From assembly GCA_050010755.1 (NCBI GenBank), contig JBEKKK010000001.1:960001-1024000 (forward strand): a stretch of DNA of 64,000 nucleotides. The letters are read 5' to 3'. Both the position numbers and the translations under genes were made by a program. Below are positions 1-64,000 of the stretch, piece by piece. Position 1 is the first letter of the stretch. Each line of letters begins with the position of its first letter. Below the pieces are notes generated by a model, which saw only the letters and a program-made list of their open reading frames with translations, was not told where the DNA came from and searched no databases. This DNA is from Candidatus Bathyarchaeia archaeon (GTDB lineage: Archaea > Thermoproteota > Bathyarchaeia > Bathyarchaeales > Bathycorpusculaceae).

Positions 1-352
1 TTTTCAAGTCAAATCCTACAGCATTTCTGCCCAAATCTTGTGCGGCTACGAGGGATGTTCCAATGCCAACAAAGGGGTCCAGAACCAGTTCTCCTTTGTG
101 GGTTAAAATCCTGATGAAGTGTGCGGGCAGGGCTATAGGAAACACGGCAGGGTGGACATCTTTGTCTCGAATGTCCCTGCTTTCGTAATAGAACTCTTTG
201 ATTTCATCCTCTGTTATTGGGAATTCTTGAATAATGACCTGGCTCTTGACCCATTCTTTCGCGGTAATACAGCTAATATGGCTCGGTGAACAATCGCATG
301 TTTTTACATAGTTTATGTCTAATTTCTTCTCTGAATCCGTCGCTTGAACCAT
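1..352 (-). CDS. N4/N6 DNA methyltransferase, N-terminal part (runs off window start)
   Basis: Not in the ORF track. Manual translation from ATG at 352: MVQATDSEKK...DVHPAVFPIALP...GELVLDPFVGIGTSLVAAQDLGRNAVGFDLK, with HPAxFP and the DPFxGxG SAM-binding motif. Confidence 0.85.
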   Translation of the reverse strand, partial: MVQATDSEKKLDINYVKTCDCSPSHISCITAKEWVKSQVIIQEFPITEDEIKEFYYESRDIRDKDVHPAVFPIALPAHFIRILTHKGELVLDPFVGIGTSLVAAQDLGRNAVGFDLK

Positions 353-464
353 TTCTCTCGATTAATAGTAATAGGCACTAGTATAAAATCCGTTGGTAGC
401 GCGCGCGCATGACTCGATAGGGCTTTTTAAGAACCATACAAGAGATAGTTTGCAATGTGAAAAA

Positions 465-821
465 ATGGTTACAAACACAACACCCAAAATTGTCTACCTT
501 GATCAGAAATGTTGGATTGATTTTGCGAGATTTTATTATGGTCAACCGTCTGGAGACGGAAAAGAACTTGTATCGAAAATCCTCGAGTACTCTGAGATAT
601 CCCTGCTATTGTTTCCTCTTTCTATTTCCCATTTGGAAGAAACGCTACGCATTACAAGTAGCAGACGCAAGAGCCAACTCGCTTCTTTGATGGCAAAACT
701 ATCAAAGGGCTACTCATTACAGCCACACATTGATGCAGTGGTTGAAGCTGAGATTGAGAACATCGTCTTGAGGAAAGCAGGGGTTCTTCGAGTGAACATA
801 AAAAATTTGCGCGCGCTATGA
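465..821 (+). pseudogene. PIN-like protein, N-terminal fragment apparently truncated at a GCGCGCGC motif
   Basis: KIVYLDQKCWID...FPLSISHLEET resembles a PIN-fold start. The ORF ends NLRAL* through the octamer at 809-816, and another octamer lies at 399-408. Confidence 0.5.
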
Positions 822-845
822 ATAAGCTGAAGCCGAGTGCTGGAG

Positions 846-1709
846 CTATTTGCTTAGAAGAATTTTAAGTCGTTCAACCAATGATTCTCTGCTTTGAGGC
901 TGTTCCCTCCAGACCTTTCCGTAATCTCTATATTCCTCACCAGATATCTTTTCTTTTCTCTGCAATTCGTTAAGCAGCTCTGCGAATTCTCGCGAGTGTA
1001 TTTGTTCATTTTGTGTTTCACTATCTGGTTGGGTCCTTCTGATCGTCTCGTTTGAGTGATCGTTCTTTAGAGGTGGAGGGTAATTATCGTACAAGAATCT
1101 AGAGAAATATGGGAGTTCCCAAGGGTGGGTTTCCGGTAAGCTCTCCTTGACTCCGAGGAGTTCGGACATTAGGAACTCATACGTCTCGCCCAAACTCACG
1201 TATTGCGCTGGAAAGCTAGGTTTGTCCACAATCTCGGTGAGGAAATGCTGCAGATGGTCAGTGCTGAAAATTGGCAATACATCCCCATGTTCATAGTTGA
1301 AACAAAAGATAATCTTCTTCGCGATATGTTTGTCGCGCCCCAAACCCCTTATCTGTTCCCATTGCGCATCCACTTTTTGAGCTAGAGATTTCTTACGGTC
1401 AACTGTGACAGCAAGCAGTTCCTTGAAATCTTCGAATTGATTTCTGATTTGCCCGAAGATATTTGGGTAAGATCTCAAATGCCCAATTGGCTTCAGATAA
1501 TATACTAACCAACGGAAGAATTCTCCAATCTCCTTTGATTGCGGAATGAAGATATCATTTGGGTTAAGAGTCTCTATTGATTCAGGGTTCTCGGCAAAGG
1601 GATATCTCGCTCTAAAATCCTTCAATAATTTCATCGCACTGTCTATTTCGACCTTGATTACTCCGTTCTTGTCAAAAGCCCTCACTTTCTCTAACAGAGA
1701 CTCTTTCAT
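846..1709 (-). CDS. Hypothetical protein, possibly a restriction-associated (McrB N-terminal-like) domain
   Basis: 287-aa ORF. The KKIIFCFNY...VLPIFS segment is reminiscent of such domains; no GTPase motif. Lies near a methyltransferase. Confidence 0.4.
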   Translation of the reverse strand: MKESLLEKVRAFDKNGVIKVEIDSAMKLLKDFRARYPFAENPESIETLNPNDIFIPQSKEIGEFFRWLVYYLKPIGHLRSYPNIFGQIRNQFEDFKELLAVTVDRKKSLAQKVDAQWEQIRGLGRDKHIAKKIIFCFNYEHGDVLPIFSTDHLQHFLTEIVDKPSFPAQYVSLGETYEFLMSELLGVKESLPETHPWELPYFSRFLYDNYPPPLKNDHSNETIRRTQPDSETQNEQIHSREFAELLNELQRKEKISGEEYRDYGKVWREQPQSRESLVERLKILLSK

Positions 1710-1939
1710 TTGGCAATCACTCTCGATACCGGTTCCATTGAGGTTTTAACAGCGTGTGTCAAGCAGAATTATAGGGTCGAGCAGATATTTGCATAGCGGT
1801 TGTTCACAGTCCCAAATGATCTTATGTTATATGGAACAAAAGGGAAAAAGAGGAAATGCGGAGACTTCGCCACGCACAACTCCCGGAACCCACACCTCTG
1901 CTCTTCATTCTCAAAGACATAGCAAGAAAACGAAGCTTC

Positions 1940-4423
1940 TCAGCGCGCGCTGTGCGGGTTTGGGTTTTGTTTGTAGAGTATTGTTTTTGCGATTTCTCGC
2001 CAGATGATGGCTATTATGGCGAAGCCTAGTATTATGGCGAATTGTTCTGCTGCGACGGGGGCTAGTTTGAGTTGGCTTGTGACTGGTGGAACCGTTTGGG
2101 CGATGATTAGAAACGCAAAGGCGAGAACTGCCCACAGATCCATTATCCTGTTCGATAATGGGCCTATTGCGTATAGTGGTTCTTTTTCGGATCGCATGAC
2201 AAAGGCCAGGATGATGTGGCCCATTATCCACGCTGAGAAAGCGTATGCTTGCACGGTTACGGCAGGTAGCCTCTGTGACCACGCGTAGAAGTATGCGAGC
2301 ATCACGGCTACGAATAGGCTCGTGGCGGATATGGCCATGTCCGTTACCATTTTCGAGTCAGGAAACTTTGCTTTTGGATCTCGGGGTTTTCTGTCGTAGA
2401 TTGTTTTTTCGGCCGGTTCGGTGACGAATCCTGCGGAAGCGGCGATGTCCATGAACAGTTCAAGCACGATAATCTGTATCGGAGCAAACGGCAAGGGCAT
2501 GGCCGGATAGAAATACTCGATGCCCAGCGCAAAAACGAACAGTGAGATAAGTGCAGCTTTGATTGCCAAATAGTACTTTAGACCCTTCCTAAGGTTGTCG
2601 AAGAAAGTGCGGCCTTCGAACACGGCGCGACCGATGGTCACAAAGTTGTCATCGGTCAAAACGACGTCTGCAGCTTCTTTGGCCGCATCTGTGCCCTTAG
2701 TGCCCATGGCGATTCCAACGTCGGCTCCCTTCAAAGCCAGGGTGTCGTTGACCCCGTCGCCCGTGACCGCGACCACTTCACCATTCGCATGCAGCGCCTT
2801 GACGAGCGCGTATTTGTCCTCAGGCGTCGTTCTTGCAAACACGGAGACCTCTTTGACGATGTCCTGAACTTCCTTGTCGGAAATGCCTCGAAGCTGCTCA
2901 CCCGTGAACACCTTTCCCGATGGGATTCCGACGCTTTTCGCGATGTAAGCCGCGGTCTGCGGGTGATCACCCGTGACCATGATGGTTCTGATTCCAGCAT
3001 TGCGAATAGACTGAATCGTTTCTTTGACGCCAGCGCGTGGAGGATCCTCGATTGAGACTAGGCCGATGAAATCCCAGTTTCCCTCTAATTCTGAAAGCGG
3101 CAATTCTGCTTCATCAGCAGAGACTTCTTTTTCTGCGACGCCGATTACCCTTCTTCCCTTTTCAGCTTCACTCTCGAGTTCATCTCTGAAAACATCACCC
3201 TGACCGTCCGCGCCCAAAATTTCCTCAGGTGCCCCCGCAGCTGAGAGCATGAAGACCCCGTTCTTCTCGCGCAGCACGGCTTTGGTCCGCTTGCCTATCT
3301 GGAAGCCCCGTTCGTGAACGACTCTGCCGAAGTCCGTTTGCACCTTTAGCGACTTGGCTTTTTCCAGAATTGCCTTATCAGTCGGGAACAGTGACCCCTC
3401 TGTCAATGCTGCCGTGGCTGCGCTCAGCGTCTTGGCCTCTTCTTGGCGCGGGTAGACTTGAACGACCTGCATCTTATTCTCAGTGATTGTGCCCGTCTTG
3501 TCTGTGAGGATGATGGTTGCATCGCCTAGGGTTTCTGCCGCCTTGAGCTTCTTGACTAGGAAGCCTTCTCGAGAGAGCCTGTATGATCCTAAGCCCAGTA
3601 TCATGGTGATTATGATTGGCAGTTCTTCGGGGATAGCAGCAAATGCCAGTGCCAACCCAGTCAATATCAGCGTTTTGTCCTCAAACAGATCTCGGTATCC
3701 GTAGCGCAAGATGCCCAAAGCAGGGATAACTATGCTGAAGAACATGGCAACGTACGCGAGCGTTATAGAAAGTTTTTTCATGGATAACTGCAAGGGCGTT
3801 TTCGGAGGCTTGATAGCCTGAGCCATGGCGGATATCTTTCCGAACCTGCTGTTCTTGCCCGTTGCATATGCTTCTCCTTGTCCTTCCCCTGAAAGCACGA
3901 GGGTTCCAGCGTAAACATCGTCTCCGACCTTCTTCTCCTGCGGAAGAGACTCGCCCGTTAAAACTGACTCGTCCACTTGAATGTCATATGACACATCGAG
4001 CTTACAGTCCGCTGCAACCCTTGTTCCCTCGACAAAGACCAGCAGGTCTCCGGGAACCACTTTTTCAGTTTCAACCTCGACTATTCTCCCATCCCGCACA
4101 ACCCTTGTCTTGGGAGCCGCAAGCACAGAAAGCGCCGATATAGACTTCTTAGCCCTGAATTCATTCCAGATCTCAACGAAAACCAAGACGAAGATAACGC
4201 TGAAAATCGTAACAGCGTCCTCCACGTTTGGCCACTCGAAAATAGTATAGAGAACGCCTACAACAAGCAAAAGCAGAATCATGGGCTCGACAACTTCTTC
4301 CTTGGCGATGCCCAAGAAACTCACCGTGTAAGGCTTGGCAATCTGATTCGGCCCGACTTCCCGAAGCCTCTCCTCCGCCTTAGCAGTCGAAAGGCCTTCA
4401 GACTTTACGCCAGAACCCTGCAT
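1940..4423 (-). CDS. Cation-transporting P-type ATPase (type II, Ca2+-like)
   Basis: TGES, PEEL, DKTGT phosphorylation motif, MVTGD, TGDGVND; 827 aa. Confidence 0.95.
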   Translation of the reverse strand: MQGSGVKSEGLSTAKAEERLREVGPNQIAKPYTVSFLGIAKEEVVEPMILLLLVVGVLYTIFEWPNVEDAVTIFSVIFVLVFVEIWNEFRAKKSISALSVLAAPKTRVVRDGRIVEVETEKVVPGDLLVFVEGTRVAADCKLDVSYDIQVDESVLTGESLPQEKKVGDDVYAGTLVLSGEGQGEAYATGKNSRFGKISAMAQAIKPPKTPLQLSMKKLSITLAYVAMFFSIVIPALGILRYGYRDLFEDKTLILTGLALAFAAIPEELPIIITMILGLGSYRLSREGFLVKKLKAAETLGDATIILTDKTGTITENKMQVVQVYPRQEEAKTLSAATAALTEGSLFPTDKAILEKAKSLKVQTDFGRVVHERGFQIGKRTKAVLREKNGVFMLSAAGAPEEILGADGQGDVFRDELESEAEKGRRVIGVAEKEVSADEAELPLSELEGNWDFIGLVSIEDPPRAGVKETIQSIRNAGIRTIMVTGDHPQTAAYIAKSVGIPSGKVFTGEQLRGISDKEVQDIVKEVSVFARTTPEDKYALVKALHANGEVVAVTGDGVNDTLALKGADVGIAMGTKGTDAAKEAADVVLTDDNFVTIGRAVFEGRTFFDNLRKGLKYYLAIKAALISLFVFALGIEYFYPAMPLPFAPIQIIVLELFMDIAASAGFVTEPAEKTIYDRKPRDPKAKFPDSKMVTDMAISATSLFVAVMLAYFYAWSQRLPAVTVQAYAFSAWIMGHIILAFVMRSEKEPLYAIGPLSNRIMDLWAVLAFAFLIIAQTVPPVTSQLKLAPVAAEQFAIILGFAIIAIIWREIAKTILYKQNPNPHSAR

Positions 4424-4596
4424 AACAACGCAGAACTAATTACGACTTTTAAAAGTTTGTCCAAAAGGATACTGTTAACTTAAGTTACCCGCTTTCTTCG
4501 TGATATGGTTCTTCGATTTTTCCTTCTATCAACTCTTTAATGTTCGTTCCAAAATTCACGAAAGCCTTAAACGCACAAATTCAAAGAGAGGAGGAC

Positions 4597-4827
4597 ATGA
4601 GTCAGACGAAAGGGCTAAACACTTTTGAGAAGTTTCTCTTGGTCGTAGTGATTGTTGGCTATGCTTCCATATTCATTCCTACGCCATTCGTTTTTGGGAA
4701 TTGGACAATCTTGGAATTGATCTGTGTCGTCATTCTTGCAGTTGCTGCACCATACGAATACTATAAGTTTTTTAAGAGACGAATAGAACAGCGACGGCAA
4801 GCGAAAGAGGCTAAGAATCTGATCTGA
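4597..4827 (+). CDS. Small two-TM membrane protein
   Basis: GAGGAGG Shine-Dalgarno before ATG 4597; two hydrophobic helices and a basic tail. Confidence 0.65.
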   Translation: MSQTKGLNTFEKFLLVVVIVGYASIFIPTPFVFGNWTILELICVVILAVAAPYEYYKFFKRRIEQRRQAKEAKNLI

Positions 4828-5076
4828 CGACAGTTAACAGCTAGACGCCATAAGACGAGAAGTTACCAGAAGCGTCCAAAAGGTTCTGTCAAGTCTGCGG
4901 TTGATTCATCCTCCCTTCAAAAATCGGTTGATGATCTGTTGGCAGAACTCCTCCTCTGTTGACAATCGGATGAAAGCTCGTATTTTCGCGTTATTCAAAT
5001 CGAAATTCTTAAGTTGATACAGATTAGATATGCTAGACTGTTAACCTTAGTTCGATACTCTGGGTCGGTGATACGT

Positions 5077-5256
5077 ATGACAAATTGTCCAAAATGTGGA
5101 ACTGAGATGGAAGCTAAAGGGGAGCTGGCCAACGACTCTAGGCAACCAGACTTCGTAACAACCTTTTATCAATGCCCAAATTGCAAGAATATTGAAATGC
5201 AAAAAGTTGTCGTCGAGCGTAGACGCACTTTAGGTGGCAGAACATTTCATAAATAA
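5077..5256 (+). CDS. Small zinc-ribbon (CPxCG) protein
   Basis: CPKCG...CPNC; the stop TAA is immediately followed by GCGCGCGC. Confidence 0.7.
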   Translation: MTNCPKCGTEMEAKGELANDSRQPDFVTTFYQCPNCKNIEMQKVVVERRRTLGGRTFHK

Positions 5257-5299
5257 GCGCGCGCTAATTTTGGGAATAGAAAAAATAGTCGTTGTTGGC

Positions 5300-5608
5300 T
5301 TATTTCAGTAGTTTCATGCTTTCTTCGAGACTCATTGCCAATTTGATTTCGCTCGTGTTCCAAGCCATCCATTTTACCATTTCTGGTTCCATTGAGAATT
5401 CTTGCAGTGCATCTGAGCTTGGAGCTTCATACACCCATATCAACAGATGCTCCGGAACCACGGTCCATGCTCCAACCCTCTTGACTCCATGTTTCTTCTC
5501 CAATCCGCCCAATTTTGCTGGCAATGCTAAAGTCATGGCCTTCATTTTCTCATTGTTAAGCGGACAATTTTCAACGGAATGTCTAGAAATTATCAGAAAT
5601 ATTGGCAT
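5300..5608 (-). CDS. Small ferredoxin-like fold protein (GYD/DUF3303-like)
   Basis: MPIFLIISRHSVENCP...EHLLIWVYEAPS pattern; likely start ATG 5608. Confidence 0.6.
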   Translation of the reverse strand: MPIFLIISRHSVENCPLNNEKMKAMTLALPAKLGGLEKKHGVKRVGAWTVVPEHLLIWVYEAPSSDALQEFSMEPEMVKWMAWNTSEIKLAMSLEESMKLLK

Positions 5609-5932
5609 ACCAACACTCCTCAAAGTGAGAATTAAGGAAAGTCGGATATAAGCTATTTGCACGTAGGTTCTGTTAACTTCTCATGGAGCTTAAACCCTTG
5701 TTAACTACCGTGGGATAAATCCAGTTTTTTTGTATATTTGATTCAAAAATCGGAGATAAACTTAAAAGTTACACTCGTGTGCATAATCGGAATTGAATGA
5801 GGGAAATGGTGGTAAGTTTCTTTCCCTTCTCTCCTTTCTCCCCTAGTGGAGAAAGCCACCATCTTCCCTCATCTCCTTTTAAAGGAGCTTTTTGGTGGTC
5901 TCCGATTTTTCTTTTAGTGCGCGCCTTCTTGT

Positions 5933-6634
5933 TCACTTGACTCGTTTGTTTCCTATTGGACACACTTTTAGGCATATGCTGCATGTTGGTTGAGTACTTG
6001 TGTATTGGCTGCAGGCAAACTTGTTTATTTCGTAATCGGATTCGTGTCCCGGCTTCTTCAGAGCCTTCGCTGGGCACGAGGACACGCATGGATTTGGGCA
6101 GTTTTTGCAGAAATTCTTGTTTAAGGGCGAATCAGGCTGCATTTTCGCGTCGGTTACTACAGCAACTAATCGCACTCTAGGCCCGTACTGTTGCGTTATG
6201 AGCAGGCTGTTGTAACCTAAAACTCCAAGACCGGCCTGAACAGCCATGTGCTTGAGCGACAATAAACCTGAGAGATAACGTTGGTCTGTTCCTCCGGTTG
6301 AAGCCATTTGATGGTATGCTTTGAACCCTTTCTTCTCAAGAAACCTCGCAACGGAATATCCTACCCTGTCGAGTTCCTGCGAGACGAAAGTATTGTGTCC
6401 TCTGAACATGTCCTGTCGTGGGGATGCTGCAAAATAGTCTTCTTCACTGGGTATGATGTCCGTCTGAGCATCGAGCATCTTCATCCCAAGAACAATGACA
6501 GATTTCGCACTTGGAAGAACATCTCTGGGACGATGCCCCGATGGAGCATCATCAAACGCATTAGCTGAAGCAACTCCAAAAATATCGGCCCCCAAGCGCA
6601 GTGCCATTTTCTCTATCTCTTCCCTCAAATCCAT
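5933..6634 (-). CDS. Epoxyqueuosine reductase (QueG)-like 4Fe-4S protein
   Basis: LSLKHMAVQAGLG, YGPRVRL, CxxCxxxCxxxCP and CxxCxxxCP clusters. Confidence 0.85.
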   Translation of the reverse strand: MDLREEIEKMALRLGADIFGVASANAFDDAPSGHRPRDVLPSAKSVIVLGMKMLDAQTDIIPSEEDYFAASPRQDMFRGHNTFVSQELDRVGYSVARFLEKKGFKAYHQMASTGGTDQRYLSGLLSLKHMAVQAGLGVLGYNSLLITQQYGPRVRLVAVVTDAKMQPDSPLNKNFCKNCPNPCVSSCPAKALKKPGHESDYEINKFACSQYTSTQPTCSICLKVCPIGNKRVK

Positions 6635-7219
6635 TTAACTTCCCCTCAAGCACTAGGGGCCTCCGAAAAAGATAAACTGTTCCCCTTCCCGACACCTAGG
6701 CTATTATTAGCGCGCGCTCAACTGGAGAATATGGCTAGATTTGGAACAGAATAGGGTACAATTCTGAAAAACCCCTTAATAATTAAAAATCACTGAATCA
6801 ATTCGGAGTTGAGAACAAGTCTGCAACACCATTTCCTCAAGTGGACTCGCAACGGTCCAGAGAAAGTTGAAAGTTAATTTTTCCCTCCTTTCTCCCTTCA
6901 GCCTCTGGACCCTTGCGAGAACTGTAGAGGAAAAGGTTAGGCAGACAACCGTGAGTTGGCGACGATGGAAATGATGAGATGTCAACCTTGGCATTGGCGG
7001 AGAGGAGAAGAAAGCGAGCAAGAAAAGAAGGTGAATAAAGTGTTGGAAATACCTCATTATACCTACATATTTTCTGAAGAATGCAAGAAAGGTGAATATA
7101 AACTCAAAATAGAGAGGACGGTTATAAAGAGCGAGAATAGGAAAAAGCACATTCTATGGTAGTTCAAGTGGAAGCACGCGCGCTTGTCGCCGTTTGTGGT
7201 GCGTGCTTCGCGCGGCCAT

Positions 7220-7591
7220 CTAGCGTCCTGGCGGTGTTGAAATTGACGCTTGGGACCTGTCTATGTTCTCTCTGATGATGCCGTATGCCTTTTCTGCGTC
7301 TGCGTTGGGCAAATCGTTTAGCGTCAGAGGTTCTCCCCCGAACCTCAACGTTAGCTTGAGTGTGGACCGCACTATTCCCTTGTCTAACACCACGTTTGCG
7401 ACATCCCTGTAATTATAATCGGTGTAATCCTTCTTCAACCCAAGCGCATGCGGGTGCCGCAGAATCACCCTCTCATTCGTAATGACCACAGAGTCGATGT
7501 TGATCTTAGGGTGATAGATCTTCTGTTGAATATACACTTCCACCTTTTCATCCGGCCCAAGCAGGCCCTTCAAATCACCAGGAGCAGACAT
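7220..7591 (-). CDS. Bacterial-type PH-domain protein
   Basis: LLGPDEKV...VVITNERVIL pattern typical of bPH domains. Confidence 0.7.
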   Translation of the reverse strand: MSAPGDLKGLLGPDEKVEVYIQQKIYHPKINIDSVVITNERVILRHPHALGLKKDYTDYNYRDVANVVLDKGIVRSTLKLTLRFGGEPLTLNDLPNADAEKAYGIIRENIDRSQASISTPPGR

Positions 7592-7955
7592 AATCAGTCA
7601 ACCAATCATACGAGAACCCACCAGTCATATTTGCCTTTTGCCCCACCCCGACCCCGTCCTTGGATTGCTTTGGAAAGCGGAAACGAGAATCTTCAAAGAT
7701 ACTCTATTATGCAAGACATTAAGGAAAGTTCAATCTTGAGGATTTCAGCTAAAGGTAAGAAGCCTTTTCCGAAAGTGGTTTTTCGTGATGGCCTTCAAGA
7801 TAAGCAGATTAAGAATTTCCTTGAAACTCGAAAACTAATATTGACTTTTCCTAGAGACCCACGCATAACTGTTTCGCGCGCGCTAAGAATCGGTAATATG
7901 CACCAACCTTAAAAGACGCGAAAACAATGAAGACATAGGAATAGATTTGGCACAA

Positions 7956-8027
7956 ATGGGAAGACATAGGAAAGCTAAACCTCCAAATAAGCGACTGAAG
8001 AAAATCTTGAAAAAGACAGGTCGCTAG
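7956..8027 (+). CDS. Putative 23-aa basic peptide MGRHRKAKPPNKRLKKILKKTGR
   Basis: Manual translation. The TAG overlaps the octamer at 8027; the ORF lies between octamers 7876 and 8027. Confidence 0.35.
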   Translation: MGRHRKAKPPNKRLKKILKKTGR

Positions 8028-8038
8028 CGCGCGCCATA

Positions 8039-8413
8039 TTAGATGACTCTAAGGATTGCCACGATATTGTTGGTAACGACAAAGGCATACATTGCTATCA
8101 TTACAATGATTGTTGCAAAGCCCATCTTGAATGTTGTCTCATGGTTGTACTTCTTTAGCCTTTTCAAGATGAAGTAGAATACATACACCAGTGCTGGAAC
8201 TATGGTCACTTTCAGTAGTAGCATTGGAAGCATTGCATTTGCTACTAATGGATTCAGCTCTATGCCTATTCCTGTTCTTACTGCGAAGACTGTGGTCAGT
8301 GCATCTGCATAGTTGAGCGATATGACTGTGACTAGTCCTATTATTGATAGTCTAAGGTCTTGCTTCAAATAGCACACCTTCAGCGCGCGCCGAAGTCGTC
8401 GAGAGGCAGACAA
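8039..8413 (-). CDS. DUF5658-like membrane protein (true start probably downstream of the octamer at 8383)
   Basis: LNYADALTT...GIELNPL...LLKV...VVTNN motifs. Confidence 0.7.
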   Translation of the reverse strand: MSASRRLRRALKVCYLKQDLRLSIIGLVTVISLNYADALTTVFAVRTGIGIELNPLVANAMLPMLLLKVTIVPALVYVFYFILKRLKKYNHETTFKMGFATIIVMIAMYAFVVTNNIVAILRVI

Positions 8414-8709
8414 AGCACCTTCTATGGCCTTTCTCTATCAGAACAGGTCGTTATGGAGAACTAAAGCAGTTATTTCAGAATCTGCAATATGAAAAAACTG
8501 ATAACATACTCCTGCCCAATTGCAAAACTGCGACCTCTACCCGCATCTTGAACGAGTTTTCAGTTTGGCTAGAGCGCGAGCGCGCGCGCACGCGCGCGCC
8601 CGACTGTTCGTCCCTACCGCATGCATGCACACACGCGTATGGGCAAGAAAACACTCTGGGCGGCGCGCGTTAAGAAGTATTGGAACTTAACTGATTTCGG
8701 AACTAGGCG

Positions 8710-11700
8710 TTAGTTTTTGCTTGTGGGTTTCTTCCTGCTGCTCGGCTTGGATTTCTTTCCAAAAATCATTAATGTCAAGAGCGTGAGTATTGAACCTGCG
8801 CCGACTACAATGATTATAATGATTGCCCAAACTGGAAAGCCCCCGTTAGATCCTGTTTGGGTAGGTTGGCTGGGTTGAGATGGATCGTTCGCGGCCGTGA
8901 CGTTTTGGTTCCATGAGAACAAGGTTTTCCACCACGGCGTGCTCGGCTTTGGTCCCCAAGTTATGATCATGGGATCTAAGCTGTCGTCGATTTTAGTCAG
9001 GTTATGTACGTAATCCTCCACGCCTACGATCTGGAAGGTTCGCGTTCCTGCAGTCGAGTAGCTGAAATCTGCTCGCCACATTTCTTTGTCGTCAGACGAC
9101 CAATCCATTGCGTAGTTCTTTGTTCCGTCGCTCAAGATTAGGCTGCCGTTTTCCCCTCTGAACAGCGTGTTTTCCAGCTCGTAGACAGCTATATACCACA
9201 CATATTCCGTTTGATTAATGGATGCTTGTGAACTGGAAACTCCTGCTGCGATTATCTTTATCTCGTCCCAGACAACATCGATGCTGTTGCTCTCGAAGGC
9301 CGTCAGATTATACTTAGGATCAATTATCGAAGAGGTGCCTATCCACGCCGTCTCTGGGTGGTCACGGATCAGACTGTCATTGAAGACCACGCTGCCAGCG
9401 AACGGCACTGTGTTAAACCCTAAGATCCTGTCAAGCTCATAGTAACTGTTGTTCCACGATATGTTGGCCGCAGAATCGACGTTCACGTAGTTATCGTTGC
9501 TCATCGAGAGAACCACTTTCACCCTATCCCACGCTACAACCGGGCTCGGGGCCGTTTGCGTGAAGGATGTCACATAGGCAAACTTGACCCCTGTTACTGA
9601 GAAAGTTGTTTCCGCTGGTGTTGAGCTGTTGACCATAAACGTCGCCCAGCCGGTTCCGTTCACCGTTTCTGTGCTGCTACTGTTGATAGTTATGGTGCCG
9701 CCCGTAGCGTCAGAGCAGTTGAGAGCCCATTCCGCGTGAAAAGTGACAAGTTGGAAGGCTCCCACGTTGACGCGATTCGGCCATGCGGAGGAAGCCCAGG
9801 ACTCGTCGATTATTATGTTTGCAACTGTGAAGTTTATGACCACGGCCCACTGGGGAATCGTTCCGTTTGCCTCGATTGAAAGTTCTACGACGTGGAGTCC
9901 AGGATCCGAAGGAGTAACAATGGTGAAGGACACGGTGGCCAATTGGCCTCCGGAAAGGACGCCGCTTGACGGCGATTTCAAAGTGAACCAGGGCCCTGCG
10001 TCAAGAATCGTTATGTTGTAAGCGAGATGGTCGTCAGTGGAACCAACTATGTTGGAGACGTTGAAGCCGTCGCTGATTGTTTGACCCACTGAGAACTCGC
10101 CCTCATCAACTTGGCAGGGGTCATAAGGGATGTTGTTCTCATACTGTACCAAAAGCTGATCAATCTTCTGCACGTATTGAGTGTTAGAAGAAGACGAACC
10201 AATGTTTCCTGCATTGTCAATAGCGGTGAAAGTGTAGTTTAGTGTGGTTCCTCCTGGCTGTTTTGGGATCACTCCGGTGTAGTTGTCATCGCCGATATTT
10301 GTCATCTGGCCAGTCCATACGGTTGAGTTCAGAAGGTAGGAAACGTAAACCTTGTCAACCCCACTCGCGTTCACCGGTTCGGTCGCCGTTGCGAATACGA
10401 TAATGAATTGGCTCGCATCAGGCGTGTTTGCAACGCCCCCGGGTGTGACGGTGGGAGGGGTCATATCGTCCACTAGGTATGGAAATGGAATTGGATAATT
10501 GGTTGTGTTTAACCAGTTTGAACCATCCGCAAGAACTTGTGCAACGTATCTCACCGTCGTGTTGTACCTGAAAGTGGGAATCGTGAATGTGATTACGTTG
10601 CTTTGGATGCTCGGCGAGAGGTTCAGGTTTCCTGTAGTTCCGTTATCAAACGTGTAGTTTACGAGGAGCGCCGCGTTAACGATCTGAACATGCTGCAGCG
10701 TGTCCACCGTGACGGTGACAGTGTCGCTGTACTGAACGCTCTTGTCGTAGACTTTGTTTGCACAATTTGCGTGTGTCAACGCTGGAGTTTGCGTCACGCT
10801 CTGTATCAGATACAGCGGGTAATTGTCCTTGCTGTTGATACCTGTTTCGTAGGGCTGATCACATATTCCGTCTGGAGAAGGTATTGTGCAGTTTGGACCT
10901 ACGTCTTGATATTTTCCAGAGTAAATGTCTGTGCAGTTCGTGAAGTCGCTCCAGTAGTTTCCACCCCCAGTCCCGTTGCTCGGAACGTATGGGTAACCAT
11001 CATCCCACCTGTTTGCCGTTCCCAGATCCTGCGCCTGAACAGGGTTTTTCACGAACCTGTTACCATAAATGAGGCTCTGGGAGCCGCCCTGCTGAACTCG
11101 CAGTCCTATCTGCGTGTTGTTCAGTATGGTGTTGTTCTGAACGAAGGTTCCTTCTCCTGAAACCACATCTATGCCTATCGGGTTATCCTGAATCAGGCTG
11201 TCGGTTATTCTCGTGTTTGAGCCTTCGACGCTTACCCCAGAACCGAGCCCGGCCATTATGATGCAGGCGGACACGCTGTTGTTGTCGCCGGCGATCTCGA
11301 TTTGTGCACCACTATCGTAGGAATCTTTCAGGGTCAAATCAAATATTGTCACGTTGGCGCATCCGTCCAGTGAGATGCAGAAGGGCGCAGTCATGTTGAA
11401 CTCTCCATCGATTATCGTGCTTACAGCGTCCTGCCCCTCAATACTTATGCCACTCTTGGCGGCGGGTATCACAACGTTCTCGAAGTAGATGCGTGACGCA
11501 TTCAGCACTATCGTGTCTCCAGAGCTTGCAGCGTCAACCGCAGCCTGAATCGTGGGAAAATCGTCCGGCACGTTCAGGCCCTGTACGCCCAAAACGTCGT
11601 CGATGTATGCCACTGGCAAGAGACTGCCTGTTTGGGTGGCCCCCATATCGCTTTCCGTAAGGGCCATTCTTCGAATCGAAGTTACGGTTCCGTTGAATCT

Positions 11701-12312
11701 GGCATTTGCTGCTTCAAGGTGATCGTCTATGTGAATATTGTAAACGTTGGCAGGTATGTTCATAATGAATTCTATCCGGTACCATCTGTTTGCCACGTAA
11801 GAGTTTCTCAACGTCACGAGTCCTACGCTGCCGTCGAAATACTGGATTACGGTATCATTGAATATTATGTTTGCACCATCGAAATTCCCGTCGTCAACAC
11901 TGATTTCCAAACCCGTGTGAATGCCCGTGTTGTTGGGCATCATCACCGAGAAACTAACTACAACCGTGTCGTTCTGTTGTGGAAAATAGCTGAAGGCTGA
12001 AAAAACAGCAGTACTTGAGTTGTCCACGAACTTTGCAGAGTTTTGCCCACTGTATGCTGCTTCGTTCGTCACTATGAAGTAGCCTGCACTATTTAGGTTC
12101 GGAGTCCAGCCGGGTGGAGTTTGATTAAGCGGGAGCCCCTCGAAATTGGAGTTCAAGAACACCTCTCGGGTTGGCGCGTCCTCGCCCCGCACCGACATCA
12201 CTGCCACGCCTAATTGCGACGAGTGAATGAGGAGATTGTTGGTCCCCACCAAAATGACGAACACCAAGGCTAGCGTCACAAGTATACGTAGCCTGGATTT
12301 CTTCCCCATCAC
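8710..12312 (-). CDS. Large secreted, C-terminally anchored surface protein with NosD/pectin-lyase beta-helix and Ig-like domains
   Basis: Signal peptide, VPDDFPTIQAAVD, GGNYWSD, C-terminal TM helix and basic tail; 1200 aa. Confidence 0.85.
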   Translation of the reverse strand: MMGKKSRLRILVTLALVFVILVGTNNLLIHSSQLGVAVMSVRGEDAPTREVFLNSNFEGLPLNQTPPGWTPNLNSAGYFIVTNEAAYSGQNSAKFVDNSSTAVFSAFSYFPQQNDTVVVSFSVMMPNNTGIHTGLEISVDDGNFDGANIIFNDTVIQYFDGSVGLVTLRNSYVANRWYRIEFIMNIPANVYNIHIDDHLEAANARFNGTVTSIRRMALTESDMGATQTGSLLPVAYIDDVLGVQGLNVPDDFPTIQAAVDAASSGDTIVLNASRIYFENVVIPAAKSGISIEGQDAVSTIIDGEFNMTAPFCISLDGCANVTIFDLTLKDSYDSGAQIEIAGDNNSVSACIIMAGLGSGVSVEGSNTRITDSLIQDNPIGIDVVSGEGTFVQNNTILNNTQIGLRVQQGGSQSLIYGNRFVKNPVQAQDLGTANRWDDGYPYVPSNGTGGGNYWSDFTNCTDIYSGKYQDVGPNCTIPSPDGICDQPYETGINSKDNYPLYLIQSVTQTPALTHANCANKVYDKSVQYSDTVTVTVDTLQHVQIVNAALLVNYTFDNGTTGNLNLSPSIQSNVITFTIPTFRYNTTVRYVAQVLADGSNWLNTTNYPIPFPYLVDDMTPPTVTPGGVANTPDASQFIIVFATATEPVNASGVDKVYVSYLLNSTVWTGQMTNIGDDNYTGVIPKQPGGTTLNYTFTAIDNAGNIGSSSSNTQYVQKIDQLLVQYENNIPYDPCQVDEGEFSVGQTISDGFNVSNIVGSTDDHLAYNITILDAGPWFTLKSPSSGVLSGGQLATVSFTIVTPSDPGLHVVELSIEANGTIPQWAVVINFTVANIIIDESWASSAWPNRVNVGAFQLVTFHAEWALNCSDATGGTITINSSSTETVNGTGWATFMVNSSTPAETTFSVTGVKFAYVTSFTQTAPSPVVAWDRVKVVLSMSNDNYVNVDSAANISWNNSYYELDRILGFNTVPFAGSVVFNDSLIRDHPETAWIGTSSIIDPKYNLTAFESNSIDVVWDEIKIIAAGVSSSQASINQTEYVWYIAVYELENTLFRGENGSLILSDGTKNYAMDWSSDDKEMWRADFSYSTAGTRTFQIVGVEDYVHNLTKIDDSLDPMIITWGPKPSTPWWKTLFSWNQNVTAANDPSQPSQPTQTGSNGGFPVWAIIIIIVVGAGSILTLLTLMIFGKKSKPSSRKKPTSKN

Positions 12313-12556
12313 AGATTACTATCCCATTTAGTGTTGAGCCTTATCCTAGGTACGGACAGTTAACGTTTGTGAAGTTTTCTTCTAGAGAAAAGTTCTGGGA
12401 AGTACATCATAATGGCGCGCACATGCTTCTTCCGAAATAAGCCCCGAAACCCATGATGCTTCCTATAACGTTTGCCTCTTCCCCTAAAAGCCAGGTAGCC
12501 GGATGAATTGCCACGGTTATGATAGTTCAAACAGACTCACAAAAGAAAAAAGGGGA

Positions 12557-12940
12557 CTATTTTTTAAGTTCCACAACCAAGAGGTCTACATCGGTTTTTC
12601 CCGTGTTCTCAGCTTCGTGAGATTGGGCTTTAAGGAAGATTGCCTGACCAGTCTTCAGGTCCAACACATCTGTTTTTCCTGAAGATGTCAGTTTCAGCTT
12701 GCCACCCTTGAGAACGTACACCAAATGGTCGGGATGGCTGTGCATTGCTGCCTTGTCGTTCGGTTTAAACAAAACGTCAAGTACACGCACACGCTCGTTT
12801 TCCATTATGAACTTGTAGACGTTCTTGGCCACTTTCAAAGGGTCTTGCCCTTTTTCCGTTATTTCACCTCCAGTTTCCTCATTCCTTCCAATTCTCTTCC
12901 CTCGCATATTTATGAATGTGTGACTGCAACCACACAGCAA
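12557..12940 (-). CDS. Cupin-domain protein (start uncertain)
   Basis: ENERVRVL...MHSHPDH...HEAENTG cupin motifs. Confidence 0.8.
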   Translation of the reverse strand: MLCGCSHTFINMRGKRIGRNEETGGEITEKGQDPLKVAKNVYKFIMENERVRVLDVLFKPNDKAAMHSHPDHLVYVLKGGKLKLTSSGKTDVLDLKTGQAIFLKAQSHEAENTGKTDVDLLVVELKK

Positions 12941-13030
12941 AAACGCGCCAACATCCTGAAAACTGGAAAAGCCATGAGCGACAAGTTTGCAGTATCTAAA
13001 GCTTCAAGCATGCCCAGTACAAAGGTCCAA

Positions 13031-13276
13031 CGGCTACATGTTCTCTCGGATCATCTTGGCTAAGCGGCGGATTCCCTCGTCTATCTGCTCTTTCGTGGGA
13101 TAGCTGAAGTTGAGGTGCATCGCGTTCTGTCCTTTGCCGTCGCAGTGGAAGGCTGATCCGATCACGTAGGCCACCTTGTTTTCTATGGCTTTGGGCAGCA
13201 GCTCGTTCGCGCTCATCTTCTTGGGCAGTTTCACCCATAGGAACAGGCCGCCCTCCGGATGCGTCCAAGTCACGCC
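13031..13276 (-). pseudogene. Displaced 3' end of the aminotransferase gene (246-bp imperfect direct repeat of 15409-15654)
   Basis: Manual alignment gives ~14 mismatches in 246 nt and only 2 amino-acid changes. Homology stops exactly at GCGCGCGC 13277-13284. Confidence 0.92.
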
Positions 13277-13387
13277 GCGCGCGCTGAAATCGAAGATTAG
13301 AATCGATTAACTCCATCATAAGGGCACGTGAGTCTAAAAAAAAGAGGGGGATATCACAGCTTCCCCTTTTTGATTCTGCCGTTGGAA

Positions 13388-13822
13388 TCAGACTAAGAGA
13401 GTTACGTCTGCGTTTGCCGCTACGTCTAGGAATGTGGTGGCCCCAGCCATTTGATCAACTTCTGGAATCAGTTGTTCTCTCTTGATTCCGAACATTTCCA
13501 TAGTCGGGGTGCAAGCGTATATCGTCAGAAGTCCAGAGGTCTTCATCCTCTTGAGCAGCTCGTAAGGCGTTGGGTATTTCATCTGTTTCAGTCTTTCTGC
13601 CATGGGCTTTTCCATTTGCTTGTAGTCGCTTGGTAATCCCGCTTTTTCCATTGCTCCTTTGACGAGTGCTTGGAGACCCCAGAAGGTGAAGTAGAGGTGT
13701 GCTTCCCATCCCATTGATGTCGCAGTTGATCCGAGAATAAATGCGCAATAAAGCTTGTCTATTGTTCCGCTGTGGACTATCAAAGCTAATTTCTTCTTTT
13801 CAGTCATGAATTCACTTTCCAT
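13388..13822 (-). CDS. DsrE/DsrF-like (DrsE_2) protein
   Basis: LYFTFWGL, IYACTPTM, GATTFL motifs. Confidence 0.88.
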   Translation of the reverse strand: MESEFMTEKKKLALIVHSGTIDKLYCAFILGSTATSMGWEAHLYFTFWGLQALVKGAMEKAGLPSDYKQMEKPMAERLKQMKYPTPYELLKRMKTSGLLTIYACTPTMEMFGIKREQLIPEVDQMAGATTFLDVAANADVTLLV

Positions 13823-13932
13823 TCTGTGAACTACTTAGTAATATTACATACGTCATACTTATGACTTCCGTCAAAAAAAAATATCAATTGAGAATTAGGA
13901 GCAGAGCAGCCTTCTTGCCGTTCGTGCTCGTC

Positions 13933-14139
13933 TTAAGGCGGATTGTCGCTTTTTTCAGGGCGTTCCAACAATACTACGAAAACGGGGTCATCCGTATGAT
14001 GAATGACGAACTGTTTAATCGTCCAATGTTCGCTAAGGTAGCTCTTGAGCATGTTATTCAAATCAGCCAGCTCAATGGGATAATCTTTCATTCGAAGTTC
14101 TCCCCTACCGTACTTGATAGCCACAAACTTATATTCCAT
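13933..14139 (-). CDS. Small hypothetical protein
   Basis: 68-aa ORF with a purine-rich SD-like sequence upstream; co-oriented with neighbours. Confidence 0.55.
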   Translation of the reverse strand: MEYKFVAIKYGRGELRMKDYPIELADLNNMLKSYLSEHWTIKQFVIHHTDDPVFVVLLERPEKSDNPP

Positions 14140-14358
14140 AATAACCCAAACCTCTCTCTGTCCTTCTGTTGTTGTGCAGATTTAAGATTTCTGTCTTCTT
14201 TGAACTACATAGCCTAGGCCCAAAAAAAGGTTAGAAGTCTATAACCTAACGTGAACTTCTCTCAACTTGACAGTTCCTTCCATTTAGCCCGCGCTAGATA
14301 AACACAATGTAACCTCACATGCTGTTGCTTTTCACAATCATGCGAAACTCGTGCATTT

Positions 14359-15141
14359 TCAAATGGCGTCTGTTTCAATCTCGTTTTCCTTAAGTGTTTG
14401 AATAAATGGAAGACCTCTGCTCACGATCTCTCCTATGATTTCGGTCGGAGACTCTAAAATCAGGTGCCAAGCGTTATTGCAGTACTCTATTGTCAGATAA
14501 ACATCTCTGGTTTTCTGTGAAGGAAGTGGCAATCGTATCTCTGGTTCTGGATTCTCCAGGGCTTCTTCCTTTGTGGAATTAAGAACCTTGTTTATGAGCC
14601 CCAACATGTTCTTTAGGTCTCTTTTCACCAGTTGTCTATCTTTTTTGGAAAACTTGGTTTTCTTGCACCAACGAATTTGAAGATCTTTGACAGTCACTTC
14701 GGGCAGTGGCTCATGCGTGCTCATCACTGATAGCTTGTTCAATGGAGTGCTGGGGCCAACATACTCGTCTTTCTTCATCAAGAAGCCCTTCAGCGCTTCG
14801 GTAACTCTCTCGAAGTGGTGGTAACCCACAATGTTGCCGATCACTCTTCCCTTATAGAATACTTCCAGCGTGGGAACCGTTCGAACTCCTCTCTGATGGG
14901 CTAGATTCTTGTTCGAGTCATTCAGCATTGCATCTATCCTCACAAACTTTGCTTCCTGTCCAAAAGCCTCGCAGACTTTCTTGTACACCGGATTAAACTT
15001 TACGCAGTGAGGACAGCAGTGGCTGAAAAACTCCACCACAACCGGCTTATTGGCCTCCAGAACTTCTTTTTCGAAAGACTTCGCAGAAATGTCGCTTGCG
15101 TCAGGCATCAAACAATGACTCATACCATATTCTCGCGGCAA
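14359..15141 (-). CDS. Thioredoxin-domain protein with C-terminal extension
   Basis: PVVVEFFSHCCPHC active site; VPTL cis-Pro motif. Confidence 0.8.
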   Translation of the reverse strand: MPREYGMSHCLMPDASDISAKSFEKEVLEANKPVVVEFFSHCCPHCVKFNPVYKKVCEAFGQEAKFVRIDAMLNDSNKNLAHQRGVRTVPTLEVFYKGRVIGNIVGYHHFERVTEALKGFLMKKDEYVGPSTPLNKLSVMSTHEPLPEVTVKDLQIRWCKKTKFSKKDRQLVKRDLKNMLGLINKVLNSTKEEALENPEPEIRLPLPSQKTRDVYLTIEYCNNAWHLILESPTEIIGEIVSRGLPFIQTLKENEIETDAI

Positions 15142-15411
15142 TAATAGGTATAAGCATTGCCCCTAACGGGTCGCGCCTAGCGCGCCTAAACGTTTTCTTG
15201 TATGAACTGCGCTGGCCAAGAGCCTTCCAGTCCAGTGATATCTTTTTCTAAACCAAGATGGAGAAGTGGCAAACCTAGTCCACGCCCACTTTATCCGCTA
15301 AGGCTTTCGCAAGATCTGCGAGCCATGTTCGGCCATTGCCCCGGAGACGATCATCTCGGCTTCGCTCTCAAGCAGCACCAGCGAGAGGATGAGCGCGCGC
15401 AAGCCCAGCGG

Positions 15412-16617
15412 CTACATGTTCTCTCGGATCATCTTTGCTAAGCGGCGGATTCCCTCGTCTATCTGTTCTTCCGTGGGATAGGAGAAGTTGAGACGCATGG
15501 CGTTCTGTCCTTTGCCGTCGCAGTGGAAGGCTGATCCGATCACGTAGGCCACCTTGTTTTCTATGGCTTTGGGCAGCAGTTCGTTCGCGCTCATCTTCTT
15601 GGGCAGTTTCACCCATAGGAAGAGGCCGCCTTCAGGGTGCGTCCAAGTAACGCCCTTGGGCATATACTTCTCCAAGGCCGCGAGCATGGCCGCGACTTTC
15701 TTGCTGTAAAGCTTCACTATCTTTTCAACCTGCTTCTGCATCAGCCCGCGTCTCATGAACTCGGCCACGATCAACTGATTGTAGGTTGGACAGCACAGAT
15801 CCATGCTCTGCTTGGCAACAACCATCCGATCCATCCACTCGGACGGCGCCATAATCCACGCCAACCTCAGGCCCGGACACAGAATCTTCGAAAACGTGCC
15901 CAGCGCTATGACCTGTTTATTCTTATCCAAGCTGTAAATGGCAGGAATGCTCTCTCCCTTGAACCGCAAGTCCCTGTAGGGGCTGTCCTCGAGAATCGGA
16001 ACCCCATACTCATCCGCCAGCTCCAGAAGTCTCTTCCGCCTGTCCAGCGGTAGAGTAACCCCGGATGGATTTTGAAAGTCGGGAACGACGTAGATGAACT
16101 TCGGCTTCTTCTTCTTTGCCGCAAGCTTTGCCAGCACCTTTTCCAGCAGATCCATCCTCATTCCGTTGTCGTCCTGCGGCACTCCGATCATCCTAGCCAT
16201 GTAGGAGGCAAAGGCCTGCAAGCCGCCTATGTAGCTCGGCAACTCCAGCACCACGATGTCCCTCGGATCCAGAAACACCTTCGAAACAATATCCAAACCC
16301 TGCTGCGAACCCGCCGTAACAAGAATGTTCTCAGGCTTCACCGTCGACTTCTCACGCATCAACCACTTGCTAATCTCCTCACGCAGCGGAGCCTCCCCCT
16401 CGGTAGTGCCATACTGAAGGGCCGTCGCACCCTTCTCCCGCAACGTCTGACAGCAAATATCCTCCAGCTCCTTAACCGGAAAAGTCTCCGTAGCAGGAAG
16501 CCCACCAGCAAAAGAAATCATCCCCGGAACACGGCTCACCTTAAGCAGCTCCCTAATCTCAGAACGCTTCATTCCCCGAGCATTCTTCGAATAAAACGCA
16601 GTCAAATCCTTAATCAT
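15412..16617 (-). CDS. PLP-dependent class I/II aminotransferase (LysN/2-aminoadipate transaminase-like)
   Basis: ISFAGGLP, FQNPSG, EDSPY, GTFSKILCPGLRLAW, RLNFS motifs. Confidence 0.92.
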   Translation of the reverse strand: MIKDLTAFYSKNARGMKRSEIRELLKVSRVPGMISFAGGLPATETFPVKELEDICCQTLREKGATALQYGTTEGEAPLREEISKWLMREKSTVKPENILVTAGSQQGLDIVSKVFLDPRDIVVLELPSYIGGLQAFASYMARMIGVPQDDNGMRMDLLEKVLAKLAAKKKKPKFIYVVPDFQNPSGVTLPLDRRKRLLELADEYGVPILEDSPYRDLRFKGESIPAIYSLDKNKQVIALGTFSKILCPGLRLAWIMAPSEWMDRMVVAKQSMDLCCPTYNQLIVAEFMRRGLMQKQVEKIVKLYSKKVAAMLAALEKYMPKGVTWTHPEGGLFLWVKLPKKMSANELLPKAIENKVAYVIGSAFHCDGKGQNAMRLNFSYPTEEQIDEGIRRLAKMIRENM

Positions 16618-17022
16618 TACACCGTCCTCCTCCGCATATTAGAGCGCAGACCCCATTTTCACACTCAAACCGTCAACCTACATAAGGTTATTGCACCCAC
16701 CTGACGGATCACAAACATGAAAACGCCCGAATTCACAAAAAACCAGAACTGACCCTCAGCAACTATTTTCAAAACCGCTGTTCGGCCGCCTCAGATTCCA
16801 TCCAAATAACGGAGAAGAGATTGATGGACGAAATCTCCGAGCGCCTAACCGTCATAGACCTTACGTAATAAGGTTTTTCATCGTGGATTCTGTTACCTTG
16901 TCGTCTGTTTGTTCTCCTTGTTACATTTCGTCTGCTGAGAGGACTTTATGAAAAAGCGAATAGACCTTGCTCTAGTGTTCTTCGTTGTCACAGCGCGCGC
17001 TTTTTCGGTCTTTAAGCGCGTG

Positions 17023-17484
17023 CTAGATTGAAAAATAGGTTTTAACTCTTTTTGTCGAGAAGTACGCGAAGGAGAGAAAGGGGTACAGGACAAGGTACAC
17101 TATTAGCAGGCTCCAATAGACGTTAGCGCTTAGCAGAACGAACCAGTAGCCTAGCCAGATGCCGAAGACGAGCAGCACAATCCAAGAGGCCATCGACAGA
17201 AAATAGCCGACGCGCATACCTCGAAATACGAGAACAGCATCCGCAAAGAGCAAAGCGCCCAACGCTGCAATCAACCCTGCGTACATAAACCATAGTGAAT
17301 TTCCCTCATTTCCTGTCGCAAAACCAAAAAAGAGGAATGCGAAGAACCATGCTCCCAGTGCGGTTAACACGGTGAACAGGCACACCAGAAAGACGCCAAC
17401 TGGCTCTACTCTCTCCACAGCGTCACCAAAAGTTACATTTGTTTCCGAAGATAAAAGCTTAACGTACCAAGGAAACAGACTCAT
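17023..17484 (-). CDS. Four-TM membrane protein
   Basis: Four hydrophobic segments, C-terminal KRVKTYF. Confidence 0.65.
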   Translation of the reverse strand: MSLFPWYVKLLSSETNVTFGDAVERVEPVGVFLVCLFTVLTALGAWFFAFLFFGFATGNEGNSLWFMYAGLIAALGALLFADAVLVFRGMRVGYFLSMASWIVLLVFGIWLGYWFVLLSANVYWSLLIVYLVLYPFLSFAYFSTKRVKTYFSI

Positions 17485-17533
17485 CGTGAGGCCTGAAGCC
17501 TCACGAAGCCCGTTCTCAAAAACTCACACGCGG

Positions 17534-18526
17534 TCAGCCTATTGTTATCTGCGTGGGAGCGGTTTCCAGAGTGCTGTTCTGGTCGATGAAGAACGGAGGT
17601 CCAATTCTTCCAACAATGTAATATGTTCCCGGTGAAACTGGAATGCCTTCCGATTCTAGGCTGTGGCTGAATGTCTGCTGCCAAACAAGAGAAGAACTCA
17701 AGCTCTCTCCGGGATTAAGCGTTTCAAGAACGAGATATAACGGAAAAACCCCGCCTAGCCAAATGCTTGTGTACCAGTAGATGTTGCTGTCTGTTTCGTT
17801 GTAAACGTGAAAGTCAAACTGATTGCCACTTGGACCCAACGTAAAGCTTACTGTTTGATTGCTGATGTTGGTGATTGTGAGCAGTATGTTTATGGGCTCG
17901 CCGAGGCTGTAGTTGGTTTTCTGAAGCGTCATGCTGAGCTGCAAGCCAAGCTGTTGATCAACGCCGTCCACTGTGTCATTGTGTAGGCTGCCGTTTATCC
18001 AATTTAGATAGTAGGTCTGTGAGTCACTGTCAAAACTTATTGTTCCGTTTATTGCAACTGTGCCTCCAACCGTCCACGGGTTAATTGGCAACGTTGATGT
18101 TAGCTGGCCGTTGAAAGTCAAGTACATGAAAGAACCAGTTAGATTCGGATAGAAGCTCGGAACGATGCTTGTCACATTTACGCCGAGGATGATCGCGCTC
18201 ACATTAGCGTAGCCTAAGGTGCCGACCACAGTGTAAGTCGTATTCGAGTATGATTGTTTTTGAAGATTCGCAACCTGAGAGGTCAAGGAATTAATCGTCG
18301 AGTTTTCAGAGGCAACCTGGCCCTGAAGACTTGCCACTGTAGAGTTCAATTGAGAAACCTGATTGCTCAAAGACGAAATCGTGTTGCTCTTGTCATTCAT
18401 CATCAACGTATACGCTGCAACCACACCCCCCAAACAGGCTACTAAAATGATACAGATTATTCCAAGCGCAACAATGACGCCCTTACCAACCATTTTCGGC
18501 TCCTTCGTTTCACTCACGCTTGACAC
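17534..18526 (-). CDS. Membrane-anchored protein with coiled coil and C-terminal BsuPI-like Ig domain
   Basis: N-terminal TM, heptad repeats, YSLGEPINILLTITN...FDFHV...LNPGES...PGTYYI. Confidence 0.7.
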   Translation of the reverse strand: MSSVSETKEPKMVGKGVIVALGIICIILVACLGGVVAAYTLMMNDKSNTISSLSNQVSQLNSTVASLQGQVASENSTINSLTSQVANLQKQSYSNTTYTVVGTLGYANVSAIILGVNVTSIVPSFYPNLTGSFMYLTFNGQLTSTLPINPWTVGGTVAINGTISFDSDSQTYYLNWINGSLHNDTVDGVDQQLGLQLSMTLQKTNYSLGEPINILLTITNISNQTVSFTLGPSGNQFDFHVYNETDSNIYWYTSIWLGGVFPLYLVLETLNPGESLSSSLVWQQTFSHSLESEGIPVSPGTYYIVGRIGPPFFIDQNSTLETAPTQITIG

Positions 18527-18745
18527 CCATCATAGCACAGGCAAACGTCCGATATAATCCCAAGCCTTAGAACACAGCATCCCAGAACCTAGAACGATTC
18601 TAAGAAACACTTGGCGATATGCAAGAAAAAATTGCAGCCATCAACAGACCCTACCCAATCCAAGAGCCAGCAAGAACTTCTGAGGTAAACATTTTAAGAC
18701 GGAGCCAATTAGATGAGCTGGCCACACTTGGCGCCGGAACAATAC

Positions 18746-18879
18746 GCCGGGATAATGGCCAGACACGTGTCTCACCATCCCGTAGGCAGAGTGGATTAAT
18801 GCGCAGGCCTTGAGGCGCAAACGCGCTTGAGAGCCTGTGGCCCTTCGGGGCCGCGCGGGTTCGAGTCCCACTCCCGGCG
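18746..18879 (+). tRNA. tRNA-Ser(TGA) with two introns: 18754-18784 (position 8/9) and ~18815-18831 (37/38)
   Basis: Acceptor GCCGGGA/TCCCGGC plus discriminator G; D-stem GCA/TGC; anticodon stem CAGGC/GCCTG; long variable arm GGCCC-TTCG-GGGCC; T-loop TTCGAGT. The first intron forms a clean BHB. Confidence 0.9.
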
Positions 18880-19100
18880 CCTCAACAATCACCGACCGTT
18901 CCCACGAAGCCTAAGACGGTGCCCAAAACCTGCCTCTCAAGACAAGAAAACAAGAATCCAGACCATTCTACGCCATTCACACGGCAAAGCAGCTGCGATG
19001 ACACTCTGGGAATGTTGTGAAATGTGAACTGAGTGTTTGTACCCAGACTTCATAAATCTATTAAAACAAAAACTGGCAGATTTCAAGCGGAGAATCAAGA

Positions 19101-19529
19101 ATGAAAGTTCTCCGTAGGCAAAAGTCCGGATTCGCCCTCAGTCTAATTCTATGCGTGATTGGATTGGCCTCGCTCGTCACCATGTTTTGGCTGTGTTGGC
19201 CTCAGCTTTCATCCGCGAAAGATCCATTCTCAACGTTTGTAACGCTTCTCTGGACCAAGAACCTGAATCTTGTGCCAGGCATCGAATTCAAAATTTCATA
19301 TCTCTTCGTCTTGGGCGACGCAATGCTCATAGCCGGAATCTCAGTGTACATCCTGAGCGTGCAAAGGGTCTATCTGCCAGGAAAGATTGTTTGGTACCGA
19401 TGCCCCTTCTGCAAAAAAGAATGGAGGTCAACCGGAACCAAAGCACTCGTGCACTGCCCTCACTGTCGCCAACTGATTCACCCAACACTGGTTGAACGAA
19501 TAGACCCTGCAGTCAAAGCTAACCTCTAG
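19101..19529 (+). CDS. Membrane protein with C-terminal zinc ribbon
   Basis: Two TM helices, CPFC...CPHC. Confidence 0.75.
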   Translation: MKVLRRQKSGFALSLILCVIGLASLVTMFWLCWPQLSSAKDPFSTFVTLLWTKNLNLVPGIEFKISYLFVLGDAMLIAGISVYILSVQRVYLPGKIVWYRCPFCKKEWRSTGTKALVHCPHCRQLIHPTLVERIDPAVKANL

Positions 19530-19993
19530 CATTGCAACATCAGAAAAAACGTTTTCGTGAGGAGGACGGAAGAAGAAAAGGAGAAGGGAGATCCGCCATC
19601 CACCTCACTCATCTAATAATACCATGCTTCTTGAAACACTTGGTTCTTTTTTCAGTTGACACGATTGAAAACCAGAAAAACTCCGGCCCGAAAAGACTAA
19701 AACCAAGGCGTTCAACCGTGAGGAAGCCTTATTTTCTTTCAATTGAAGAAATTGAAAACCCTCTTCGACGCTTCCCTAGGGCAAGAGTGCGGAGCTGTGC
19801 ACAGGGCGCTGTCCAGACGATGTTGAAAAGACAATCAGTGAAGGACATGACACGCGTTTATGGTTGGACTTGGCCTTTTTGGTCTGGCTCGCGTTAAGTG
19901 TGCTAATGATTTGTATTGCATATTGCTTATTAAGACTGATTACACAATATATGTTAAAGCCACCAATGTTGGATGGATCAAAGGGTAGTTCTA

Positions 19994-21556
19994 ATGCCCA
20001 AAGAATCAGAGCCAAAAGCCTCTACCGAAGAGAAACCAATCGCAGAAATCACGCTGAAGCAGGAAGCAAAGAGACCCACCGCCTTCAGAGAAGCCTACCC
20101 CATACAGGAACCCTACGTTTACGCGGCCATAATCAAAGACCCAGACACTCAGAAAATCCGCTACGAGGCAATAGAACCGACCCTCAACGCAGAAGAAGAG
20201 CAACAACTAAGAGAAGTCAAGAACTTTCTCATCGAAGAAGTCGACGTAAACCTCAAGGACATAGAGACCAAAGAAAAAGCAGAAAACTACCTGAAGGAAC
20301 AGACGAAGAAAACCATCACAAAACACCGGATAAAAGTGCCTCCGGAAGCCGTTGACAAACTAACATACTACGTGATAAGAGACTTCATAGGCTACGGAAA
20401 AATAGACCCGCTCATGAAAGACCACCTCATCGAAGACATATCCGCCGACGGCGTGAACATACCCATCTACATCTGGCACAGAATGTACGAATCCATGCCC
20501 ACGAACATCATATTCAGAGACGAGCAGGAACTCGACTCCTTCACAATCCGCATGGCATACCTCGCAGGAAAAAACATTTCAATAGCCTCCCCGATGCTAG
20601 ACGCATCGCTCCCGGACGGAAGCCGCATCCAGCTCACCTACGGCAGCGAAATCACCCGCAGAGGCTCAACCTTCACCATTCGACGCTTCAGAGTCGACCC
20701 GTTAACCATCTCCGACCTAATCGCGTTCAAAACCATCTCCTCAGAATTAGCCGCGTACCTCTGGTACGTCGTAGAGAACCGGGCATCCGTCCTAGTCGCC
20801 GGCGGAGTCGCCTCGGGAAAAACGACCATGCTGAACTGCCTGTCCATGTTCATAAAGCCCGAGATGAAGGTGGTCAGCGTGGAAGACACTCAGGAGCTCA
20901 ACCTGCCCCATGAAAACTGGATACCCTCGGTCGTCAGGCTGGGCTTCGGCCATGAAAGCAAGAAGGAGGGAAGCATAACCCTCTTCGACCTGCTGAAAGC
21001 CGCTGTCAGACAGAGGCCCGACTACATCATCGTCGGCGAGGTCCGCGGTGAAGAAGCCTACACGCTCTTCCAGGCAATGGCAACCGGCCACCTGGGAATG
21101 TGCACCATCCACGCAGAATCGGTCGAAGCGGTTGTGAATCGACTGGAATCCGAGCCCATGAACATTCCGAAGCCGCTCATAGCGATGACAAACGTGATAA
21201 TGGTCATGGCGCGAACGGAAATCGACGGCAAACCCGCCAGAAGAATAAACAATGCAACAGAAGTCCAGGGATTCGATCCAAAAACGAGAGACATAACACT
21301 GGGCGAGGTTTTCCATTGGAACCAAAAATTCGACAAATTCTCCGCCTCGAACAAGAGCTTCCTCCTGGAGAAGCAGATGAGAAAACTGGAAATCGACGAG
21401 GGAGCGGTGAGACGCGAGCTTAATCGAAGACAGACGGTTCTGGACTGGATGACGAGCAAGGGCATACGCCGATACACAGAGGTTGCAACCGTCATCCGCG
21501 AATATTACGCGAATCCAGACAGAATTTTCCAGAAGGCCAGGGTCGGACTGAAATGA
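19994..21556 (+). CDS. Archaeal type IV pilus/type II secretion ATPase (FlaI/TadA-like)
   Basis: GGVASGKTT Walker A, SVEDTQE, RQRPDYIIVGEVRG, TGH...TIHA. Confidence 0.95.
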   Translation: MPKESEPKASTEEKPIAEITLKQEAKRPTAFREAYPIQEPYVYAAIIKDPDTQKIRYEAIEPTLNAEEEQQLREVKNFLIEEVDVNLKDIETKEKAENYLKEQTKKTITKHRIKVPPEAVDKLTYYVIRDFIGYGKIDPLMKDHLIEDISADGVNIPIYIWHRMYESMPTNIIFRDEQELDSFTIRMAYLAGKNISIASPMLDASLPDGSRIQLTYGSEITRRGSTFTIRRFRVDPLTISDLIAFKTISSELAAYLWYVVENRASVLVAGGVASGKTTMLNCLSMFIKPEMKVVSVEDTQELNLPHENWIPSVVRLGFGHESKKEGSITLFDLLKAAVRQRPDYIIVGEVRGEEAYTLFQAMATGHLGMCTIHAESVEAVVNRLESEPMNIPKPLIAMTNVIMVMARTEIDGKPARRINNATEVQGFDPKTRDITLGEVFHWNQKFDKFSASNKSFLLEKQMRKLEIDEGAVRRELNRRQTVLDWMTSKGIRRYTEVATVIREYYANPDRIFQKARVGLK

Positions 21557-22560
21557 AAAACAATAGACCTCTCGAAAGAATCAGGGCATTCTGCAGCCGT
21601 CTGAGAACAAGGTTTAAACTCTCCTTCGGCAAATCAGCCGAGGCCAAACGCGACGTGGCTCAGGAGAAGCCGGGGTTTTCGCTTGAGAGTCCGCAGTCCA
21701 TAGCTTATGGTCTTCTCGGGAACAGAACGGGATGGGTTCTTCCCCTTTTCAAAGACTTGGACGTCAACTTGCGCAAGTCGGGGTTGAAAGTCAACTTTAA
21801 AGTGTACGTCAGTTTAACGATTTTCGCCACGTTATTGGTCTGCGCTGCCACCTTGGCGCTGATACCTTGCCTGCTGTTTCTAGTTTTCAACCTGCCTTTG
21901 TTACCAGCGGTTTTGTTCGGCGTTGGCGGATGCCTCTTTGCTTATGTGTTTTCGACTCTGATATTCTATTCTTACCCGATTTATCGGGCAGACACTCTCA
22001 GGAGAGGGTTGGAAGACGAGTTGTCGTTCACGACGGGTTACATGGCCATCTTGGCCAGCGCCGGCGTTTCTCCTGAACGGATGTTCTATTCTCTGTCGAG
22101 TCTCAGTGTTCCGTTAGCCGTGACCCCTGAGGCGAAGGATGTTATAAGGGACGTGAACCTCTTCGGTTCAGACATAATCTCCGCTCTTGAGGAAACGTCA
22201 AAGCGAACTCCTTCGCAAACATTTCGCGAAACGATAGAGGGGTTCATCGCCACGATCCATTCGGGAGGCAACTTGGCGGCGTATCTCAGGCAAAAATCCA
22301 AAGAGTACATGAGGTTGAAGAGAATAAGCCTGAAGAAATACTCAGACGACCTGTCGATGCTGTCGGAGGTTTACGTGACTCTGCTGTTGACGGGACCGCT
22401 ATTCTTGGTGATAATGCTGGTCGTTATGGCCATGCTAGGCGGCGGAGGTTTTGGTATACTGAGCCCGGATCTCATGTTAGAACTGCTCACGTACGTGGGA
22501 ATTCCCCTGGGTGCCATAGCCTTCCTGGTTATACTGGATGCGATGTCGCCTAAATGGTGA
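21553..22560 (+). CDS. Type II secretion system F family (TadB/TadC-like) membrane platform protein
   Basis: Overlaps the ATPase stop; GSDIISALE...TPS...SGGNL; multiple TM helices. Confidence 0.88.
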   Translation: MKNNRPLERIRAFCSRLRTRFKLSFGKSAEAKRDVAQEKPGFSLESPQSIAYGLLGNRTGWVLPLFKDLDVNLRKSGLKVNFKVYVSLTIFATLLVCAATLALIPCLLFLVFNLPLLPAVLFGVGGCLFAYVFSTLIFYSYPIYRADTLRRGLEDELSFTTGYMAILASAGVSPERMFYSLSSLSVPLAVTPEAKDVIRDVNLFGSDIISALEETSKRTPSQTFRETIEGFIATIHSGGNLAAYLRQKSKEYMRLKRISLKKYSDDLSMLSEVYVTLLLTGPLFLVIMLVVMAMLGGGGFGILSPDLMLELLTYVGIPLGAIAFLVILDAMSPKW

Positions 22561-23381
22561 TGAAAATGCCGAGAATTGATGAAAGACTGAAGAAGCCCAT
22601 CTGGATAGTCTCAATCGCGCTAGCAGCGGCCATACTGTCCTACGGGCTTCTCAGGTTCGGGTCCACAGACACGGTGGACGACTTCGTGTTCTTCTCTGTA
22701 ATACTGGCTGTTTTTCCCTCGGCAACGTTAAACTATCTGGATTACGAGTGGAAAAAAGCCGTTGATGAACACTTACCTGATCTCTTCAGGAGCATTGTGC
22801 AGGCCCAAGAGACGGGAATGACTCTGCCTCAGGCCATGGAAGAAGCGTCCAAGAGGGACTATGGACCTCTCACGGAAGAGCTGAGGAAGATGACGACGCA
22901 GATTTCTTGGGGAATGAGCTTTGAGGAGAGTCTCCTGAGCATGGGGAAAAGAGTGAACACCGTGCTGATGCAGAGGACGGTACCGATGATTATCGAGGCA
23001 AGCCGCTCGGGAGGACGAGTTGAGAAGGTGTTCGACCCGATGGGAAAGTTCATACAAACGACGCTCCTCCTTGAAAAGGAACGGCGAACTCAATCGAGAC
23101 CCTACATCGCCATAATTTACGTGGCGTTCTTCGTCTTTCTCTTCACCATAGTGCTGCTCTTCAGATCGTTCTTTGCAAACATGCAGGGCCTGTCGATGTT
23201 CGCAACGGTGGGGATGCCGCCGACTACGCTCGAGCGAATATTCTCTCACATGACTTCAATTCAGGCTTTCTTCGGGGGCCTCGTGGCGGGGAAAATGGGA
23301 GACGGTTCGATAGGAGCCGGATTGAAGCACAGCCTCATCCTGATGTTGTGCGGCTACGTCGCATTGAAACTCCTCCTCTGA
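22554..23381 (+). CDS. Second T2SS-F (TadC-like) membrane protein
   Basis: LPDLFR...TGMTL...YGPL...SWG; GLVAGKM...GLKH. Confidence 0.88.
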   Translation: MVMKMPRIDERLKKPIWIVSIALAAAILSYGLLRFGSTDTVDDFVFFSVILAVFPSATLNYLDYEWKKAVDEHLPDLFRSIVQAQETGMTLPQAMEEASKRDYGPLTEELRKMTTQISWGMSFEESLLSMGKRVNTVLMQRTVPMIIEASRSGGRVEKVFDPMGKFIQTTLLLEKERRTQSRPYIAIIYVAFFVFLFTIVLLFRSFFANMQGLSMFATVGMPPTTLERIFSHMTSIQAFFGGLVAGKMGDGSIGAGLKHSLILMLCGYVALKLLL

Positions 23382-23382
23382 G

Positions 23383-23811
23383 GTGACAAAAACGGTCCGA
23401 AAACTCAGAAAATTCCTTCATGACAAGAGGGCCATAACAGCAGTCATCAGCAACCTCCTCCTGACCGTCGTAGCAGTCGCCGCCATGGTGCTCGCCACCA
23501 CTGCCACATACGTAATAACGACCAACCTCAAGGAAACAATAGGCGAGCGAGTCATCATAGAAGATTTGTGGTTCAACAATTCCACCGGAAACATCGATGC
23601 CTACCTCAGAAATGTCGGCCAAGCCGTCATCCAAATCTCAGAGGTATACGTGAACCACACTTCCCAGTATTTTCTAACACCTTCGGCGCTCGAGATAGGG
23701 CAGGGCCAATGGCTCAACATTACAGACGCATGGGTATCAGGCAGCATTTACTACGTAGACATTGTCACGACCAGAGGAACACATGCTGGAGATTACTTCA
23801 CAGCGCCATAA
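23383..23811 (+). CDS. Archaeal type IV pilin
   Basis: Class III signal peptide DKRA|ITAVISNLLL followed by a hydrophobic helix; C-terminal IVTTRG. Confidence 0.85.
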   Translation: MTKTVRKLRKFLHDKRAITAVISNLLLTVVAVAAMVLATTATYVITTNLKETIGERVIIEDLWFNNSTGNIDAYLRNVGQAVIQISEVYVNHTSQYFLTPSALEIGQGQWLNITDAWVSGSIYYVDIVTTRGTHAGDYFTAP

Positions 23812-23863
23812 ACACCACAAGCGCGTGCGCCCCCATCACTGAAAGAAAACTCGTGGTATTGTG

Positions 23864-23914
23864 GTGACAAAGATGCGTCACGCAAAAAACTCGCTCCTAC
23901 AGGACTAGCGAGGC
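23864..23914 (+). pseudogene. Possible remnant of a second pilin N-terminus
   Basis: Reads MTKMRHAKNSLLQD*RG, parallel to MTKTVRKLRKFLHDKRA, with TAG where a Lys codon (AAG) would be; no hydrophobic helix follows. Confidence 0.4.
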
Positions 23915-24034
23915 CCAAATTGATTGGTTAAGGCAGTGCATGACGCACCTTGCCATTACTGTACGATGCAAGGTGATATAAAATTTCCGTACTTTTCAGA
24001 AGCTGCCACCCGGGCTTTTGCGGGGATACCCAGT

Positions 24035-24481
24035 CTAGCGCGCTTGTGAATTTCGTTTTAGAAGCTCCACAAATCGTCTTTTGTGCTTTGGGCTGTCAAT
24101 AAATCTAAAGTTGGAAGAATGCATCTCATATTTCGAGCGCTGATGAAGATATTTCTTTCTGAGAAAAACGTAGACTCTGATTTTCCACGACCTTACCCGA
24201 ATCTCGGCGTTTCTGTGTATTGCCCAAGCATCGAATTGTAACTTATTAATTCTTTCTTCCCATCGCTCAGGATGTTTCTGTTTCCATTTTCTGTAATGCT
24301 CTCGTGCGTAGTCCTGTTGTTTTTCGAGGTTTGCCTGCCTCCATTTCTTTTGATAATCCCGCGCGTGCGCGCGCTCTTCTGCAAGGTGTTCTTTCCTCCG
24401 CTTTTTCCGTCGTTCTAGTATCTTTTCTCGATGGGTCAAATAGTATTTCTTAGCATATTCTCGTCTTTCTTTTCCTGTCAA
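24035..24481 (-). CDS. Basic helical hypothetical protein (mobile-element type)
   Basis: REYAKKYY...RDYQKKWR...REHYRKWK repeats; ends QAR* through GCGCGC. Confidence 0.55.
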   Translation of the reverse strand: MTGKERREYAKKYYLTHREKILERRKKRRKEHLAEERAHARDYQKKWRQANLEKQQDYAREHYRKWKQKHPERWEERINKLQFDAWAIHRNAEIRVRSWKIRVYVFLRKKYLHQRSKYEMHSSNFRFIDSPKHKRRFVELLKRNSQAR

Positions 24482-24692
24482 GCCATTAGCTCACTTCTTT
24501 CTCCTGTGTCAGACTTCACTTTTGCTCGATGCAGCCTTTTTTTGTTTCGCATTGAGGACTGCTGAAATAACTTCGTCGGACCTTTCGGATTAGCTGAGTA
24601 TGGGCGCTCGTTTCTACATCCAAGCCTAATCCGCTTTTCTTCTCTAAGCACTTATATTTACTGAGAGTGTTTGTTGAAAAAAAGGGATATGC

Positions 24693-24944
24693 ATGAACAA
24701 AACGGAGACCGCTGCCAAAGTTCCAGTTGACATGGAAAAATGTCTGAGGATTTCAAAGAAAATTCTGGAGCTGCTGCAAAAGAAAACCAAAAGCTCTGCG
24801 GAAGCTTATCTTACAGTCCGCCTGCTAGGAATCTTTCTCGAAGAGAAATTCGGGTTCAAATTGACATCGAATCAGGAGGAAGAACTCAGAAAGCTGTGGA
24901 GGAAAGACCAAAATCTTCACGAAAAAAGTGAAGGACCTACTTAG
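24693..24944 (+). CDS. Small hypothetical protein
   Basis: 83-aa helical ORF with a TATA-like sequence upstream (~24652). Confidence 0.6.
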   Translation: MNKTETAAKVPVDMEKCLRISKKILELLQKKTKSSAEAYLTVRLLGIFLEEKFGFKLTSNQEEELRKLWRKDQNLHEKSEGPT

Positions 24945-24961
24945 ATTCACGAGTGCGCGAA

Positions 24962-25963
24962 TTATTTGGTTTCAACATTGGCACATGCAGTGTTGGATGT
25001 TGCCTGCGTTTTAGCGTTGTCCGTAACTTGCAGGTAAATGCTATAAAGACCTGGTGATTTAGGCGTAAAGGTCCATGTTGATTTTGTGGCGCTCGAGACT
25101 GGAGCACCGTTGAGATACCACTGGTAACTGAACGGCGATTCACCACCCGCGACGCTTGAAGTAAACAGTTGAGAATTGCCAACACGCATATTCACCGAAC
25201 CGGGCGAAATGCATATAGAGAAACGGCTATTCACCGTGACAGTTGCGGTGTTGGAAGTTGCCTGCATTCCATTGTTGTCTGTAACCTTCACGTAGACCGT
25301 GTAAGAACCTGCGGAGGTTGGCGTGAAAGTCCAAGTCGGTTTAGTGGCACCAGAAACCGCGGTACCGTTGAGGTACCACTGGTACTTGTATGGCGAGGTG
25401 CCGCCCGTGACGCTTGAAGTGAACAGTCGACACTGGCCAACGTACAGGGTTGCAGAGCTGGGCGAAATATTTGCGGAAAGCGTGGGGGTGAAATCCACCC
25501 ACATGTTCATTTTGTAAGCGCCTACGGCGGCTGTCGGGTGGAAGGTTAGTGTTAACGTTATGTTGTTCTTGTGTCCGGCTTTGAAAACGGTTTGAGCGCT
25601 GTTCCAGCTTAACGTACCCGTGCCTGAGAACGTTTGGCTGCCCCCTTTTCCGATTATGAAGGTTGCTCCGTCAGTGTCGACCCATTGCAAGCTCAGGTCG
25701 TTGTTGCTGATGCCTTTCGGGCCGTTGACAGTTAGAAAATAGACAACTGCAAAAGTGCCTGTCGAATCCTTGCTTTCCACTGTTACGTTGTAACTTTTTG
25801 GCTCTTCGAAGTATGATATGCCCATGTTGATGTTCCAAGCGCCAGTATTTGACTGATATACTAGGAAACGGCCAGACGTGACAGTGCAGGCGAAAGCAGA
25901 GCCGATGGTTGCAACTATACACAGTGCAGTAAGGGCTATTCTCAACTTGCTCATGTGTAACAT
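24962..25963 (-). CDS. Secreted protein with two tandem PKD/Ig-like repeats
   Basis: Signal peptide; LFTSSVTGGTSPYKYQWYLNG and LFTSSVAGGESPFSYQWYLNG repeats. Confidence 0.8.
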   Translation of the reverse strand: MLHMSKLRIALTALCIVATIGSAFACTVTSGRFLVYQSNTGAWNINMGISYFEEPKSYNVTVESKDSTGTFAVVYFLTVNGPKGISNNDLSLQWVDTDGATFIIGKGGSQTFSGTGTLSWNSAQTVFKAGHKNNITLTLTFHPTAAVGAYKMNMWVDFTPTLSANISPSSATLYVGQCRLFTSSVTGGTSPYKYQWYLNGTAVSGATKPTWTFTPTSAGSYTVYVKVTDNNGMQATSNTATVTVNSRFSICISPGSVNMRVGNSQLFTSSVAGGESPFSYQWYLNGAPVSSATKSTWTFTPKSPGLYSIYLQVTDNAKTQATSNTACANVETK

Positions 25964-26034
25964 TAGTCAATCCCTTAGACACGAATACTGATAGAAAAGG
26001 GGAAAATTAACAGTTATGGACTACTGCTAAGTAG

Positions 26035-26580
26035 CTAATTTACTGCTACCCAGACATTCGCAGCGAACGTCGTAAGTGGTGCCACATTGTGGAAAGTCAC
26101 AGTGACGTTAGCGTCAGCGCTGAAACTAGCAGGTGCTGTATATGGACCGATAGTTGCCACAAGAGCATTGTTTGCCGTTGCAGATATCGAAGCATCAGAG
26201 TAGAGACTAAAAGTCAAGGTAGTTATCGTATTTGTGTTTATATCACCAACAACTACAGTAACCCATGAAGTATCCATAACTAGACCTCCAGATCGCCAGA
26301 TCTCATAATGGGTTGTTACATTACTGTATGGTGAGGGTGCATTGTTTTTGGTGTTTGTGTATAGAAGAATGGGCTGTTCATAGTATATCGTCGGTGGTAG
26401 ATAAGGCGGACTCAGAATGTTCCTTGTGTTGAAATTATCCAGTATTGTCAGTGTGAATGGGCTGCCAGCTAGAGTTGTACTGAACTGCAATACATTGCTT
26501 GCGAGCCATGCATAAGCCACGGAAGCCGTCATGACTGCCACAAGAGCAATAACTATTGCCAGCTTCACTTTTTTTTGCAT
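26035..26580 (-). CDS. Secreted/surface protein
   Basis: Signal peptide ending AYAW, beta-rich body, strong GGAGG SD. Confidence 0.75.
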   Translation of the reverse strand: MQKKVKLAIVIALVAVMTASVAYAWLASNVLQFSTTLAGSPFTLTILDNFNTRNILSPPYLPPTIYYEQPILLYTNTKNNAPSPYSNVTTHYEIWRSGGLVMDTSWVTVVVGDINTNTITTLTFSLYSDASISATANNALVATIGPYTAPASFSADANVTVTFHNVAPLTTFAANVWVAVN

Positions 26581-26906
26581 TTTGTTTTTTCCTCCTTTCT
26601 CCTTTTCGGTTTTTGTTACGGGATTAAGCTTGCCGTTAGCAGCTCTATACCCGCTCAGCCCAACGGACTTTTAACGTGCCTTTGGGCAAGGACACAGTCG
26701 GGAGCATGCCCCCTTGCACGCAAGAGTCGACTCTGCCCGACTGGATGCGCAGTTCGTTGCGGTTTACTTTTAAGCTTTGTGGGACCTTTTATGTATGATT
26801 CTTCTAGCTCTTTTGAGAATGAGAAAGAAGCCACTTACGCATAAGAAATGTTTCACATACAACATTAGCGCGCGCATGACGAACTTTTTATGCGTACTCC
26901 TATTGT

Positions 26907-27077
26907 CTACAACTTTCCATGGACTATCTCTGTAATCAGGCTTATTGATTTGGCATAGTCCATGAAGGCTTCGCGGAGGGCCTCACTTTCGTCGATTCCT
27001 AGGGTCTTACACAGTCTTTCGAGAAGCTTCTTCTGCTCTATTGAGAGATAAACTCTGACAACTTTTCGTGCCGTTAA
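26907..27077 (-). CDS. Ribbon-helix-helix (CopG-like) regulator, non-canonical or mutated start
   Basis: Manual translation LTARKVVRVYLSIEQKKLLERLCKTLGIDESEALREAF...; GAGGGG SD followed by TTA. Confidence 0.55.
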   Translation of the reverse strand, partial: LTARKVVRVYLSIEQKKLLERLCKTLGIDESEALREAFMDYAKSISLITEIVHGKL

Positions 27078-27220
27078 ACTCCCCTCTTATACTTCACCCA
27101 TGCAGCATAGTTGCCTTTAAATCTTACCGCATCAGTGAAGTACATTAACTGCGTCAGTTCAGCGACCGTTTATGACAATTTTTATATGTTCTTGTCCAAA
27201 CAGTACAGCATGGGTAAAGT

Positions 27221-27604
27221 ATGCCTGGCAAAGGATACCGTGCCATAAGCCTCTCAAAAGAGCTCGTGAAAACAATCGAAGACTACATCGAGGAAAACCC
27301 GCAGGCGAGCTACAAGAGCATTGCAGACTTTGTTGCAGACGCTCTTCGCATAAGGTTTGAACAGCTCGGAGTCTACCCTGGAAACATAGCACTGCTAGAC
27401 ATCAACGCAAACGAGATGGGTCCCCTGCTCTATGACAAAAACCTCAAGAAAACCGTGCAGATCCTCATCAGCCCCAAAGGACTCGAATGCGCCGAATGTA
27501 AACTAAGCAGCTGCCGTCACATCAAATTCGCCCTAGCAAACCCCAAAACCCAAGAACTCATCCAAGAAAGAAAAAAAGAAGGCTGGAAACTTCCAGACAT
27601 CTGA
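27221..27604 (+). CDS. RHH regulator with C-terminal CxxC-x3-CxH zinc finger
   Basis: YRAISLSKELV...YKSIADFVADALR; CAECKLSSCRH. Confidence 0.75.
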   Translation: MPGKGYRAISLSKELVKTIEDYIEENPQASYKSIADFVADALRIRFEQLGVYPGNIALLDINANEMGPLLYDKNLKKTVQILISPKGLECAECKLSSCRHIKFALANPKTQELIQERKKEGWKLPDI

Positions 27605-27634
27605 GACGCAGCTTTCTTCAGCGATAGGCGCGCG

Positions 27635-28321
27635 CTATTCTATTTTGTCCTTTTTAGCCAGGTTGTGCCTTGCGCATAGTAGTTGGATGTTTTCGGTCAC
27701 TAGTGACGATCCCCCTTTAGAATAGGGAATGATATGGTCAAAGTGCAGGTTGTCGTGGCTTCCACAGATGACGCAGGCCCCCTTATCTCGTTTCCATACT
27801 TCCATTTTTACAGATGCTGGGATGATGCGGTTGTGATCAATCTCCTGGGACGAGACTTGAGGAATTTCATCGGTCAGTTCAAGCTTGAATTTGAAAACAT
27901 TACGACTATTGCTCTTTTCCTGCCATGAATCCACAAGTTTAAAGATGCCATTATAGGTCCAGATGCCTGGTCTGATCTTTTCGTAGACCTTCACAAGCTC
28001 GGCCTTTTTCTTTTGCTGTTTATAGTCGTTCGCGGCCTCGTAGAACAATCCGTTCTGAGTTAGAGAGCCAGTTGGATTGTACATCGGTTGATCCACCGTT
28101 TTGGGATTTCGTCCCCCAGCCAATTTTGGAGCATCATGGCCTTCATAAATTAGTACTCTGCCGTTTTCCTCGATCCTATCGGCGTATGGAGCACCTGTCC
28201 TTATGCTCATCAAAATAACACTGAACCCACCACGCAATCGAAAATTCATTCCCCTTTGAAGATTGACGCCCTCTTCTCTGCACACGTCTAGATAGGAAAG
28301 CAGGTCTCCAACGTTGAGCAT
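27635..28321 (-). CDS. SRA/PUA-like domain + HNH endonuclease (putative modification-dependent restriction enzyme)
   Basis: SVILMS...PYADR...LIYEGHD N-domain; RDKGACVIC...HFDHIIPYSKGG...NIQLLCARHN. Likely start MLNVGD. Confidence 0.82.
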   Translation of the reverse strand: MLNVGDLLSYLDVCREEGVNLQRGMNFRLRGGFSVILMSIRTGAPYADRIEENGRVLIYEGHDAPKLAGGRNPKTVDQPMYNPTGSLTQNGLFYEAANDYKQQKKKAELVKVYEKIRPGIWTYNGIFKLVDSWQEKSNSRNVFKFKLELTDEIPQVSSQEIDHNRIIPASVKMEVWKRDKGACVICGSHDNLHFDHIIPYSKGGSSLVTENIQLLCARHNLAKKDKIE

Positions 28322-28472
28322 TGGATGCCTCATAAGAAGGTTGCTGGCCAGAATATAAATTCTAGCTAGCACGGTAACCTTTTCGCGCGCGTCGGCGCGA
28401 ACCAACGAAGTTTATATTTGGTTAGTTCAATACTAAGCTTACTACGACTTCTCACATCGGTGCTTATCAAAA

Positions 28473-29495
28473 ATGCCTCCAAAGAAAATTGTTTATCTGT
28501 TTGGAGCTGGTGCAACGATAGCAGAGACGCAATATGCCGGGGTTCAAGAAAAACCCTCGCTGGAATATATCTCTGAAACAGTGATAAGGAAAGCCAAAGA
28601 AGAAGGTGAATTGGCTGAGGCACTTAGCGAAATCGAACCAGACGACATCACCGATATTGAACTGTACATAAGTCTACTGGAATCTGCCCGCACAAAAAAG
28701 TATCTCGAGCTTGCAGGCAAGCTACGCTCTCTGTTCTCCAAGAGCATACAGGATGCATTGAAGATGGAGGGTAACATTATCGAACCAATGCTTACAAATG
28801 CCTTACTTCAAATGCATGGGACAATAAGAGAAGAAGAGAGATTTGCGGGGGCGATTTCCCTTAATTATGATAATCTTCTCGATCGTGCCTTTAATGGAGT
28901 CTTTGGTGGAGTAAACTATGGAATCGATTGCAGATGTAAAAAAGCAGGATATAGTATTAGAAAACGGGGTCCAGCATTGCTCAAACTACATGGATCCTTT
29001 AACTGGAGTCGGGGCTTTCCGTCAGTTGAAATCGATGAAGAACAGGCACAATTAGGCGAAGAGGAATCGATGCTATGGATTCCTCCAGGTATCGAGAAAG
29101 ATAAGGATGCCTACCCATTCAATATTTTATGGGGAAAAGCCTTTGAGATGCTTGATTGTGATGTTCTTAGAATTGTTGGATGTAAACTTAAACAAAATGA
29201 TTGGGGGTTGTTGTCACTGATTTTTAATACTCAATTGGAAACCGATCAAACATATGAAATACAATTGATTGATTTTCACCGAGAGGGCGAGTTGATAAGG
29301 CAGCGAAACGGTTTCCTTAGAAATGTCAAGATTCTGGGGGAATTGGAGAACTGCCAGGACTTGGTTGATCCTCCACCTTCTAATCCTTTTGAAAGTTGGT
29401 TAAGACTCAAACTCGCCTCGCTTAGGGAAAAAGGTGTTCGTATTGATGAATTGGGGTTAGATCATATTAATGCATTGTTAGGAGCGACCAACTAA
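28473..29495 (+). CDS. SIR2-like domain protein
   Basis: VYLFGAGAT, ISLNYDNLL, LLKLHGSFNW, IVGC motifs. Confidence 0.85.
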   Translation: MPPKKIVYLFGAGATIAETQYAGVQEKPSLEYISETVIRKAKEEGELAEALSEIEPDDITDIELYISLLESARTKKYLELAGKLRSLFSKSIQDALKMEGNIIEPMLTNALLQMHGTIREEERFAGAISLNYDNLLDRAFNGVFGGVNYGIDCRCKKAGYSIRKRGPALLKLHGSFNWSRGFPSVEIDEEQAQLGEEESMLWIPPGIEKDKDAYPFNILWGKAFEMLDCDVLRIVGCKLKQNDWGLLSLIFNTQLETDQTYEIQLIDFHREGELIRQRNGFLRNVKILGELENCQDLVDPPPSNPFESWLRLKLASLREKGVRIDELGLDHINALLGATN

Positions 29496-30544
29496 TGAAG
29501 CGTAAAATTGAGGAATGGCCGGCCAAAGAACTTTATGCAAAGAGAAACTCGATTCAATACCCTGATTTCCAAAGAGAGCCCACTGTCTGGAACGAAGTAA
29601 AGAGGCAACTATTGATCGACTCGATGTTAATAGGTCTGGACATACCTAAAATCTACTTATACCAACCAGAAGAAGGCCAGGTCAATGTCCTTCGTCCAGG
29701 GAGAAGACAAATTGATAATTATGACTGCATTGATGGCCAACAGAGGATAGTATCCGTTATCGATTTTTTCAGTCAGAGTCTAAAACTCAAAGATGGTCGC
29801 TACTGGCGTAATCTAACTTTTGAAGAACAACAAACTCTTCTCAATTATAAGTTCACAATTGCGCTTGTTACTATAGCCACTGAAGAAGATTTGAGGCTTC
29901 TCTTTCTCAGACTTCAGCTGGGCTCTATTCTCAATGTGGGAGAAAAACTACATGCAATGAAAGGAGGTATGCACGACTTTGTATTTGACGTTGGCAAGAA
30001 TCATCCCTTCTTTGTTAAAGTGACTATACCCGAAAGAAGATTTGCCAGAGAGACGGTGTTTGCTCAGATTTGCATAAACTCCTTCTATCGTTCGCTTCAC
30101 GGCACCTTTTATAGCGCAAGATACGAAGAACTCAAAGCTTTTTTTGCGCAGTATTCGAATTTGGAGGAATACGGGAGTGAAGTGACACGAATTAGGCATA
30201 CTTTGGATCTGTTAGACCAATACTTTGGAGTCGAAGCAACTCAGTTCAGGAACAGAGCAACCATAGTTTCAGGGTACTTGTTCTTTGAACAATTGATTGT
30301 AAAGGATGAAACAGAAAAACTTCCAATATTCGTGAAATTCTATTTAGAATTCTTGCGGAAGCTGTCACAACAATCGTCTAGAGGACTTGACTACGATCCG
30401 CAATACAGAGGATTATTGGATTTCCAAACTAACATCCTCCAAGCAGCAGTTAGCAGGGCAGCGATAGAAGCAAGGAATAGAATATTGGAAGAATATTTTG
30501 ATTATTACTTGGAAACCAAGAAAATAAAGACAACTCCTCTATGA
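29495..30544 (+). CDS. DUF262 (GmrS/ParB-Srx-like) domain protein
   Basis: PDFQREPTVW, LIDSML, IDGQQR; TAATG coupling to the SIR2 gene. Confidence 0.85.
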   Translation: MKRKIEEWPAKELYAKRNSIQYPDFQREPTVWNEVKRQLLIDSMLIGLDIPKIYLYQPEEGQVNVLRPGRRQIDNYDCIDGQQRIVSVIDFFSQSLKLKDGRYWRNLTFEEQQTLLNYKFTIALVTIATEEDLRLLFLRLQLGSILNVGEKLHAMKGGMHDFVFDVGKNHPFFVKVTIPERRFARETVFAQICINSFYRSLHGTFYSARYEELKAFFAQYSNLEEYGSEVTRIRHTLDLLDQYFGVEATQFRNRATIVSGYLFFEQLIVKDETEKLPIFVKFYLEFLRKLSQQSSRGLDYDPQYRGLLDFQTNILQAAVSRAAIEARNRILEEYFDYYLETKKIKTTPL

Positions 30545-30663
30545 TGTTGTGAATTTCATTCCAATCATATTGCCAGTCTACGCGCTAAAGCTCCTCTTCA
30601 CCACCCTTCGTTTTTATATGCGGTTAGAATATATCATATTCATTACTGTCCGTAGATGACTGA

Positions 30664-31917
30664 ATGGAGAGAGCATCGATCCTTTCGCAACAGAAGAAAA
30701 TTATCGAACAAAATCAAGCCCTCGATTTGCCTGAGACACGAACTGCAAATTGGGATTTTGCCGGAAGCGACACTCAATATTCTACACATGGAATGCATAC
30801 ATGGTTAGCGGCTATGATTCCCGCACTGGCGGGCAAGCTTATTAAGGTCACACGGGCAGCAAGCGTTCTCGATCCGTTCTGCGGTGGTGGAGCGGTACTT
30901 GTTGAGGCTGTGTTGGCCGGAATCCCAACTGCTGGTATCGATATAAACCCACTCGCAACTCTCATTTCACGGGCCAAGACCACTTACATTGAGAAGGAGC
31001 TGCTCGAAAAGAGTTTAGCAGAGATCTTGAAAGCATCGAGCAATTATCCTAGACATGTCATTGCTTTCCCCCAAAAATACAACGTCCATTACTGGTACAA
31101 ACTTTACATGATTCCTGAATTGAGTTCAATTTCCATCGCTATCGGAAATGTGGAAGACCAGAAGATCAGGAATTTTTTTGAATGTGTGTTTTCCGCAACT
31201 GCAAGGGATGTTTCACTGACTCACAGGAATGAAATCAGACTTCGCAAATTAGAGCCGGGGCGATTAGCGAAATTCAATCCCGATGTTACTAGACGATTTG
31301 TTTCAAGAGCACGTGACGCGATTTTACGTGTGAGTAAACTCCCTAAAAACGCAGACGCCACTGTTTTGGATGGACACATTGTGTATACGCCTTTCAAGGA
31401 TGATGCCTTCACTACGATAATCTGTTCACCTCCATATGGCGATGAGCGCAACGGCGTCTGCTATTTTCAATCCGTTAAGAACATGCTGTATTGGCTTGGT
31501 TGGTCAGTAGAGGCATTGAATAGTCGCAAGTCTCGAACATTGGGTTGGGTTAGGGGTAGGAAATCAATAGACTCTCCTCCATCGCGCACTTTGAGAGAGA
31601 CAATCAATACTGTCAAGAACGAGAGGAGTCAATTGGAAGCTCTGGCATTCTATTATGATTACTGCCTCTCATTGAAAGAAATGGCTAGAGTTGTCAATGA
31701 TAAAATAGTAATAGTGATTGGCCAGAGGGTTTTGGATAGGAGGGTTTTTGACAACTCCAAGATAACTGTAGAACTCCTTGATGATGTTGGGGTAAAACTT
31801 GAACAGGAGTTTACCCGGAATTTACCGAGTAAGAGATTGCCAAAGTTGCGTGAATTTGGAGGAGTAATAGACAAAGAACACATATTGATCTTCACAGTCA
31901 AAAACAAAAGAATGTGA
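30664..31917 (+). CDS. N4-cytosine DNA methyltransferase (alpha-type motif order)
   Basis: THGMH, LDPFCGGG (motif I) preceding SPPY (motif IV). Confidence 0.85.
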   Translation: MERASILSQQKKIIEQNQALDLPETRTANWDFAGSDTQYSTHGMHTWLAAMIPALAGKLIKVTRAASVLDPFCGGGAVLVEAVLAGIPTAGIDINPLATLISRAKTTYIEKELLEKSLAEILKASSNYPRHVIAFPQKYNVHYWYKLYMIPELSSISIAIGNVEDQKIRNFFECVFSATARDVSLTHRNEIRLRKLEPGRLAKFNPDVTRRFVSRARDAILRVSKLPKNADATVLDGHIVYTPFKDDAFTTIICSPPYGDERNGVCYFQSVKNMLYWLGWSVEALNSRKSRTLGWVRGRKSIDSPPSRTLRETINTVKNERSQLEALAFYYDYCLSLKEMARVVNDKIVIVIGQRVLDRRVFDNSKITVELLDDVGVKLEQEFTRNLPSKRLPKLREFGGVIDKEHILIFTVKNKRM

Positions 31918-31921
31918 TTCA

Positions 31922-32569
31922 CTAGGACGTCGGTGATTCTCGGACTATTTGTTCCACATCACTAATGAGATTGCTCATAGATTTAATTTTATTCTTGATT
32001 CTATCGGGCAAAGATTCGTGATTGACATAATAAACTCCATCTATAACAGGGCATCTGCTCATCGTTAGTAATCGAGATTCGAACCCACTAAAATTATCGT
32101 TTGTTACTAAGAAGACGACGGGTTCTCGCATTTCCGCTCGCTTGCACCAATCTTTGATAGCATATGCCTCATATCCTGCTTCATACATTCGGTCATGTCT
32201 CATTCCCCATTTTAAAGTCAGAATGCCGCGTAGATCGATTGTGCTTTTGAAAATTACATCAGGCATTGGAATCCAATTGACTTCTTCAAAACCTTTAATC
32301 TCTTTTATCTTGTGCCCTCTTCCCGGATAGGCTTTAAATTCACCGGGTTTCAAAAAAGTTCTTAGAATTGTCTCTATTCCCAGCTCAAACCAGTCTCCCC
32401 GGCATCTCCCTATTTGGTTTGGACGCAGGCCATAGTCAGTTATGCCTATTTTGTCGCATTTTTGAATGAGATTAACAATAAAACTTGAAATGTCATTTTC
32501 ACTCTTGGGAACGATGCTGGTTACCATAGCTCTTTTGAAAGAGTCACCAATTACCCTACTTGTATTCAA
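31922..32569 (-). CDS. Type II restriction endonuclease, CCGG-family-like (Cfr10I/BsaWI/Ecl18kI-type motif)
   Basis: GDWFE, PD...KWGMRHDR...E motif; convergent with the methyltransferase (4-bp gap). Confidence 0.7.
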   Translation of the reverse strand: MNTSRVIGDSFKRAMVTSIVPKSENDISSFIVNLIQKCDKIGITDYGLRPNQIGRCRGDWFELGIETILRTFLKPGEFKAYPGRGHKIKEIKGFEEVNWIPMPDVIFKSTIDLRGILTLKWGMRHDRMYEAGYEAYAIKDWCKRAEMREPVVFLVTNDNFSGFESRLLTMSRCPVIDGVYYVNHESLPDRIKNKIKSMSNLISDVEQIVRESPTS

Positions 32570-32689
32570 GTTATTCTATTGCCAGAAGTCTATCTTCTGG
32601 TTAAGAACCCATGTTGATATCAAATGTCTTTTTATGACTCTGATAACAACAAAATGATTTAACATACAAACACTCTTCACTTTCCATTC

Positions 32690-32971
32690 ATGAATATTGA
32701 GAAAGTCACAGCCGCACTGGATTCCAGACTCAGAAGAGACATTATGATAATTCTTGCAAAAGAGCCAAAATCGGTTGCTGAAGTCACGAAAGAATTAGCT
32801 GCATTAGGTCGAGTAGTAAAGTATCGAGAGAGTGTTTATAGAGGACTTGAAAAATTAGTCGATGCTGGGCTCGTAGATAAATATTATTATAGACAAAAGG
32901 GAATTGGCTATAAGCTAGTTGTAAAAAGAATCCAAATCAACCTTGCGGATGGTACGCTGGAAAGCGAGTAG
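32690..32971 (+). CDS. Winged-helix (ArsR-like) regulator
   Basis: LDSRLRRDIM...SVYRGLEKLVDAGLV. Confidence 0.8.
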   Translation: MNIEKVTAALDSRLRRDIMIILAKEPKSVAEVTKELAALGRVVKYRESVYRGLEKLVDAGLVDKYYYRQKGIGYKLVVKRIQINLADGTLESE

Positions 32972-33104
32972 TTCTTAGAGACAAAAGTCCGAGTTATCAG
33001 ACTGGGGATCATAAGAGCCAATAGGCACGCGAGTTTTCCTGACGCAAAATAGCGCGCGCATTGGCACAAAAATGAAATAGAACAAATAGGCTAGAGAGGG
33101 CATT

Positions 33105-34142
33105 ATGATGTCACTTACTATCCCAACGAGATCACATCAAAGGTTATTCATGTTTAATGTTGGTCATGGCGATAGCGTTCTGATTTGCGATGACAACTGT
33201 CATAGTCTTCTTGTTGATATCGGGACACAAACACCCCGGGAATACGCTCATATACCCCATCTGATAGAGAACCTGACCTACCCTCGGAAGTGCGGTTTGA
33301 TCGTATCGCATTACCACTGGGACCATTACAGTTTATTTCGTTATTTTAGGCATCCCGACGTCCTCTTTTCTAATGTCTATTTTCCAGACTTTGAAATGGG
33401 GGGCCCAGTCGGTACTCTCGGGCTTGCTATGATGGAATTTATAAAAACTGCTGTTTCCTTCGAGTTTGGCAGCTACAGAATACTTCCCGAAATAATTGCT
33501 AATGCCAATCTATCTGTGACGTTTTGCAGAAAAGGCACAATAATCAATGAAATAACTCCTTCTGTGCGGGTGTTCTGGCCCGACTTCTCTCATACTTCCT
33601 TAATAAACAGCAAAATAGTCGAAGCCGCCGAAAAAGTCAGAGGCAGTGTTGAACCCATCATGGATAAATATGGCATCAAGAAGCCGCCCAATTCCGAAAA
33701 GAATTACTCAATGAGATCCTTCTTCGAAGATCTTGAACGAGAAGAGGTCGCATATCGTCAGCAGCCCGAATCCGAGAAGACTGAAGTGCACAAAAAACTT
33801 GAAAGAATTGAAAAAGACCTTAGCCCTGTAGCAAATATCCTATCCATTGCTTTCAGGACTAAGTACTGGAGCTTCCCCAGATTTTTGTTTCTCGGCGATA
33901 TGGAGAGTTCTGTACTTGACAAAATCTACATCCCGAACTCGCGCGATTATGATTTCTTAAAGGCCTCGCATCATGGAACCGAATTTGGAAGCAGTCTGGA
34001 AAACCTCAACACAGAGTTTCTATTGATCTCGCGGGTCGAAAACAGCAAACACCTTTCCGGGATCCATGATGGCTACATAAACAGAGTTCATTACAGAATG
34101 ATGCTCAGCACAAGTTACCTCGGAGATTGTTTTTTCATCTAG
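33105..34142 (+). CDS. Metallo-beta-lactamase-fold hydrolase (ComEC/Rec2-like)
   Basis: NVGHGDS, LVDIG, SHYHWDH, FLGD, KASHHG; bracketed by octamers at 33052 and 34142. Confidence 0.82.
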   Translation: MMSLTIPTRSHQRLFMFNVGHGDSVLICDDNCHSLLVDIGTQTPREYAHIPHLIENLTYPRKCGLIVSHYHWDHYSLFRYFRHPDVLFSNVYFPDFEMGGPVGTLGLAMMEFIKTAVSFEFGSYRILPEIIANANLSVTFCRKGTIINEITPSVRVFWPDFSHTSLINSKIVEAAEKVRGSVEPIMDKYGIKKPPNSEKNYSMRSFFEDLEREEVAYRQQPESEKTEVHKKLERIEKDLSPVANILSIAFRTKYWSFPRFLFLGDMESSVLDKIYIPNSRDYDFLKASHHGTEFGSSLENLNTEFLLISRVENSKHLSGIHDGYINRVHYRMMLSTSYLGDCFFI

Positions 34143-34208
34143 CGCGCGCTCACAATATAGGAGAAACATAATAACTGATAGAGATCGGCTTCGATTTCAT
34201 CTGCAATC

Positions 34209-34400
34209 ATGACGACGTTATGCTTTTCAGAACAGGAAATAGAAAGGTTATCTGAGTACAGCGGGCGCTTTCCGGAAAAGCCATTTACAAAGTGTTGTAT
34301 AAGGCCCTGTCCACGGTACCGTGCGATATTTCAATTCGCAAGGTATTCTCTGCTTGCATTCGAAGATTGCCGCCTCGAGTGGCGCGAGTGGGAACCATGA
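34209..34400 (+). CDS. Small hypothetical protein
   Basis: 63 aa; ATGA overlap with the next ORF. Confidence 0.45.
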   Translation: MTTLCFSEQEIERLSEYSGRFPEKPFTKCCIRPCPRYRAIFQFARYSLLAFEDCRLEWREWEP

Positions 34401-34624
34401 CGCACAGACGAACCAGAGAAAAAGAGCAGGTGAGACAAGCTCGCCGAATCATCCTTTCCAGCAGTTTCCATGACCGAGTGAGGTGCGAAAGAATCTGCAG
34501 AATGACCCGCACCGACGTTCTGGCACTGCTTAAGGAGCCAGTTCAAGTCGGCTCAGTGCCTGCACTTGAACGAGGCGAGGTCTTGGTTGACTCGCGCGGA
34601 AAGGGAAGCTTCCAAACAGAGTGA
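34397..34624 (+). CDS. Small hypothetical protein
   Basis: ATGA and GTGA overlaps on both sides suggest translational coupling. Confidence 0.45.
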   Translation: MTHRRTREKEQVRQARRIILSSSFHDRVRCERICRMTRTDVLALLKEPVQVGSVPALERGEVLVDSRGKGSFQTE

Positions 34625-35070
34625 TAACACAAGCCTGGGCCGGGGAGTTCTCAGAGTTGAAAAGAGCAGGTAAGGGGCAATCGTTGCGTGCCCGGCGATC
34701 TTTCAATGATGTGATGGCGGGCCGTATTTTTCAGATAAGGCGTCGCGTGAAGCTTGACACGCAGCAGCTACGCATGAAGACGATTAGGCAGTTGGAGCAG
34801 CTTTTCGATTTTGCTTCCGCAATCGCGCGTGGGCAGGTTCAGTATCAACGTTTGGAAGGGAAGATGCATCTTATCACGTTGAAGGAGCGGCAGGGTTGGA
34901 CGAGGGTCGCCGGGTACATCGCCCAGATCCTGCAGAACATTGGCAAAGGTTTTGATGAGAAGCAAGTTGATGAGGACCTTGCTGAACTGGAGAAGTTTTT
35001 GAATGAAACAATGCCAGAAGACCAGGCTAAAACGGTTGAAGAGGCAGCTGAAGGCGCGCCGTCCAAGTGA
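34621..35070 (+). CDS. Putative terminase small subunit (positional call)
   Basis: Helical protein immediately upstream of and overlapping terL. Confidence 0.45.
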   Translation: MITQAWAGEFSELKRAGKGQSLRARRSFNDVMAGRIFQIRRRVKLDTQQLRMKTIRQLEQLFDFASAIARGQVQYQRLEGKMHLITLKERQGWTRVAGYIAQILQNIGKGFDEKQVDEDLAELEKFLNETMPEDQAKTVEEAAEGAPSK

Positions 35071-36385
35071 ACCTTTGGAGATCCCCTCTGATCCAGCGAC
35101 GTTCGCCCTTCACGTTTTCGGGTTCAAGTGCAACGAGTACCAGGCGAAGCTTCTGCGAGATACTTCCAAACGTATTGTCGTGAGGTGGAGTCGACAGTCT
35201 GGTAAGACAACTTGTATCGCTTTGAGGGCGATTTGGTTTGCGCTTGTTCACCCGAAGACTCTAACGTTGATCGTGGCACCATCATTGCGACAGTCGATGA
35301 TAATGAGCGATAGGATTCAGGATTTTCTCGCAAGCTTGCCAAAGGAACGATATCTGCAAATGATTGAAAAGCTGCAGAGAGCCACGGTTCGTTTCAAGAA
35401 CGGCAGCCGCATCGTGGCCTTGCCTAACAGTCCTCAGCTCCTACGCGGATACACCGCCCACCAGGTTTTGCCTGATGAAGCAAACTTCTTCAGGGATGAT
35501 GACCTAGTCTTTTACGATATATTGTACCCGATGCTCAGTACTACGGATGGCGTTCTTATCGCGTCAAGCACGCCGTGGAATAAGGACAGCGTGTTCTACC
35601 GGATGACTCAGAGCAGCGAGTTCAGCAAGCACGTTGTGACCTGCGAGGACGTAGTTCGTAGCGGCCTTGTGAAACAGAGTTTCGTCGACGAGATGCGGGC
35701 TCAGCTGCCAGCGGAGCGGTTTCAACGTGAGTTCATGGCCGAGTTTGTTGAGGACATCGACGCTTGGCTGACGCAGAGCCTGATTGTCAACTGTATCGAT
35801 AGCAACTTGCAGCCATATGATTTTCAGGACACACTCCAAGGCGAGTTTTATGTCGGGGTCGATTTTGGGAAAGAGCAGGATTCCAGTGTGGTCCTGGTCC
35901 TTCAAAGAATCGGGAGTGTGCTCAAGATGGTGCACGTTCACCGTTTTCCACTGAAAACAGAGTATGCAAGCGTCATCGGCTACACGAAGAGTCTTCAGGA
36001 TCGCTGGCGGGAAATCAGGGCCGTTTACGCAGACATCACTGGCGTGGGAGGCTACATCGTTGAGGACATGGTTCGCAGCGGGATCCAGGGCGTCAACGGC
36101 GTAACCTTCACGGTGCAGTCGAAAGAAGAGATGGCCACGATTTTAAGGGAAAAAATGCGCTGCGGCGAAGTGAAAATTCCATACGTGCCGGCGACGAAAA
36201 TTCAAGACGTAGACTTGACTGCTGAGCTTAACATTGAAAAGTACGAGCTCATGAAGACCGGTCACCTTCGCTTCAGCCATCCAGATGGCTCACATGACGA
36301 CGTGTTTTGGAGCATGGCTCTGGCCGTGTACGGAGCGATTCAGGCCCCGTTGCCCGGCAAAGGCGTCGCATTCATACCACATTAA
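35003..36385 (+). CDS. terL: Terminase large subunit
   Basis: SRQSGKT Walker A, LRG...DEA Walker B, STP, VGVDFG, HDDVFWS nuclease motifs. Confidence 0.93.
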   Translation: MKQCQKTRLKRLKRQLKARRPSEPLEIPSDPATFALHVFGFKCNEYQAKLLRDTSKRIVVRWSRQSGKTTCIALRAIWFALVHPKTLTLIVAPSLRQSMIMSDRIQDFLASLPKERYLQMIEKLQRATVRFKNGSRIVALPNSPQLLRGYTAHQVLPDEANFFRDDDLVFYDILYPMLSTTDGVLIASSTPWNKDSVFYRMTQSSEFSKHVVTCEDVVRSGLVKQSFVDEMRAQLPAERFQREFMAEFVEDIDAWLTQSLIVNCIDSNLQPYDFQDTLQGEFYVGVDFGKEQDSSVVLVLQRIGSVLKMVHVHRFPLKTEYASVIGYTKSLQDRWREIRAVYADITGVGGYIVEDMVRSGIQGVNGVTFTVQSKEEMATILREKMRCGEVKIPYVPATKIQDVDLTAELNIEKYELMKTGHLRFSHPDGSHDDVFWSMALAVYGAIQAPLPGKGVAFIPH

Positions 36386-36409
36386 ACAAATGAACGAAGT
36401 TGAAAAATC

Positions 36410-36622
36410 ATGGAGACAGAAGTATTCATCGCTTCCTCAAGAGGAACTTTGAAAGCTCTCGGCATAGAGCTAGCGGGCGACATCAAAGACTTGCATATAC
36501 TCATAGACGGCGTTGACATTTCGAAAGTCGCGAGTTTCGAAGAAGTGAGAATCGTGCTGCGAAAAGAAGAGCAATCTTCGCCGCTCGCAGTCATTGTGAA
36601 GGAGAAAGAGAAAACACAATAA
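36410..36622 (+). CDS. Small hypothetical protein
   Basis: 70-aa co-oriented ORF filling the terL-portal gap. Confidence 0.6.
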   Translation: METEVFIASSRGTLKALGIELAGDIKDLHILIDGVDISKVASFEEVRIVLRKEEQSSPLAVIVKEKEKTQ

Positions 36623-36636
36623 TCCGGTGAGTTCTG

Positions 36637-38070
36637 ATGCCGTTTAAAGCAGTGAAGCCAGCGGGCACTGTGCTTGCTCAAAGGGATGTACCTCCAGATA
36701 TCTCTGCGAAGCAGATTCAAGAAGAAATCCCGGTAAACTGGAGATATGACCCCGGTCTTTGGGGTTACCTGAACAAGTACGTGATTAAAGACTCAGGCGT
36801 CGGCTTCATAACTCCACCATACATTGCCTATTGGGAAAGGGTTTGGGGCGCCCAACCCATAGAGGATTTACCGAAGTACAAGGAACTCTACACGTTCACA
36901 CCCTTCATCAAGGCCAGCGTGGACGTCACCATTAACTTGATGATAAGCAACGGCTTCGAACTTGAAGGCGGCGATGACGACGTCAGAAGTTGGCTCACGG
37001 ACTGGCTTGATGAACACAATGTTCTGCAAACCTTGCGAGTCGTTTCAGCGGACATGTACATCTCTGGCAACGCCTACATAGAGGTTTGCAGAGATGAAGA
37101 CTCTGATGTTGACGATTGGTGGCTTAAGCCTCTTGATCCTGTTTACATGAGAGTGCGCAGAGACGCTTACGGCAATGTTTTCGGTTACATTCAACTGTTA
37201 ACCTTTCCACCAGTGACTTTTGAAGCGGAAGACATCATCCATTTCAAGTGGTGCCCCAAAAGTTGGTGGTACGAGTACAGCTACGGCACAAGCCAGCTTA
37301 GGCCCCTAATCCTCGTTCAAAGCCTGATTGATGATTTCCAGACGGACATGGCCACAATAATGAAGATTTACACGAAGCCTATGCTCATCGTCACCTGCGG
37401 CACACCGGACAGACCTTTCAGTGATTCAGCGTTATCAGGCGTTGTCCAAGCTTTTCAAAACAGAGACGCAGCCACAGATGTTTTCGTTAGAGGCGATGTC
37501 ACCGTCAAAACGATGACAAGCATGACTCGTGAGATTAACGTTCAGTGGTGGATTGACTACCTTCATAACCAGAGGAAAGCCGTGCTCGGAGTGCCAGAGA
37601 TTTTCCTTGGAGATTCAAAGGGCACAAATCGGGCCACTGCAGACATCGTGATGCAAGAGTTCGTTACACGCTTACGAATGGGGCAAGAATCTCTCGGAGA
37701 TACGCTTGAAACAGTTTTGTTCAAGCAACTTATAGATGCAAAGTTTGGCGTAGGCAAAGAGATTCCGCATTGCAAGTGGAGACCCATATGGGAGCCCACA
37801 ACTGGAGATAAGGCGAAATACTTAGATCTTCTCGTGAAGGACGGTGTTTCAGCCATTTCAGAAGCAAGGGCGCAACTCGGCTTTCCAGAAGAGTTCCCGG
37901 CAGAAGAGATTCCACAGTTGCAAGTGCTTCCTGAAAGAGTCGGTGTAAGCGTGACTCAGCAGGCAAGCGGCGGAACAGCCGTTCAAGAGATGCTTCCTCA
38001 GAACCAATCAGGCGGAACATCAGCTCAAATGCGAGTCAAAAGGAAGTATCTGATTGCCGAGGTACAGTGA
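36637..38070 (+). CDS. Portal protein
   Basis: Follows terL; ISGNAYIE, LDPVYM, DIIHFK, YGTS, LGVPEIFLG, EARAQLG. Confidence 0.88.
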   Translation: MPFKAVKPAGTVLAQRDVPPDISAKQIQEEIPVNWRYDPGLWGYLNKYVIKDSGVGFITPPYIAYWERVWGAQPIEDLPKYKELYTFTPFIKASVDVTINLMISNGFELEGGDDDVRSWLTDWLDEHNVLQTLRVVSADMYISGNAYIEVCRDEDSDVDDWWLKPLDPVYMRVRRDAYGNVFGYIQLLTFPPVTFEAEDIIHFKWCPKSWWYEYSYGTSQLRPLILVQSLIDDFQTDMATIMKIYTKPMLIVTCGTPDRPFSDSALSGVVQAFQNRDAATDVFVRGDVTVKTMTSMTREINVQWWIDYLHNQRKAVLGVPEIFLGDSKGTNRATADIVMQEFVTRLRMGQESLGDTLETVLFKQLIDAKFGVGKEIPHCKWRPIWEPTTGDKAKYLDLLVKDGVSAISEARAQLGFPEEFPAEEIPQLQVLPERVGVSVTQQASGGTAVQEMLPQNQSGGTSAQMRVKRKYLIAEVQ

Positions 38071-38335
38071 TGCTCTTTTGGCTTGTGAGGTATTCAGAGC
38101 TTTCAAAGCAGCCACTGCAGGGGAAGAACAGGAATCGCCTACGACCACGTGGGCCTTCGTTGTGACTGGCGACAAGACATGTGAAGAATGCCAGAAGTAT
38201 AAGGATGACACATACGAGCTTGAGAACCCCGACGACCTGCTGGGCATGTTTGATTATGGCGAGTGGATTGACGAAGACACCTTCGCACCCAACATTCACG
38301 TCAATTGTGAGTGCACGATTATCAGAGTTGATTGA
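38054..38335 (+). CDS. Minor head morphogenesis protein (Mu gpF/SPP1 gp7 C-terminal-like)
   Basis: DKTCEEC...HVNCEC motif directly after the portal. Confidence 0.65.
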   Translation: MPRYSDALLACEVFRAFKAATAGEEQESPTTTWAFVVTGDKTCEECQKYKDDTYELENPDDLLGMFDYGEWIDEDTFAPNIHVNCECTIIRVD

Positions 38336-38336
38336 A

Positions 38337-38651
38337 ATGTCTGAAAAAGAAAATCCATTGTTTAGAGGCAAAACGGAGAAGGAAATTGATGAGTTCCTCA
38401 GGTTAGAGGGGGAGCTTATTGTCGAGCTGGATGCGCTTTCACCACCCATGAAACGCGCAATTCTTGATAATCTTAGACAAATTGCAAAGCTGCCACCTTG
38501 GATGCAGAGAATCCTTCTTGATGACATTAACACGGCCGCTGTCAATCGCATAGGCATCATGGTCACGATAATTCAAACTCAAAAGCAAAACGAGCAGCAC
38601 CCAACTTTCAGGATGGCGCGAGATGATGCACGTGAACGGAAAAAAGAATGA
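38337..38651 (+). CDS. Hypothetical protein, paralog of 53408-53614
   Basis: LPPWMQRILLDDINTAAVNR versus FPKWMQTIILEDVNTAIENR. Confidence 0.7.
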   Translation: MSEKENPLFRGKTEKEIDEFLRLEGELIVELDALSPPMKRAILDNLRQIAKLPPWMQRILLDDINTAAVNRIGIMVTIIQTQKQNEQHPTFRMARDDARERKKE

Positions 38652-38866
38652 GAAGCTTGTGCAAATGGCATGCCCAGAGTGTAAAACCGTCTACGGACCG
38701 CAACCAATGATTTTGCTAATGAAAGATGGAACGAGTCAGCTAATCCACGAATTGCCGAGAAAGTGTTTGCGCTGTCATTGCAACCTGCAAAGATTCGCAG
38801 TTGAAATGCCGAGAGGAATGAACACTGCCAACACAATACTATCAAAGACAAATCATACCGCCGGGC

Positions 38867-39355
38867 ATGATTTACCGCACGATGCAACAATACGGTCGCG
38901 AGATGCGCGCCCTGACATTAGCGCACATTGAAGCTTCAAAGATCCCTCCTGCCCCCGCAGTGCCTCAAAGAGAACTCAGCGTTTTATGGCCACGCATGCC
39001 TTGTCACACACTCTGCAGATACACGAATGAGATGCGCAGGCCACACGTAAGCTGCTGGTGGTTCTGCCGGCTCCGCAGATTCTTTTATGGCAAGCTCAGC
39101 AAGGATGAATACCACTATAATCCGCTCACGGGCATGGTAGTCACAAAAAACTTGAAGAACATGCGCACGCATGTCATACTCTTAACTGAAGAATACTTTT
39201 CCCCGAACTGCAGTTACGTCATGAACATTTTTACGAAAAGAAGGTTTGCGAGAGTTAAGGACATCCTCATGAACAAACTCTTCCAAATTTACAACGTTTG
39301 GTGGATCCCACACAAGAAGACGATTTTAACCATGTGTGAAGGACTGGCGAACTAA
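38867..39355 (+). CDS. Hypothetical protein
   Basis: 162-aa co-oriented ORF. Confidence 0.55.
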   Translation: MIYRTMQQYGREMRALTLAHIEASKIPPAPAVPQRELSVLWPRMPCHTLCRYTNEMRRPHVSCWWFCRLRRFFYGKLSKDEYHYNPLTGMVVTKNLKNMRTHVILLTEEYFSPNCSYVMNIFTKRRFARVKDILMNKLFQIYNVWWIPHKKTILTMCEGLAN

Positions 39356-39356
39356 T

Positions 39357-39683
39357 ATGGCAAACATCACAAACGAAAAAAACATGTGGAAATGCAACGT
39401 TCAAACCCTTGAAAAGTTTGACAAGATGCATGCAAAGCCATTTGTCGCAGGCGTGCAGGTTGTTATGGGAAGAGTTAAGGGCACAGATCGGTGGGAAATT
39501 CAAGGATTCACCTTTTTGAAGACTAACTTCAAGAGCGCTGAAGATTGCCGAGTATGGCTTGATTCCCATTTAAAGGGAGAAATCAAAACCTGCCTGGATT
39601 TCAAAGCTTGGAATGAATACAGGCGAAGGGCGATGAACGCATTCTTGCAAGTTGCGGAAGTCACAAATCACGGCAACGAATAA
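39357..39683 (+). CDS. Hypothetical head-region protein
   Basis: Co-oriented ORF; WEIQGFTF...CRVWL. Confidence 0.6.
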   Translation: MANITNEKNMWKCNVQTLEKFDKMHAKPFVAGVQVVMGRVKGTDRWEIQGFTFLKTNFKSAEDCRVWLDSHLKGEIKTCLDFKAWNEYRRRAMNAFLQVAEVTNHGNE

Positions 39684-39695
39684 GAAGTTGAAAAA

Positions 39696-40304
39696 ATGTC
39701 TGAAACAATCTTTCTTGCAAAAGAATGGACATACAAGAAAAAGAAGAACCTTCCAAACTCTTCATTCGCCTATATGGACCCCCAGGACAAGGGGCATTTT
39801 CCATACAAGGATGAGAACGGAAAACTTGACGAAGCCCACATCAACAATGCATTCTCTTGGCTACCGCAATCAAACCTAAGCATGGATATCAAGAAGAAAA
39901 TACACACGAAACTTGTGAATGCCTGCAAGCAACTCGGGAAGGAACACAACAAGTGCAGCATACCCGGCTGTGAAGGCTACACACCGGCGAGCCAGAAAAG
40001 TTTCCTTGAAAGCGGTGCAACATTCTCCGCGCTGAGCGAAGAGGCAATGAGTCTTCAAAGTGACTGGACAAAGTTTGACCAGAAACGTGCAAAAGGTGGA
40101 AAGAAAACAAAGAGTGCAGCGCCTAAGAGTACAACGAAAAAGACAAAGGGCACGAGCAAAAAGAAAACAGGTAAGACGAAAACCAAAAAACCAAAAGTTG
40201 GAAAAACCAAGAAGACAAGAAAGAAAAGCCTTCTTGAAGAACCCACTTCGTTTTTGAAGTTAGCTTCAGAGTTTGACCAAATCAAAAGAGAGGCAGGTCT
40301 GTAG
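39696..40304 (+). CDS. Head-region protein with Lys/Thr-rich histone-H1-like tail
   Basis: LPNSSFAY...HFPYKD...HINNA N-domain; KKTKGTSKKKTGKTKTKKPKVGKTKK tail. Confidence 0.7.
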   Translation: MSETIFLAKEWTYKKKKNLPNSSFAYMDPQDKGHFPYKDENGKLDEAHINNAFSWLPQSNLSMDIKKKIHTKLVNACKQLGKEHNKCSIPGCEGYTPASQKSFLESGATFSALSEEAMSLQSDWTKFDQKRAKGGKKTKSAAPKSTTKKTKGTSKKKTGKTKTKKPKVGKTKKTRKKSLLEEPTSFLKLASEFDQIKREAGL

Positions 40305-40305
40305 G

Positions 40306-41559
40306 ATGGAATTGCATTATTTCATTCCGTTCAAGGCTCAAGGGGGCACAGATGCGCAATTCGCTTTGAGAGAGCATCTGCTCAATATTGAAGGTACGGC
40401 CATAGATACATCCGTGAATGCGAATAAATGGCAAGTACCGGCTGAAGACTTGGAGTTTCTTACACAGGGGCTAATCAACGCTCAGTTGAGAATCGACCAC
40501 GCTGAAAGCGCCATGGCCGTTATCGGAAAGGTCCCTGAGGCTAAGTTGTTCGCAGATTTGGGGCAAGTTTGGTTCCGTGCTGAAATCGGTGACTTGCCAA
40601 TCATTGAGAGAGTGTTGAAGGGCTATCTTGACCACGTTTCCATTCAGATTGACTCTGATGATGTGCAGTGTTCAAAATGCCTGCAGCAAACGCGCAAAGA
40701 GGGCATGCTTGTTCACCTTTGTCCTGATGCGTGGGAAATCGTTCATAAACCGAAAGTCAGGGAACTTAGCATCGTGGCGAGCCCTGCTTACAAGAACACA
40801 GACTTTAAGCCGGTAGGATTCGCAGCAGCTATGGATGCGAGTCAAACATGTAAAACTTACCCCTGCACAGGGAGCGAAGGTTGCGGAAGAAGAGGCTCAT
40901 TCGTGTGTGCGCTTCCACCGTTATCACCGTTATCGCAAGGTAACAAAGATGTGGGTTCTAAGGGAGACCTGCAAGAACCCGAAAACGAAAAGAAAACTTC
41001 AAGGGAGGTGAACTCCTTGCCTGAACAACAAACAGCTCAGCAAGCGAGTTCTCCACATAAAGCACAAGGCGTAGTCAACACGAACAACGGACAAGGCGAG
41101 AGCGCACCATCACAAGTGAATTACGCGGACTTCATGAAGGAGCTTGAAGGCTTGCAAAACCAAATCGCCTCAGACGACGCTGCAGAAGCGGATGCCATGA
41201 GAGCGAAGATTGCAGCCCTTCAGAAACAAGTTGCCAACAGGGCCACGAAACAGCAACTCGGCAAGAAAATCAGCGACCTTCAACAGCAGCTTGACTCTGG
41301 GAGTGGAGCTGCGGAAGACGCTGAGGAGCCAGATGGTGATGAGGATGGCACCACAAACGAAAATCTCGTGGACACGAGTGACGACGGCGCAGTTTCCTCA
41401 AAAACTTCGCACAAGGCCACAGGGAAAGGCATGATTGGCACAGATGCCGAACGTAACCAACCAGGCATGGCTGGTGAAACAACGATGAGCGTCTTCGGCA
41501 ACATTGACTGGTTCAAAGACGTCGCCAAAGCCACGGCCAAGTTAAAGGGCATGAGATAA
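40306..41559 (+). CDS. Prohead protease fused to coiled-coil scaffold
   Basis: IEGTAID...NANKW, IDH, HVSIQ, ELSIVASPAY; acidic coiled-coil C-terminal half. Confidence 0.8.
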   Translation: MELHYFIPFKAQGGTDAQFALREHLLNIEGTAIDTSVNANKWQVPAEDLEFLTQGLINAQLRIDHAESAMAVIGKVPEAKLFADLGQVWFRAEIGDLPIIERVLKGYLDHVSIQIDSDDVQCSKCLQQTRKEGMLVHLCPDAWEIVHKPKVRELSIVASPAYKNTDFKPVGFAAAMDASQTCKTYPCTGSEGCGRRGSFVCALPPLSPLSQGNKDVGSKGDLQEPENEKKTSREVNSLPEQQTAQQASSPHKAQGVVNTNNGQGESAPSQVNYADFMKELEGLQNQIASDDAAEADAMRAKIAALQKQVANRATKQQLGKKISDLQQQLDSGSGAAEDAEEPDGDEDGTTNENLVDTSDDGAVSSKTSHKATGKGMIGTDAERNQPGMAGETTMSVFGNIDWFKDVAKATAKLKGMR

Positions 41560-41569
41560 GGGGATTACA

Positions 41570-41986
41570 ATGGCAACTCCATATGCTAATCTCGAAGGTC
41601 AAACCCCGCTTGCCTCCGACCGCTTCATCATAACCCTAATGGCTGGCGCTGCAATCACATATGGGCAATTGCTGTACCTCAACGGCACAGACTTCACAGT
41701 AGCTCCCGCACCAGGCACGGCGAACTTAACCACCATAATCGGCGTCGCCATCGCCACTAGAGCATCTGGAAAAACTGTTCCTGTTGCAACCATGGGCGTT
41801 CTTCGACTCAAGGCTTATGGTTCAATTAGCGCAGGAGACCAAATTTGCTCAGCGAGCGGCGGCACAGCAGGTGTGGGCCTAATACAGTCTGACACAGGGG
41901 GCGCAGCTGCAAAGAACGCCACTGTTATTGGTCAGGCTTTGCAGGCTATCGTAAGCGGCGGTACTGGATTCTGTGTTCTCTGGTAA
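41570..41986 (+). CDS. Capsid cement/decoration protein (DUF2190-like)
   Basis: AGAAITYGQL...IGVA...ISAGD...IGQAL; directly upstream of the MCP. Confidence 0.72.
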   Translation: MATPYANLEGQTPLASDRFIITLMAGAAITYGQLLYLNGTDFTVAPAPGTANLTTIIGVAIATRASGKTVPVATMGVLRLKAYGSISAGDQICSASGGTAGVGLIQSDTGGAAAKNATVIGQALQAIVSGGTGFCVLW

Positions 41987-42003
41987 ACCTAGGGTGAATT
42001 GAC

Positions 42004-42897
42004 ATGAGCTTTACTCAAGACGCAATAACTTGGTATGATTCAGGTGCAGTACAGTATCCAGCCCTCCACAAGCACATAATTGAGCTGACAATGCCCGCGT
42101 TGGTCGTCAAACGCTTACTGCCAGAGTTCCCACTTGTACAGGGAAGGACAGCCACGTTCGTCAAAGAGTCTGGTTCAAGAAGCATCGGCATCAGCGAAAT
42201 CGCAGAGGGTGCCGAAATCATGATGGATTACACACCGCTGAACACTGTAACTGTCACGCCGTACAAGAAGGGCGAACGCATACGCGTCCCAAGAGAGCAA
42301 GTGGAAGACTTATACATCCCTGTAATAGACCAACAGCTTCGCAGACTCGCAAGACGAACCGCGTACCAGATTGACCTTGACTGCATGAACGTCATCGGCG
42401 CCGCAGCCGCGTTCACATCAGCAGCCACGGGCAAGACCATGGGCGCGACCGGCTCAGAAATGACAATCGCGAGCACCATAGGCGCAAAAGACATCTTGTG
42501 GGCAGAGGCAGCTATCGCGAGCAAGAACTTCATCGCCGACTCAATAATCGCCAACCCGATTAACATCCGTGACCTCAAGTACGTGCCTAACTTCACCATA
42601 TTCTCGCAATATGGTAGACCCGTGCTTCAGAATGGAGCAATGGGTCAAGTGTACGGCCTCAACTTGTACTCCACGAATGTTTGCAGCCCGGGCACAGCAT
42701 ACGTGCTAAGCACAGGAAGCAACTTGAGTTCGTCATACGCTCCTATCGGCTTCTTCGTGATAAAGAGGCCGCTGATGACGGACGTTGACCAAGTCAAACA
42801 GAACGACGCAATCGACATCATCGAGACGACCAGATACGCGCCAGTTGTGCTGAATGGAGAATGCATCTCGCAAATAACCAGCTTGTTCACAACTTAA
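42004..42897 (+). CDS. Major capsid protein (HK97 fold)
   Basis: Position after cement gene; EIAEGAE, TPYKKG, ANP, GQVYGLN; 297 aa. Confidence 0.85.
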   Translation: MSFTQDAITWYDSGAVQYPALHKHIIELTMPALVVKRLLPEFPLVQGRTATFVKESGSRSIGISEIAEGAEIMMDYTPLNTVTVTPYKKGERIRVPREQVEDLYIPVIDQQLRRLARRTAYQIDLDCMNVIGAAAAFTSAATGKTMGATGSEMTIASTIGAKDILWAEAAIASKNFIADSIIANPINIRDLKYVPNFTIFSQYGRPVLQNGAMGQVYGLNLYSTNVCSPGTAYVLSTGSNLSSSYAPIGFFVIKRPLMTDVDQVKQNDAIDIIETTRYAPVVLNGECISQITSLFTT

Positions 42898-42905
42898 GCA
42901 CCAAT

Positions 42906-42932
42906 TCTTTTCCTCTTTTTCTTTCCTTTTTT
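42906..42932 (+). terminator. Oligo-T archaeal terminator after the MCP gene
   Basis: Long pyrimidine/T tract just after the stop codon. Confidence 0.55.
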
Positions 42933-43024
42933 CTAAATCTTGAATCCTGACCACTTTTCGTGGCAGGCGAGAACCTTGCCCGAAGGTTACAATCGGGAAC
43001 TTCAATATGTAAACTTTAACGGGG

Positions 43025-43738
43025 GTGAAAGCTTTGAAATTGAATCCTTTACAGGGCATTCTCCTTGCCACAATGATTCTTGCAGTCATAGGCGGAACCA
43101 TCGGTGAACTCAACAATTACGTGACCACGCAAGACTTGAGCGCATTAGGCCAATATGGCATATACCTTAAACTGCTCATGACGGGCACTCCGGTGCTTGT
43201 TTTCGCCATCTGGATTTACAACATCTGGATGTACATACGCCAGAACCAGATAGCGGCCGTGAACCAGCTTATTGAGCAGTACGACTTGAACAAACTCGTG
43301 CAGACAATAGCATTATTCACAGGAATAATCGGTCCAATAGTTGCATTCCTGCCTCAATACAAAGAGATAGGCGCATTATTCGTCGTCATCGGCACCGCAC
43401 TTGCGAAAGAAATCCAAAACGTTCTCAGCGGCCAGAATATCACACAAACGAACGCTCAAGTCGCCAGCCCAACCGCAACCTCAACAGTAGGCCTAGTCAC
43501 GGCAAATATGTCTCTAGGCACTTATAAGAGTTGGACGGTCACAATCGTCAACTGGATGCTGACGGTAATACCGCCCGCAAACCTTGTGAGCAGATACGGC
43601 CAGAGCCAAAGCCCGGGAAGCGTGCAAGGTTACACAAGCTCAGATGCGTTTGCTCAAGCCACAAAGTACATAGACGGATTGCTCAGCCTTCCAGCACCCG
43701 GCCCGCCTTCCGCGAGCCCAGTAACTCCGCCAACATAA
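43025..43738 (+). CDS. Multi-TM membrane protein
   Basis: Three to four hydrophobic helices, Pro-rich tail. Confidence 0.7.
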   Translation: MKALKLNPLQGILLATMILAVIGGTIGELNNYVTTQDLSALGQYGIYLKLLMTGTPVLVFAIWIYNIWMYIRQNQIAAVNQLIEQYDLNKLVQTIALFTGIIGPIVAFLPQYKEIGALFVVIGTALAKEIQNVLSGQNITQTNAQVASPTATSTVGLVTANMSLGTYKSWTVTIVNWMLTVIPPANLVSRYGQSQSPGSVQGYTSSDAFAQATKYIDGLLSLPAPGPPSASPVTPPT

Positions 43739-43913
43739 GAATCGTGGTAAAGTTTCCCCATTCTCCCCTTTTTAGTTTTTTCAAAATCACAATCATTACA
43801 AATCTCACATTCACTCCCAAAATCCTTGACGAAGCCCTCTCCTGTACAACATGGCCCTATTTTCAGACTTTATCAAGGATGGGCAAAGTGAAAAAAGAAA
43901 AGGTGAACAAAAC

Positions 43914-46421
43914 ATGACACAAAGTCAAACGTTGAATATTAGTTCGTGGTTCAGCAACTTCAAGAACCTTAAATGGTGGCAGGGAGCAATCCTCTTAGCC
44001 ATTCTGCTTACCGGACTATCTGCAATCGCGTACGAAGGCGGAAACGTCAACGTAAGCGCGAATGTATCCATACAAATCCAACAAATTGAAAATCGCTTAG
44101 ACATCCCTGTGAACAGCACACTCAGCGCGTTCATAAAATCCAACAGCTTCATCGTGAGCGAGCTTGACCAAGGCTACTGCCTACAAAACGGCACAAACGG
44201 CTCATACTTACCCCCCTTCACAACGAACGCCACCACCATCATTCAAAACGGCCTTGGGAATGCGAGTGCGAATGGTGGAGGCAGCGTATATGTTTCTGCA
44301 GGGCAGAATCTTTACAACGCGAGCGTGACCATCCTTAACAATACAAGGCTTATCATTGAGGCAGGAGCAAAGAACGTAACGTACACGCCAGCAGCGGGTG
44401 CTTATGGGATTGTGGATGACTTCGCAAATTGGGTTTTCATTTACTACAGCAACGGAGTCCCGTATAGTGTCTTCAATTACGCCACCGGGAACTTGTTGAC
44501 ACAAACTGCAAACATGACAACAATATACTGCGCCACCATCAACCAAGTTTTCAGCGGAGGTGGGGTGCAGATTCTTAACATGGTTGTTCAGCACGGCACC
44601 ACTTCTCCAACTTCACCTGTTGATAGGCAGCTCTTCTTCAATGATTCCACGGGCAACCTGTATGTTTACAACGCAACTTCCTCAGCTTGGCTTCCAATAG
44701 GCTCATCAGGAAGCGGCGGGGGTAGCATGCCGAGCACTTACCCATATGCGAACTTAACGGGAATCCCTGTTCTTCTGTATGCGAATGGCACACAAGGCTT
44801 AACGGCAGATTGGAATGTCAGCGGATACAGTATCTTCAATACATTTTGGCTGAACAGTACTTCCTTGAATACTAACAACTATTATCTGAATGGCGCAACA
44901 CTCGGTTGGATTGAACCAGATTCATACATCATTGACAACTCTGGAGGATATACTCGTGCGTGGTATGGAGCGAATAGTACACTTGCCTTTCAAGGCACGA
45001 ATGCAAGCACGATAATAAACAATGCAATTGGAAACTTGACAGCTTATTCTTACACGTTCACAGGATTCGGCGGAGGCACAATCTATCTTAAAGGACAGTT
45101 TCAAGTTTCAAACACCATATTCTCGCAGCTGCCCATAAGCATCATAGGCGTACCAGATAGCACAGATTCTTTCGCCTACCTATTCGCTAATGGCCTGAAT
45201 GGTTCTTTACTCTATTTCAACGCAACAGGAAGCATTGACTGGCATTGGTCCATACAAAACTTGCATATTGACGGTGTGAACACAACAGGAGGAAGCATTG
45301 GGACCGGGGGACCTGGCGGAAACTATCTGATATACATAAATCTGGGTTACGGAACCCTTCAAAATATGTACATCATGCGTGGTTACGGAACCGGGATATT
45401 CATGGGAGGTCAGGACAGCATATGCGACCACGTTTACTCTGAATACAATGGATTTGGAACCGGCACAGGCGATGGATGGTACGTAGCAACTCTGAATGAC
45501 CAATGGTACAGTTGCACAGGATGGAACAACTCGCGATATGGAATGTACATAGGAACAGGTCAAAATCGCGGACTGTTTGAAGGTTGCAGACTCTCATGGA
45601 ATCTCGTCGGCCTCAAAACCCTTTCAGGAGCTTCACAAATAACCATTGAAGGCTCAGACATCTTTGACAATTACAATGAGGGAATTTACCTTCTGAGCGC
45701 GGACCACTTCACAATCGAAAACAACCCGAGCATTCTGGATAACGGAATAGCTGCAAACAACACGTACGCAGGAATCCGCTTAAGCAGCAGCACAAACTGC
45801 ACAATTGAAGGAAACAACATATACGATGACGGAAGCCAAGCGAACATAATGCAGTACGCTGTTTCAGAAGATGGCTCAGCAGATTGGAACCAGATTAAAG
45901 ACAACAACTTCGCTTATGGCACTAACTTCATCGGAGTCCACACAATCGGAGGAAACACAACTGTAAGAGGCAACATTCCACTCATTATTCAAGATAGGCT
46001 CTTGAACGTAGTTTGCGGACAAAGCGGATGGACACAAGCGCCGACTAACCTGCAAGCTGCTGTAGATGGAAATTTTGCAACGTTCACAGGAATAGGCGAA
46101 ACGAACGCAACAGCAGGGCACATGGGCTATCTTTATTACGACATGGGCGCAAACTACAGCGTAACCTTCACATACTTAGTGCACGTCTGGAACAACGCGA
46201 GCAATTTGAACATTCAAGTCTTTTACGGTTACGACAATGCCACATGGAGCACCTTACCATCAGCCTATTACGGTTTAAGCTCGGCATCTGAAAGCACCGT
46301 ATCTGGCGGACCATACTACATCTACGCGCGATACTTAAAATTTGACTTCTACTTTTCAGGGTCAACCGCCACAAAGTTTGACATGCGAATGGCTGAAGTT
46401 CAAGCGTACGATTATCCATAA
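43914..46421 (+). CDS. Beta-helix (pectin-lyase/NosD-like) adhesin with N-terminal TM/signal segment
   Basis: AGGTGA SD; WWQGAILLAILLTGLSAIAY; GGGTIYLKG; Asn/Gly-rich parallel beta-helix repeats. Confidence 0.75.
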   Translation: MTQSQTLNISSWFSNFKNLKWWQGAILLAILLTGLSAIAYEGGNVNVSANVSIQIQQIENRLDIPVNSTLSAFIKSNSFIVSELDQGYCLQNGTNGSYLPPFTTNATTIIQNGLGNASANGGGSVYVSAGQNLYNASVTILNNTRLIIEAGAKNVTYTPAAGAYGIVDDFANWVFIYYSNGVPYSVFNYATGNLLTQTANMTTIYCATINQVFSGGGVQILNMVVQHGTTSPTSPVDRQLFFNDSTGNLYVYNATSSAWLPIGSSGSGGGSMPSTYPYANLTGIPVLLYANGTQGLTADWNVSGYSIFNTFWLNSTSLNTNNYYLNGATLGWIEPDSYIIDNSGGYTRAWYGANSTLAFQGTNASTIINNAIGNLTAYSYTFTGFGGGTIYLKGQFQVSNTIFSQLPISIIGVPDSTDSFAYLFANGLNGSLLYFNATGSIDWHWSIQNLHIDGVNTTGGSIGTGGPGGNYLIYINLGYGTLQNMYIMRGYGTGIFMGGQDSICDHVYSEYNGFGTGTGDGWYVATLNDQWYSCTGWNNSRYGMYIGTGQNRGLFEGCRLSWNLVGLKTLSGASQITIEGSDIFDNYNEGIYLLSADHFTIENNPSILDNGIAANNTYAGIRLSSSTNCTIEGNNIYDDGSQANIMQYAVSEDGSADWNQIKDNNFAYGTNFIGVHTIGGNTTVRGNIPLIIQDRLLNVVCGQSGWTQAPTNLQAAVDGNFATFTGIGETNATAGHMGYLYYDMGANYSVTFTYLVHVWNNASNLNIQVFYGYDNATWSTLPSAYYGLSSASESTVSGGPYYIYARYLKFDFYFSGSTATKFDMRMAEVQAYDYP

Positions 46422-46486
46422 GCGCACATTCAAATTCCCTTTTTTAGTTTTCCGTAAAGTTTTCACATTCATGGAGATGATTCAAA

Positions 46487-47203
46487 ATGGGTTCAGCAAC
46501 CATAACAGCAGGAAACACAAACGTGGTCGTGTCACATGGCCAGAGCTTCACACCGACAATAGACCAAATTTGGCTGCAGCCTCAAGATGACCTTGGAGGC
46601 CGCGAGTATTTCCCAAGCAACCCCACATCCACAACTTTCCAGATTAACATAAGCTTCGCCGACCCTGACACGGCACACAACTTCAGCTGGCAAATTTTAG
46701 TCGCTGGAAGCGGAGGAGTACAGCTTCCCCCAGCACAACTGCCAATAACCTTTCCAATTAACGTGACGGATGTGCAAACTCAGCTGAATGCCGCGTTTGA
46801 TGGGGTCGGCACATACACAGTTTACGGGCTTACAATCACTCTGGCCTCTGTTCAAGCACAGGTAGATTATGCGAATCAGTACATCACAGGGATGCTGTCT
46901 TCAGCCATTTCAAGCAGCGACCCGCGGTACGTGTACGCACGGCAGGCTGCAATTGACCTTGCTTGTATCCGCACTCTCGTGATTGCGAGTGGCGGAAGCC
47001 TAACAGGGGCTTATGACTACTTCCTTGGAGACCTGCGAGTTACAAGAGCAGGGCCCTATGCGAATGCGATAAAGAACACGATTGCCGGCCTACAAGCAGA
47101 TCTTACGAAACAACTTGTAAACTTTAGTACCCCTGTAATGACCGCCGACGCAGCTGCAGCTCAGCAAGTGCCAACCTACCGCGGAGACGTGATAGGCCCA
47201 TGA
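46487..47203 (+). CDS. Head-tail connector/adaptor with extra N-terminal beta domain
   Basis: Position; VQAQVDYANQYI...AAIDLAC...YFLGDLRV. Confidence 0.55.
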   Translation: MGSATITAGNTNVVVSHGQSFTPTIDQIWLQPQDDLGGREYFPSNPTSTTFQINISFADPDTAHNFSWQILVAGSGGVQLPPAQLPITFPINVTDVQTQLNAAFDGVGTYTVYGLTITLASVQAQVDYANQYITGMLSSAISSSDPRYVYARQAAIDLACIRTLVIASGGSLTGAYDYFLGDLRVTRAGPYANAIKNTIAGLQADLTKQLVNFSTPVMTADAAAAQQVPTYRGDVIGP

Positions 47204-47418
47204 GTCAAAGCGGCGGAACAGCAATCGCCTTCAGCAACGGTGACATAAGCTTCGGCACCTTGAACCTTAACCCTGCTGATGAGCCTGGGAGGAACGTTTA
47301 CACGGGCAATTATATCGTGGTCAGAGTCAACAAGGGCCTCAAACAACTTGTAACTTCCGCTCAGTACACAAACCTTGTGAACGCAGGGTATGAAGTAGAC
47401 ATCTGCAAGGATGAGTGA
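47200..47418 (+). CDS. Small hypothetical virion-region protein
   Basis: Overlaps both neighbouring genes. Confidence 0.6.
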   Translation: MSQSGGTAIAFSNGDISFGTLNLNPADEPGRNVYTGNYIVVRVNKGLKQLVTSAQYTNLVNAGYEVDICKDE

Positions 47419-47869
47419 GCACATGCCAGATAATGTTCAAGTTGTAAGCTCCCTGCTTCAAGCACAATGGGCTTCGTTCATTAGTTCCCCCGGCATAAGC
47501 GCAATTTTCTGGCCCACGACAAAACCAGACGTGGCACAGTTTGATTCTCAGCCTTTCAATTATGTTGTCGCATGCTACAACCCGGGCAGCCCAGCAGCCG
47601 TGGATGACAGCGCACAAGGCGTATGGACGATTGTTGAAGACATAATCGTGGACATACTCATCAAAGTCGGCTCAGGCACGGAGCAGAACGCAATTGACAC
47701 GAGAGAAGCTTTGCGACAAGCAATTTACAGCATCATTCATCACAACGAGACGACGATTTCTGGAATTAACGAAGCTCACATCAGCAGGGAAACTTACAAA
47801 GTTGAAAGCCCACAACACATGCGTCTTGCAATGCTTGTGAAGTGCAAGTATTTCCACCTGAAAACGTGA
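47411..47869 (+). CDS. Putative tail terminator/completion protein
   Basis: Position and size (152 aa); IIVDIL...REALRQAIYSII pattern. Confidence 0.5.
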   Translation: MSEHMPDNVQVVSSLLQAQWASFISSPGISAIFWPTTKPDVAQFDSQPFNYVVACYNPGSPAAVDDSAQGVWTIVEDIIVDILIKVGSGTEQNAIDTREALRQAIYSIIHHNETTISGINEAHISRETYKVESPQHMRLAMLVKCKYFHLKT

Positions 47870-48017
47870 TTTCCACAAACGAGTTGCAAAACTTAAACGA
47901 AGCTTGAAATTTATCTCGTGCGGGACACTGATTCAGGAGGTCCGCCTCACGACGCTCTGAGGCCGCTGAACCCTCTGCAACAGTGTCGCACACGAGATTA
48001 GAAACGAGTTGCTTTTC

Positions 48018-48374
48018 ATGTTGAGCTGGCAAATCACATTTCAAACTGAAGCCCTGCAAAGCTTCTTTCAAAATCTGCCCCCAAACTTGAAGACGGCTGT
48101 GCAGAATGCAGAGTTAACGGTTGCAGAGCGAATCTTGTTTACGATGCAAACGTTGACCCCTGTGCGCACAGGCTTCCTACTTTCAACAGAGGGCATTCAG
48201 CCGCAGGGAGATTGGGGCTTCACGATTTATGCGCGCGCCTTCTACGCTCATTATGTAGAGTTCGGCACGAGACGCATGTCTCCGCGGCTGTTCATGACAC
48301 GGGCGATTGAGCTACACAGGGGCGACTTGCAAAATGAGATTTGGAGCAACATTGCAGCCATGATTATCGGGTGA
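48018..48374 (+). CDS. HK97 gp10-like tail completion protein
   Basis: TPVRTGFL, YAHYVEFGT, PRLFMTRA. Confidence 0.85.
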   Translation: MLSWQITFQTEALQSFFQNLPPNLKTAVQNAELTVAERILFTMQTLTPVRTGFLLSTEGIQPQGDWGFTIYARAFYAHYVEFGTRRMSPRLFMTRAIELHRGDLQNEIWSNIAAMIIG

Positions 48375-48378
48375 GAGC

Positions 48379-48912
48379 TTGGACAAGTGGCTTAAGTTGA
48401 AAATTGCAAAGCATTTGATTAACCCCATGGTGCGAGTGCTCAACCTACTTATCCCAGACAGTGTTGGTGTTTATCCTCAAACCAAAATTCTTGGGAAGGT
48501 TTACGCCGACTTGCTGCACGTTTACAAGATTGAAGCGTACTGCGGGCGGTTTGATGATATCCCAAAGGGCACACTTGAAGCGCTGAAAGACAAGAACTTT
48601 CTTCGCTTTCTGCAGCTTTCTGGGAAACTGCTGATTTATCTCGGAGACACGGACCGATACTATCGCGCATGGCTTGGGCTTTTCTTTCTTCTTGTGCGCG
48701 ACCACACGGAAACTTTGCCACTCGCTAACGCTGGGCAATCTGTTGAAGCACAGTGGGATTATCCGGTGTGCGAAGAAATCTTTCAAAAATATGCAAGTGT
48801 CGCCGAAAGGGAAGCAAGGCAAATCGTTCTTGCGAACCAACTTTACAACCTTGTCCAATTAACCCTGAATCGAGGTGATAAAAACCATGAGCACTCCACT
48901 AATAGGTCGTAA
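48379..48912 (+). CDS. Hypothetical protein
   Basis: 177-aa co-oriented ORF; DTDRYYRAWL. Confidence 0.6.
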   Translation: MDKWLKLKIAKHLINPMVRVLNLLIPDSVGVYPQTKILGKVYADLLHVYKIEAYCGRFDDIPKGTLEALKDKNFLRFLQLSGKLLIYLGDTDRYYRAWLGLFFLLVRDHTETLPLANAGQSVEAQWDYPVCEEIFQKYASVAEREARQIVLANQLYNLVQLTLNRGDKNHEHSTNRS

Positions 48913-49285
48913 CGCCGTTATAGAGATGAGCGCAGGCTCAGCGGTCGTAATCGGCTTCGCGCAAGGCTTCACAGATGAAACGGACGCGGACTTAATCAAA
49001 GAGTTCGCTTTGGGCAGCGACCACGCGGCAATCTTGGCATCTGGGAACAAGCACTTCAAGTTTAACATCGACAAGATGTTCATCGACAAAACTTATCAGC
49101 AGTACGTGTACGGAGGCACAAACGTTGACATAATCGTGGCCCCACAGGGCACATCGTCAGGTAACCAAAAATGGACTTACAAAAGTTGCGTACTAACACA
49201 ATCTCAAATGAAGGCTGACCAGAAGGGCATCATAGCCGAAAAAGTTGTAGGCGAAGCGAGTGACGTCATAATAGGTTCCTTCTAA
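48887..49285 (+). CDS. Major tail tube protein
   Basis: GAGGTGA SD; ~130-aa beta-rich protein upstream of chaperone and tape measure. Confidence 0.65.
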   Translation: MSTPLIGRNAVIEMSAGSAVVIGFAQGFTDETDADLIKEFALGSDHAAILASGNKHFKFNIDKMFIDKTYQQYVYGGTNVDIIVAPQGTSSGNQKWTYKSCVLTQSQMKADQKGIIAEKVVGEASDVIIGSF

Positions 49286-49341
49286 ACTCTCCCCGCTTTT
49301 TTGGGGATTTCGCAATAATCAAACTACTTTGAGGTGAAAAC

Positions 49342-49868
49342 ATGAGTGAAGAAATTAATTGGGGAAAAGTCACAGAGATGGAGCAAGTCTTGCAGAAGGA
49401 TGATGAGGAAAAGCTGAAGCGCGTCCGCGTCTTCAACCCGAAAGAGCTTGTCAAGAGAGCCAAGGAAATCAGGGAACTTTACGATGATGACTTAGGCGTG
49501 ATACGATATAAACTACTGACATACGCGCAGCTAAACGAAATCATGGAGAAGCATCCTGAGAACAAGGATAGGAGCATGCAGCTTCTATTCAAAATGCTCG
49601 CACCGGCGAGTGAGGGCTTAACTCTTGAAGACATCAAAGCCATGCCATACGAAGTTGTCGCGCGCCTCTTAACGAAGCTGACGAAGGAAGGCAGTTTTTT
49701 TCCTCAGAAGCAATCGGCGAATGGGTCGGCTGCGACTCCATCGCCCAAACCGTAGGGTTCGTGGCTCATGAATACGGCTACACCCTACAGCAAATAGGCG
49801 AACTAACCCCGTTTCAAATTCGTTTCCTTGTCGAGTGGGCAAAATGGTTTTACAAACAGAAAGGTTAG
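49342..49868 (+). CDS. Tail assembly chaperone (49342-49755) with predicted -1 frameshift extension to 49868
   Basis: Slippery T TTT TTT at 49695-49701; the -1 frame stays open to TAG 49868 (…HEYGYTLQQIGELTPFQIRFL…). Confidence 0.78.
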
Positions 49869-49874
49869 GTCAAA

Positions 49875-51461
49875 ATGAGCAGCAACGAAATTGACATTCA
49901 GCTAATCGCATATGACGAAGCGTCGTCTGTGATTGAGAGCGTCGGCACTAACCTTTCCACAACCTTCACAGACATTGAGGGTAACACGCAAGACCTTGCA
50001 ACCTCAACTGATGACGCGACAAGCCAGATTTCCGCAAGTTACACTCAAGTCGGAGAAGCTGCCCAAAATGCTGCTGATGAAACTGAATCTGCAAACATGA
50101 GCTGCTCAAGCAGTGCATCATCCATGAACAGCGCGGCAATGGCTGGCATGATGCTCTACATGAGCTTCAACAATCTGGAGAACGCAGAGATTTCACTTCA
50201 GAAAGCTCACTTAACAGTTGAGAAAGACACATTAGCCGTCACTAAAGCACAGGAAGCCTACAATGCCGCCGTCGCCAAGTACGGCCCAGATTCCCAGCAA
50301 GCGAAAGACGCTGCCCAAAAACTCTCAGATGCACAAGGAACACTTCAAATCGCTGAGGAAAAGGTTGGCGAAGCTCAGAGGAATGTTACCAACTCGATGG
50401 TTATGGCCGCTCTTACCGTGATTCCAAGCTTAATCGCAGTCATAAACACGGTTTCAAACGCAGAGGACATCTGGGAGGGGATACAGTGGGCCTTGAATGC
50501 AGCGATGGATGCGAACCCAATCGGTTTGATTTGTCTCGCCATCGGTGCGCTTATTGCCGTTATCGTTGTGCTCTGGAATTACTGCCCACCGTTCAGAGAC
50601 GCCATAATTGAAGTTGGTAAAGTTCTTGGCGGAACGTTAAAAGAAGCTGTTGAAGCAATCACCGTTGGGCTTGAGTGGTTCTGGAAGAATGTTCTTGAAC
50701 CGCTTGGAAACTTCATCAAAGGGTACATGATCACAGAGATTAATGTGCTTTCCACTGTTGTAATGTTCTTGTGGAATAATGCCTTCAAACCACTTGGAGA
50801 CTTTTTGGCAGGTGCTTTCTACACAAGTATCAAGGTTATTTCAGACATCGTTAATTTTATGTGGGGAAGCGTACTCAAACCTTTTGCAGACTTTCTAATC
50901 GGCGCGTTTGAGGATGCTTGGAAGGGGCTTTCTGATATTATCCAGTGGTTTTACAATCTTCTGAAGCCCATCTTTGACGCCGTTGACACAGCTGCGAAAG
51001 CTCTTGGCGGCTTCGTTAAAGATGTTAGCGGAGCCATGGATAAGGCGGGTGGTGCGATTCAAGGCTTCATCAAAAGCGTTTGCTTCGCTCATGCTCTCTC
51101 AGATGCTGCTGACAGCAGTGAAAAAACTATGAAGAATTGGACGGGCATGGTTGACGATAGCATGAACAAGGGCCTCAAATCCATCAAAGACTTCAACGCG
51201 CAAGCTCAGATAGGCGGAACGGGAATGTCAGGCTCCATATCTGGCATGGGAGCTTTGCCGACAGGAGCGCAGAAGCCTACAACCGTGAACATTGAAACGA
51301 AGGCGCCTCTTATCAATATTGAAGGTAGCGCGGATAAGGCCACAGTTGATGCCGCGTCAAAGATGCTTCTTCAGCAGCTTAAAACGATTATTGTCGAGCC
51401 CACAAGCTCAGCAGCTGCGGCGACTCAGAAAAGAATCCGCTCAGGGAGTGTGTTTAGATAA
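49875..51461 (+). CDS. Tape measure protein (528 aa)
   Basis: IDIQLIAYDEAS start, AAMDANPIGL, periodic W/F repeats. Confidence 0.88.
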   Translation: MSSNEIDIQLIAYDEASSVIESVGTNLSTTFTDIEGNTQDLATSTDDATSQISASYTQVGEAAQNAADETESANMSCSSSASSMNSAAMAGMMLYMSFNNLENAEISLQKAHLTVEKDTLAVTKAQEAYNAAVAKYGPDSQQAKDAAQKLSDAQGTLQIAEEKVGEAQRNVTNSMVMAALTVIPSLIAVINTVSNAEDIWEGIQWALNAAMDANPIGLICLAIGALIAVIVVLWNYCPPFRDAIIEVGKVLGGTLKEAVEAITVGLEWFWKNVLEPLGNFIKGYMITEINVLSTVVMFLWNNAFKPLGDFLAGAFYTSIKVISDIVNFMWGSVLKPFADFLIGAFEDAWKGLSDIIQWFYNLLKPIFDAVDTAAKALGGFVKDVSGAMDKAGGAIQGFIKSVCFAHALSDAADSSEKTMKNWTGMVDDSMNKGLKSIKDFNAQAQIGGTGMSGSISGMGALPTGAQKPTTVNIETKAPLINIEGSADKATVDAASKMLLQQLKTIIVEPTSSAAAATQKRIRSGSVFR

Positions 51462-52492
51462 TGGTGCTCTTAGCTGAACAGGAAAGACTAATCGCTCAAG
51501 AAGCAAACCTTGTGAATGATGCGACCCAGTATGCAGCTACAACTGCAAGCTGGGTACTTCTGAAAGACTGGGGCAACATCACAATGCCCGCAGATGGCAT
51601 TCTACTCATAAAGTTTGACAGTTTCCTTGACACAACAGGGGGAAGCGGAGCCATAAGAATCAAGGTTGGCTCATATTACGTGCTCACATCTTGGACAAAC
51701 TTGGCAACTTCTCAGAGCTTTGGCACGGCAATCTGGCTTGCAGCCGGCACGTATGATATTCAAGCAGCTGGATACTTGAATGGCGCAGGAAGCAATTATA
51801 ACGTTTACCTCAAGAATTTCCAATGCGGCCTCACAGCCTTTAATGACGCCGTTGGCTCATCTGTGCACACATACAGCAGCGGAACAAGCTTAACGGTGAA
51901 TAACAGGAACACGCCAGCAGGGCCCCTTCAGCAAGCCACATATTTTGTTCAAGTTTACGCGGTCACATCTGGCGCCTCAACAACTCTTGAGAATATCGGC
52001 AACAATTACACAAACGGAGTCAGCATACTTGTTGATGGCGTGCAAGTCAACTGGAGCGAAGTTATCCCTGAAGAAAGTGGCAGCTCAGGAGGCACAACAG
52101 GGAAAATCAGCTTACCATACAACGTAGACCTTAGTCACACGGTCACTATAAGCAAGAGAAATGGTAGCACGGCCGTGACCATTAGCGTGATTGCATGCCC
52201 TTGGATTTTATCTTCAACTTTCGGCATCCCTGTGAACATTTACTTTAGTCAAGGTAGCACGCTTTATTGCATGCTTGAACCTTGGTATCTTAACCCTTCA
52301 ACAAAGTTCACAGGGGTTGGAGCCATTCATGGAGTCACATTCGGAAACGCGGATGACTTCTACAGCAGCATCACGGGAGCTGACCTTCAAGAGTTCAGTT
52401 ACATGATGGACATTGTGGACATTAACAACAATAATCTGATGGCTTCCGGCCTAGGCGCTTGTATCGGAGTCATCGCCGTGGATGCAAGGTGA
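51461..52492 (+). CDS. Putative tail tip/receptor-binding protein
   Basis: TAATG-coupled to the tape measure; beta-rich. Confidence 0.55.
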   Translation: MVLLAEQERLIAQEANLVNDATQYAATTASWVLLKDWGNITMPADGILLIKFDSFLDTTGGSGAIRIKVGSYYVLTSWTNLATSQSFGTAIWLAAGTYDIQAAGYLNGAGSNYNVYLKNFQCGLTAFNDAVGSSVHTYSSGTSLTVNNRNTPAGPLQQATYFVQVYAVTSGASTTLENIGNNYTNGVSILVDGVQVNWSEVIPEESGSSGGTTGKISLPYNVDLSHTVTISKRNGSTAVTISVIACPWILSSTFGIPVNIYFSQGSTLYCMLEPWYLNPSTKFTGVGAIHGVTFGNADDFYSSITGADLQEFSYMMDIVDINNNNLMASGLGACIGVIAVDAR

Positions 52493-52496
52493 TAAG

Positions 52497-53315
52497 ATGC
52501 CAACTTTTGGAAACACAAACTCGGGCGTGAACAGCCACGGAGAAAGCGCAAACGCAACTCATGGCGGAGTATTCTCGCTCTCACAAGCAGGTATCGTGAC
52601 AGCCCTGATCTTGTACTGTCAGATTCCAAACGGAGTACAAGTGCAATGCGCCGTTTACCGTGACAGTACTTTAGCATATGTGGGAAAAACCCAAACAGTC
52701 ACGGGCACAGGAGCAGCTGCAGCCTTTGTGCAATTTAGCTTCAGCGGAAATGGCCTTCAACTTGACGCGGATACTTATCAACTCTTGTTCAACGCATCTA
52801 GCAGTTACACGGCCTACGATAGTAGCTCATCAGGTGGCACACCTGTAAACTCGGTAACGGAAAATTTTGGCACGTGGCCGAACCCTGGCACATGGACACA
52901 TGCAAGTTCAGCCCTGAACTGGTGTATTTATGGCTCGTACACAGCGAACTCAAGCGTGGGTGTGATGCTTGATGGGCAGGCTTTAACAGTTCAAAAATGG
53001 TCTGAATCTTGTGCAGCTCAGGGAAGCAATTGGGACGCTTGGTATGGTGGTCAGTACAAACGAAAAGTCAAAACCTATGGCATCGTCCGCACGTACACGC
53101 TGACTTTTCTTGAGTATAATGTGTCATGGGCGAACAGTCTTGCCAACCTATACGAGCAGGACTGCCAGAATGGAAACGTCGTGACATTTTACAGCGACAC
53201 CGCTCAAAGGCCCGTGAACAGCGTGAGCGTCAACGTTTTGGACGTCACGTTTGACATGGAAAACCTTGCAGGACAAAACGTGCGAATCGTAACAGTAACA
53301 ATTCAAGAAGCATAG
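52497..53315 (+). CDS. Putative tail protein (C-terminal distal-tail-like domain)
   Basis: Beta-rich; ends RTYTLTF...VTVTIQEA. Confidence 0.5.
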   Translation: MPTFGNTNSGVNSHGESANATHGGVFSLSQAGIVTALILYCQIPNGVQVQCAVYRDSTLAYVGKTQTVTGTGAAAAFVQFSFSGNGLQLDADTYQLLFNASSSYTAYDSSSSGGTPVNSVTENFGTWPNPGTWTHASSALNWCIYGSYTANSSVGVMLDGQALTVQKWSESCAAQGSNWDAWYGGQYKRKVKTYGIVRTYTLTFLEYNVSWANSLANLYEQDCQNGNVVTFYSDTAQRPVNSVSVNVLDVTFDMENLAGQNVRIVTVTIQEA

Positions 53316-53407
53316 GAGCACTTTCGAACAGCTGGGCAAGATAACATTCGCAGGTCACGGTTCAAGAGGCACAATTTTCGCGAGTATCTGGTTATGAGGT
53401 TTGAAGC

Positions 53408-53614
53408 ATGGTAGAAGTTGATATTCTGGAAAATTTCGGACGAGAGGCCGAGCTGCGAAAGAAATGGTTAAAACAGTGGCAGCTGCTGGGGACTCGAATA
53501 CTGCGATTTCCCAAGTGGATGCAGACCATCATTCTGGAAGACGTGAACACCGCGATTGAGAACAGAGCGGCCACAATGGAAATGATACTACGCAGCAAGA
53601 AACATTCGACCTGA
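53408..53614 (+). CDS. Small protein, paralog of 38337-38651
   Basis: GAGGT SD; shared PxWMQxIxLxDxNTA motif. Confidence 0.7.
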   Translation: MVEVDILENFGREAELRKKWLKQWQLLGTRILRFPKWMQTIILEDVNTAIENRAATMEMILRSKKHST

Positions 53615-53627
53615 AGGTGTGGAAGAA

Positions 53628-54017
53628 ATGAAACGAAAAATCGAAGACGAAATCAGACAGCTCAGCCCTGGAGATCTCTGTTGCATCGACTGGTACGACG
53701 CCAGCATCGGCAAGAGTTTGAACAGCGGCATGGCCGTTGACGTGCCGGTGAAGAGCTGGGGCATTTTCGTGGGCGCGATGGGCCAGAGGAGCAAGCACAT
53801 TATTCTCGCCCAGAACAATTTCAGATATTCAGACGGTATGTACGACATCGACTACACCGCCGTGCCGGTTGCATGGACAATCGGGATCACAGTAATTCTC
53901 AAGAACTACCTCGCCTCGGATGACGTTAAGCATTTGCTTAACAGTTTTCTCATCGGCGGCAGGCGCACGGAAAGGAAGTTTCAGCAAAGGGCGTGTAACC
54001 ATGGAAGACTGGGTTAA
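53628..54017 (+). CDS. Hypothetical protein (SH3/Sm-like start)
   Basis: PGDLCCIDWYDAS...SWGIF. Confidence 0.65.
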   Translation: MKRKIEDEIRQLSPGDLCCIDWYDASIGKSLNSGMAVDVPVKSWGIFVGAMGQRSKHIILAQNNFRYSDGMYDIDYTAVPVAWTIGITVILKNYLASDDVKHLLNSFLIGGRRTERKFQQRACNHGRLG

Positions 54018-54267
54018 GCGGGCTCTCACCAGAAAGGGGCATCGCAAAGGCGCGCGCGGAGCTTTTGAAGACTTCGAGATCACACCCAACGAAGAGCTTG
54101 TTTATGGTGTCAAGTTTGCAATAGGCATGACAGTCTGCCTGAGCGCCATTGAAATTGCGCACATGGCCTTTCTACACAGCTGGAACAGCGAAGTGTTCAC
54201 TGCGATGACAGGTCTGACAGGATTGGTGACTGGCATCCTCATAGGCCATCGTGTTAGCGCGTGCTGA
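54001..54267 (+). CDS. Small two-TM membrane protein (holin-sized)
   Basis: MEDWVKRAL..., two hydrophobic helices. Confidence 0.6.
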   Translation: MEDWVKRALTRKGHRKGARGAFEDFEITPNEELVYGVKFAIGMTVCLSAIEIAHMAFLHSWNSEVFTAMTGLTGLVTGILIGHRVSAC

Positions 54268-54376
54268 CGAATCAAGTGAAAATCCACTCTCAGCAAGCAT
54301 AACAGCCCTCAGCGAACTGAGTTCCCCCCTTTTCATTGTTTTAATTCTCCTTCCCAGTTGCTAGTAGGTGTGAAAG

Positions 54377-55849
54377 TTGAGAAGACGAAAAGAATATTTC
54401 AGGATTCGACGCCTTGCCAGGCGCTACGATCGTAAGTCCGGTAAATTCACCATCAGCGTATCGTATGAAACGGCAACTCCGAAACCTTCAGACAGGGTTG
54501 TTGCAGTTGCCGAAGGCTTCGGCCTAGGCTTGGACAAGTGGGAACGGTTCGTAATCTACGACAACGTCCAGATTTCTATCTCCCAGACAGACATCGTCTA
54601 TATCACGGGTGACAGCGGCAGCGGCAAGAGTGTTCTCCTGCGAGCGCTGCTCAAAGATTTGGGAGACGAGGCAGTCGACATGAACGCTATTCCCATCGAC
54701 TCTGCCCGGCCGCTCATCGAAACTGTCGGCAAGACAGTTGAAGAAGGACTGGAGCTTCTCAGCCGAGTTGGCTTGAACGATGCTTTCCTATTTCTACGCA
54801 ACTACGATCAACTCTCGGATGGTCAACGCTACAGATACAAGATTGCCAAGCTCATTGAAAGCGGCAAACAATTCTGGCTCTTTGATGAGTTTTGTGCCAC
54901 TTTAGATCGGGATACTGCGAAGATTGTTGCATTTAACGTCCAGAAGCTTGCGCGGGCCCTTGGAAAGGCCGTCGTTGCGGCCACGACTCACATGGATCTC
55001 TTCGAAGACATGAAACCTAGCGTTCACGTCCACAAACGTTTCGGCGAAGAGATATCCATCAAATATTACCCGAACACCGCTGCACAAGAGTGCAGCCTGA
55101 TGGCCGAGATGCGTGTCGAAAAGGGCACAACAAAAGAGTGGAAAAAACTCGCCAGCTTCCATTATCGATCCCATAGGGCCGGTGCAGTTCGCAAGATTTT
55201 CTGCTTGAAACGCCGCGACGAGGAACTATGCGGTGTGATTGCCTATTGCTACTCGCCGCCCGAAGCTTACGGACGCAGAATGGTCCTCCCAAGAATGACT
55301 ATAGGGGAAATCAACCAAAAGCTCAGCATCATCAGCCGCGTCGTCGTGCACCCAAAGTACAGAACGATAGGCCTCGGCCGCCGGCTAATCCAAGAAACCC
55401 TGCCTCTCGTAGGAACGGAGTACGTCGAGATGCCAGCCGTCATGGCAAAATACAATCCCTTTGCCGAGCGCGCCGGCATGCGTAGAATAACTGAGCAGCA
55501 CCCCTCAAAAGATGTCCTGAAAATTGTAAATGTCCTTGAAGAAGTCGGGTTCAAGGCTCAGTTGCTCGGAAGCCAGAATTACGTTTTCGATGTCCTTCGA
55601 AATCTCAGCAGTGCCAACCTGGAAAGAGTCAGGGAGGCCTTCGCGAAAGGTGGACACGTGCGTTTCCTGAAATATTTCAGCTCTGATCTTCCATTCGGCC
55701 ACAAGGAAGAATACAAGGAAGCCGTCAGAACTGCGGATCTAGTGAAGCTCGCGGGGCTCATCAAGATCTGCGGTTTTCTGTTGCAGACAAAAGTCTACCT
55801 TTTTTGGCAGCGCCCTAAACGCGCGCTTAAAAGAAGGAAAAAGTGTTGA
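54377..55849 (+). CDS. ABC-type ATPase fused to GNAT acetyltransferase (COG2401-like)
   Basis: GDSGSGKS, LSDGQ, FDEF, ATTH; RVVVHPKYRTIGLG acetyl-CoA motif. Confidence 0.88.
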   Translation: MRRRKEYFRIRRLARRYDRKSGKFTISVSYETATPKPSDRVVAVAEGFGLGLDKWERFVIYDNVQISISQTDIVYITGDSGSGKSVLLRALLKDLGDEAVDMNAIPIDSARPLIETVGKTVEEGLELLSRVGLNDAFLFLRNYDQLSDGQRYRYKIAKLIESGKQFWLFDEFCATLDRDTAKIVAFNVQKLARALGKAVVAATTHMDLFEDMKPSVHVHKRFGEEISIKYYPNTAAQECSLMAEMRVEKGTTKEWKKLASFHYRSHRAGAVRKIFCLKRRDEELCGVIAYCYSPPEAYGRRMVLPRMTIGEINQKLSIISRVVVHPKYRTIGLGRRLIQETLPLVGTEYVEMPAVMAKYNPFAERAGMRRITEQHPSKDVLKIVNVLEEVGFKAQLLGSQNYVFDVLRNLSSANLERVREAFAKGGHVRFLKYFSSDLPFGHKEEYKEAVRTADLVKLAGLIKICGFLLQTKVYLFWQRPKRALKRRKKC

Positions 55850-56439
55850 GAAAACAAATAGGCGTGTCCGTGGATGCCCAGGTCTGGAACGGCTATCGAG
55901 AGGTTTGCACGCGTGAGAAACTTTGGCCCGTTGAGCCAATTGAAGAATTTCTCAAGTTTATCCTGAGGAACGGTTCAGCCCTGACAGCCATAAGCATGTT
56001 TCAGAGTATGGCAAGGGTGGAACCAGCGGCTTTCGAGACATATGCTCGAGTGTTACTCAACTGGTACAAGACGGGCCGATATTGGGTTCACGTGACAGAT
56101 GAGGTTGAAGCTCCCGTGGAACAAATGTTGCTACATTCCTTGAAGGACGTTGCCGACCCTCGTTTGCGCAACCAGATACAGGAAACTCTCATTAGCCCTC
56201 ACAAACGCTCAAGCCACAAGAATAGGAAAAGATTGATTGTAAACAATACTGCCGCCAAAGGAGAACCGCCAATCGAAATTGCACCTTCCGCCACGTCAGA
56301 AAGAATACAAGAAATCAAAAAACGAATCACCGGTCGGACCATGAACGCTGAAAAGGCAAAAAGAATGTTAGAGAAGATACATGAGATCCGAGAAAAACTC
56401 AGAAGTGACGAAAAAGACCGAAACAGGAAACGTGGATAA
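55843..56439 (+). CDS. Hypothetical protein with RHH-like N-terminus
   Basis: RKQIGVSVDAQVWNGYREVC; overlaps the previous stop. Confidence 0.6.
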   Translation: MLRKQIGVSVDAQVWNGYREVCTREKLWPVEPIEEFLKFILRNGSALTAISMFQSMARVEPAAFETYARVLLNWYKTGRYWVHVTDEVEAPVEQMLLHSLKDVADPRLRNQIQETLISPHKRSSHKNRKRLIVNNTAAKGEPPIEIAPSATSERIQEIKKRITGRTMNAEKAKRMLEKIHEIREKLRSDEKDRNRKRG

Positions 56440-56652
56440 AAAGAGCGGCACGCGCGCTCAAGACGCAAGAATGAACGAAAAGACCAGAGATAAATTATGC
56501 TTGATTTCGTCGCCACACAACATGGAAACTTACACTGCAACATTACACGGCAACATTACAACGGATGTAAAGAAAAAAAAGGGAGGGGGGCAGAATACAA
56601 ACCGTTATCCATAAACCCAGAAGTGGGTGTTCCGGAAATATGGGGCAAAATG

Positions 56653-58011
56653 TTACGCTGGTTCCATGTGAAGAGTGACAACTGTTTCGGGAAAGCGTTC
56701 TCTGAGCTGCTCTTCGATCTGTGACGCTATTTTGTGGGCTTCTTCGATCGTAATTTGCTTTGCGAAGCTGCAGTCGATGTTTATGTGCAGTTTCTTTCTT
56801 GCCACATAAGTTACTATTCCTTTGATGTGAATGGCTTGCCGATGTTTCTCCACTATGCTCTCGGCTGTGCGTCTGATTTCTTTCTCGTCAATCGCTGAAC
56901 CCTCTCGTCTCCTGGGGCTGAAAGGTTCCATGTGCACGGCCACGTTTTCCACTTCGGGTATTCTTTTTTCAATCGTATTTTCGATTTCTTGAGCTATTTC
57001 GTGGCCGGCTTCAACCGACATCTTTGGATCCACGTTGGCGTGCAATGTGACGTACAGTTTTCCTTCAGTGTGCACGGCGCTTACTTCATGCACTTCCTTC
57101 ACGCCTTGAACCCCTATGGCAAGATTCTCCACGAGCTTTTCAGTTGGGATTCCCTTTTCGTATGGCTCGGTGTGTATTGAAACGTCGCAGTTTCCGCACA
57201 CGTTCTTTATGTTTGATTCTATCTTGGAAGTCAATTCGTGGGCTTCCCCGAAATCAAGGTAGTCAGGCACTTGGACCGTTGCCTCGACGTAGGTCTTTTC
57301 TCCAGCTTTTCTCATTTTCAGGGATTCGAGTTTGCACACACCCTGTGTTCCCACTATTTCATGTCTGACAGTTTCGGCCAAATCCTTCGATATCGCGTCC
57401 GTCAACTCCATCCCGCTACTCCAAACCAGCTTGACACTCAGGTAGATTAACAGGCCAGCGAGAATCATTGAAGAAATGGAATCTCCATAGTGGAACCCGA
57501 AAGCCGCTAACGCGAATCCAATGAGCGCTATAAAGGTTGAGCTCATGTCTGCGATGGCATCATAATACCCGACTCGCATGCTTGTGCTTTCAATCTTGCG
57601 CGTTCTGCTGAATGTTCTCACCCTGAAAAAGTCCACACAGAGAGTGTAGCCAATCGCTATGAAGCCGGGAATTTCTAGTCCCGAGTTGATGCTTTGTCCT
57701 CGCATTATCCTCAAGACAGCCTCGTACACCAACAGCAATGCTATGATTACAAGCGAGAGTCCACCCACGAATCCCCCGACCGATTCGAATTTCTCATGCC
57801 CGAACATGTGTTCCTCGTCAGCAGGTTTAGCCGACTCGCGCACTGCTAAGAAGAGAACAATAGTAATTAGAACATCAAACAGTGCGTGCAAACCATCACT
57901 CACAATCGCAAGACTGTTCGCCGTCAGACCGACGATCATTTCAACGAAAACAACGCTTGTTATCGCAATTGCCGAGAGCTTAAGCGTCCTTTGTTTGAAG
58001 CCGCTTTCCAA
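56653..58011 (-). CDS. Cation diffusion facilitator with three tandem C-terminal dimerisation domains
   Basis: SLAIVSDGLHALFD, PADEEHMFGHEKFE; three HxEP-ending repeats. Confidence 0.92.
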   Translation of the reverse strand: MESGFKQRTLKLSAIAITSVVFVEMIVGLTANSLAIVSDGLHALFDVLITIVLFLAVRESAKPADEEHMFGHEKFESVGGFVGGLSLVIIALLLVYEAVLRIMRGQSINSGLEIPGFIAIGYTLCVDFFRVRTFSRTRKIESTSMRVGYYDAIADMSSTFIALIGFALAAFGFHYGDSISSMILAGLLIYLSVKLVWSSGMELTDAISKDLAETVRHEIVGTQGVCKLESLKMRKAGEKTYVEATVQVPDYLDFGEAHELTSKIESNIKNVCGNCDVSIHTEPYEKGIPTEKLVENLAIGVQGVKEVHEVSAVHTEGKLYVTLHANVDPKMSVEAGHEIAQEIENTIEKRIPEVENVAVHMEPFSPRRREGSAIDEKEIRRTAESIVEKHRQAIHIKGIVTYVARKKLHINIDCSFAKQITIEEAHKIASQIEEQLRERFPETVVTLHMEPA

Positions 58012-58276
58012 ATATTCCGAGCACTACTCGGAGTTACATCCATTTCCCGCCGATTTAAGAATTATGGGTTTCCAACGCGCGCTCTAAAATCAGAAGTAAC
58101 ATACACGCCCTTTAGCAACTTCAGCCTATACCAAAATAACGCACAGATCCGACATTCAACCTGATTCAAGGAGTAGCTGTGAATAAACCAGTTTATGTCG
58201 GCGCGTACGCGAGAACCTTCGTAGGCGAAGTTTTAATACGTTAGACCTTTGAAGTCTACTTGGAGTTCAGCTGAAA

Positions 58277-58750
58277 TTGGTCACTTTAACGGATTGGGCC
58301 GCTATTCTTTCGGCAGTGGCCGGAGTCTCTGCAACGGTCTTCATTTTGCTTCAGCTTAGACACATGGAGAAGCACAGGGATCTGGAGATTTCAATGAAGC
58401 TTTTCGATTGGGCGGAGACGGACCGTCTTCATAAGGCTTTCAGATGGGTTGAGGACAAGTTCCAGTTTGAAGACTATGAGCAATACAAGAAACATATGGC
58501 AGAAGACTACGAGGCGAGCGACTATCCTTACGAGGTCACAGCCTTCTTTGAAGAAGTGGGTTTCTTGATAGAAAAGAAATTCATAGACATCGACATAATA
58601 GCAGACCACCTCGATACGCACATAATCTCAAACTGGAAGAAACTGGAACCCTGGATCCTGGCGTTGAGAAAGGAGAAGGGCGACAAAACCTTTGGAGAGC
58701 ACTTCCAGAAGCTCTATGAAAAAACGATTGCATACATGAAAAGAAAATGA
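58277..58750 (+). CDS. DUF4760-like protein
   Basis: N-terminal TM; FFEEVGFLIEKK...W..L.PWI...HFQKL. Confidence 0.7.
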   Translation: MVTLTDWAAILSAVAGVSATVFILLQLRHMEKHRDLEISMKLFDWAETDRLHKAFRWVEDKFQFEDYEQYKKHMAEDYEASDYPYEVTAFFEEVGFLIEKKFIDIDIIADHLDTHIISNWKKLEPWILALRKEKGDKTFGEHFQKLYEKTIAYMKRK

Positions 58751-58895
58751 GAGCTGGCTTCGCCCACGCAGCTTCGTGAAAGATTCTGGTGACTTTCCAG
58801 CCAGCGTGGAAAGAGAAATTTCGAAAACTGCAAATTTCTGAAAAGAATGATGTGGAAAAGGTACGTTCCACATCATTCTTGGAAGAGCTGCCATT

Positions 58896-59723
58896 TCATT
58901 CTGGGGCAAGTTTCTGTATTATGCTCACTGCCTGAAAAGTGTTTTCAAAGGTTGAGATGCCGAGATCTGCACGAGCGAAGCCTCCGTTTGCGTTCTGACA
59001 TCTGCGCACAAAACCAACTGTTTGCGATGGAAACTTGCAGTTTTCTCCGAGTGCGTCAAGAGCCATTACTCCATAGTACGTGTGTTCCATGTAGGAGGTG
59101 AAAGAATCAGGGATCACCGTGAAACCTCCATAACGCCTTTCACACATTCTGAGAAAAGATACGGTGTTCTTCAGGCTCTTCATATCAAAACCCAACAGAT
59201 CAAGAGACGTTGCAGCATAGTACGTTGAGTTGACGTTGGAATGGTTGTGTGCTCCAAACCCTCCGTCTCCATTCATGTACTGAAGCAACCATTGCATAAC
59301 GTCGGTGCCTGGGTCGACGCCTAGCAAATTGGCGAGTTCCAGAGCCATAAGCGTAGCTCTAAACTCGGAAGCCACTTCGAAATAGACGTCCACGGATCCG
59401 AAATGTCTCTTCGCCGCGATTGTTGAGGCAATGAATTTTCGGAAACGATAGTCTAACTCTTCACCGCACAGCGACAAGGCCTTACCAACATAGTAGTGAG
59501 AGTAGATGCTGCCCAGCCCAAACTCATGTAGCCATTCCACCGTCTTGGCGACACGGGGATAGGGCGAATCCAGCAGTTTCAACACTGCCAGCCCATAATA
59601 AGTGTCCTGTGCATTGGAATCATTCTCTTCCACAAAGGTATAGCCGCCATCCGTGTTTTGGCGAGACACGACATAGTTGATAATGTTTTTCGTTAAAGAT
59701 GAATCATCAGCCAGTATCTTCAT
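58896..59723 (-). CDS. Prenyltransferase/squalene-cyclase repeat protein
   Basis: RQNTDGGY, NGDGGFG, CQNANGGF repeats with TYY. Confidence 0.8.
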   Translation of the reverse strand: MKILADDSSLTKNIINYVVSRQNTDGGYTFVEENDSNAQDTYYGLAVLKLLDSPYPRVAKTVEWLHEFGLGSIYSHYYVGKALSLCGEELDYRFRKFIASTIAAKRHFGSVDVYFEVASEFRATLMALELANLLGVDPGTDVMQWLLQYMNGDGGFGAHNHSNVNSTYYAATSLDLLGFDMKSLKNTVSFLRMCERRYGGFTVIPDSFTSYMEHTYYGVMALDALGENCKFPSQTVGFVRRCQNANGGFARADLGISTFENTFQAVSIIQKLAPE

Positions 59724-59786
59724 ACAGGTAACTCCCAGATGTTTGACGCGCGCGCCACTCTTGATTTGCCCGCCGCACACTTTTGT

Positions 59787-60905
59787 CTAGAACCTCAGCC
59801 TATGACTCTTCCGGACGCTCTCGTCGAATTCTTTTGCCAACTCTTCCAGCAGAGTTTTCTGATTCGACGTGAGTTTTTCGGGCACTTTGATGTCAACCCG
59901 CAATAAAAGATCGCCTCTTCCGTATCCTCTGAACCTTGGCATGCCCCTGCCCTTCAGTCTGATCACCTCTCCAGGCTGGGTTCCCTCATGAACATCCACC
60001 TCAACGTTTCCATCGAATGTGGGCACCGAGACTTTTGCGCCAAGGGCAGCCTGAGGAAAACCTATCTTCAAATCGTAAAGCAGGTCGTCCTCGTCCCTCT
60101 TGAAGTACGGATGGAGTGCTATGTGAATCAAAACGTAAAGGTCTCCTGGAGAATCGCTTTCCGGCGACATCTCTCCTTGACCTTGTAGTCTAAGCTGGTA
60201 TCCTTCGTCGATGCCGGGCGGCACCTTCACCGTTATGTTTCTTTGCTTTCGCAGCAGGCCCGTGCCCCTGCACGTTGGGCATGGCGAATCGATGATTTTT
60301 CCTTTTCCCTTACACGTGGGGCATGGCACGACCTGCACGAAAGTTCCAAAAGTGCTCCTGTTGGCCCTCTGAATTCTTCCGGCGCCCCTGCAGGTGGGAC
60401 AAACCCTTGGAGAAGTGCCCGGCGCGGCTCCGGTGCCGCCACAAACGTCGCACTTCTCGATTCTCTTGAAATTGATCTCTTTCTCTGTTCCGTGCGCTGC
60501 TTCTTCCAAGGTTATTTCCAAATCGTAGCCAAGATCTCTACCTCTAGTAGCTCTCTCTTCGAAATCTCGTTGGCCAAAAATGGTGCTGAACAGGTCTCCG
60601 AAGCCGAAGTTGAAGCCCATGTCCCTGAATATCGACTCGAAGTCTGCACCTCTAAAAATGTCTTCGGTCGTGTAGCGCTGATCAAATCCCGCGTGGCCTA
60701 ACGTGTCGTATTGTCTTCTTTTCTCCTGATCTGAGAGGACAGCGTAGGCTTCGGAAATCTCTTTGAACTTCTCTTCAGCATCAGGGGCCTTGTTCCGGTC
60801 CGGATGATACTGCATCGCCAGCTTTCTGTAAGCATCCTTGATCTCATCTGGAGAGGCAGTTCTTGATACGCCGAGGACTTCGTAGTAATCTCTCTTGCTC
60901 GCCAT
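59787..60905 (-). CDS. dnaJ: Chaperone DnaJ
   Basis: HPD J-domain, G/F region, four CxxCxGxG motifs. Confidence 0.97.
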
Positions 60906-60960
60906 CGTTTTACCATCAGATCAAAGATTTCGAAAAACTAAACAATGCCGTCTGGGCCGC

Positions 60961-62841
60961 TCACTTCACCTTGTAATCCTCAGAGTCGACTACTTTTCCC
61001 TCGCCAGTTGGAGGCTCCCCACTTGTTGGGGACTCCCCGCCAGGAGGCGGGGCTTGTTGCCTCGCCTGTTGTGCGCTTGCCTGTTGATAAACGGCTGTTC
61101 CGACCTCCTGAAGGACCTTAGTTAGTTCGTCGGATGCGGATTTGATTTTGTCCAAATCGGAGCCGCCCAGCGCATCTCTCAACGCAGAAACAGCTACGTC
61201 TATCTTGTTCTTCTGGTCTTGTCCTATTTTATCTCCAAGATCCTTCTTGGTCTTTTCAGCCGTGTACATGAGGTTGTCCGCGTTGTTTCTCAACTCGGCC
61301 TCCTCACGTTTTCTCTTGTCCTGTTCAGCATACTGCTCAGAGTCTCTGATTAGCCTCTCTTTCTCCTCTTTCGACATCTTTGTTGAAGCTGTTATCGTTA
61401 TTTTCGCTTCTTTTGCCGTTCCCAAGTCTTTTGCGGTGACGTTGATTATTCCGTTTGCGTCTATGTCAAAGCTCACTTCGATCTGTGGAACGCCTCTAGG
61501 AGATGGTGGTATTCCTTCTAGGTTGAACATGCCTAGGGACACGTTGTCTGTTGCCATTGCCCGTTCTCCTTGAAGCACGTGAATCGTGACGGCTGTTTGG
61601 AAATCAGCTGCAGTCGTGAATACTTGGCTTCTCCGCGTGGGAATGGTGGTGTTCTTCTCGAGTATCTTGGTGAAAATGTGGCCGAGGGTCTCGACGCCGA
61701 GAGACAAGGGCGTAACGTCAAGCAGAAGCAGATCCTTCACCTCTCCTGTGAGCACGGCCGCCTGAATTGCGGCGCCAACAGCTACACATTCCATTGGATC
61801 TATGCCTCTTTCAGCCGGCTTACCCATAATCTGTTCCACAAACCTTTGCACAAGAGGCATTCTGGTCATGCCGCCTATGAGAATTATTTTGTCTATATCT
61901 TTTGGCGTCAGCTTCGCGTCCTCGAGCGCCTTGACAATTGTGCCTTGTGTTTTCTGTACTATAGGCTGTGCCATGCCTTCGAGTTTTGCTCGGGTAAGGG
62001 TGAGGTGCAGGTGTTTCGGCCCTGAAGCGTCGTTGTACAAGAACGGCAAGTCAATGTCGGTCGCCATCAACGTCGAGAGTTCTATCTTTGCCTTTTCTGC
62101 AGCCTCCTTAAGTCTCCCCATGGCGCTCTTGTCTGCTGCCAGGTTGATGCCTGTCTGTCTTTTGAATTCGTCAAGCAGATAATCCATGATTGCTTTGTCG
62201 AGGTCCGTTCCGCCGATTTGTGTGTCGCCGCTGGTTGACAGTACTTGGAAGACTCCTTTTCCGAAATCCATCACGGTCACGTCGTGCGTGCCTCCGCCGA
62301 AGCTGAAGACAAGTATCTTCATCTCTTTCTCGATCTTATCGACTCCGTACGCGAGGCAGGCTGCAGTCGGTTCATTGATTATTCTTGCAACTTCGAAGCC
62401 TGCTATCTCTCCCGCGTCCTTTGTTGCTTGGCGCTGGTTGTCGTTGAAGTGAGCAGGCACCGTGATTACTGCTTTCCTTATCGGAACTGCCAGATAGGTT
62501 TCCGCATCTTTCTTGATCTTTTGCAGAATGAATGATGAAATCTGCTGTGGGGTGTACTCTTTTCCGTAAATATTTACTTTATAATCAGTGCCCATCTTCC
62601 TTTTTATTTCGTACACGGTTCCTTCGGGGTTGGCAGTTGCCTGCCTCTTAGCCGATTCACCCACCAACAGTTGGCCATCTTTGGTGAAGGCCACGACTGA
62701 GGGGAACATTTTTCCCGCCATGGTAGGTCCTTCGGCACTCGGTATGACCGTTGAGCGTCCATTCTCGTAAATGGCCGCAGCCGAGTTTGTCGTTCCCAAG
62801 TCTATACCAAGTATTTTTTCTCCCGCTTTAACATTACTCAT
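60961..62841 (-). CDS. dnaK: Chaperone DnaK
   Basis: [44 protein letters not shown]. Confidence 0.98.
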
Positions 62842-63376
62842 CTGAATTCATCTCCTTTTGTGATTTTGAAGGTTTCACCACAACCTTAACAATGCTCGGT
62901 CTAATCACTTTTTCCCTCATGGTATAACCTTTTCGGACTTCTTCGGAGATTGTGCATCCATCTTCATCTTCACTTTCGGTTGTCGCGATGGCGTGGTGTT
63001 TCGTCGGATCGAAGGGCTTACCCAAGCATTCTATTGGAGATACTCCTTGATTTTCAAGCACTTTCTTCATTTTCTTCAGGGTCATTTCAACGCCCTGAAT
63101 TAAGGCTTCCGCAGAGTTGGTGGAGCGGCCAGACTTGACAGCCAACTCCAACTCGTCTACAACATCCAATAACTCGATGATGAGGGGTTCCGTACAGTAT
63201 TTCTTAACCTCCTCCATCTGCCTCTCGTACCTTTTCTTCAGATTCTCAGCATCTGCCTGAGCATACTTCAGTCTGGTGAGATACTCTTCAGAACGCCTCT
63301 TCTCCATGGCCAAAGCTTTTGTCAAGGCCTCGACTTGGTCAGCATTTTCCTCCGGTTCTTTTTGCTCTTCGCCCAT
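62834..63376 (-). CDS. grpE: Nucleotide exchange factor GrpE
   Basis: [20 protein letters not shown]...RPSIV; upstream of dnaK. Confidence 0.95.
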
Positions 63377-63759
63377 TCAAGGCTCTCCGAATAGTTTGCA
63401 AACCTTTAGCGTGTCGAACAAAAATATATACCTAATGCTCAGTGACTTTTTCCAAATGCGCACGCTCTCCATCTTCTTTGTCTTTTTCGTTGCCTGCGAG
63501 GCCTATTTTCTTCACTTGACAGTACGTACAGAATAGCGCGCGCGACTTTCGACTCGAGCAAATCGACCTTCTTTCAAGTCTTTGAGGAGGAGCTCAAGGG
63601 TATCAGTAAAATCGTCAGCTGACAGTAACTAGCGCGCGCAGGAGGCGAATAACAGTATCGCCTAAGGAAAATGGCTCACAGTCAAAGCTCCTGAAGCCAG
63701 CAAAAATTGTTAAATACGAATAGACAAGATATGGTGCATCGACAATTGAGGAATAGAGT

Positions 63760-64000
63760 ATGACTGAAGAAAATGAATATTTCATCGATTACATCGCTAT
63801 CGGAATCATAGGATTCGCCATCGGACAAGCAATCGCAAGCGTCGGTGGATTCCAAAGCTTTTTCGGAGGAGCAGTTGGGACATTTGGCGGTATCGATTGG
63901 GGCAAAACGGTAGGAAGCGACGTCATCATAGGTATCTTCGCGTTCATTCCCGCAGGTTTCGTGGCAGGATATCTGTGCTATAAGCTGCTTAAGTCGGAGG
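63760..64000 (+). CDS. Membrane protein, partial (runs off window end)
   Basis: Manual translation MTEENEYFIDYIAIGIIGFAIGQAIASVGG...; open to the window end. Confidence 0.6.
   Translation, partial: MTEENEYFIDYIAIGIIGFAIGQAIASVGGFQSFFGGAVGTFGGIDWGKTVGSDVIIGIFAFIPAGFVAGYLCYKLLKSE

Follow-up and report, generated by a model that had tools for sequence, protein, structure and literature searches.

GCGCGCGC in a peat archaeon: a palindrome that looks almost confined to the joints of variable DNA

The octamer GCGCGCGC, in the genome of a peat archaeon of the Bathyarchaeia, looks almost confined to sites where variable DNA has been inserted, deleted or swapped. The motif lies precisely where insertions, deletions, replacements and displaced gene fragments begin or end. 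Joints that lacked the motif ancestrally now carry it, and elsewhere it has stayed fixed while the neighbouring DNA varies between species. On balance, we favour the reading that tA-GCGCGCGC-Ta forms the joints of the flexible genome within this Bathyarchaeia genus, and patchily in further families of the class, as a self-renewing site of breakage and rejoining. Read this way, the motif looks like the joint of an undescribed gene-reshuffling route.

Abundance, form and placement of the motif

The window, which is the whole 64,000-nt stretch that was analysed, holds 25 overlapping matches to GCGCGCGC, while 0.83 are expected (100 dinucleotide shuffles, largest 3). These matches resolve into 23 separate runs, each (GC)4 or longer (Table 1), in agreement with the roughly 23 octamer loci of the original prediction. 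A genome-wide count against a Markov model, proposed along with that prediction, gave 253 copies compared to 27.3 expected (order-1 model), the top observed/expected ratio among all octamers under this model. The opposite-phase octamer, CGCGCGCG, occurs 109 times genome-wide, and when runs of exact length are counted there are 147 of GCGCGCGC and 22 of CGCGCGCG.

The full motif is a palindrome of 10-12 bp, tA-GCGCGCGC-Ta. The base at -1 is A in 135 of the 253 copies and the base at +1 is T in 133. The left-hand TA has a background of 5.2%, but is present in 40 of the 94 runs that have no gene within 30 nt. Since the TA flank is kept at this distance from genes, it is not explained by stop-codon selection. 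No extended conserved arm of the kind found in tyrosine recombinase sites was detected around the 12-mer. As judged from the sequence, the use of exactly four GC units, a single phase and TA flanks points to a sequence-specific enzyme and not to random filler.

Genes were called with our own dicodon caller, which left 81% of the genome coding and 19% non-coding. Of the 253 copies, 205 are wholly intergenic and 7 straddle gene ends, a non-coding share of 84%; the share is just 10-12% for the comparison palindromes GGCGCC, GCCGGC and CCGCGG. The only window runs within called genes are those at 1943, 48231 and 54050, plus one in a doubtful small ORF at 809. As had been claimed, none falls in dnaK, dnaJ, the pilus ATPase gene or the 1200-aa gene.

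Claims about individual gene ends fared unevenly. TAA-GCGCGCGC at 5257 was confirmed, as were the motif-encoded C-terminal residues at 809 and 1943, and a TAG stop overlaps the motif by its final base at 34142 and, on the minus strand, at 27635. In contrast, the supposed octamer at 24038 is only the hexamer GCGCGC, the run at 28384, said to close a bracket around an HNH gene, is CGCGCGCG and thus in the opposite phase, and the ORF at 33105-34142, proposed to encode an MBL protein, has no Pfam match at E<=0.001. The general claim that the motif abuts stop codons does not extend to the genome, where a 3' end is no more than 3 nt away for 6 of 157 runs (4%) and for 3% of random places within the same intergenic regions. 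The G of a TAG stop is supplied by 7 of 233 runs genome-wide, and the association with stop codons is weak. There is a moderate bias toward 3' ends, with 48 of 157 runs (31%) within 30 nt versus 18% at random places. The 60 nt upstream of starts are avoided (19 of 148 runs, 13%, versus 23%), and motif density is highest in convergent spacers, lower in tandem spacers and lowest in divergent ones.

Table 1. Motif runs in the window, with one displaced gene fragment, and their surroundings in the window and in relatives
Feature	Position	Strand	Context
(GC)5 run	399..408		Intergenic, 47 nt from start of minus-strand gene ending at 352; no adjoining block shared with relatives found
(GC)4 run	809..816		Codes final residues RAL* of doubtful ORF 393-821; 30 nt off 3' end of gene 846-1709 (-)
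(GC)4 run	1943..1950		In last codons of P-type ATPase gene 1940-4423 (-); block shared with G004 begins at 1960
(GC)4 run	5257..5264		Separates two blocks found on different contigs in relatives: 4983-5248 (G002:C1) and 5266-5661 (G002:C2, G002:C4, G003:C4); truncated G002:C4 copy of the latter stops directly at GCGCGCGC (L005)
(GC)4 run	6710..6717		TA on both sides; multi-copy block 6735-6954 begins 18 nt away
C(GC)4 run	7875..7883		Intergenic; no block edge within 200 nt
(GC)4 run	8027..8034		4 nt downstream of stop of DUF5658 gene (8039-8413, -)
(GC)4 run	8383..8390		Left edge of 180-nt block 8390-8570, where similarity begins at 8390; block present in 4/4 relatives, on other contigs
(GC)5 and C(GC)4 runs, 1 nt between	8580..8599		10 nt from right edge of block 8390-8570; ~110 nt downstream of stop of 1200-aa beta-helix gene
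Displaced 3' aminotransferase gene fragment	13033..13276	-	94% copy of 15411-15654
C(GC)4 run	13276..13284		Caps truncated interior end of the aminotransferase gene fragment (alignment)
(GC)4 run	15393..15400		11 nt downstream of aminotransferase stop; block common to G002 and G004 begins at 15411-15413
(GC)4 run	16993..17000		Within 1.9-kb segment 16748-18679, which G002 and G004 lack; aminotransferase block and block 18679-18887 are separated by ~85 nt in G004:C28 and G002:C10
(GC)4 run	24367..24374		In uncalled ORF 24035-24481; no adjoining shared block
(GC)4 run	26868..26875		Between two blocks located apart in relatives: 25232-26864 (G002:C3) stops 4 nt before, 26905-27602 (G001:C6, G004:C3) begins 29 nt after
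(GC)4 run	27628..27635		Left edge of defence island, last C within TAG stop of SRA-HNH gene (-); shared block ends at 27602, and G001 carries C(GC)4 on same side of same block (L011)
(GC)4 run	33052..33059		Upstream of ORF 33105-34142
(GC)4 run	34142..34149		First G completes TAG stop of ORF 33105-34142; provirus block shared with G001 begins at 34300
(GC)4 run	48231..48238		Inside provirus ORF 48009-48374; among the few coding copies
(GC)4G run	54050..54058		In ORF 54001-54267, right end of provirus
C(GC)4 run	59747..59755		Derived deletion joint between prenyltransferase start and dnaJ stop; G002, G004 and G003 share a ~5-kb segment (95.6% and 83% mutual identity) that G000 lacks
(GC)4G run	63536..63544		At a synteny break upstream of grpE: G002, G003 and G004 cease to be similar at 63431-63456, next gene is elsewhere (other contigs) in 4/4 relatives, and G002 and G004 also diverge from each other here
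(GC)4 run	63632..63639		Travels with gene starting at 63760; G002:C10 has GCGCGCGC on same side of this gene's block, on a contig other than that of grpE (L020)

The motif at the edges of variable DNA

Synteny was compared at fine scale in one contig pair, G002:C6 and G004:C3, which are ~95% identical and collinear over ~200 kb. If the motif marks accessory-gene boundaries, as originally predicted, it should coincide with synteny breaks, and it does. A run of (GC)3 or longer lies within 3 nt of the break at 11 of the 25 alignment breaks, whereas random positions gave a mean of 0.67 and a maximum of 4 (500 trials). Inside the aligned blocks were 0 of the 40 G002 runs and 2 of the 22 G004 runs. 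Conserved non-coding DNA contained no runs in either genome (14,916 nt and 15,195 nt, with 19.6 and 23.1 expected), so the motif does not mark intergenic DNA in general. It is kept out of conserved sequence, whether coding or non-coding. Only 1 of 98 G000 runs falls within blocks shared with the sampled G002/G004 DNA, compared to 23% of random non-coding positions. Intragenomic repeats have 2348 ends, of which 38 come to within 5 nt of a run, where 4.6 would be expected. At 12-14 of the 25 G002/G004 breaks there is no motif, and other signatures are seen there, such as direct repeats of 7, 11 and 29 bp.

The polarity of gains and losses was set with a single outgroup. A new 6.9-kb insertion in G004, containing PAS kinases and response regulators, is capped by the motif at both ends, and the same site in G000 and G002 is 55-64 nt without the motif. 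A lone motif marks the joints of derived deletions J19 and J21, as well as the window joint at 59747. Two internal gene pieces, of 155 nt and 316 nt, are each bracketed by motifs, and a truncated MITE end in G004 is capped by one. The source genes of both pieces and of the aminotransferase fragment lack the motif at the corresponding points; for the aminotransferase, this was seen in the intact genes of G000, G002 and G004.

At other joints, the motif stays and its surroundings change. J13 keeps (GC)3-4 at the same edge in all three species (3/3), adjoining unrelated DNA of 73 nt, 105 nt and 4.7 kb, and the right-edge motif of J5 is common to G002 and G004. J24 has a single (mutated) copy in one genome and a 1.2-kb segment between two copies in the other. 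At J10, the counterpart of 146 nt with a central (GC)3.5 in G002 is exactly GCGCGCGC in G004. Point changes were seen only in the few coding copies.

Candidate enzymes and competing explanations

Among 301 Bathyarchaeia genomes, 21 carry 4-39 copies of the 12-mer TAGCGCGCGCTA, while the reversed control reaches at most 3. This enrichment is patchy and reaches other Bathyarchaeia families. It had been suggested that a recombinase, nuclease or methyltransferase would follow the distribution of the motif. None of the candidates tested did, these being IS5-like transposase, Ku, RVT_1 (reverse transcriptase), Y1 transposase, C5 methylase, Cas1, resolvase and ResT/TelK (protelomerase). The prediction that the motif acts as a site of crossover, a scar of insertion or a filler from repair where accessory DNA ends is upheld for the association with joints and not for the mechanism, and the term integron-like is an analogy.

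A mechanism for a break-and-rejoin site can be proposed. A break at or beside a (GC)n tract would expose ends with a self-complementary stretch. If such an end met another (GC)n end, the result would be insertion of a cassette between two copies, excision to one copy, or replacement; if it met an unrelated broken end, a new copy would be seeded. The tract would then be a hotspot for breaks as well as a residue of repair. Out-of-register pairing of alternating tails would yield the 6-, 10- and 12-base variants, and placing a full (GC)4 on a motif-free end would need 8-nt overhang fill-in or new synthesis. Since the cargo genes have no mobility function, the activity would act in trans. The direction of cause may run either way, with the motif attracting breaks or breaks leaving the motif.

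Another possible explanation, which we consider a lesser contender, is that breaks occur anywhere and that 3' ends are extended with alternating G and C during end joining, whether by an NHEJ polymerase/primase or by some other polymerase. Tails of this kind are self-complementary, so that two of them would pair and be sealed, and (GC)n would be only a scar and not a site. This would account for the new motifs that sit on deletion joints and on either side of captured fragments, where the sources have neither motif nor microhomology, and for joint tracts ranging from 6 to 12 bases. A complete NHEJ operon, with LigD primase-polymerase, Ku and a ligase with phosphoesterase, is encoded by G002, and Ku is also present in G003 and G004; these three are the genus members with the highest motif density. 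However, neither Ku nor PolDom was found in G000 (93% complete) or G001, and Ku is present in 3 of the 21 12-mer-rich genomes compared to 72 of 301 overall. Untemplated additions should not produce a single-phase (GC)4 mode or TA flanks, nor does this explanation fit the reuse of one edge by three species at J13.

It seems unlikely that the octamers are by-products of an IS5/PIF-like transposon that targets TA and of its MITEs, arising as excision footprints (TA + GCGC + GCGC + TA), as solo tips or as excision ends that were joined wrongly. Such elements are resident: a 1.9-kb IS (DDE_Tnp_1 plus DUF772) and MITEs of 130-215 nt have ends of the form TA/GCGCGC-ATGC-CTGTTCCTAAATT.../TA, with GCGCGC as the terminal six bases. 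Lone octamers show the same TA flank preference, the J13 joint in G002 begins with this IS end, and transposase matches in the genus rise with motif count (13 in G004, 7 in G002, 2 in G003 and 1 each in G000 and G001). Even so, a recognisable terminal repeat adjoins just 6 of the 213 (GC)4 runs of G000, and 5 of 162 such runs from the sampled G002/G004 DNA. The transposase occurs in 6 of the 21 12-mer-rich genomes compared to 65 of 301 overall. In family f24 it is common, being present in 38 of 71 genomes, but the 12-mer is all but missing there (3 of the 71, one copy each). Captured fragments do not have their break points at TA, and resecting an excision break cannot give a deletion with a perfect footprint. 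No motif-only indels of 8-10 bp were seen in 108,739 aligned columns, a weak argument since MITEs also avoid conserved DNA.

We find it improbable that the motif is a passive passenger, a regulatory or protein-binding element (terminator, insulator or silencer site) that looks like a joint because the accessory genes carrying it are what comes and goes. The 3'-end bias and the order of spacer types would suit such an element, as would the copies that move with a neighbouring gene to new contexts (63632 and 27628). A passenger would not be expected to cap interior breaks of gene fragments and a truncated MITE, to occur by itself at the joints of deletions that brought in no gene, or to be missing from the conserved spacers of two genomes, ~15 kb in each. 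An 8-mer is also too short for a terminator hairpin, and a T-run after the motif is absent.

Slow drift, in which methyltransferase or mismatch-repair bias turns near-matches into the palindrome by point substitution, the route that has been proposed for HIP1 of cyanobacteria, is very improbable. The motif is indeed a hyper-abundant 8-bp palindrome limited to certain lineages, but no C5 cytosine methylase above the family cut-off was detected in G000, G002, G004, G107 or G115, copies are missing from conserved DNA and arise with indels instead of substitutions, and point-change variation is limited to the few coding copies. Although every compared genome is metagenome-assembled, fusion of contigs from different strains at the motif can be given almost no credence, since contigs X5 and X8, from independent runs of other studies, cross at least 12 of the motif sites between window positions 1 and 20000 without a single difference (covering 1-5019, 5378-7433, 7481-12641, 13214-15529 and 15592-17437), assembler word sizes far exceed 8 bases, and motif positions recur across assemblies of different species.

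Comparison with known systems

The cyanobacterial palindrome HIP1 (GCGATCGC) occurs often within genes and in the core genome and is linked to a CGATCG methyltransferase. Both motifs are 8-bp GC-rich palindromes, many-fold over-represented and lineage-restricted, but the present one is 84% non-coding, has no copies in conserved DNA, originates with indels and has no C5 methylase found with it. REP/BIME elements with RAYT (Y1) also number in the hundreds as extragenic palindromes, often downstream of genes and with a patchy phylogenetic spread. However, REPs are hairpins of 20-40 nt mobilised by a Y1 transposase, whereas the unit here spans 8-12 bp, and searches of G000, G107 and G115 gave no Y1_Tnp.

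TA-targeting transposons and MITEs (Tc1/mariner-Stowaway, PIF/IS5-Tourist) share the TA flanks, the resident family ends in GCGCGC, and 4+4 bases would yield the octamer. They differ in that 97% of octamers have no adjoining terminal repeat, break points are not at TA, and within the class the presence of the transposase does not follow that of the motif. End-joining additions, such as V(D)J N/P nucleotides, filler DNA and the products of LigD polymerase, vary in sequence, and palindromic ones are known. As with these, the bases here are absent from both parents and lie exactly at illegitimate joints; unlike them, a single defined palindrome comes back in hundreds of copies and is used again as a site, and Ku does not track it.

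Integrons (attC x attI, IntI) resemble the present system in that cassettes lacking mobility genes, either promoter-less or with a single gene, are moved in trans and have palindromes between them, and in having one site in both single-copy and bracketed states (J24 here). In contrast to integrons, no 57-141 bp attC structure, common cassette orientation or integrase-adjacent array was seen here, and joints form at non-site DNA too. The closest in behaviour are the Neisseria dRS3 and intergenic mosaic elements, in which short inverted repeats flank variable blocks and act as repeated exchange sites. The dRS3 repeat is 20 bp long, has a defined spacer and is linked to a recombinase of the phage/IS110 type, whereas the unit described here is 8-12 bp and arises anew at deletion joints and on gene fragments.

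Abundance and form of the palindrome

The source genome (2.19 Mb in 8 contigs, 47.7% G+C) contains 253 copies of the (GC)4 octamer GCGCGCGC, against 27.3 expected under an order-1 model, the largest observed-to-expected excess among octamers. All DnaK neighbours of this genome are Bathyarchaeia MAGs, which identifies the lineage and sets aside an initial assignment to ammonia-oxidising thaumarchaea. The window (G000:C1:960001-1024000, G000 being the source genome) holds 25 overlapping matches where 0.83 are expected, and these form 23 separate runs of (GC)4 or longer, in agreement with the roughly 23 loci of the original prediction. The excess is phase-specific; runs of exact length number 147 for GCGCGCGC and 22 for CGCGCGCG. 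The copies are clustered, with 59 spacings below 1 kb compared to 22.8 expected, and the window lies in one of the two dense regions of contig 1. The motif is rich in all five genomes of the genus (168-646 copies), while most other genera of the family have 0-14.

Among the 253 copies, A is found at position -1 in 135, T at +1 in 133, T at -2 in 100 and A at +2 in 109. Position counts showed no conservation more than 2 nt to either side of the octamer. These preferences define the unit as the palindrome tA-GCGCGCGC-Ta, conserved over 8-12 bp, and the otherwise diverse flanks rule out that the octamer is part of a longer repeat. The dinucleotide TA stands to the left of 40 and to the right of 28 of the 94 runs that lie more than 30 nt from any gene (background 5.2%). 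Since the preference is strongest in these gene-distant copies, it is a property of the element and not the result of selection at stop codons. Many copies had been thought to abut stop codons, but the frequency of abutment (4%) is not above chance (3%), and the G of TAG was supplied by 7 of 233 runs. In motif pairs, the inner flanks are no more inverted-repeat-like than the outer ones, with the exception of one IS and one MITE family. At one locus of a relative (G002:C1:161353-161953), GC runs with identical flanks are spaced 120 nt apart (also 240 nt), pointing to a tandem array that repeats about every 120 nt.

An assembly artefact was excluded. Independent peat metagenome contigs from other studies span at least 12 motif sites without differences, covering window positions 1-5019, 5378-7433, 7481-12641, 13214-15529 and 15592-17437. 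In these parts, the metagenome contigs break at multi-copy blocks and not at motifs. Motif positions also recur across assemblies of different species.

The motif at joints of accessory DNA

Synteny was compared mainly between two contigs of related genomes of the same genus, G002:C6 and G004:C3, which share about 95% identity and align collinearly, in 26 blocks, over some 200 kb. A (GC)3 or longer run lies within 3 nt of 11 of the 25 breaks, whereas 500 random trials gave a mean of 0.67 and a maximum of 4. For (GC)4 or longer, 8 breaks have a run (chance 0.31). Runs of (GC)4 or longer are nearly absent from the aligned blocks, with 0 of 40 inside them in G002 and 2 of 22 in G004, although 53% and 79% of the span, respectively, is aligned. 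The aligned spacers (14,916 and 15,195 nt) contain no runs, compared to 19.6 and 23.1 expected at equal density, and the unaligned spacers contain 36 and 15. Similarly, 98 runs of the source genome have a block common to the fetched G002/G004 DNA within 2 kb; 1 is inside a block and 19 are within 30 nt of a block end, compared to 23% and 8% for random non-coding positions. Ends of repeated segments in the source genome fall within 5 nt of a run in 38 of 2348 cases (4.6 expected), and in 30 of 942 (8.0 expected) for non-coding ends. The motif is missing from about half of the breaks between G002 and G004, where other signatures are found, namely direct repeats of 7, 11 or 29 bp. Therefore, the motif marks one class of event and not all of them.

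The polarity of single events was assigned with the source genome as outgroup for G002/G004, and G002/G003/G004 as outgroup for the source genome. A 6.9-kb insertion in G004 has GCGCGCGC at one end and GCGCGCGCG at the other. Its genes are for PAS histidine kinases and response regulators, with no mobility gene among them; in the source genome and G002 the site is 55-64 nt without a motif. Two G004 deletions, of about 3.8 kb and 0.7 kb, have joints carrying (GC)6 and TTA(GC)4TAA. The segment of about 5 kb lost from the source genome next to the dnaJ stop (see table) contains internal (GC)3.5-4.5 in G003 and G004. At the point where the truncated aminotransferase copy is capped, the intact genes of three genomes continue without a motif. 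Elsewhere in the source genome, two gene pieces have motifs on both sides, one of 155 nt from the interior of a 776-aa gene and one of 316 nt from a 164-aa gene, and their source genes have neither motif nor microhomology at the break points. In G004, the motif caps a MITE truncated within its terminal repeat.

Some sites appear to have been reused. At break J13, (GC)3-4 is kept at the same edge in three of three species, next to unrelated DNA of 73 nt, 105 nt and 4.7 kb. At J5, G002 and G004 share the motif at one edge and have different inserts. J24 has a single mutated copy in one genome and a 1.2-kb gene between two copies in the other, and at J10, 146 nt with a central GCGCGCG in G002 correspond to exactly GCGCGCGC in G004. 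Taken together, these cases suggest that breaks tend to fall at the tract and that the repaired joint carries the tract again. In a simple footprint test, none of the indels in 108,739 aligned columns consisted of the motif alone. Of 420 runs, 8 rows (6 sites) were lone octamers whose two flanks both align in another genome; most of these are coding copies that differ by point changes. The placement of the motif and the polarity of a handful of events, drawn from MAG data with one contig pair at 95% identity (25 breaks) and single outgroups, support the central idea of the original prediction, in which the palindrome serves as joint sequence for accessory DNA.

Motif-associated and other features of the window
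Feature	Position in window	Context	Relatives
Motif	5257	Separates blocks 4983-5248 and 5266-5661	Blocks on different contigs
Motifs	8383 and 8580	Bracket block 8390-8570
Aminotransferase 3'-end copy, 94%	13033-13276	2 kb from source gene; truncated interior end capped by C(GC)4
Motif	26868	Flanked by block ending 26864 and block starting 26905
Defence-type island	27635-32569	Between conserved block and provirus	Different 4.4 kb in G001
SRA-HNH nuclease	27635-28405	Defence-type island
Weak SIR2-like	28473-29495	Defence-type island
GmrSD N-domain protein	29495-30544	Defence-type island
Methyltransferase-like protein	30664-31917	Defence-type island
Head-tail provirus	34300-54300		65-83% identity to G001:C6:192-214 kb; absent from other three relatives
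Terminase	35003-36385	Provirus
Portal	36637-38070	Provirus
Cement protein	41570-41986	Provirus
Capsid	42004-42897	Provirus
Beta-helix fibre	43851-46421	Provirus
C(GC)4	59747-59755	Between prenyltransferase start and dnaJ stop	Segment of ~5 kb common to G002/G003/G004, absent in source genome
Motifs	63536 and 63632	At grpE-side synteny break

Several other features of the window were observed. Positions 4983-5661 contain two small ORFs, for an 80-aa zinc-ribbon protein and a 120-aa protein without a family; both ORFs are multi-copy in relatives (86-91% identity). Their summed contig depth in peat metagenomes is 54-101, compared to 3-20 for neighbouring DNA, which suggests that the ORFs ride on something abundant and mobile. 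A 35-nt sequence at 14163-14197, containing GCAGATTTAAGATTTCTG, occurs at 88-97% identity in all four relatives, scattered over dozens of places, and metagenome contigs contain it in many contexts. It is neither a tRNA nor an Rfam family and may be a shared promoter box. The 209 nt at 18679-18887 are 96% identical to G002/G004, where neighbouring genes are 80-85% identical; they have no Rfam match and are a candidate conserved non-coding RNA. No tRNA was found at the motif-bounded blocks, and Rfam gave no match at the gathering threshold in the whole window, nor at E<=0.05 in 8300-19900.

The most likely origin of these joints is that DNA breaks at or beside the (GC)n tract and that the resulting ends, bearing a self-complementary GC stretch, are joined again. 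We infer that the partner would be either another such end or unrelated DNA. Joining to unrelated DNA would seed new motif copies, and the 6-, 10- and 12-base variants would fit out-of-register pairing. The fixed length, fixed phase and TA flanks of the motif point to a sequence-specific enzyme.

A broader reading, tentative and on balance doubtful, is that several Bathyarchaeia lineages have a dedicated trans-acting system of gene shuffling that needs in cis no more than the 8-12 bp of tA(GC)4Ta. A sequence-specific enzyme would cut at the palindrome edges to leave self-complementary ends, and any DNA lying between two motif copies could then be moved as a cassette. New copies would be planted when filled-in ends are joined to ordinary breaks, so that the site would spread through the accessory genome.

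Alternative origins and the search for an enzyme

The most tangible link to a known mechanism is an IS5-like, TA-targeting element (DDE_Tnp_1 plus DUF772) at G000:C2:77969-79864 (locus L139) of the source genome, also present on G002/G004 contigs. This element and MITEs of 130-215 nt have the ends TA|GCGCGC-ATGC-CTGTTCCTAAATT, i.e. TA|GCGCGCATGCCTGTTCCTAAATT. The octamers could be a by-product of a TA-specific transposon family, and the preference for TA on both sides of gene-distant runs is as in the footprint of such a transposon. However, the terminal repeat adjoins only 6 of 213 (GC)4 runs in the source genome and 5 of 162 in fetched G002/G004 DNA; for (GC)3 runs, the figures are 17 of 435 and 33 of 237. 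The transposase also does not follow the 12-mer TAGCGCGCGCTA, since it occurs in 6 of the 21 genomes that have 4 or more copies, compared to 65 of 301 overall, and is common (38/71) in family f24, which is almost without the 12-mer. About 17 complete MITE/IS copies occur in the DNA examined, all in non-conserved DNA. None of their empty sites was found because their flanks do not align in other genomes. A separate non-coding repeat of about 450 nt lies at C1:1071523-1071984 and 8 other places of the source genome, with copies 72-84% identical and without a conserved ORF. The ends of the repeat are inverted (GCGCGC-GGGYGAATTAAATAATT), and a conserved stem within it precedes an A/T-run; it could be a MITE or a small RNA gene.

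Another main rival is that the motif is pure repair filler at joints. Ku is usually assumed to be rare in archaea, and its presence in 72 of 301 sampled Bathyarchaeia genomes is far above that. A complete NHEJ operon, encoding a LigD primase-polymerase, Ku and a ligase fused to a phosphoesterase, was found at G002:C3:46205-49271 (L140:5205-8271), and G003 and G004 also have Ku. Against this origin, Ku is in only 3 of the 21 12-mer-rich genomes, and Ku/LigD was not found in the source genome or G001.

A third rival is that the palindrome is a passive regulatory passenger. Using our own dicodon caller (2140 genes, 81% coding in the source genome), 84% of GCGCGCGC copies are non-coding, compared to 10-12% of other GC-rich palindromes. 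Density per kb is 0.68 in convergent, 0.47 in tandem and 0.31 in divergent spacers. Compared to random places in the same spacers, the motif is moderately enriched within 30 nt of 3' ends (31% vs 18%) and depleted within 60 nt of starts (13% vs 23%). A terminator, promoter element or core-gene uptake sequence would not be excluded from aligned spacers as the motif is. An intrinsic terminator or general intergenic signal was rejected, since two genomes each lack copies in roughly 15 kb of conserved spacers and T is favoured only at +1 without a T-run, as was a DUS/USS-type DNA uptake sequence, with exclusion from conserved DNA in place of core or coding enrichment.

Returning to a sequence-specific enzyme, the original prediction had looked to a recombinase, nuclease or methyltransferase whose distribution follows the motif. 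No tested family does so; the MAGs are incomplete, so absence is not proof, and the kin counted are non-independent. Reverse transcriptase (RVT_1) was found in 0 of 31 genomes. Among five motif-rich genomes (the source genome, G002, G004, G107 and G115), a resolvase was found in none and Cas1 in three (not in G002 or G107). The gene families adjoining the motif in the source genome include no conspicuous enzyme family. Of the 68 members of the largest paralogue family there, 17 lie within 150 nt of a run, compared to 243 of 2140 genes overall, and two are among the motif-edged repeats. The 12-mer has 10 copies in the source genome and 4-39 in 20 other genomes of the 301 sampled, and its reversed control at most 3 per genome. 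It is found above all in families f26 and f31, where 9 of 15 and 7 of 10 genomes have at least one copy, with single rich genomes elsewhere (G317, 28; G313, 13; G234, 12). This patchy spread is more in keeping with an activity that can be transferred than with a repair property common to all, and with 21 of 301 genomes the responsible gene should therefore be findable by phylogenetic profiling.

In sediments and peat, Bathyarchaeia belong to the most abundant archaea. Their accessory genomes are large, and to our knowledge no genetic system exists for them. In each genome the motif marks hundreds of joints at which DNA was inserted, deleted or replaced, so that illegitimate recombination in an uncultured lineage can be read and counted directly. 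It can be used now to set the limits of accessory cassettes and to date rearrangements. If an enzyme acts at the motif, it would represent a new class of site-specific joining activity, guided by a signal of 8-12 bp, and would be of interest both as a tool and for the study of how archaeal genomes evolve.

Comparison with known systems

The available parts of the literature contain no description of the tA-GCGCGCGC-Ta motif or of a comparable joint sequence in archaea. The core of hairpin-telomere resolution sites is TA-CGCGCG-TA, but a ResT/TelK-type resolvase (PF16684) was found in 0 of the five motif-rich genomes at E<=0.1. REP/RAYT systems have a hairpin repeat of 20-40 nt, longer than the 8-12 bp unit here, and a Y1 (HUH) transposase in the genome; of the five genomes, only G002 and G004 have Y1 (PF01797). 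Like HIP1, GCGCGCGC is a hyper-abundant 8-bp palindrome (253 vs 27.3). HIP1, however, occurs throughout genes and core DNA and is proposed to arise by substitution, whereas the motif is mostly non-coding, absent from conserved spacers and gains new copies with indels. HIP1 also has a cognate cytosine methyltransferase, and a search for the C5 family only (PF00145) gave 0 of five above the cut-off.

The integron-like patchwork without attC hairpins that had been proposed is correct as to the absence of attC, given the lack of flank conservation in the 253 copies, and the likeness to integrons is one of analogy. The attC sites are imperfect palindromes of 57-141 bp with conserved R and L boxes and lie between cassettes; the unit here is 8-12 bp. 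Integron arrays, which adjoin attI, a promoter and the gene of the tyrosine recombinase IntI, are co-oriented, whereas genes between motifs at window positions 1-19000 lie on both strands. If the motif does serve dedicated gene shuffling, the system would parallel integrons or V(D)J-type joining in archaea, and its recombination signal would be the shortest known.
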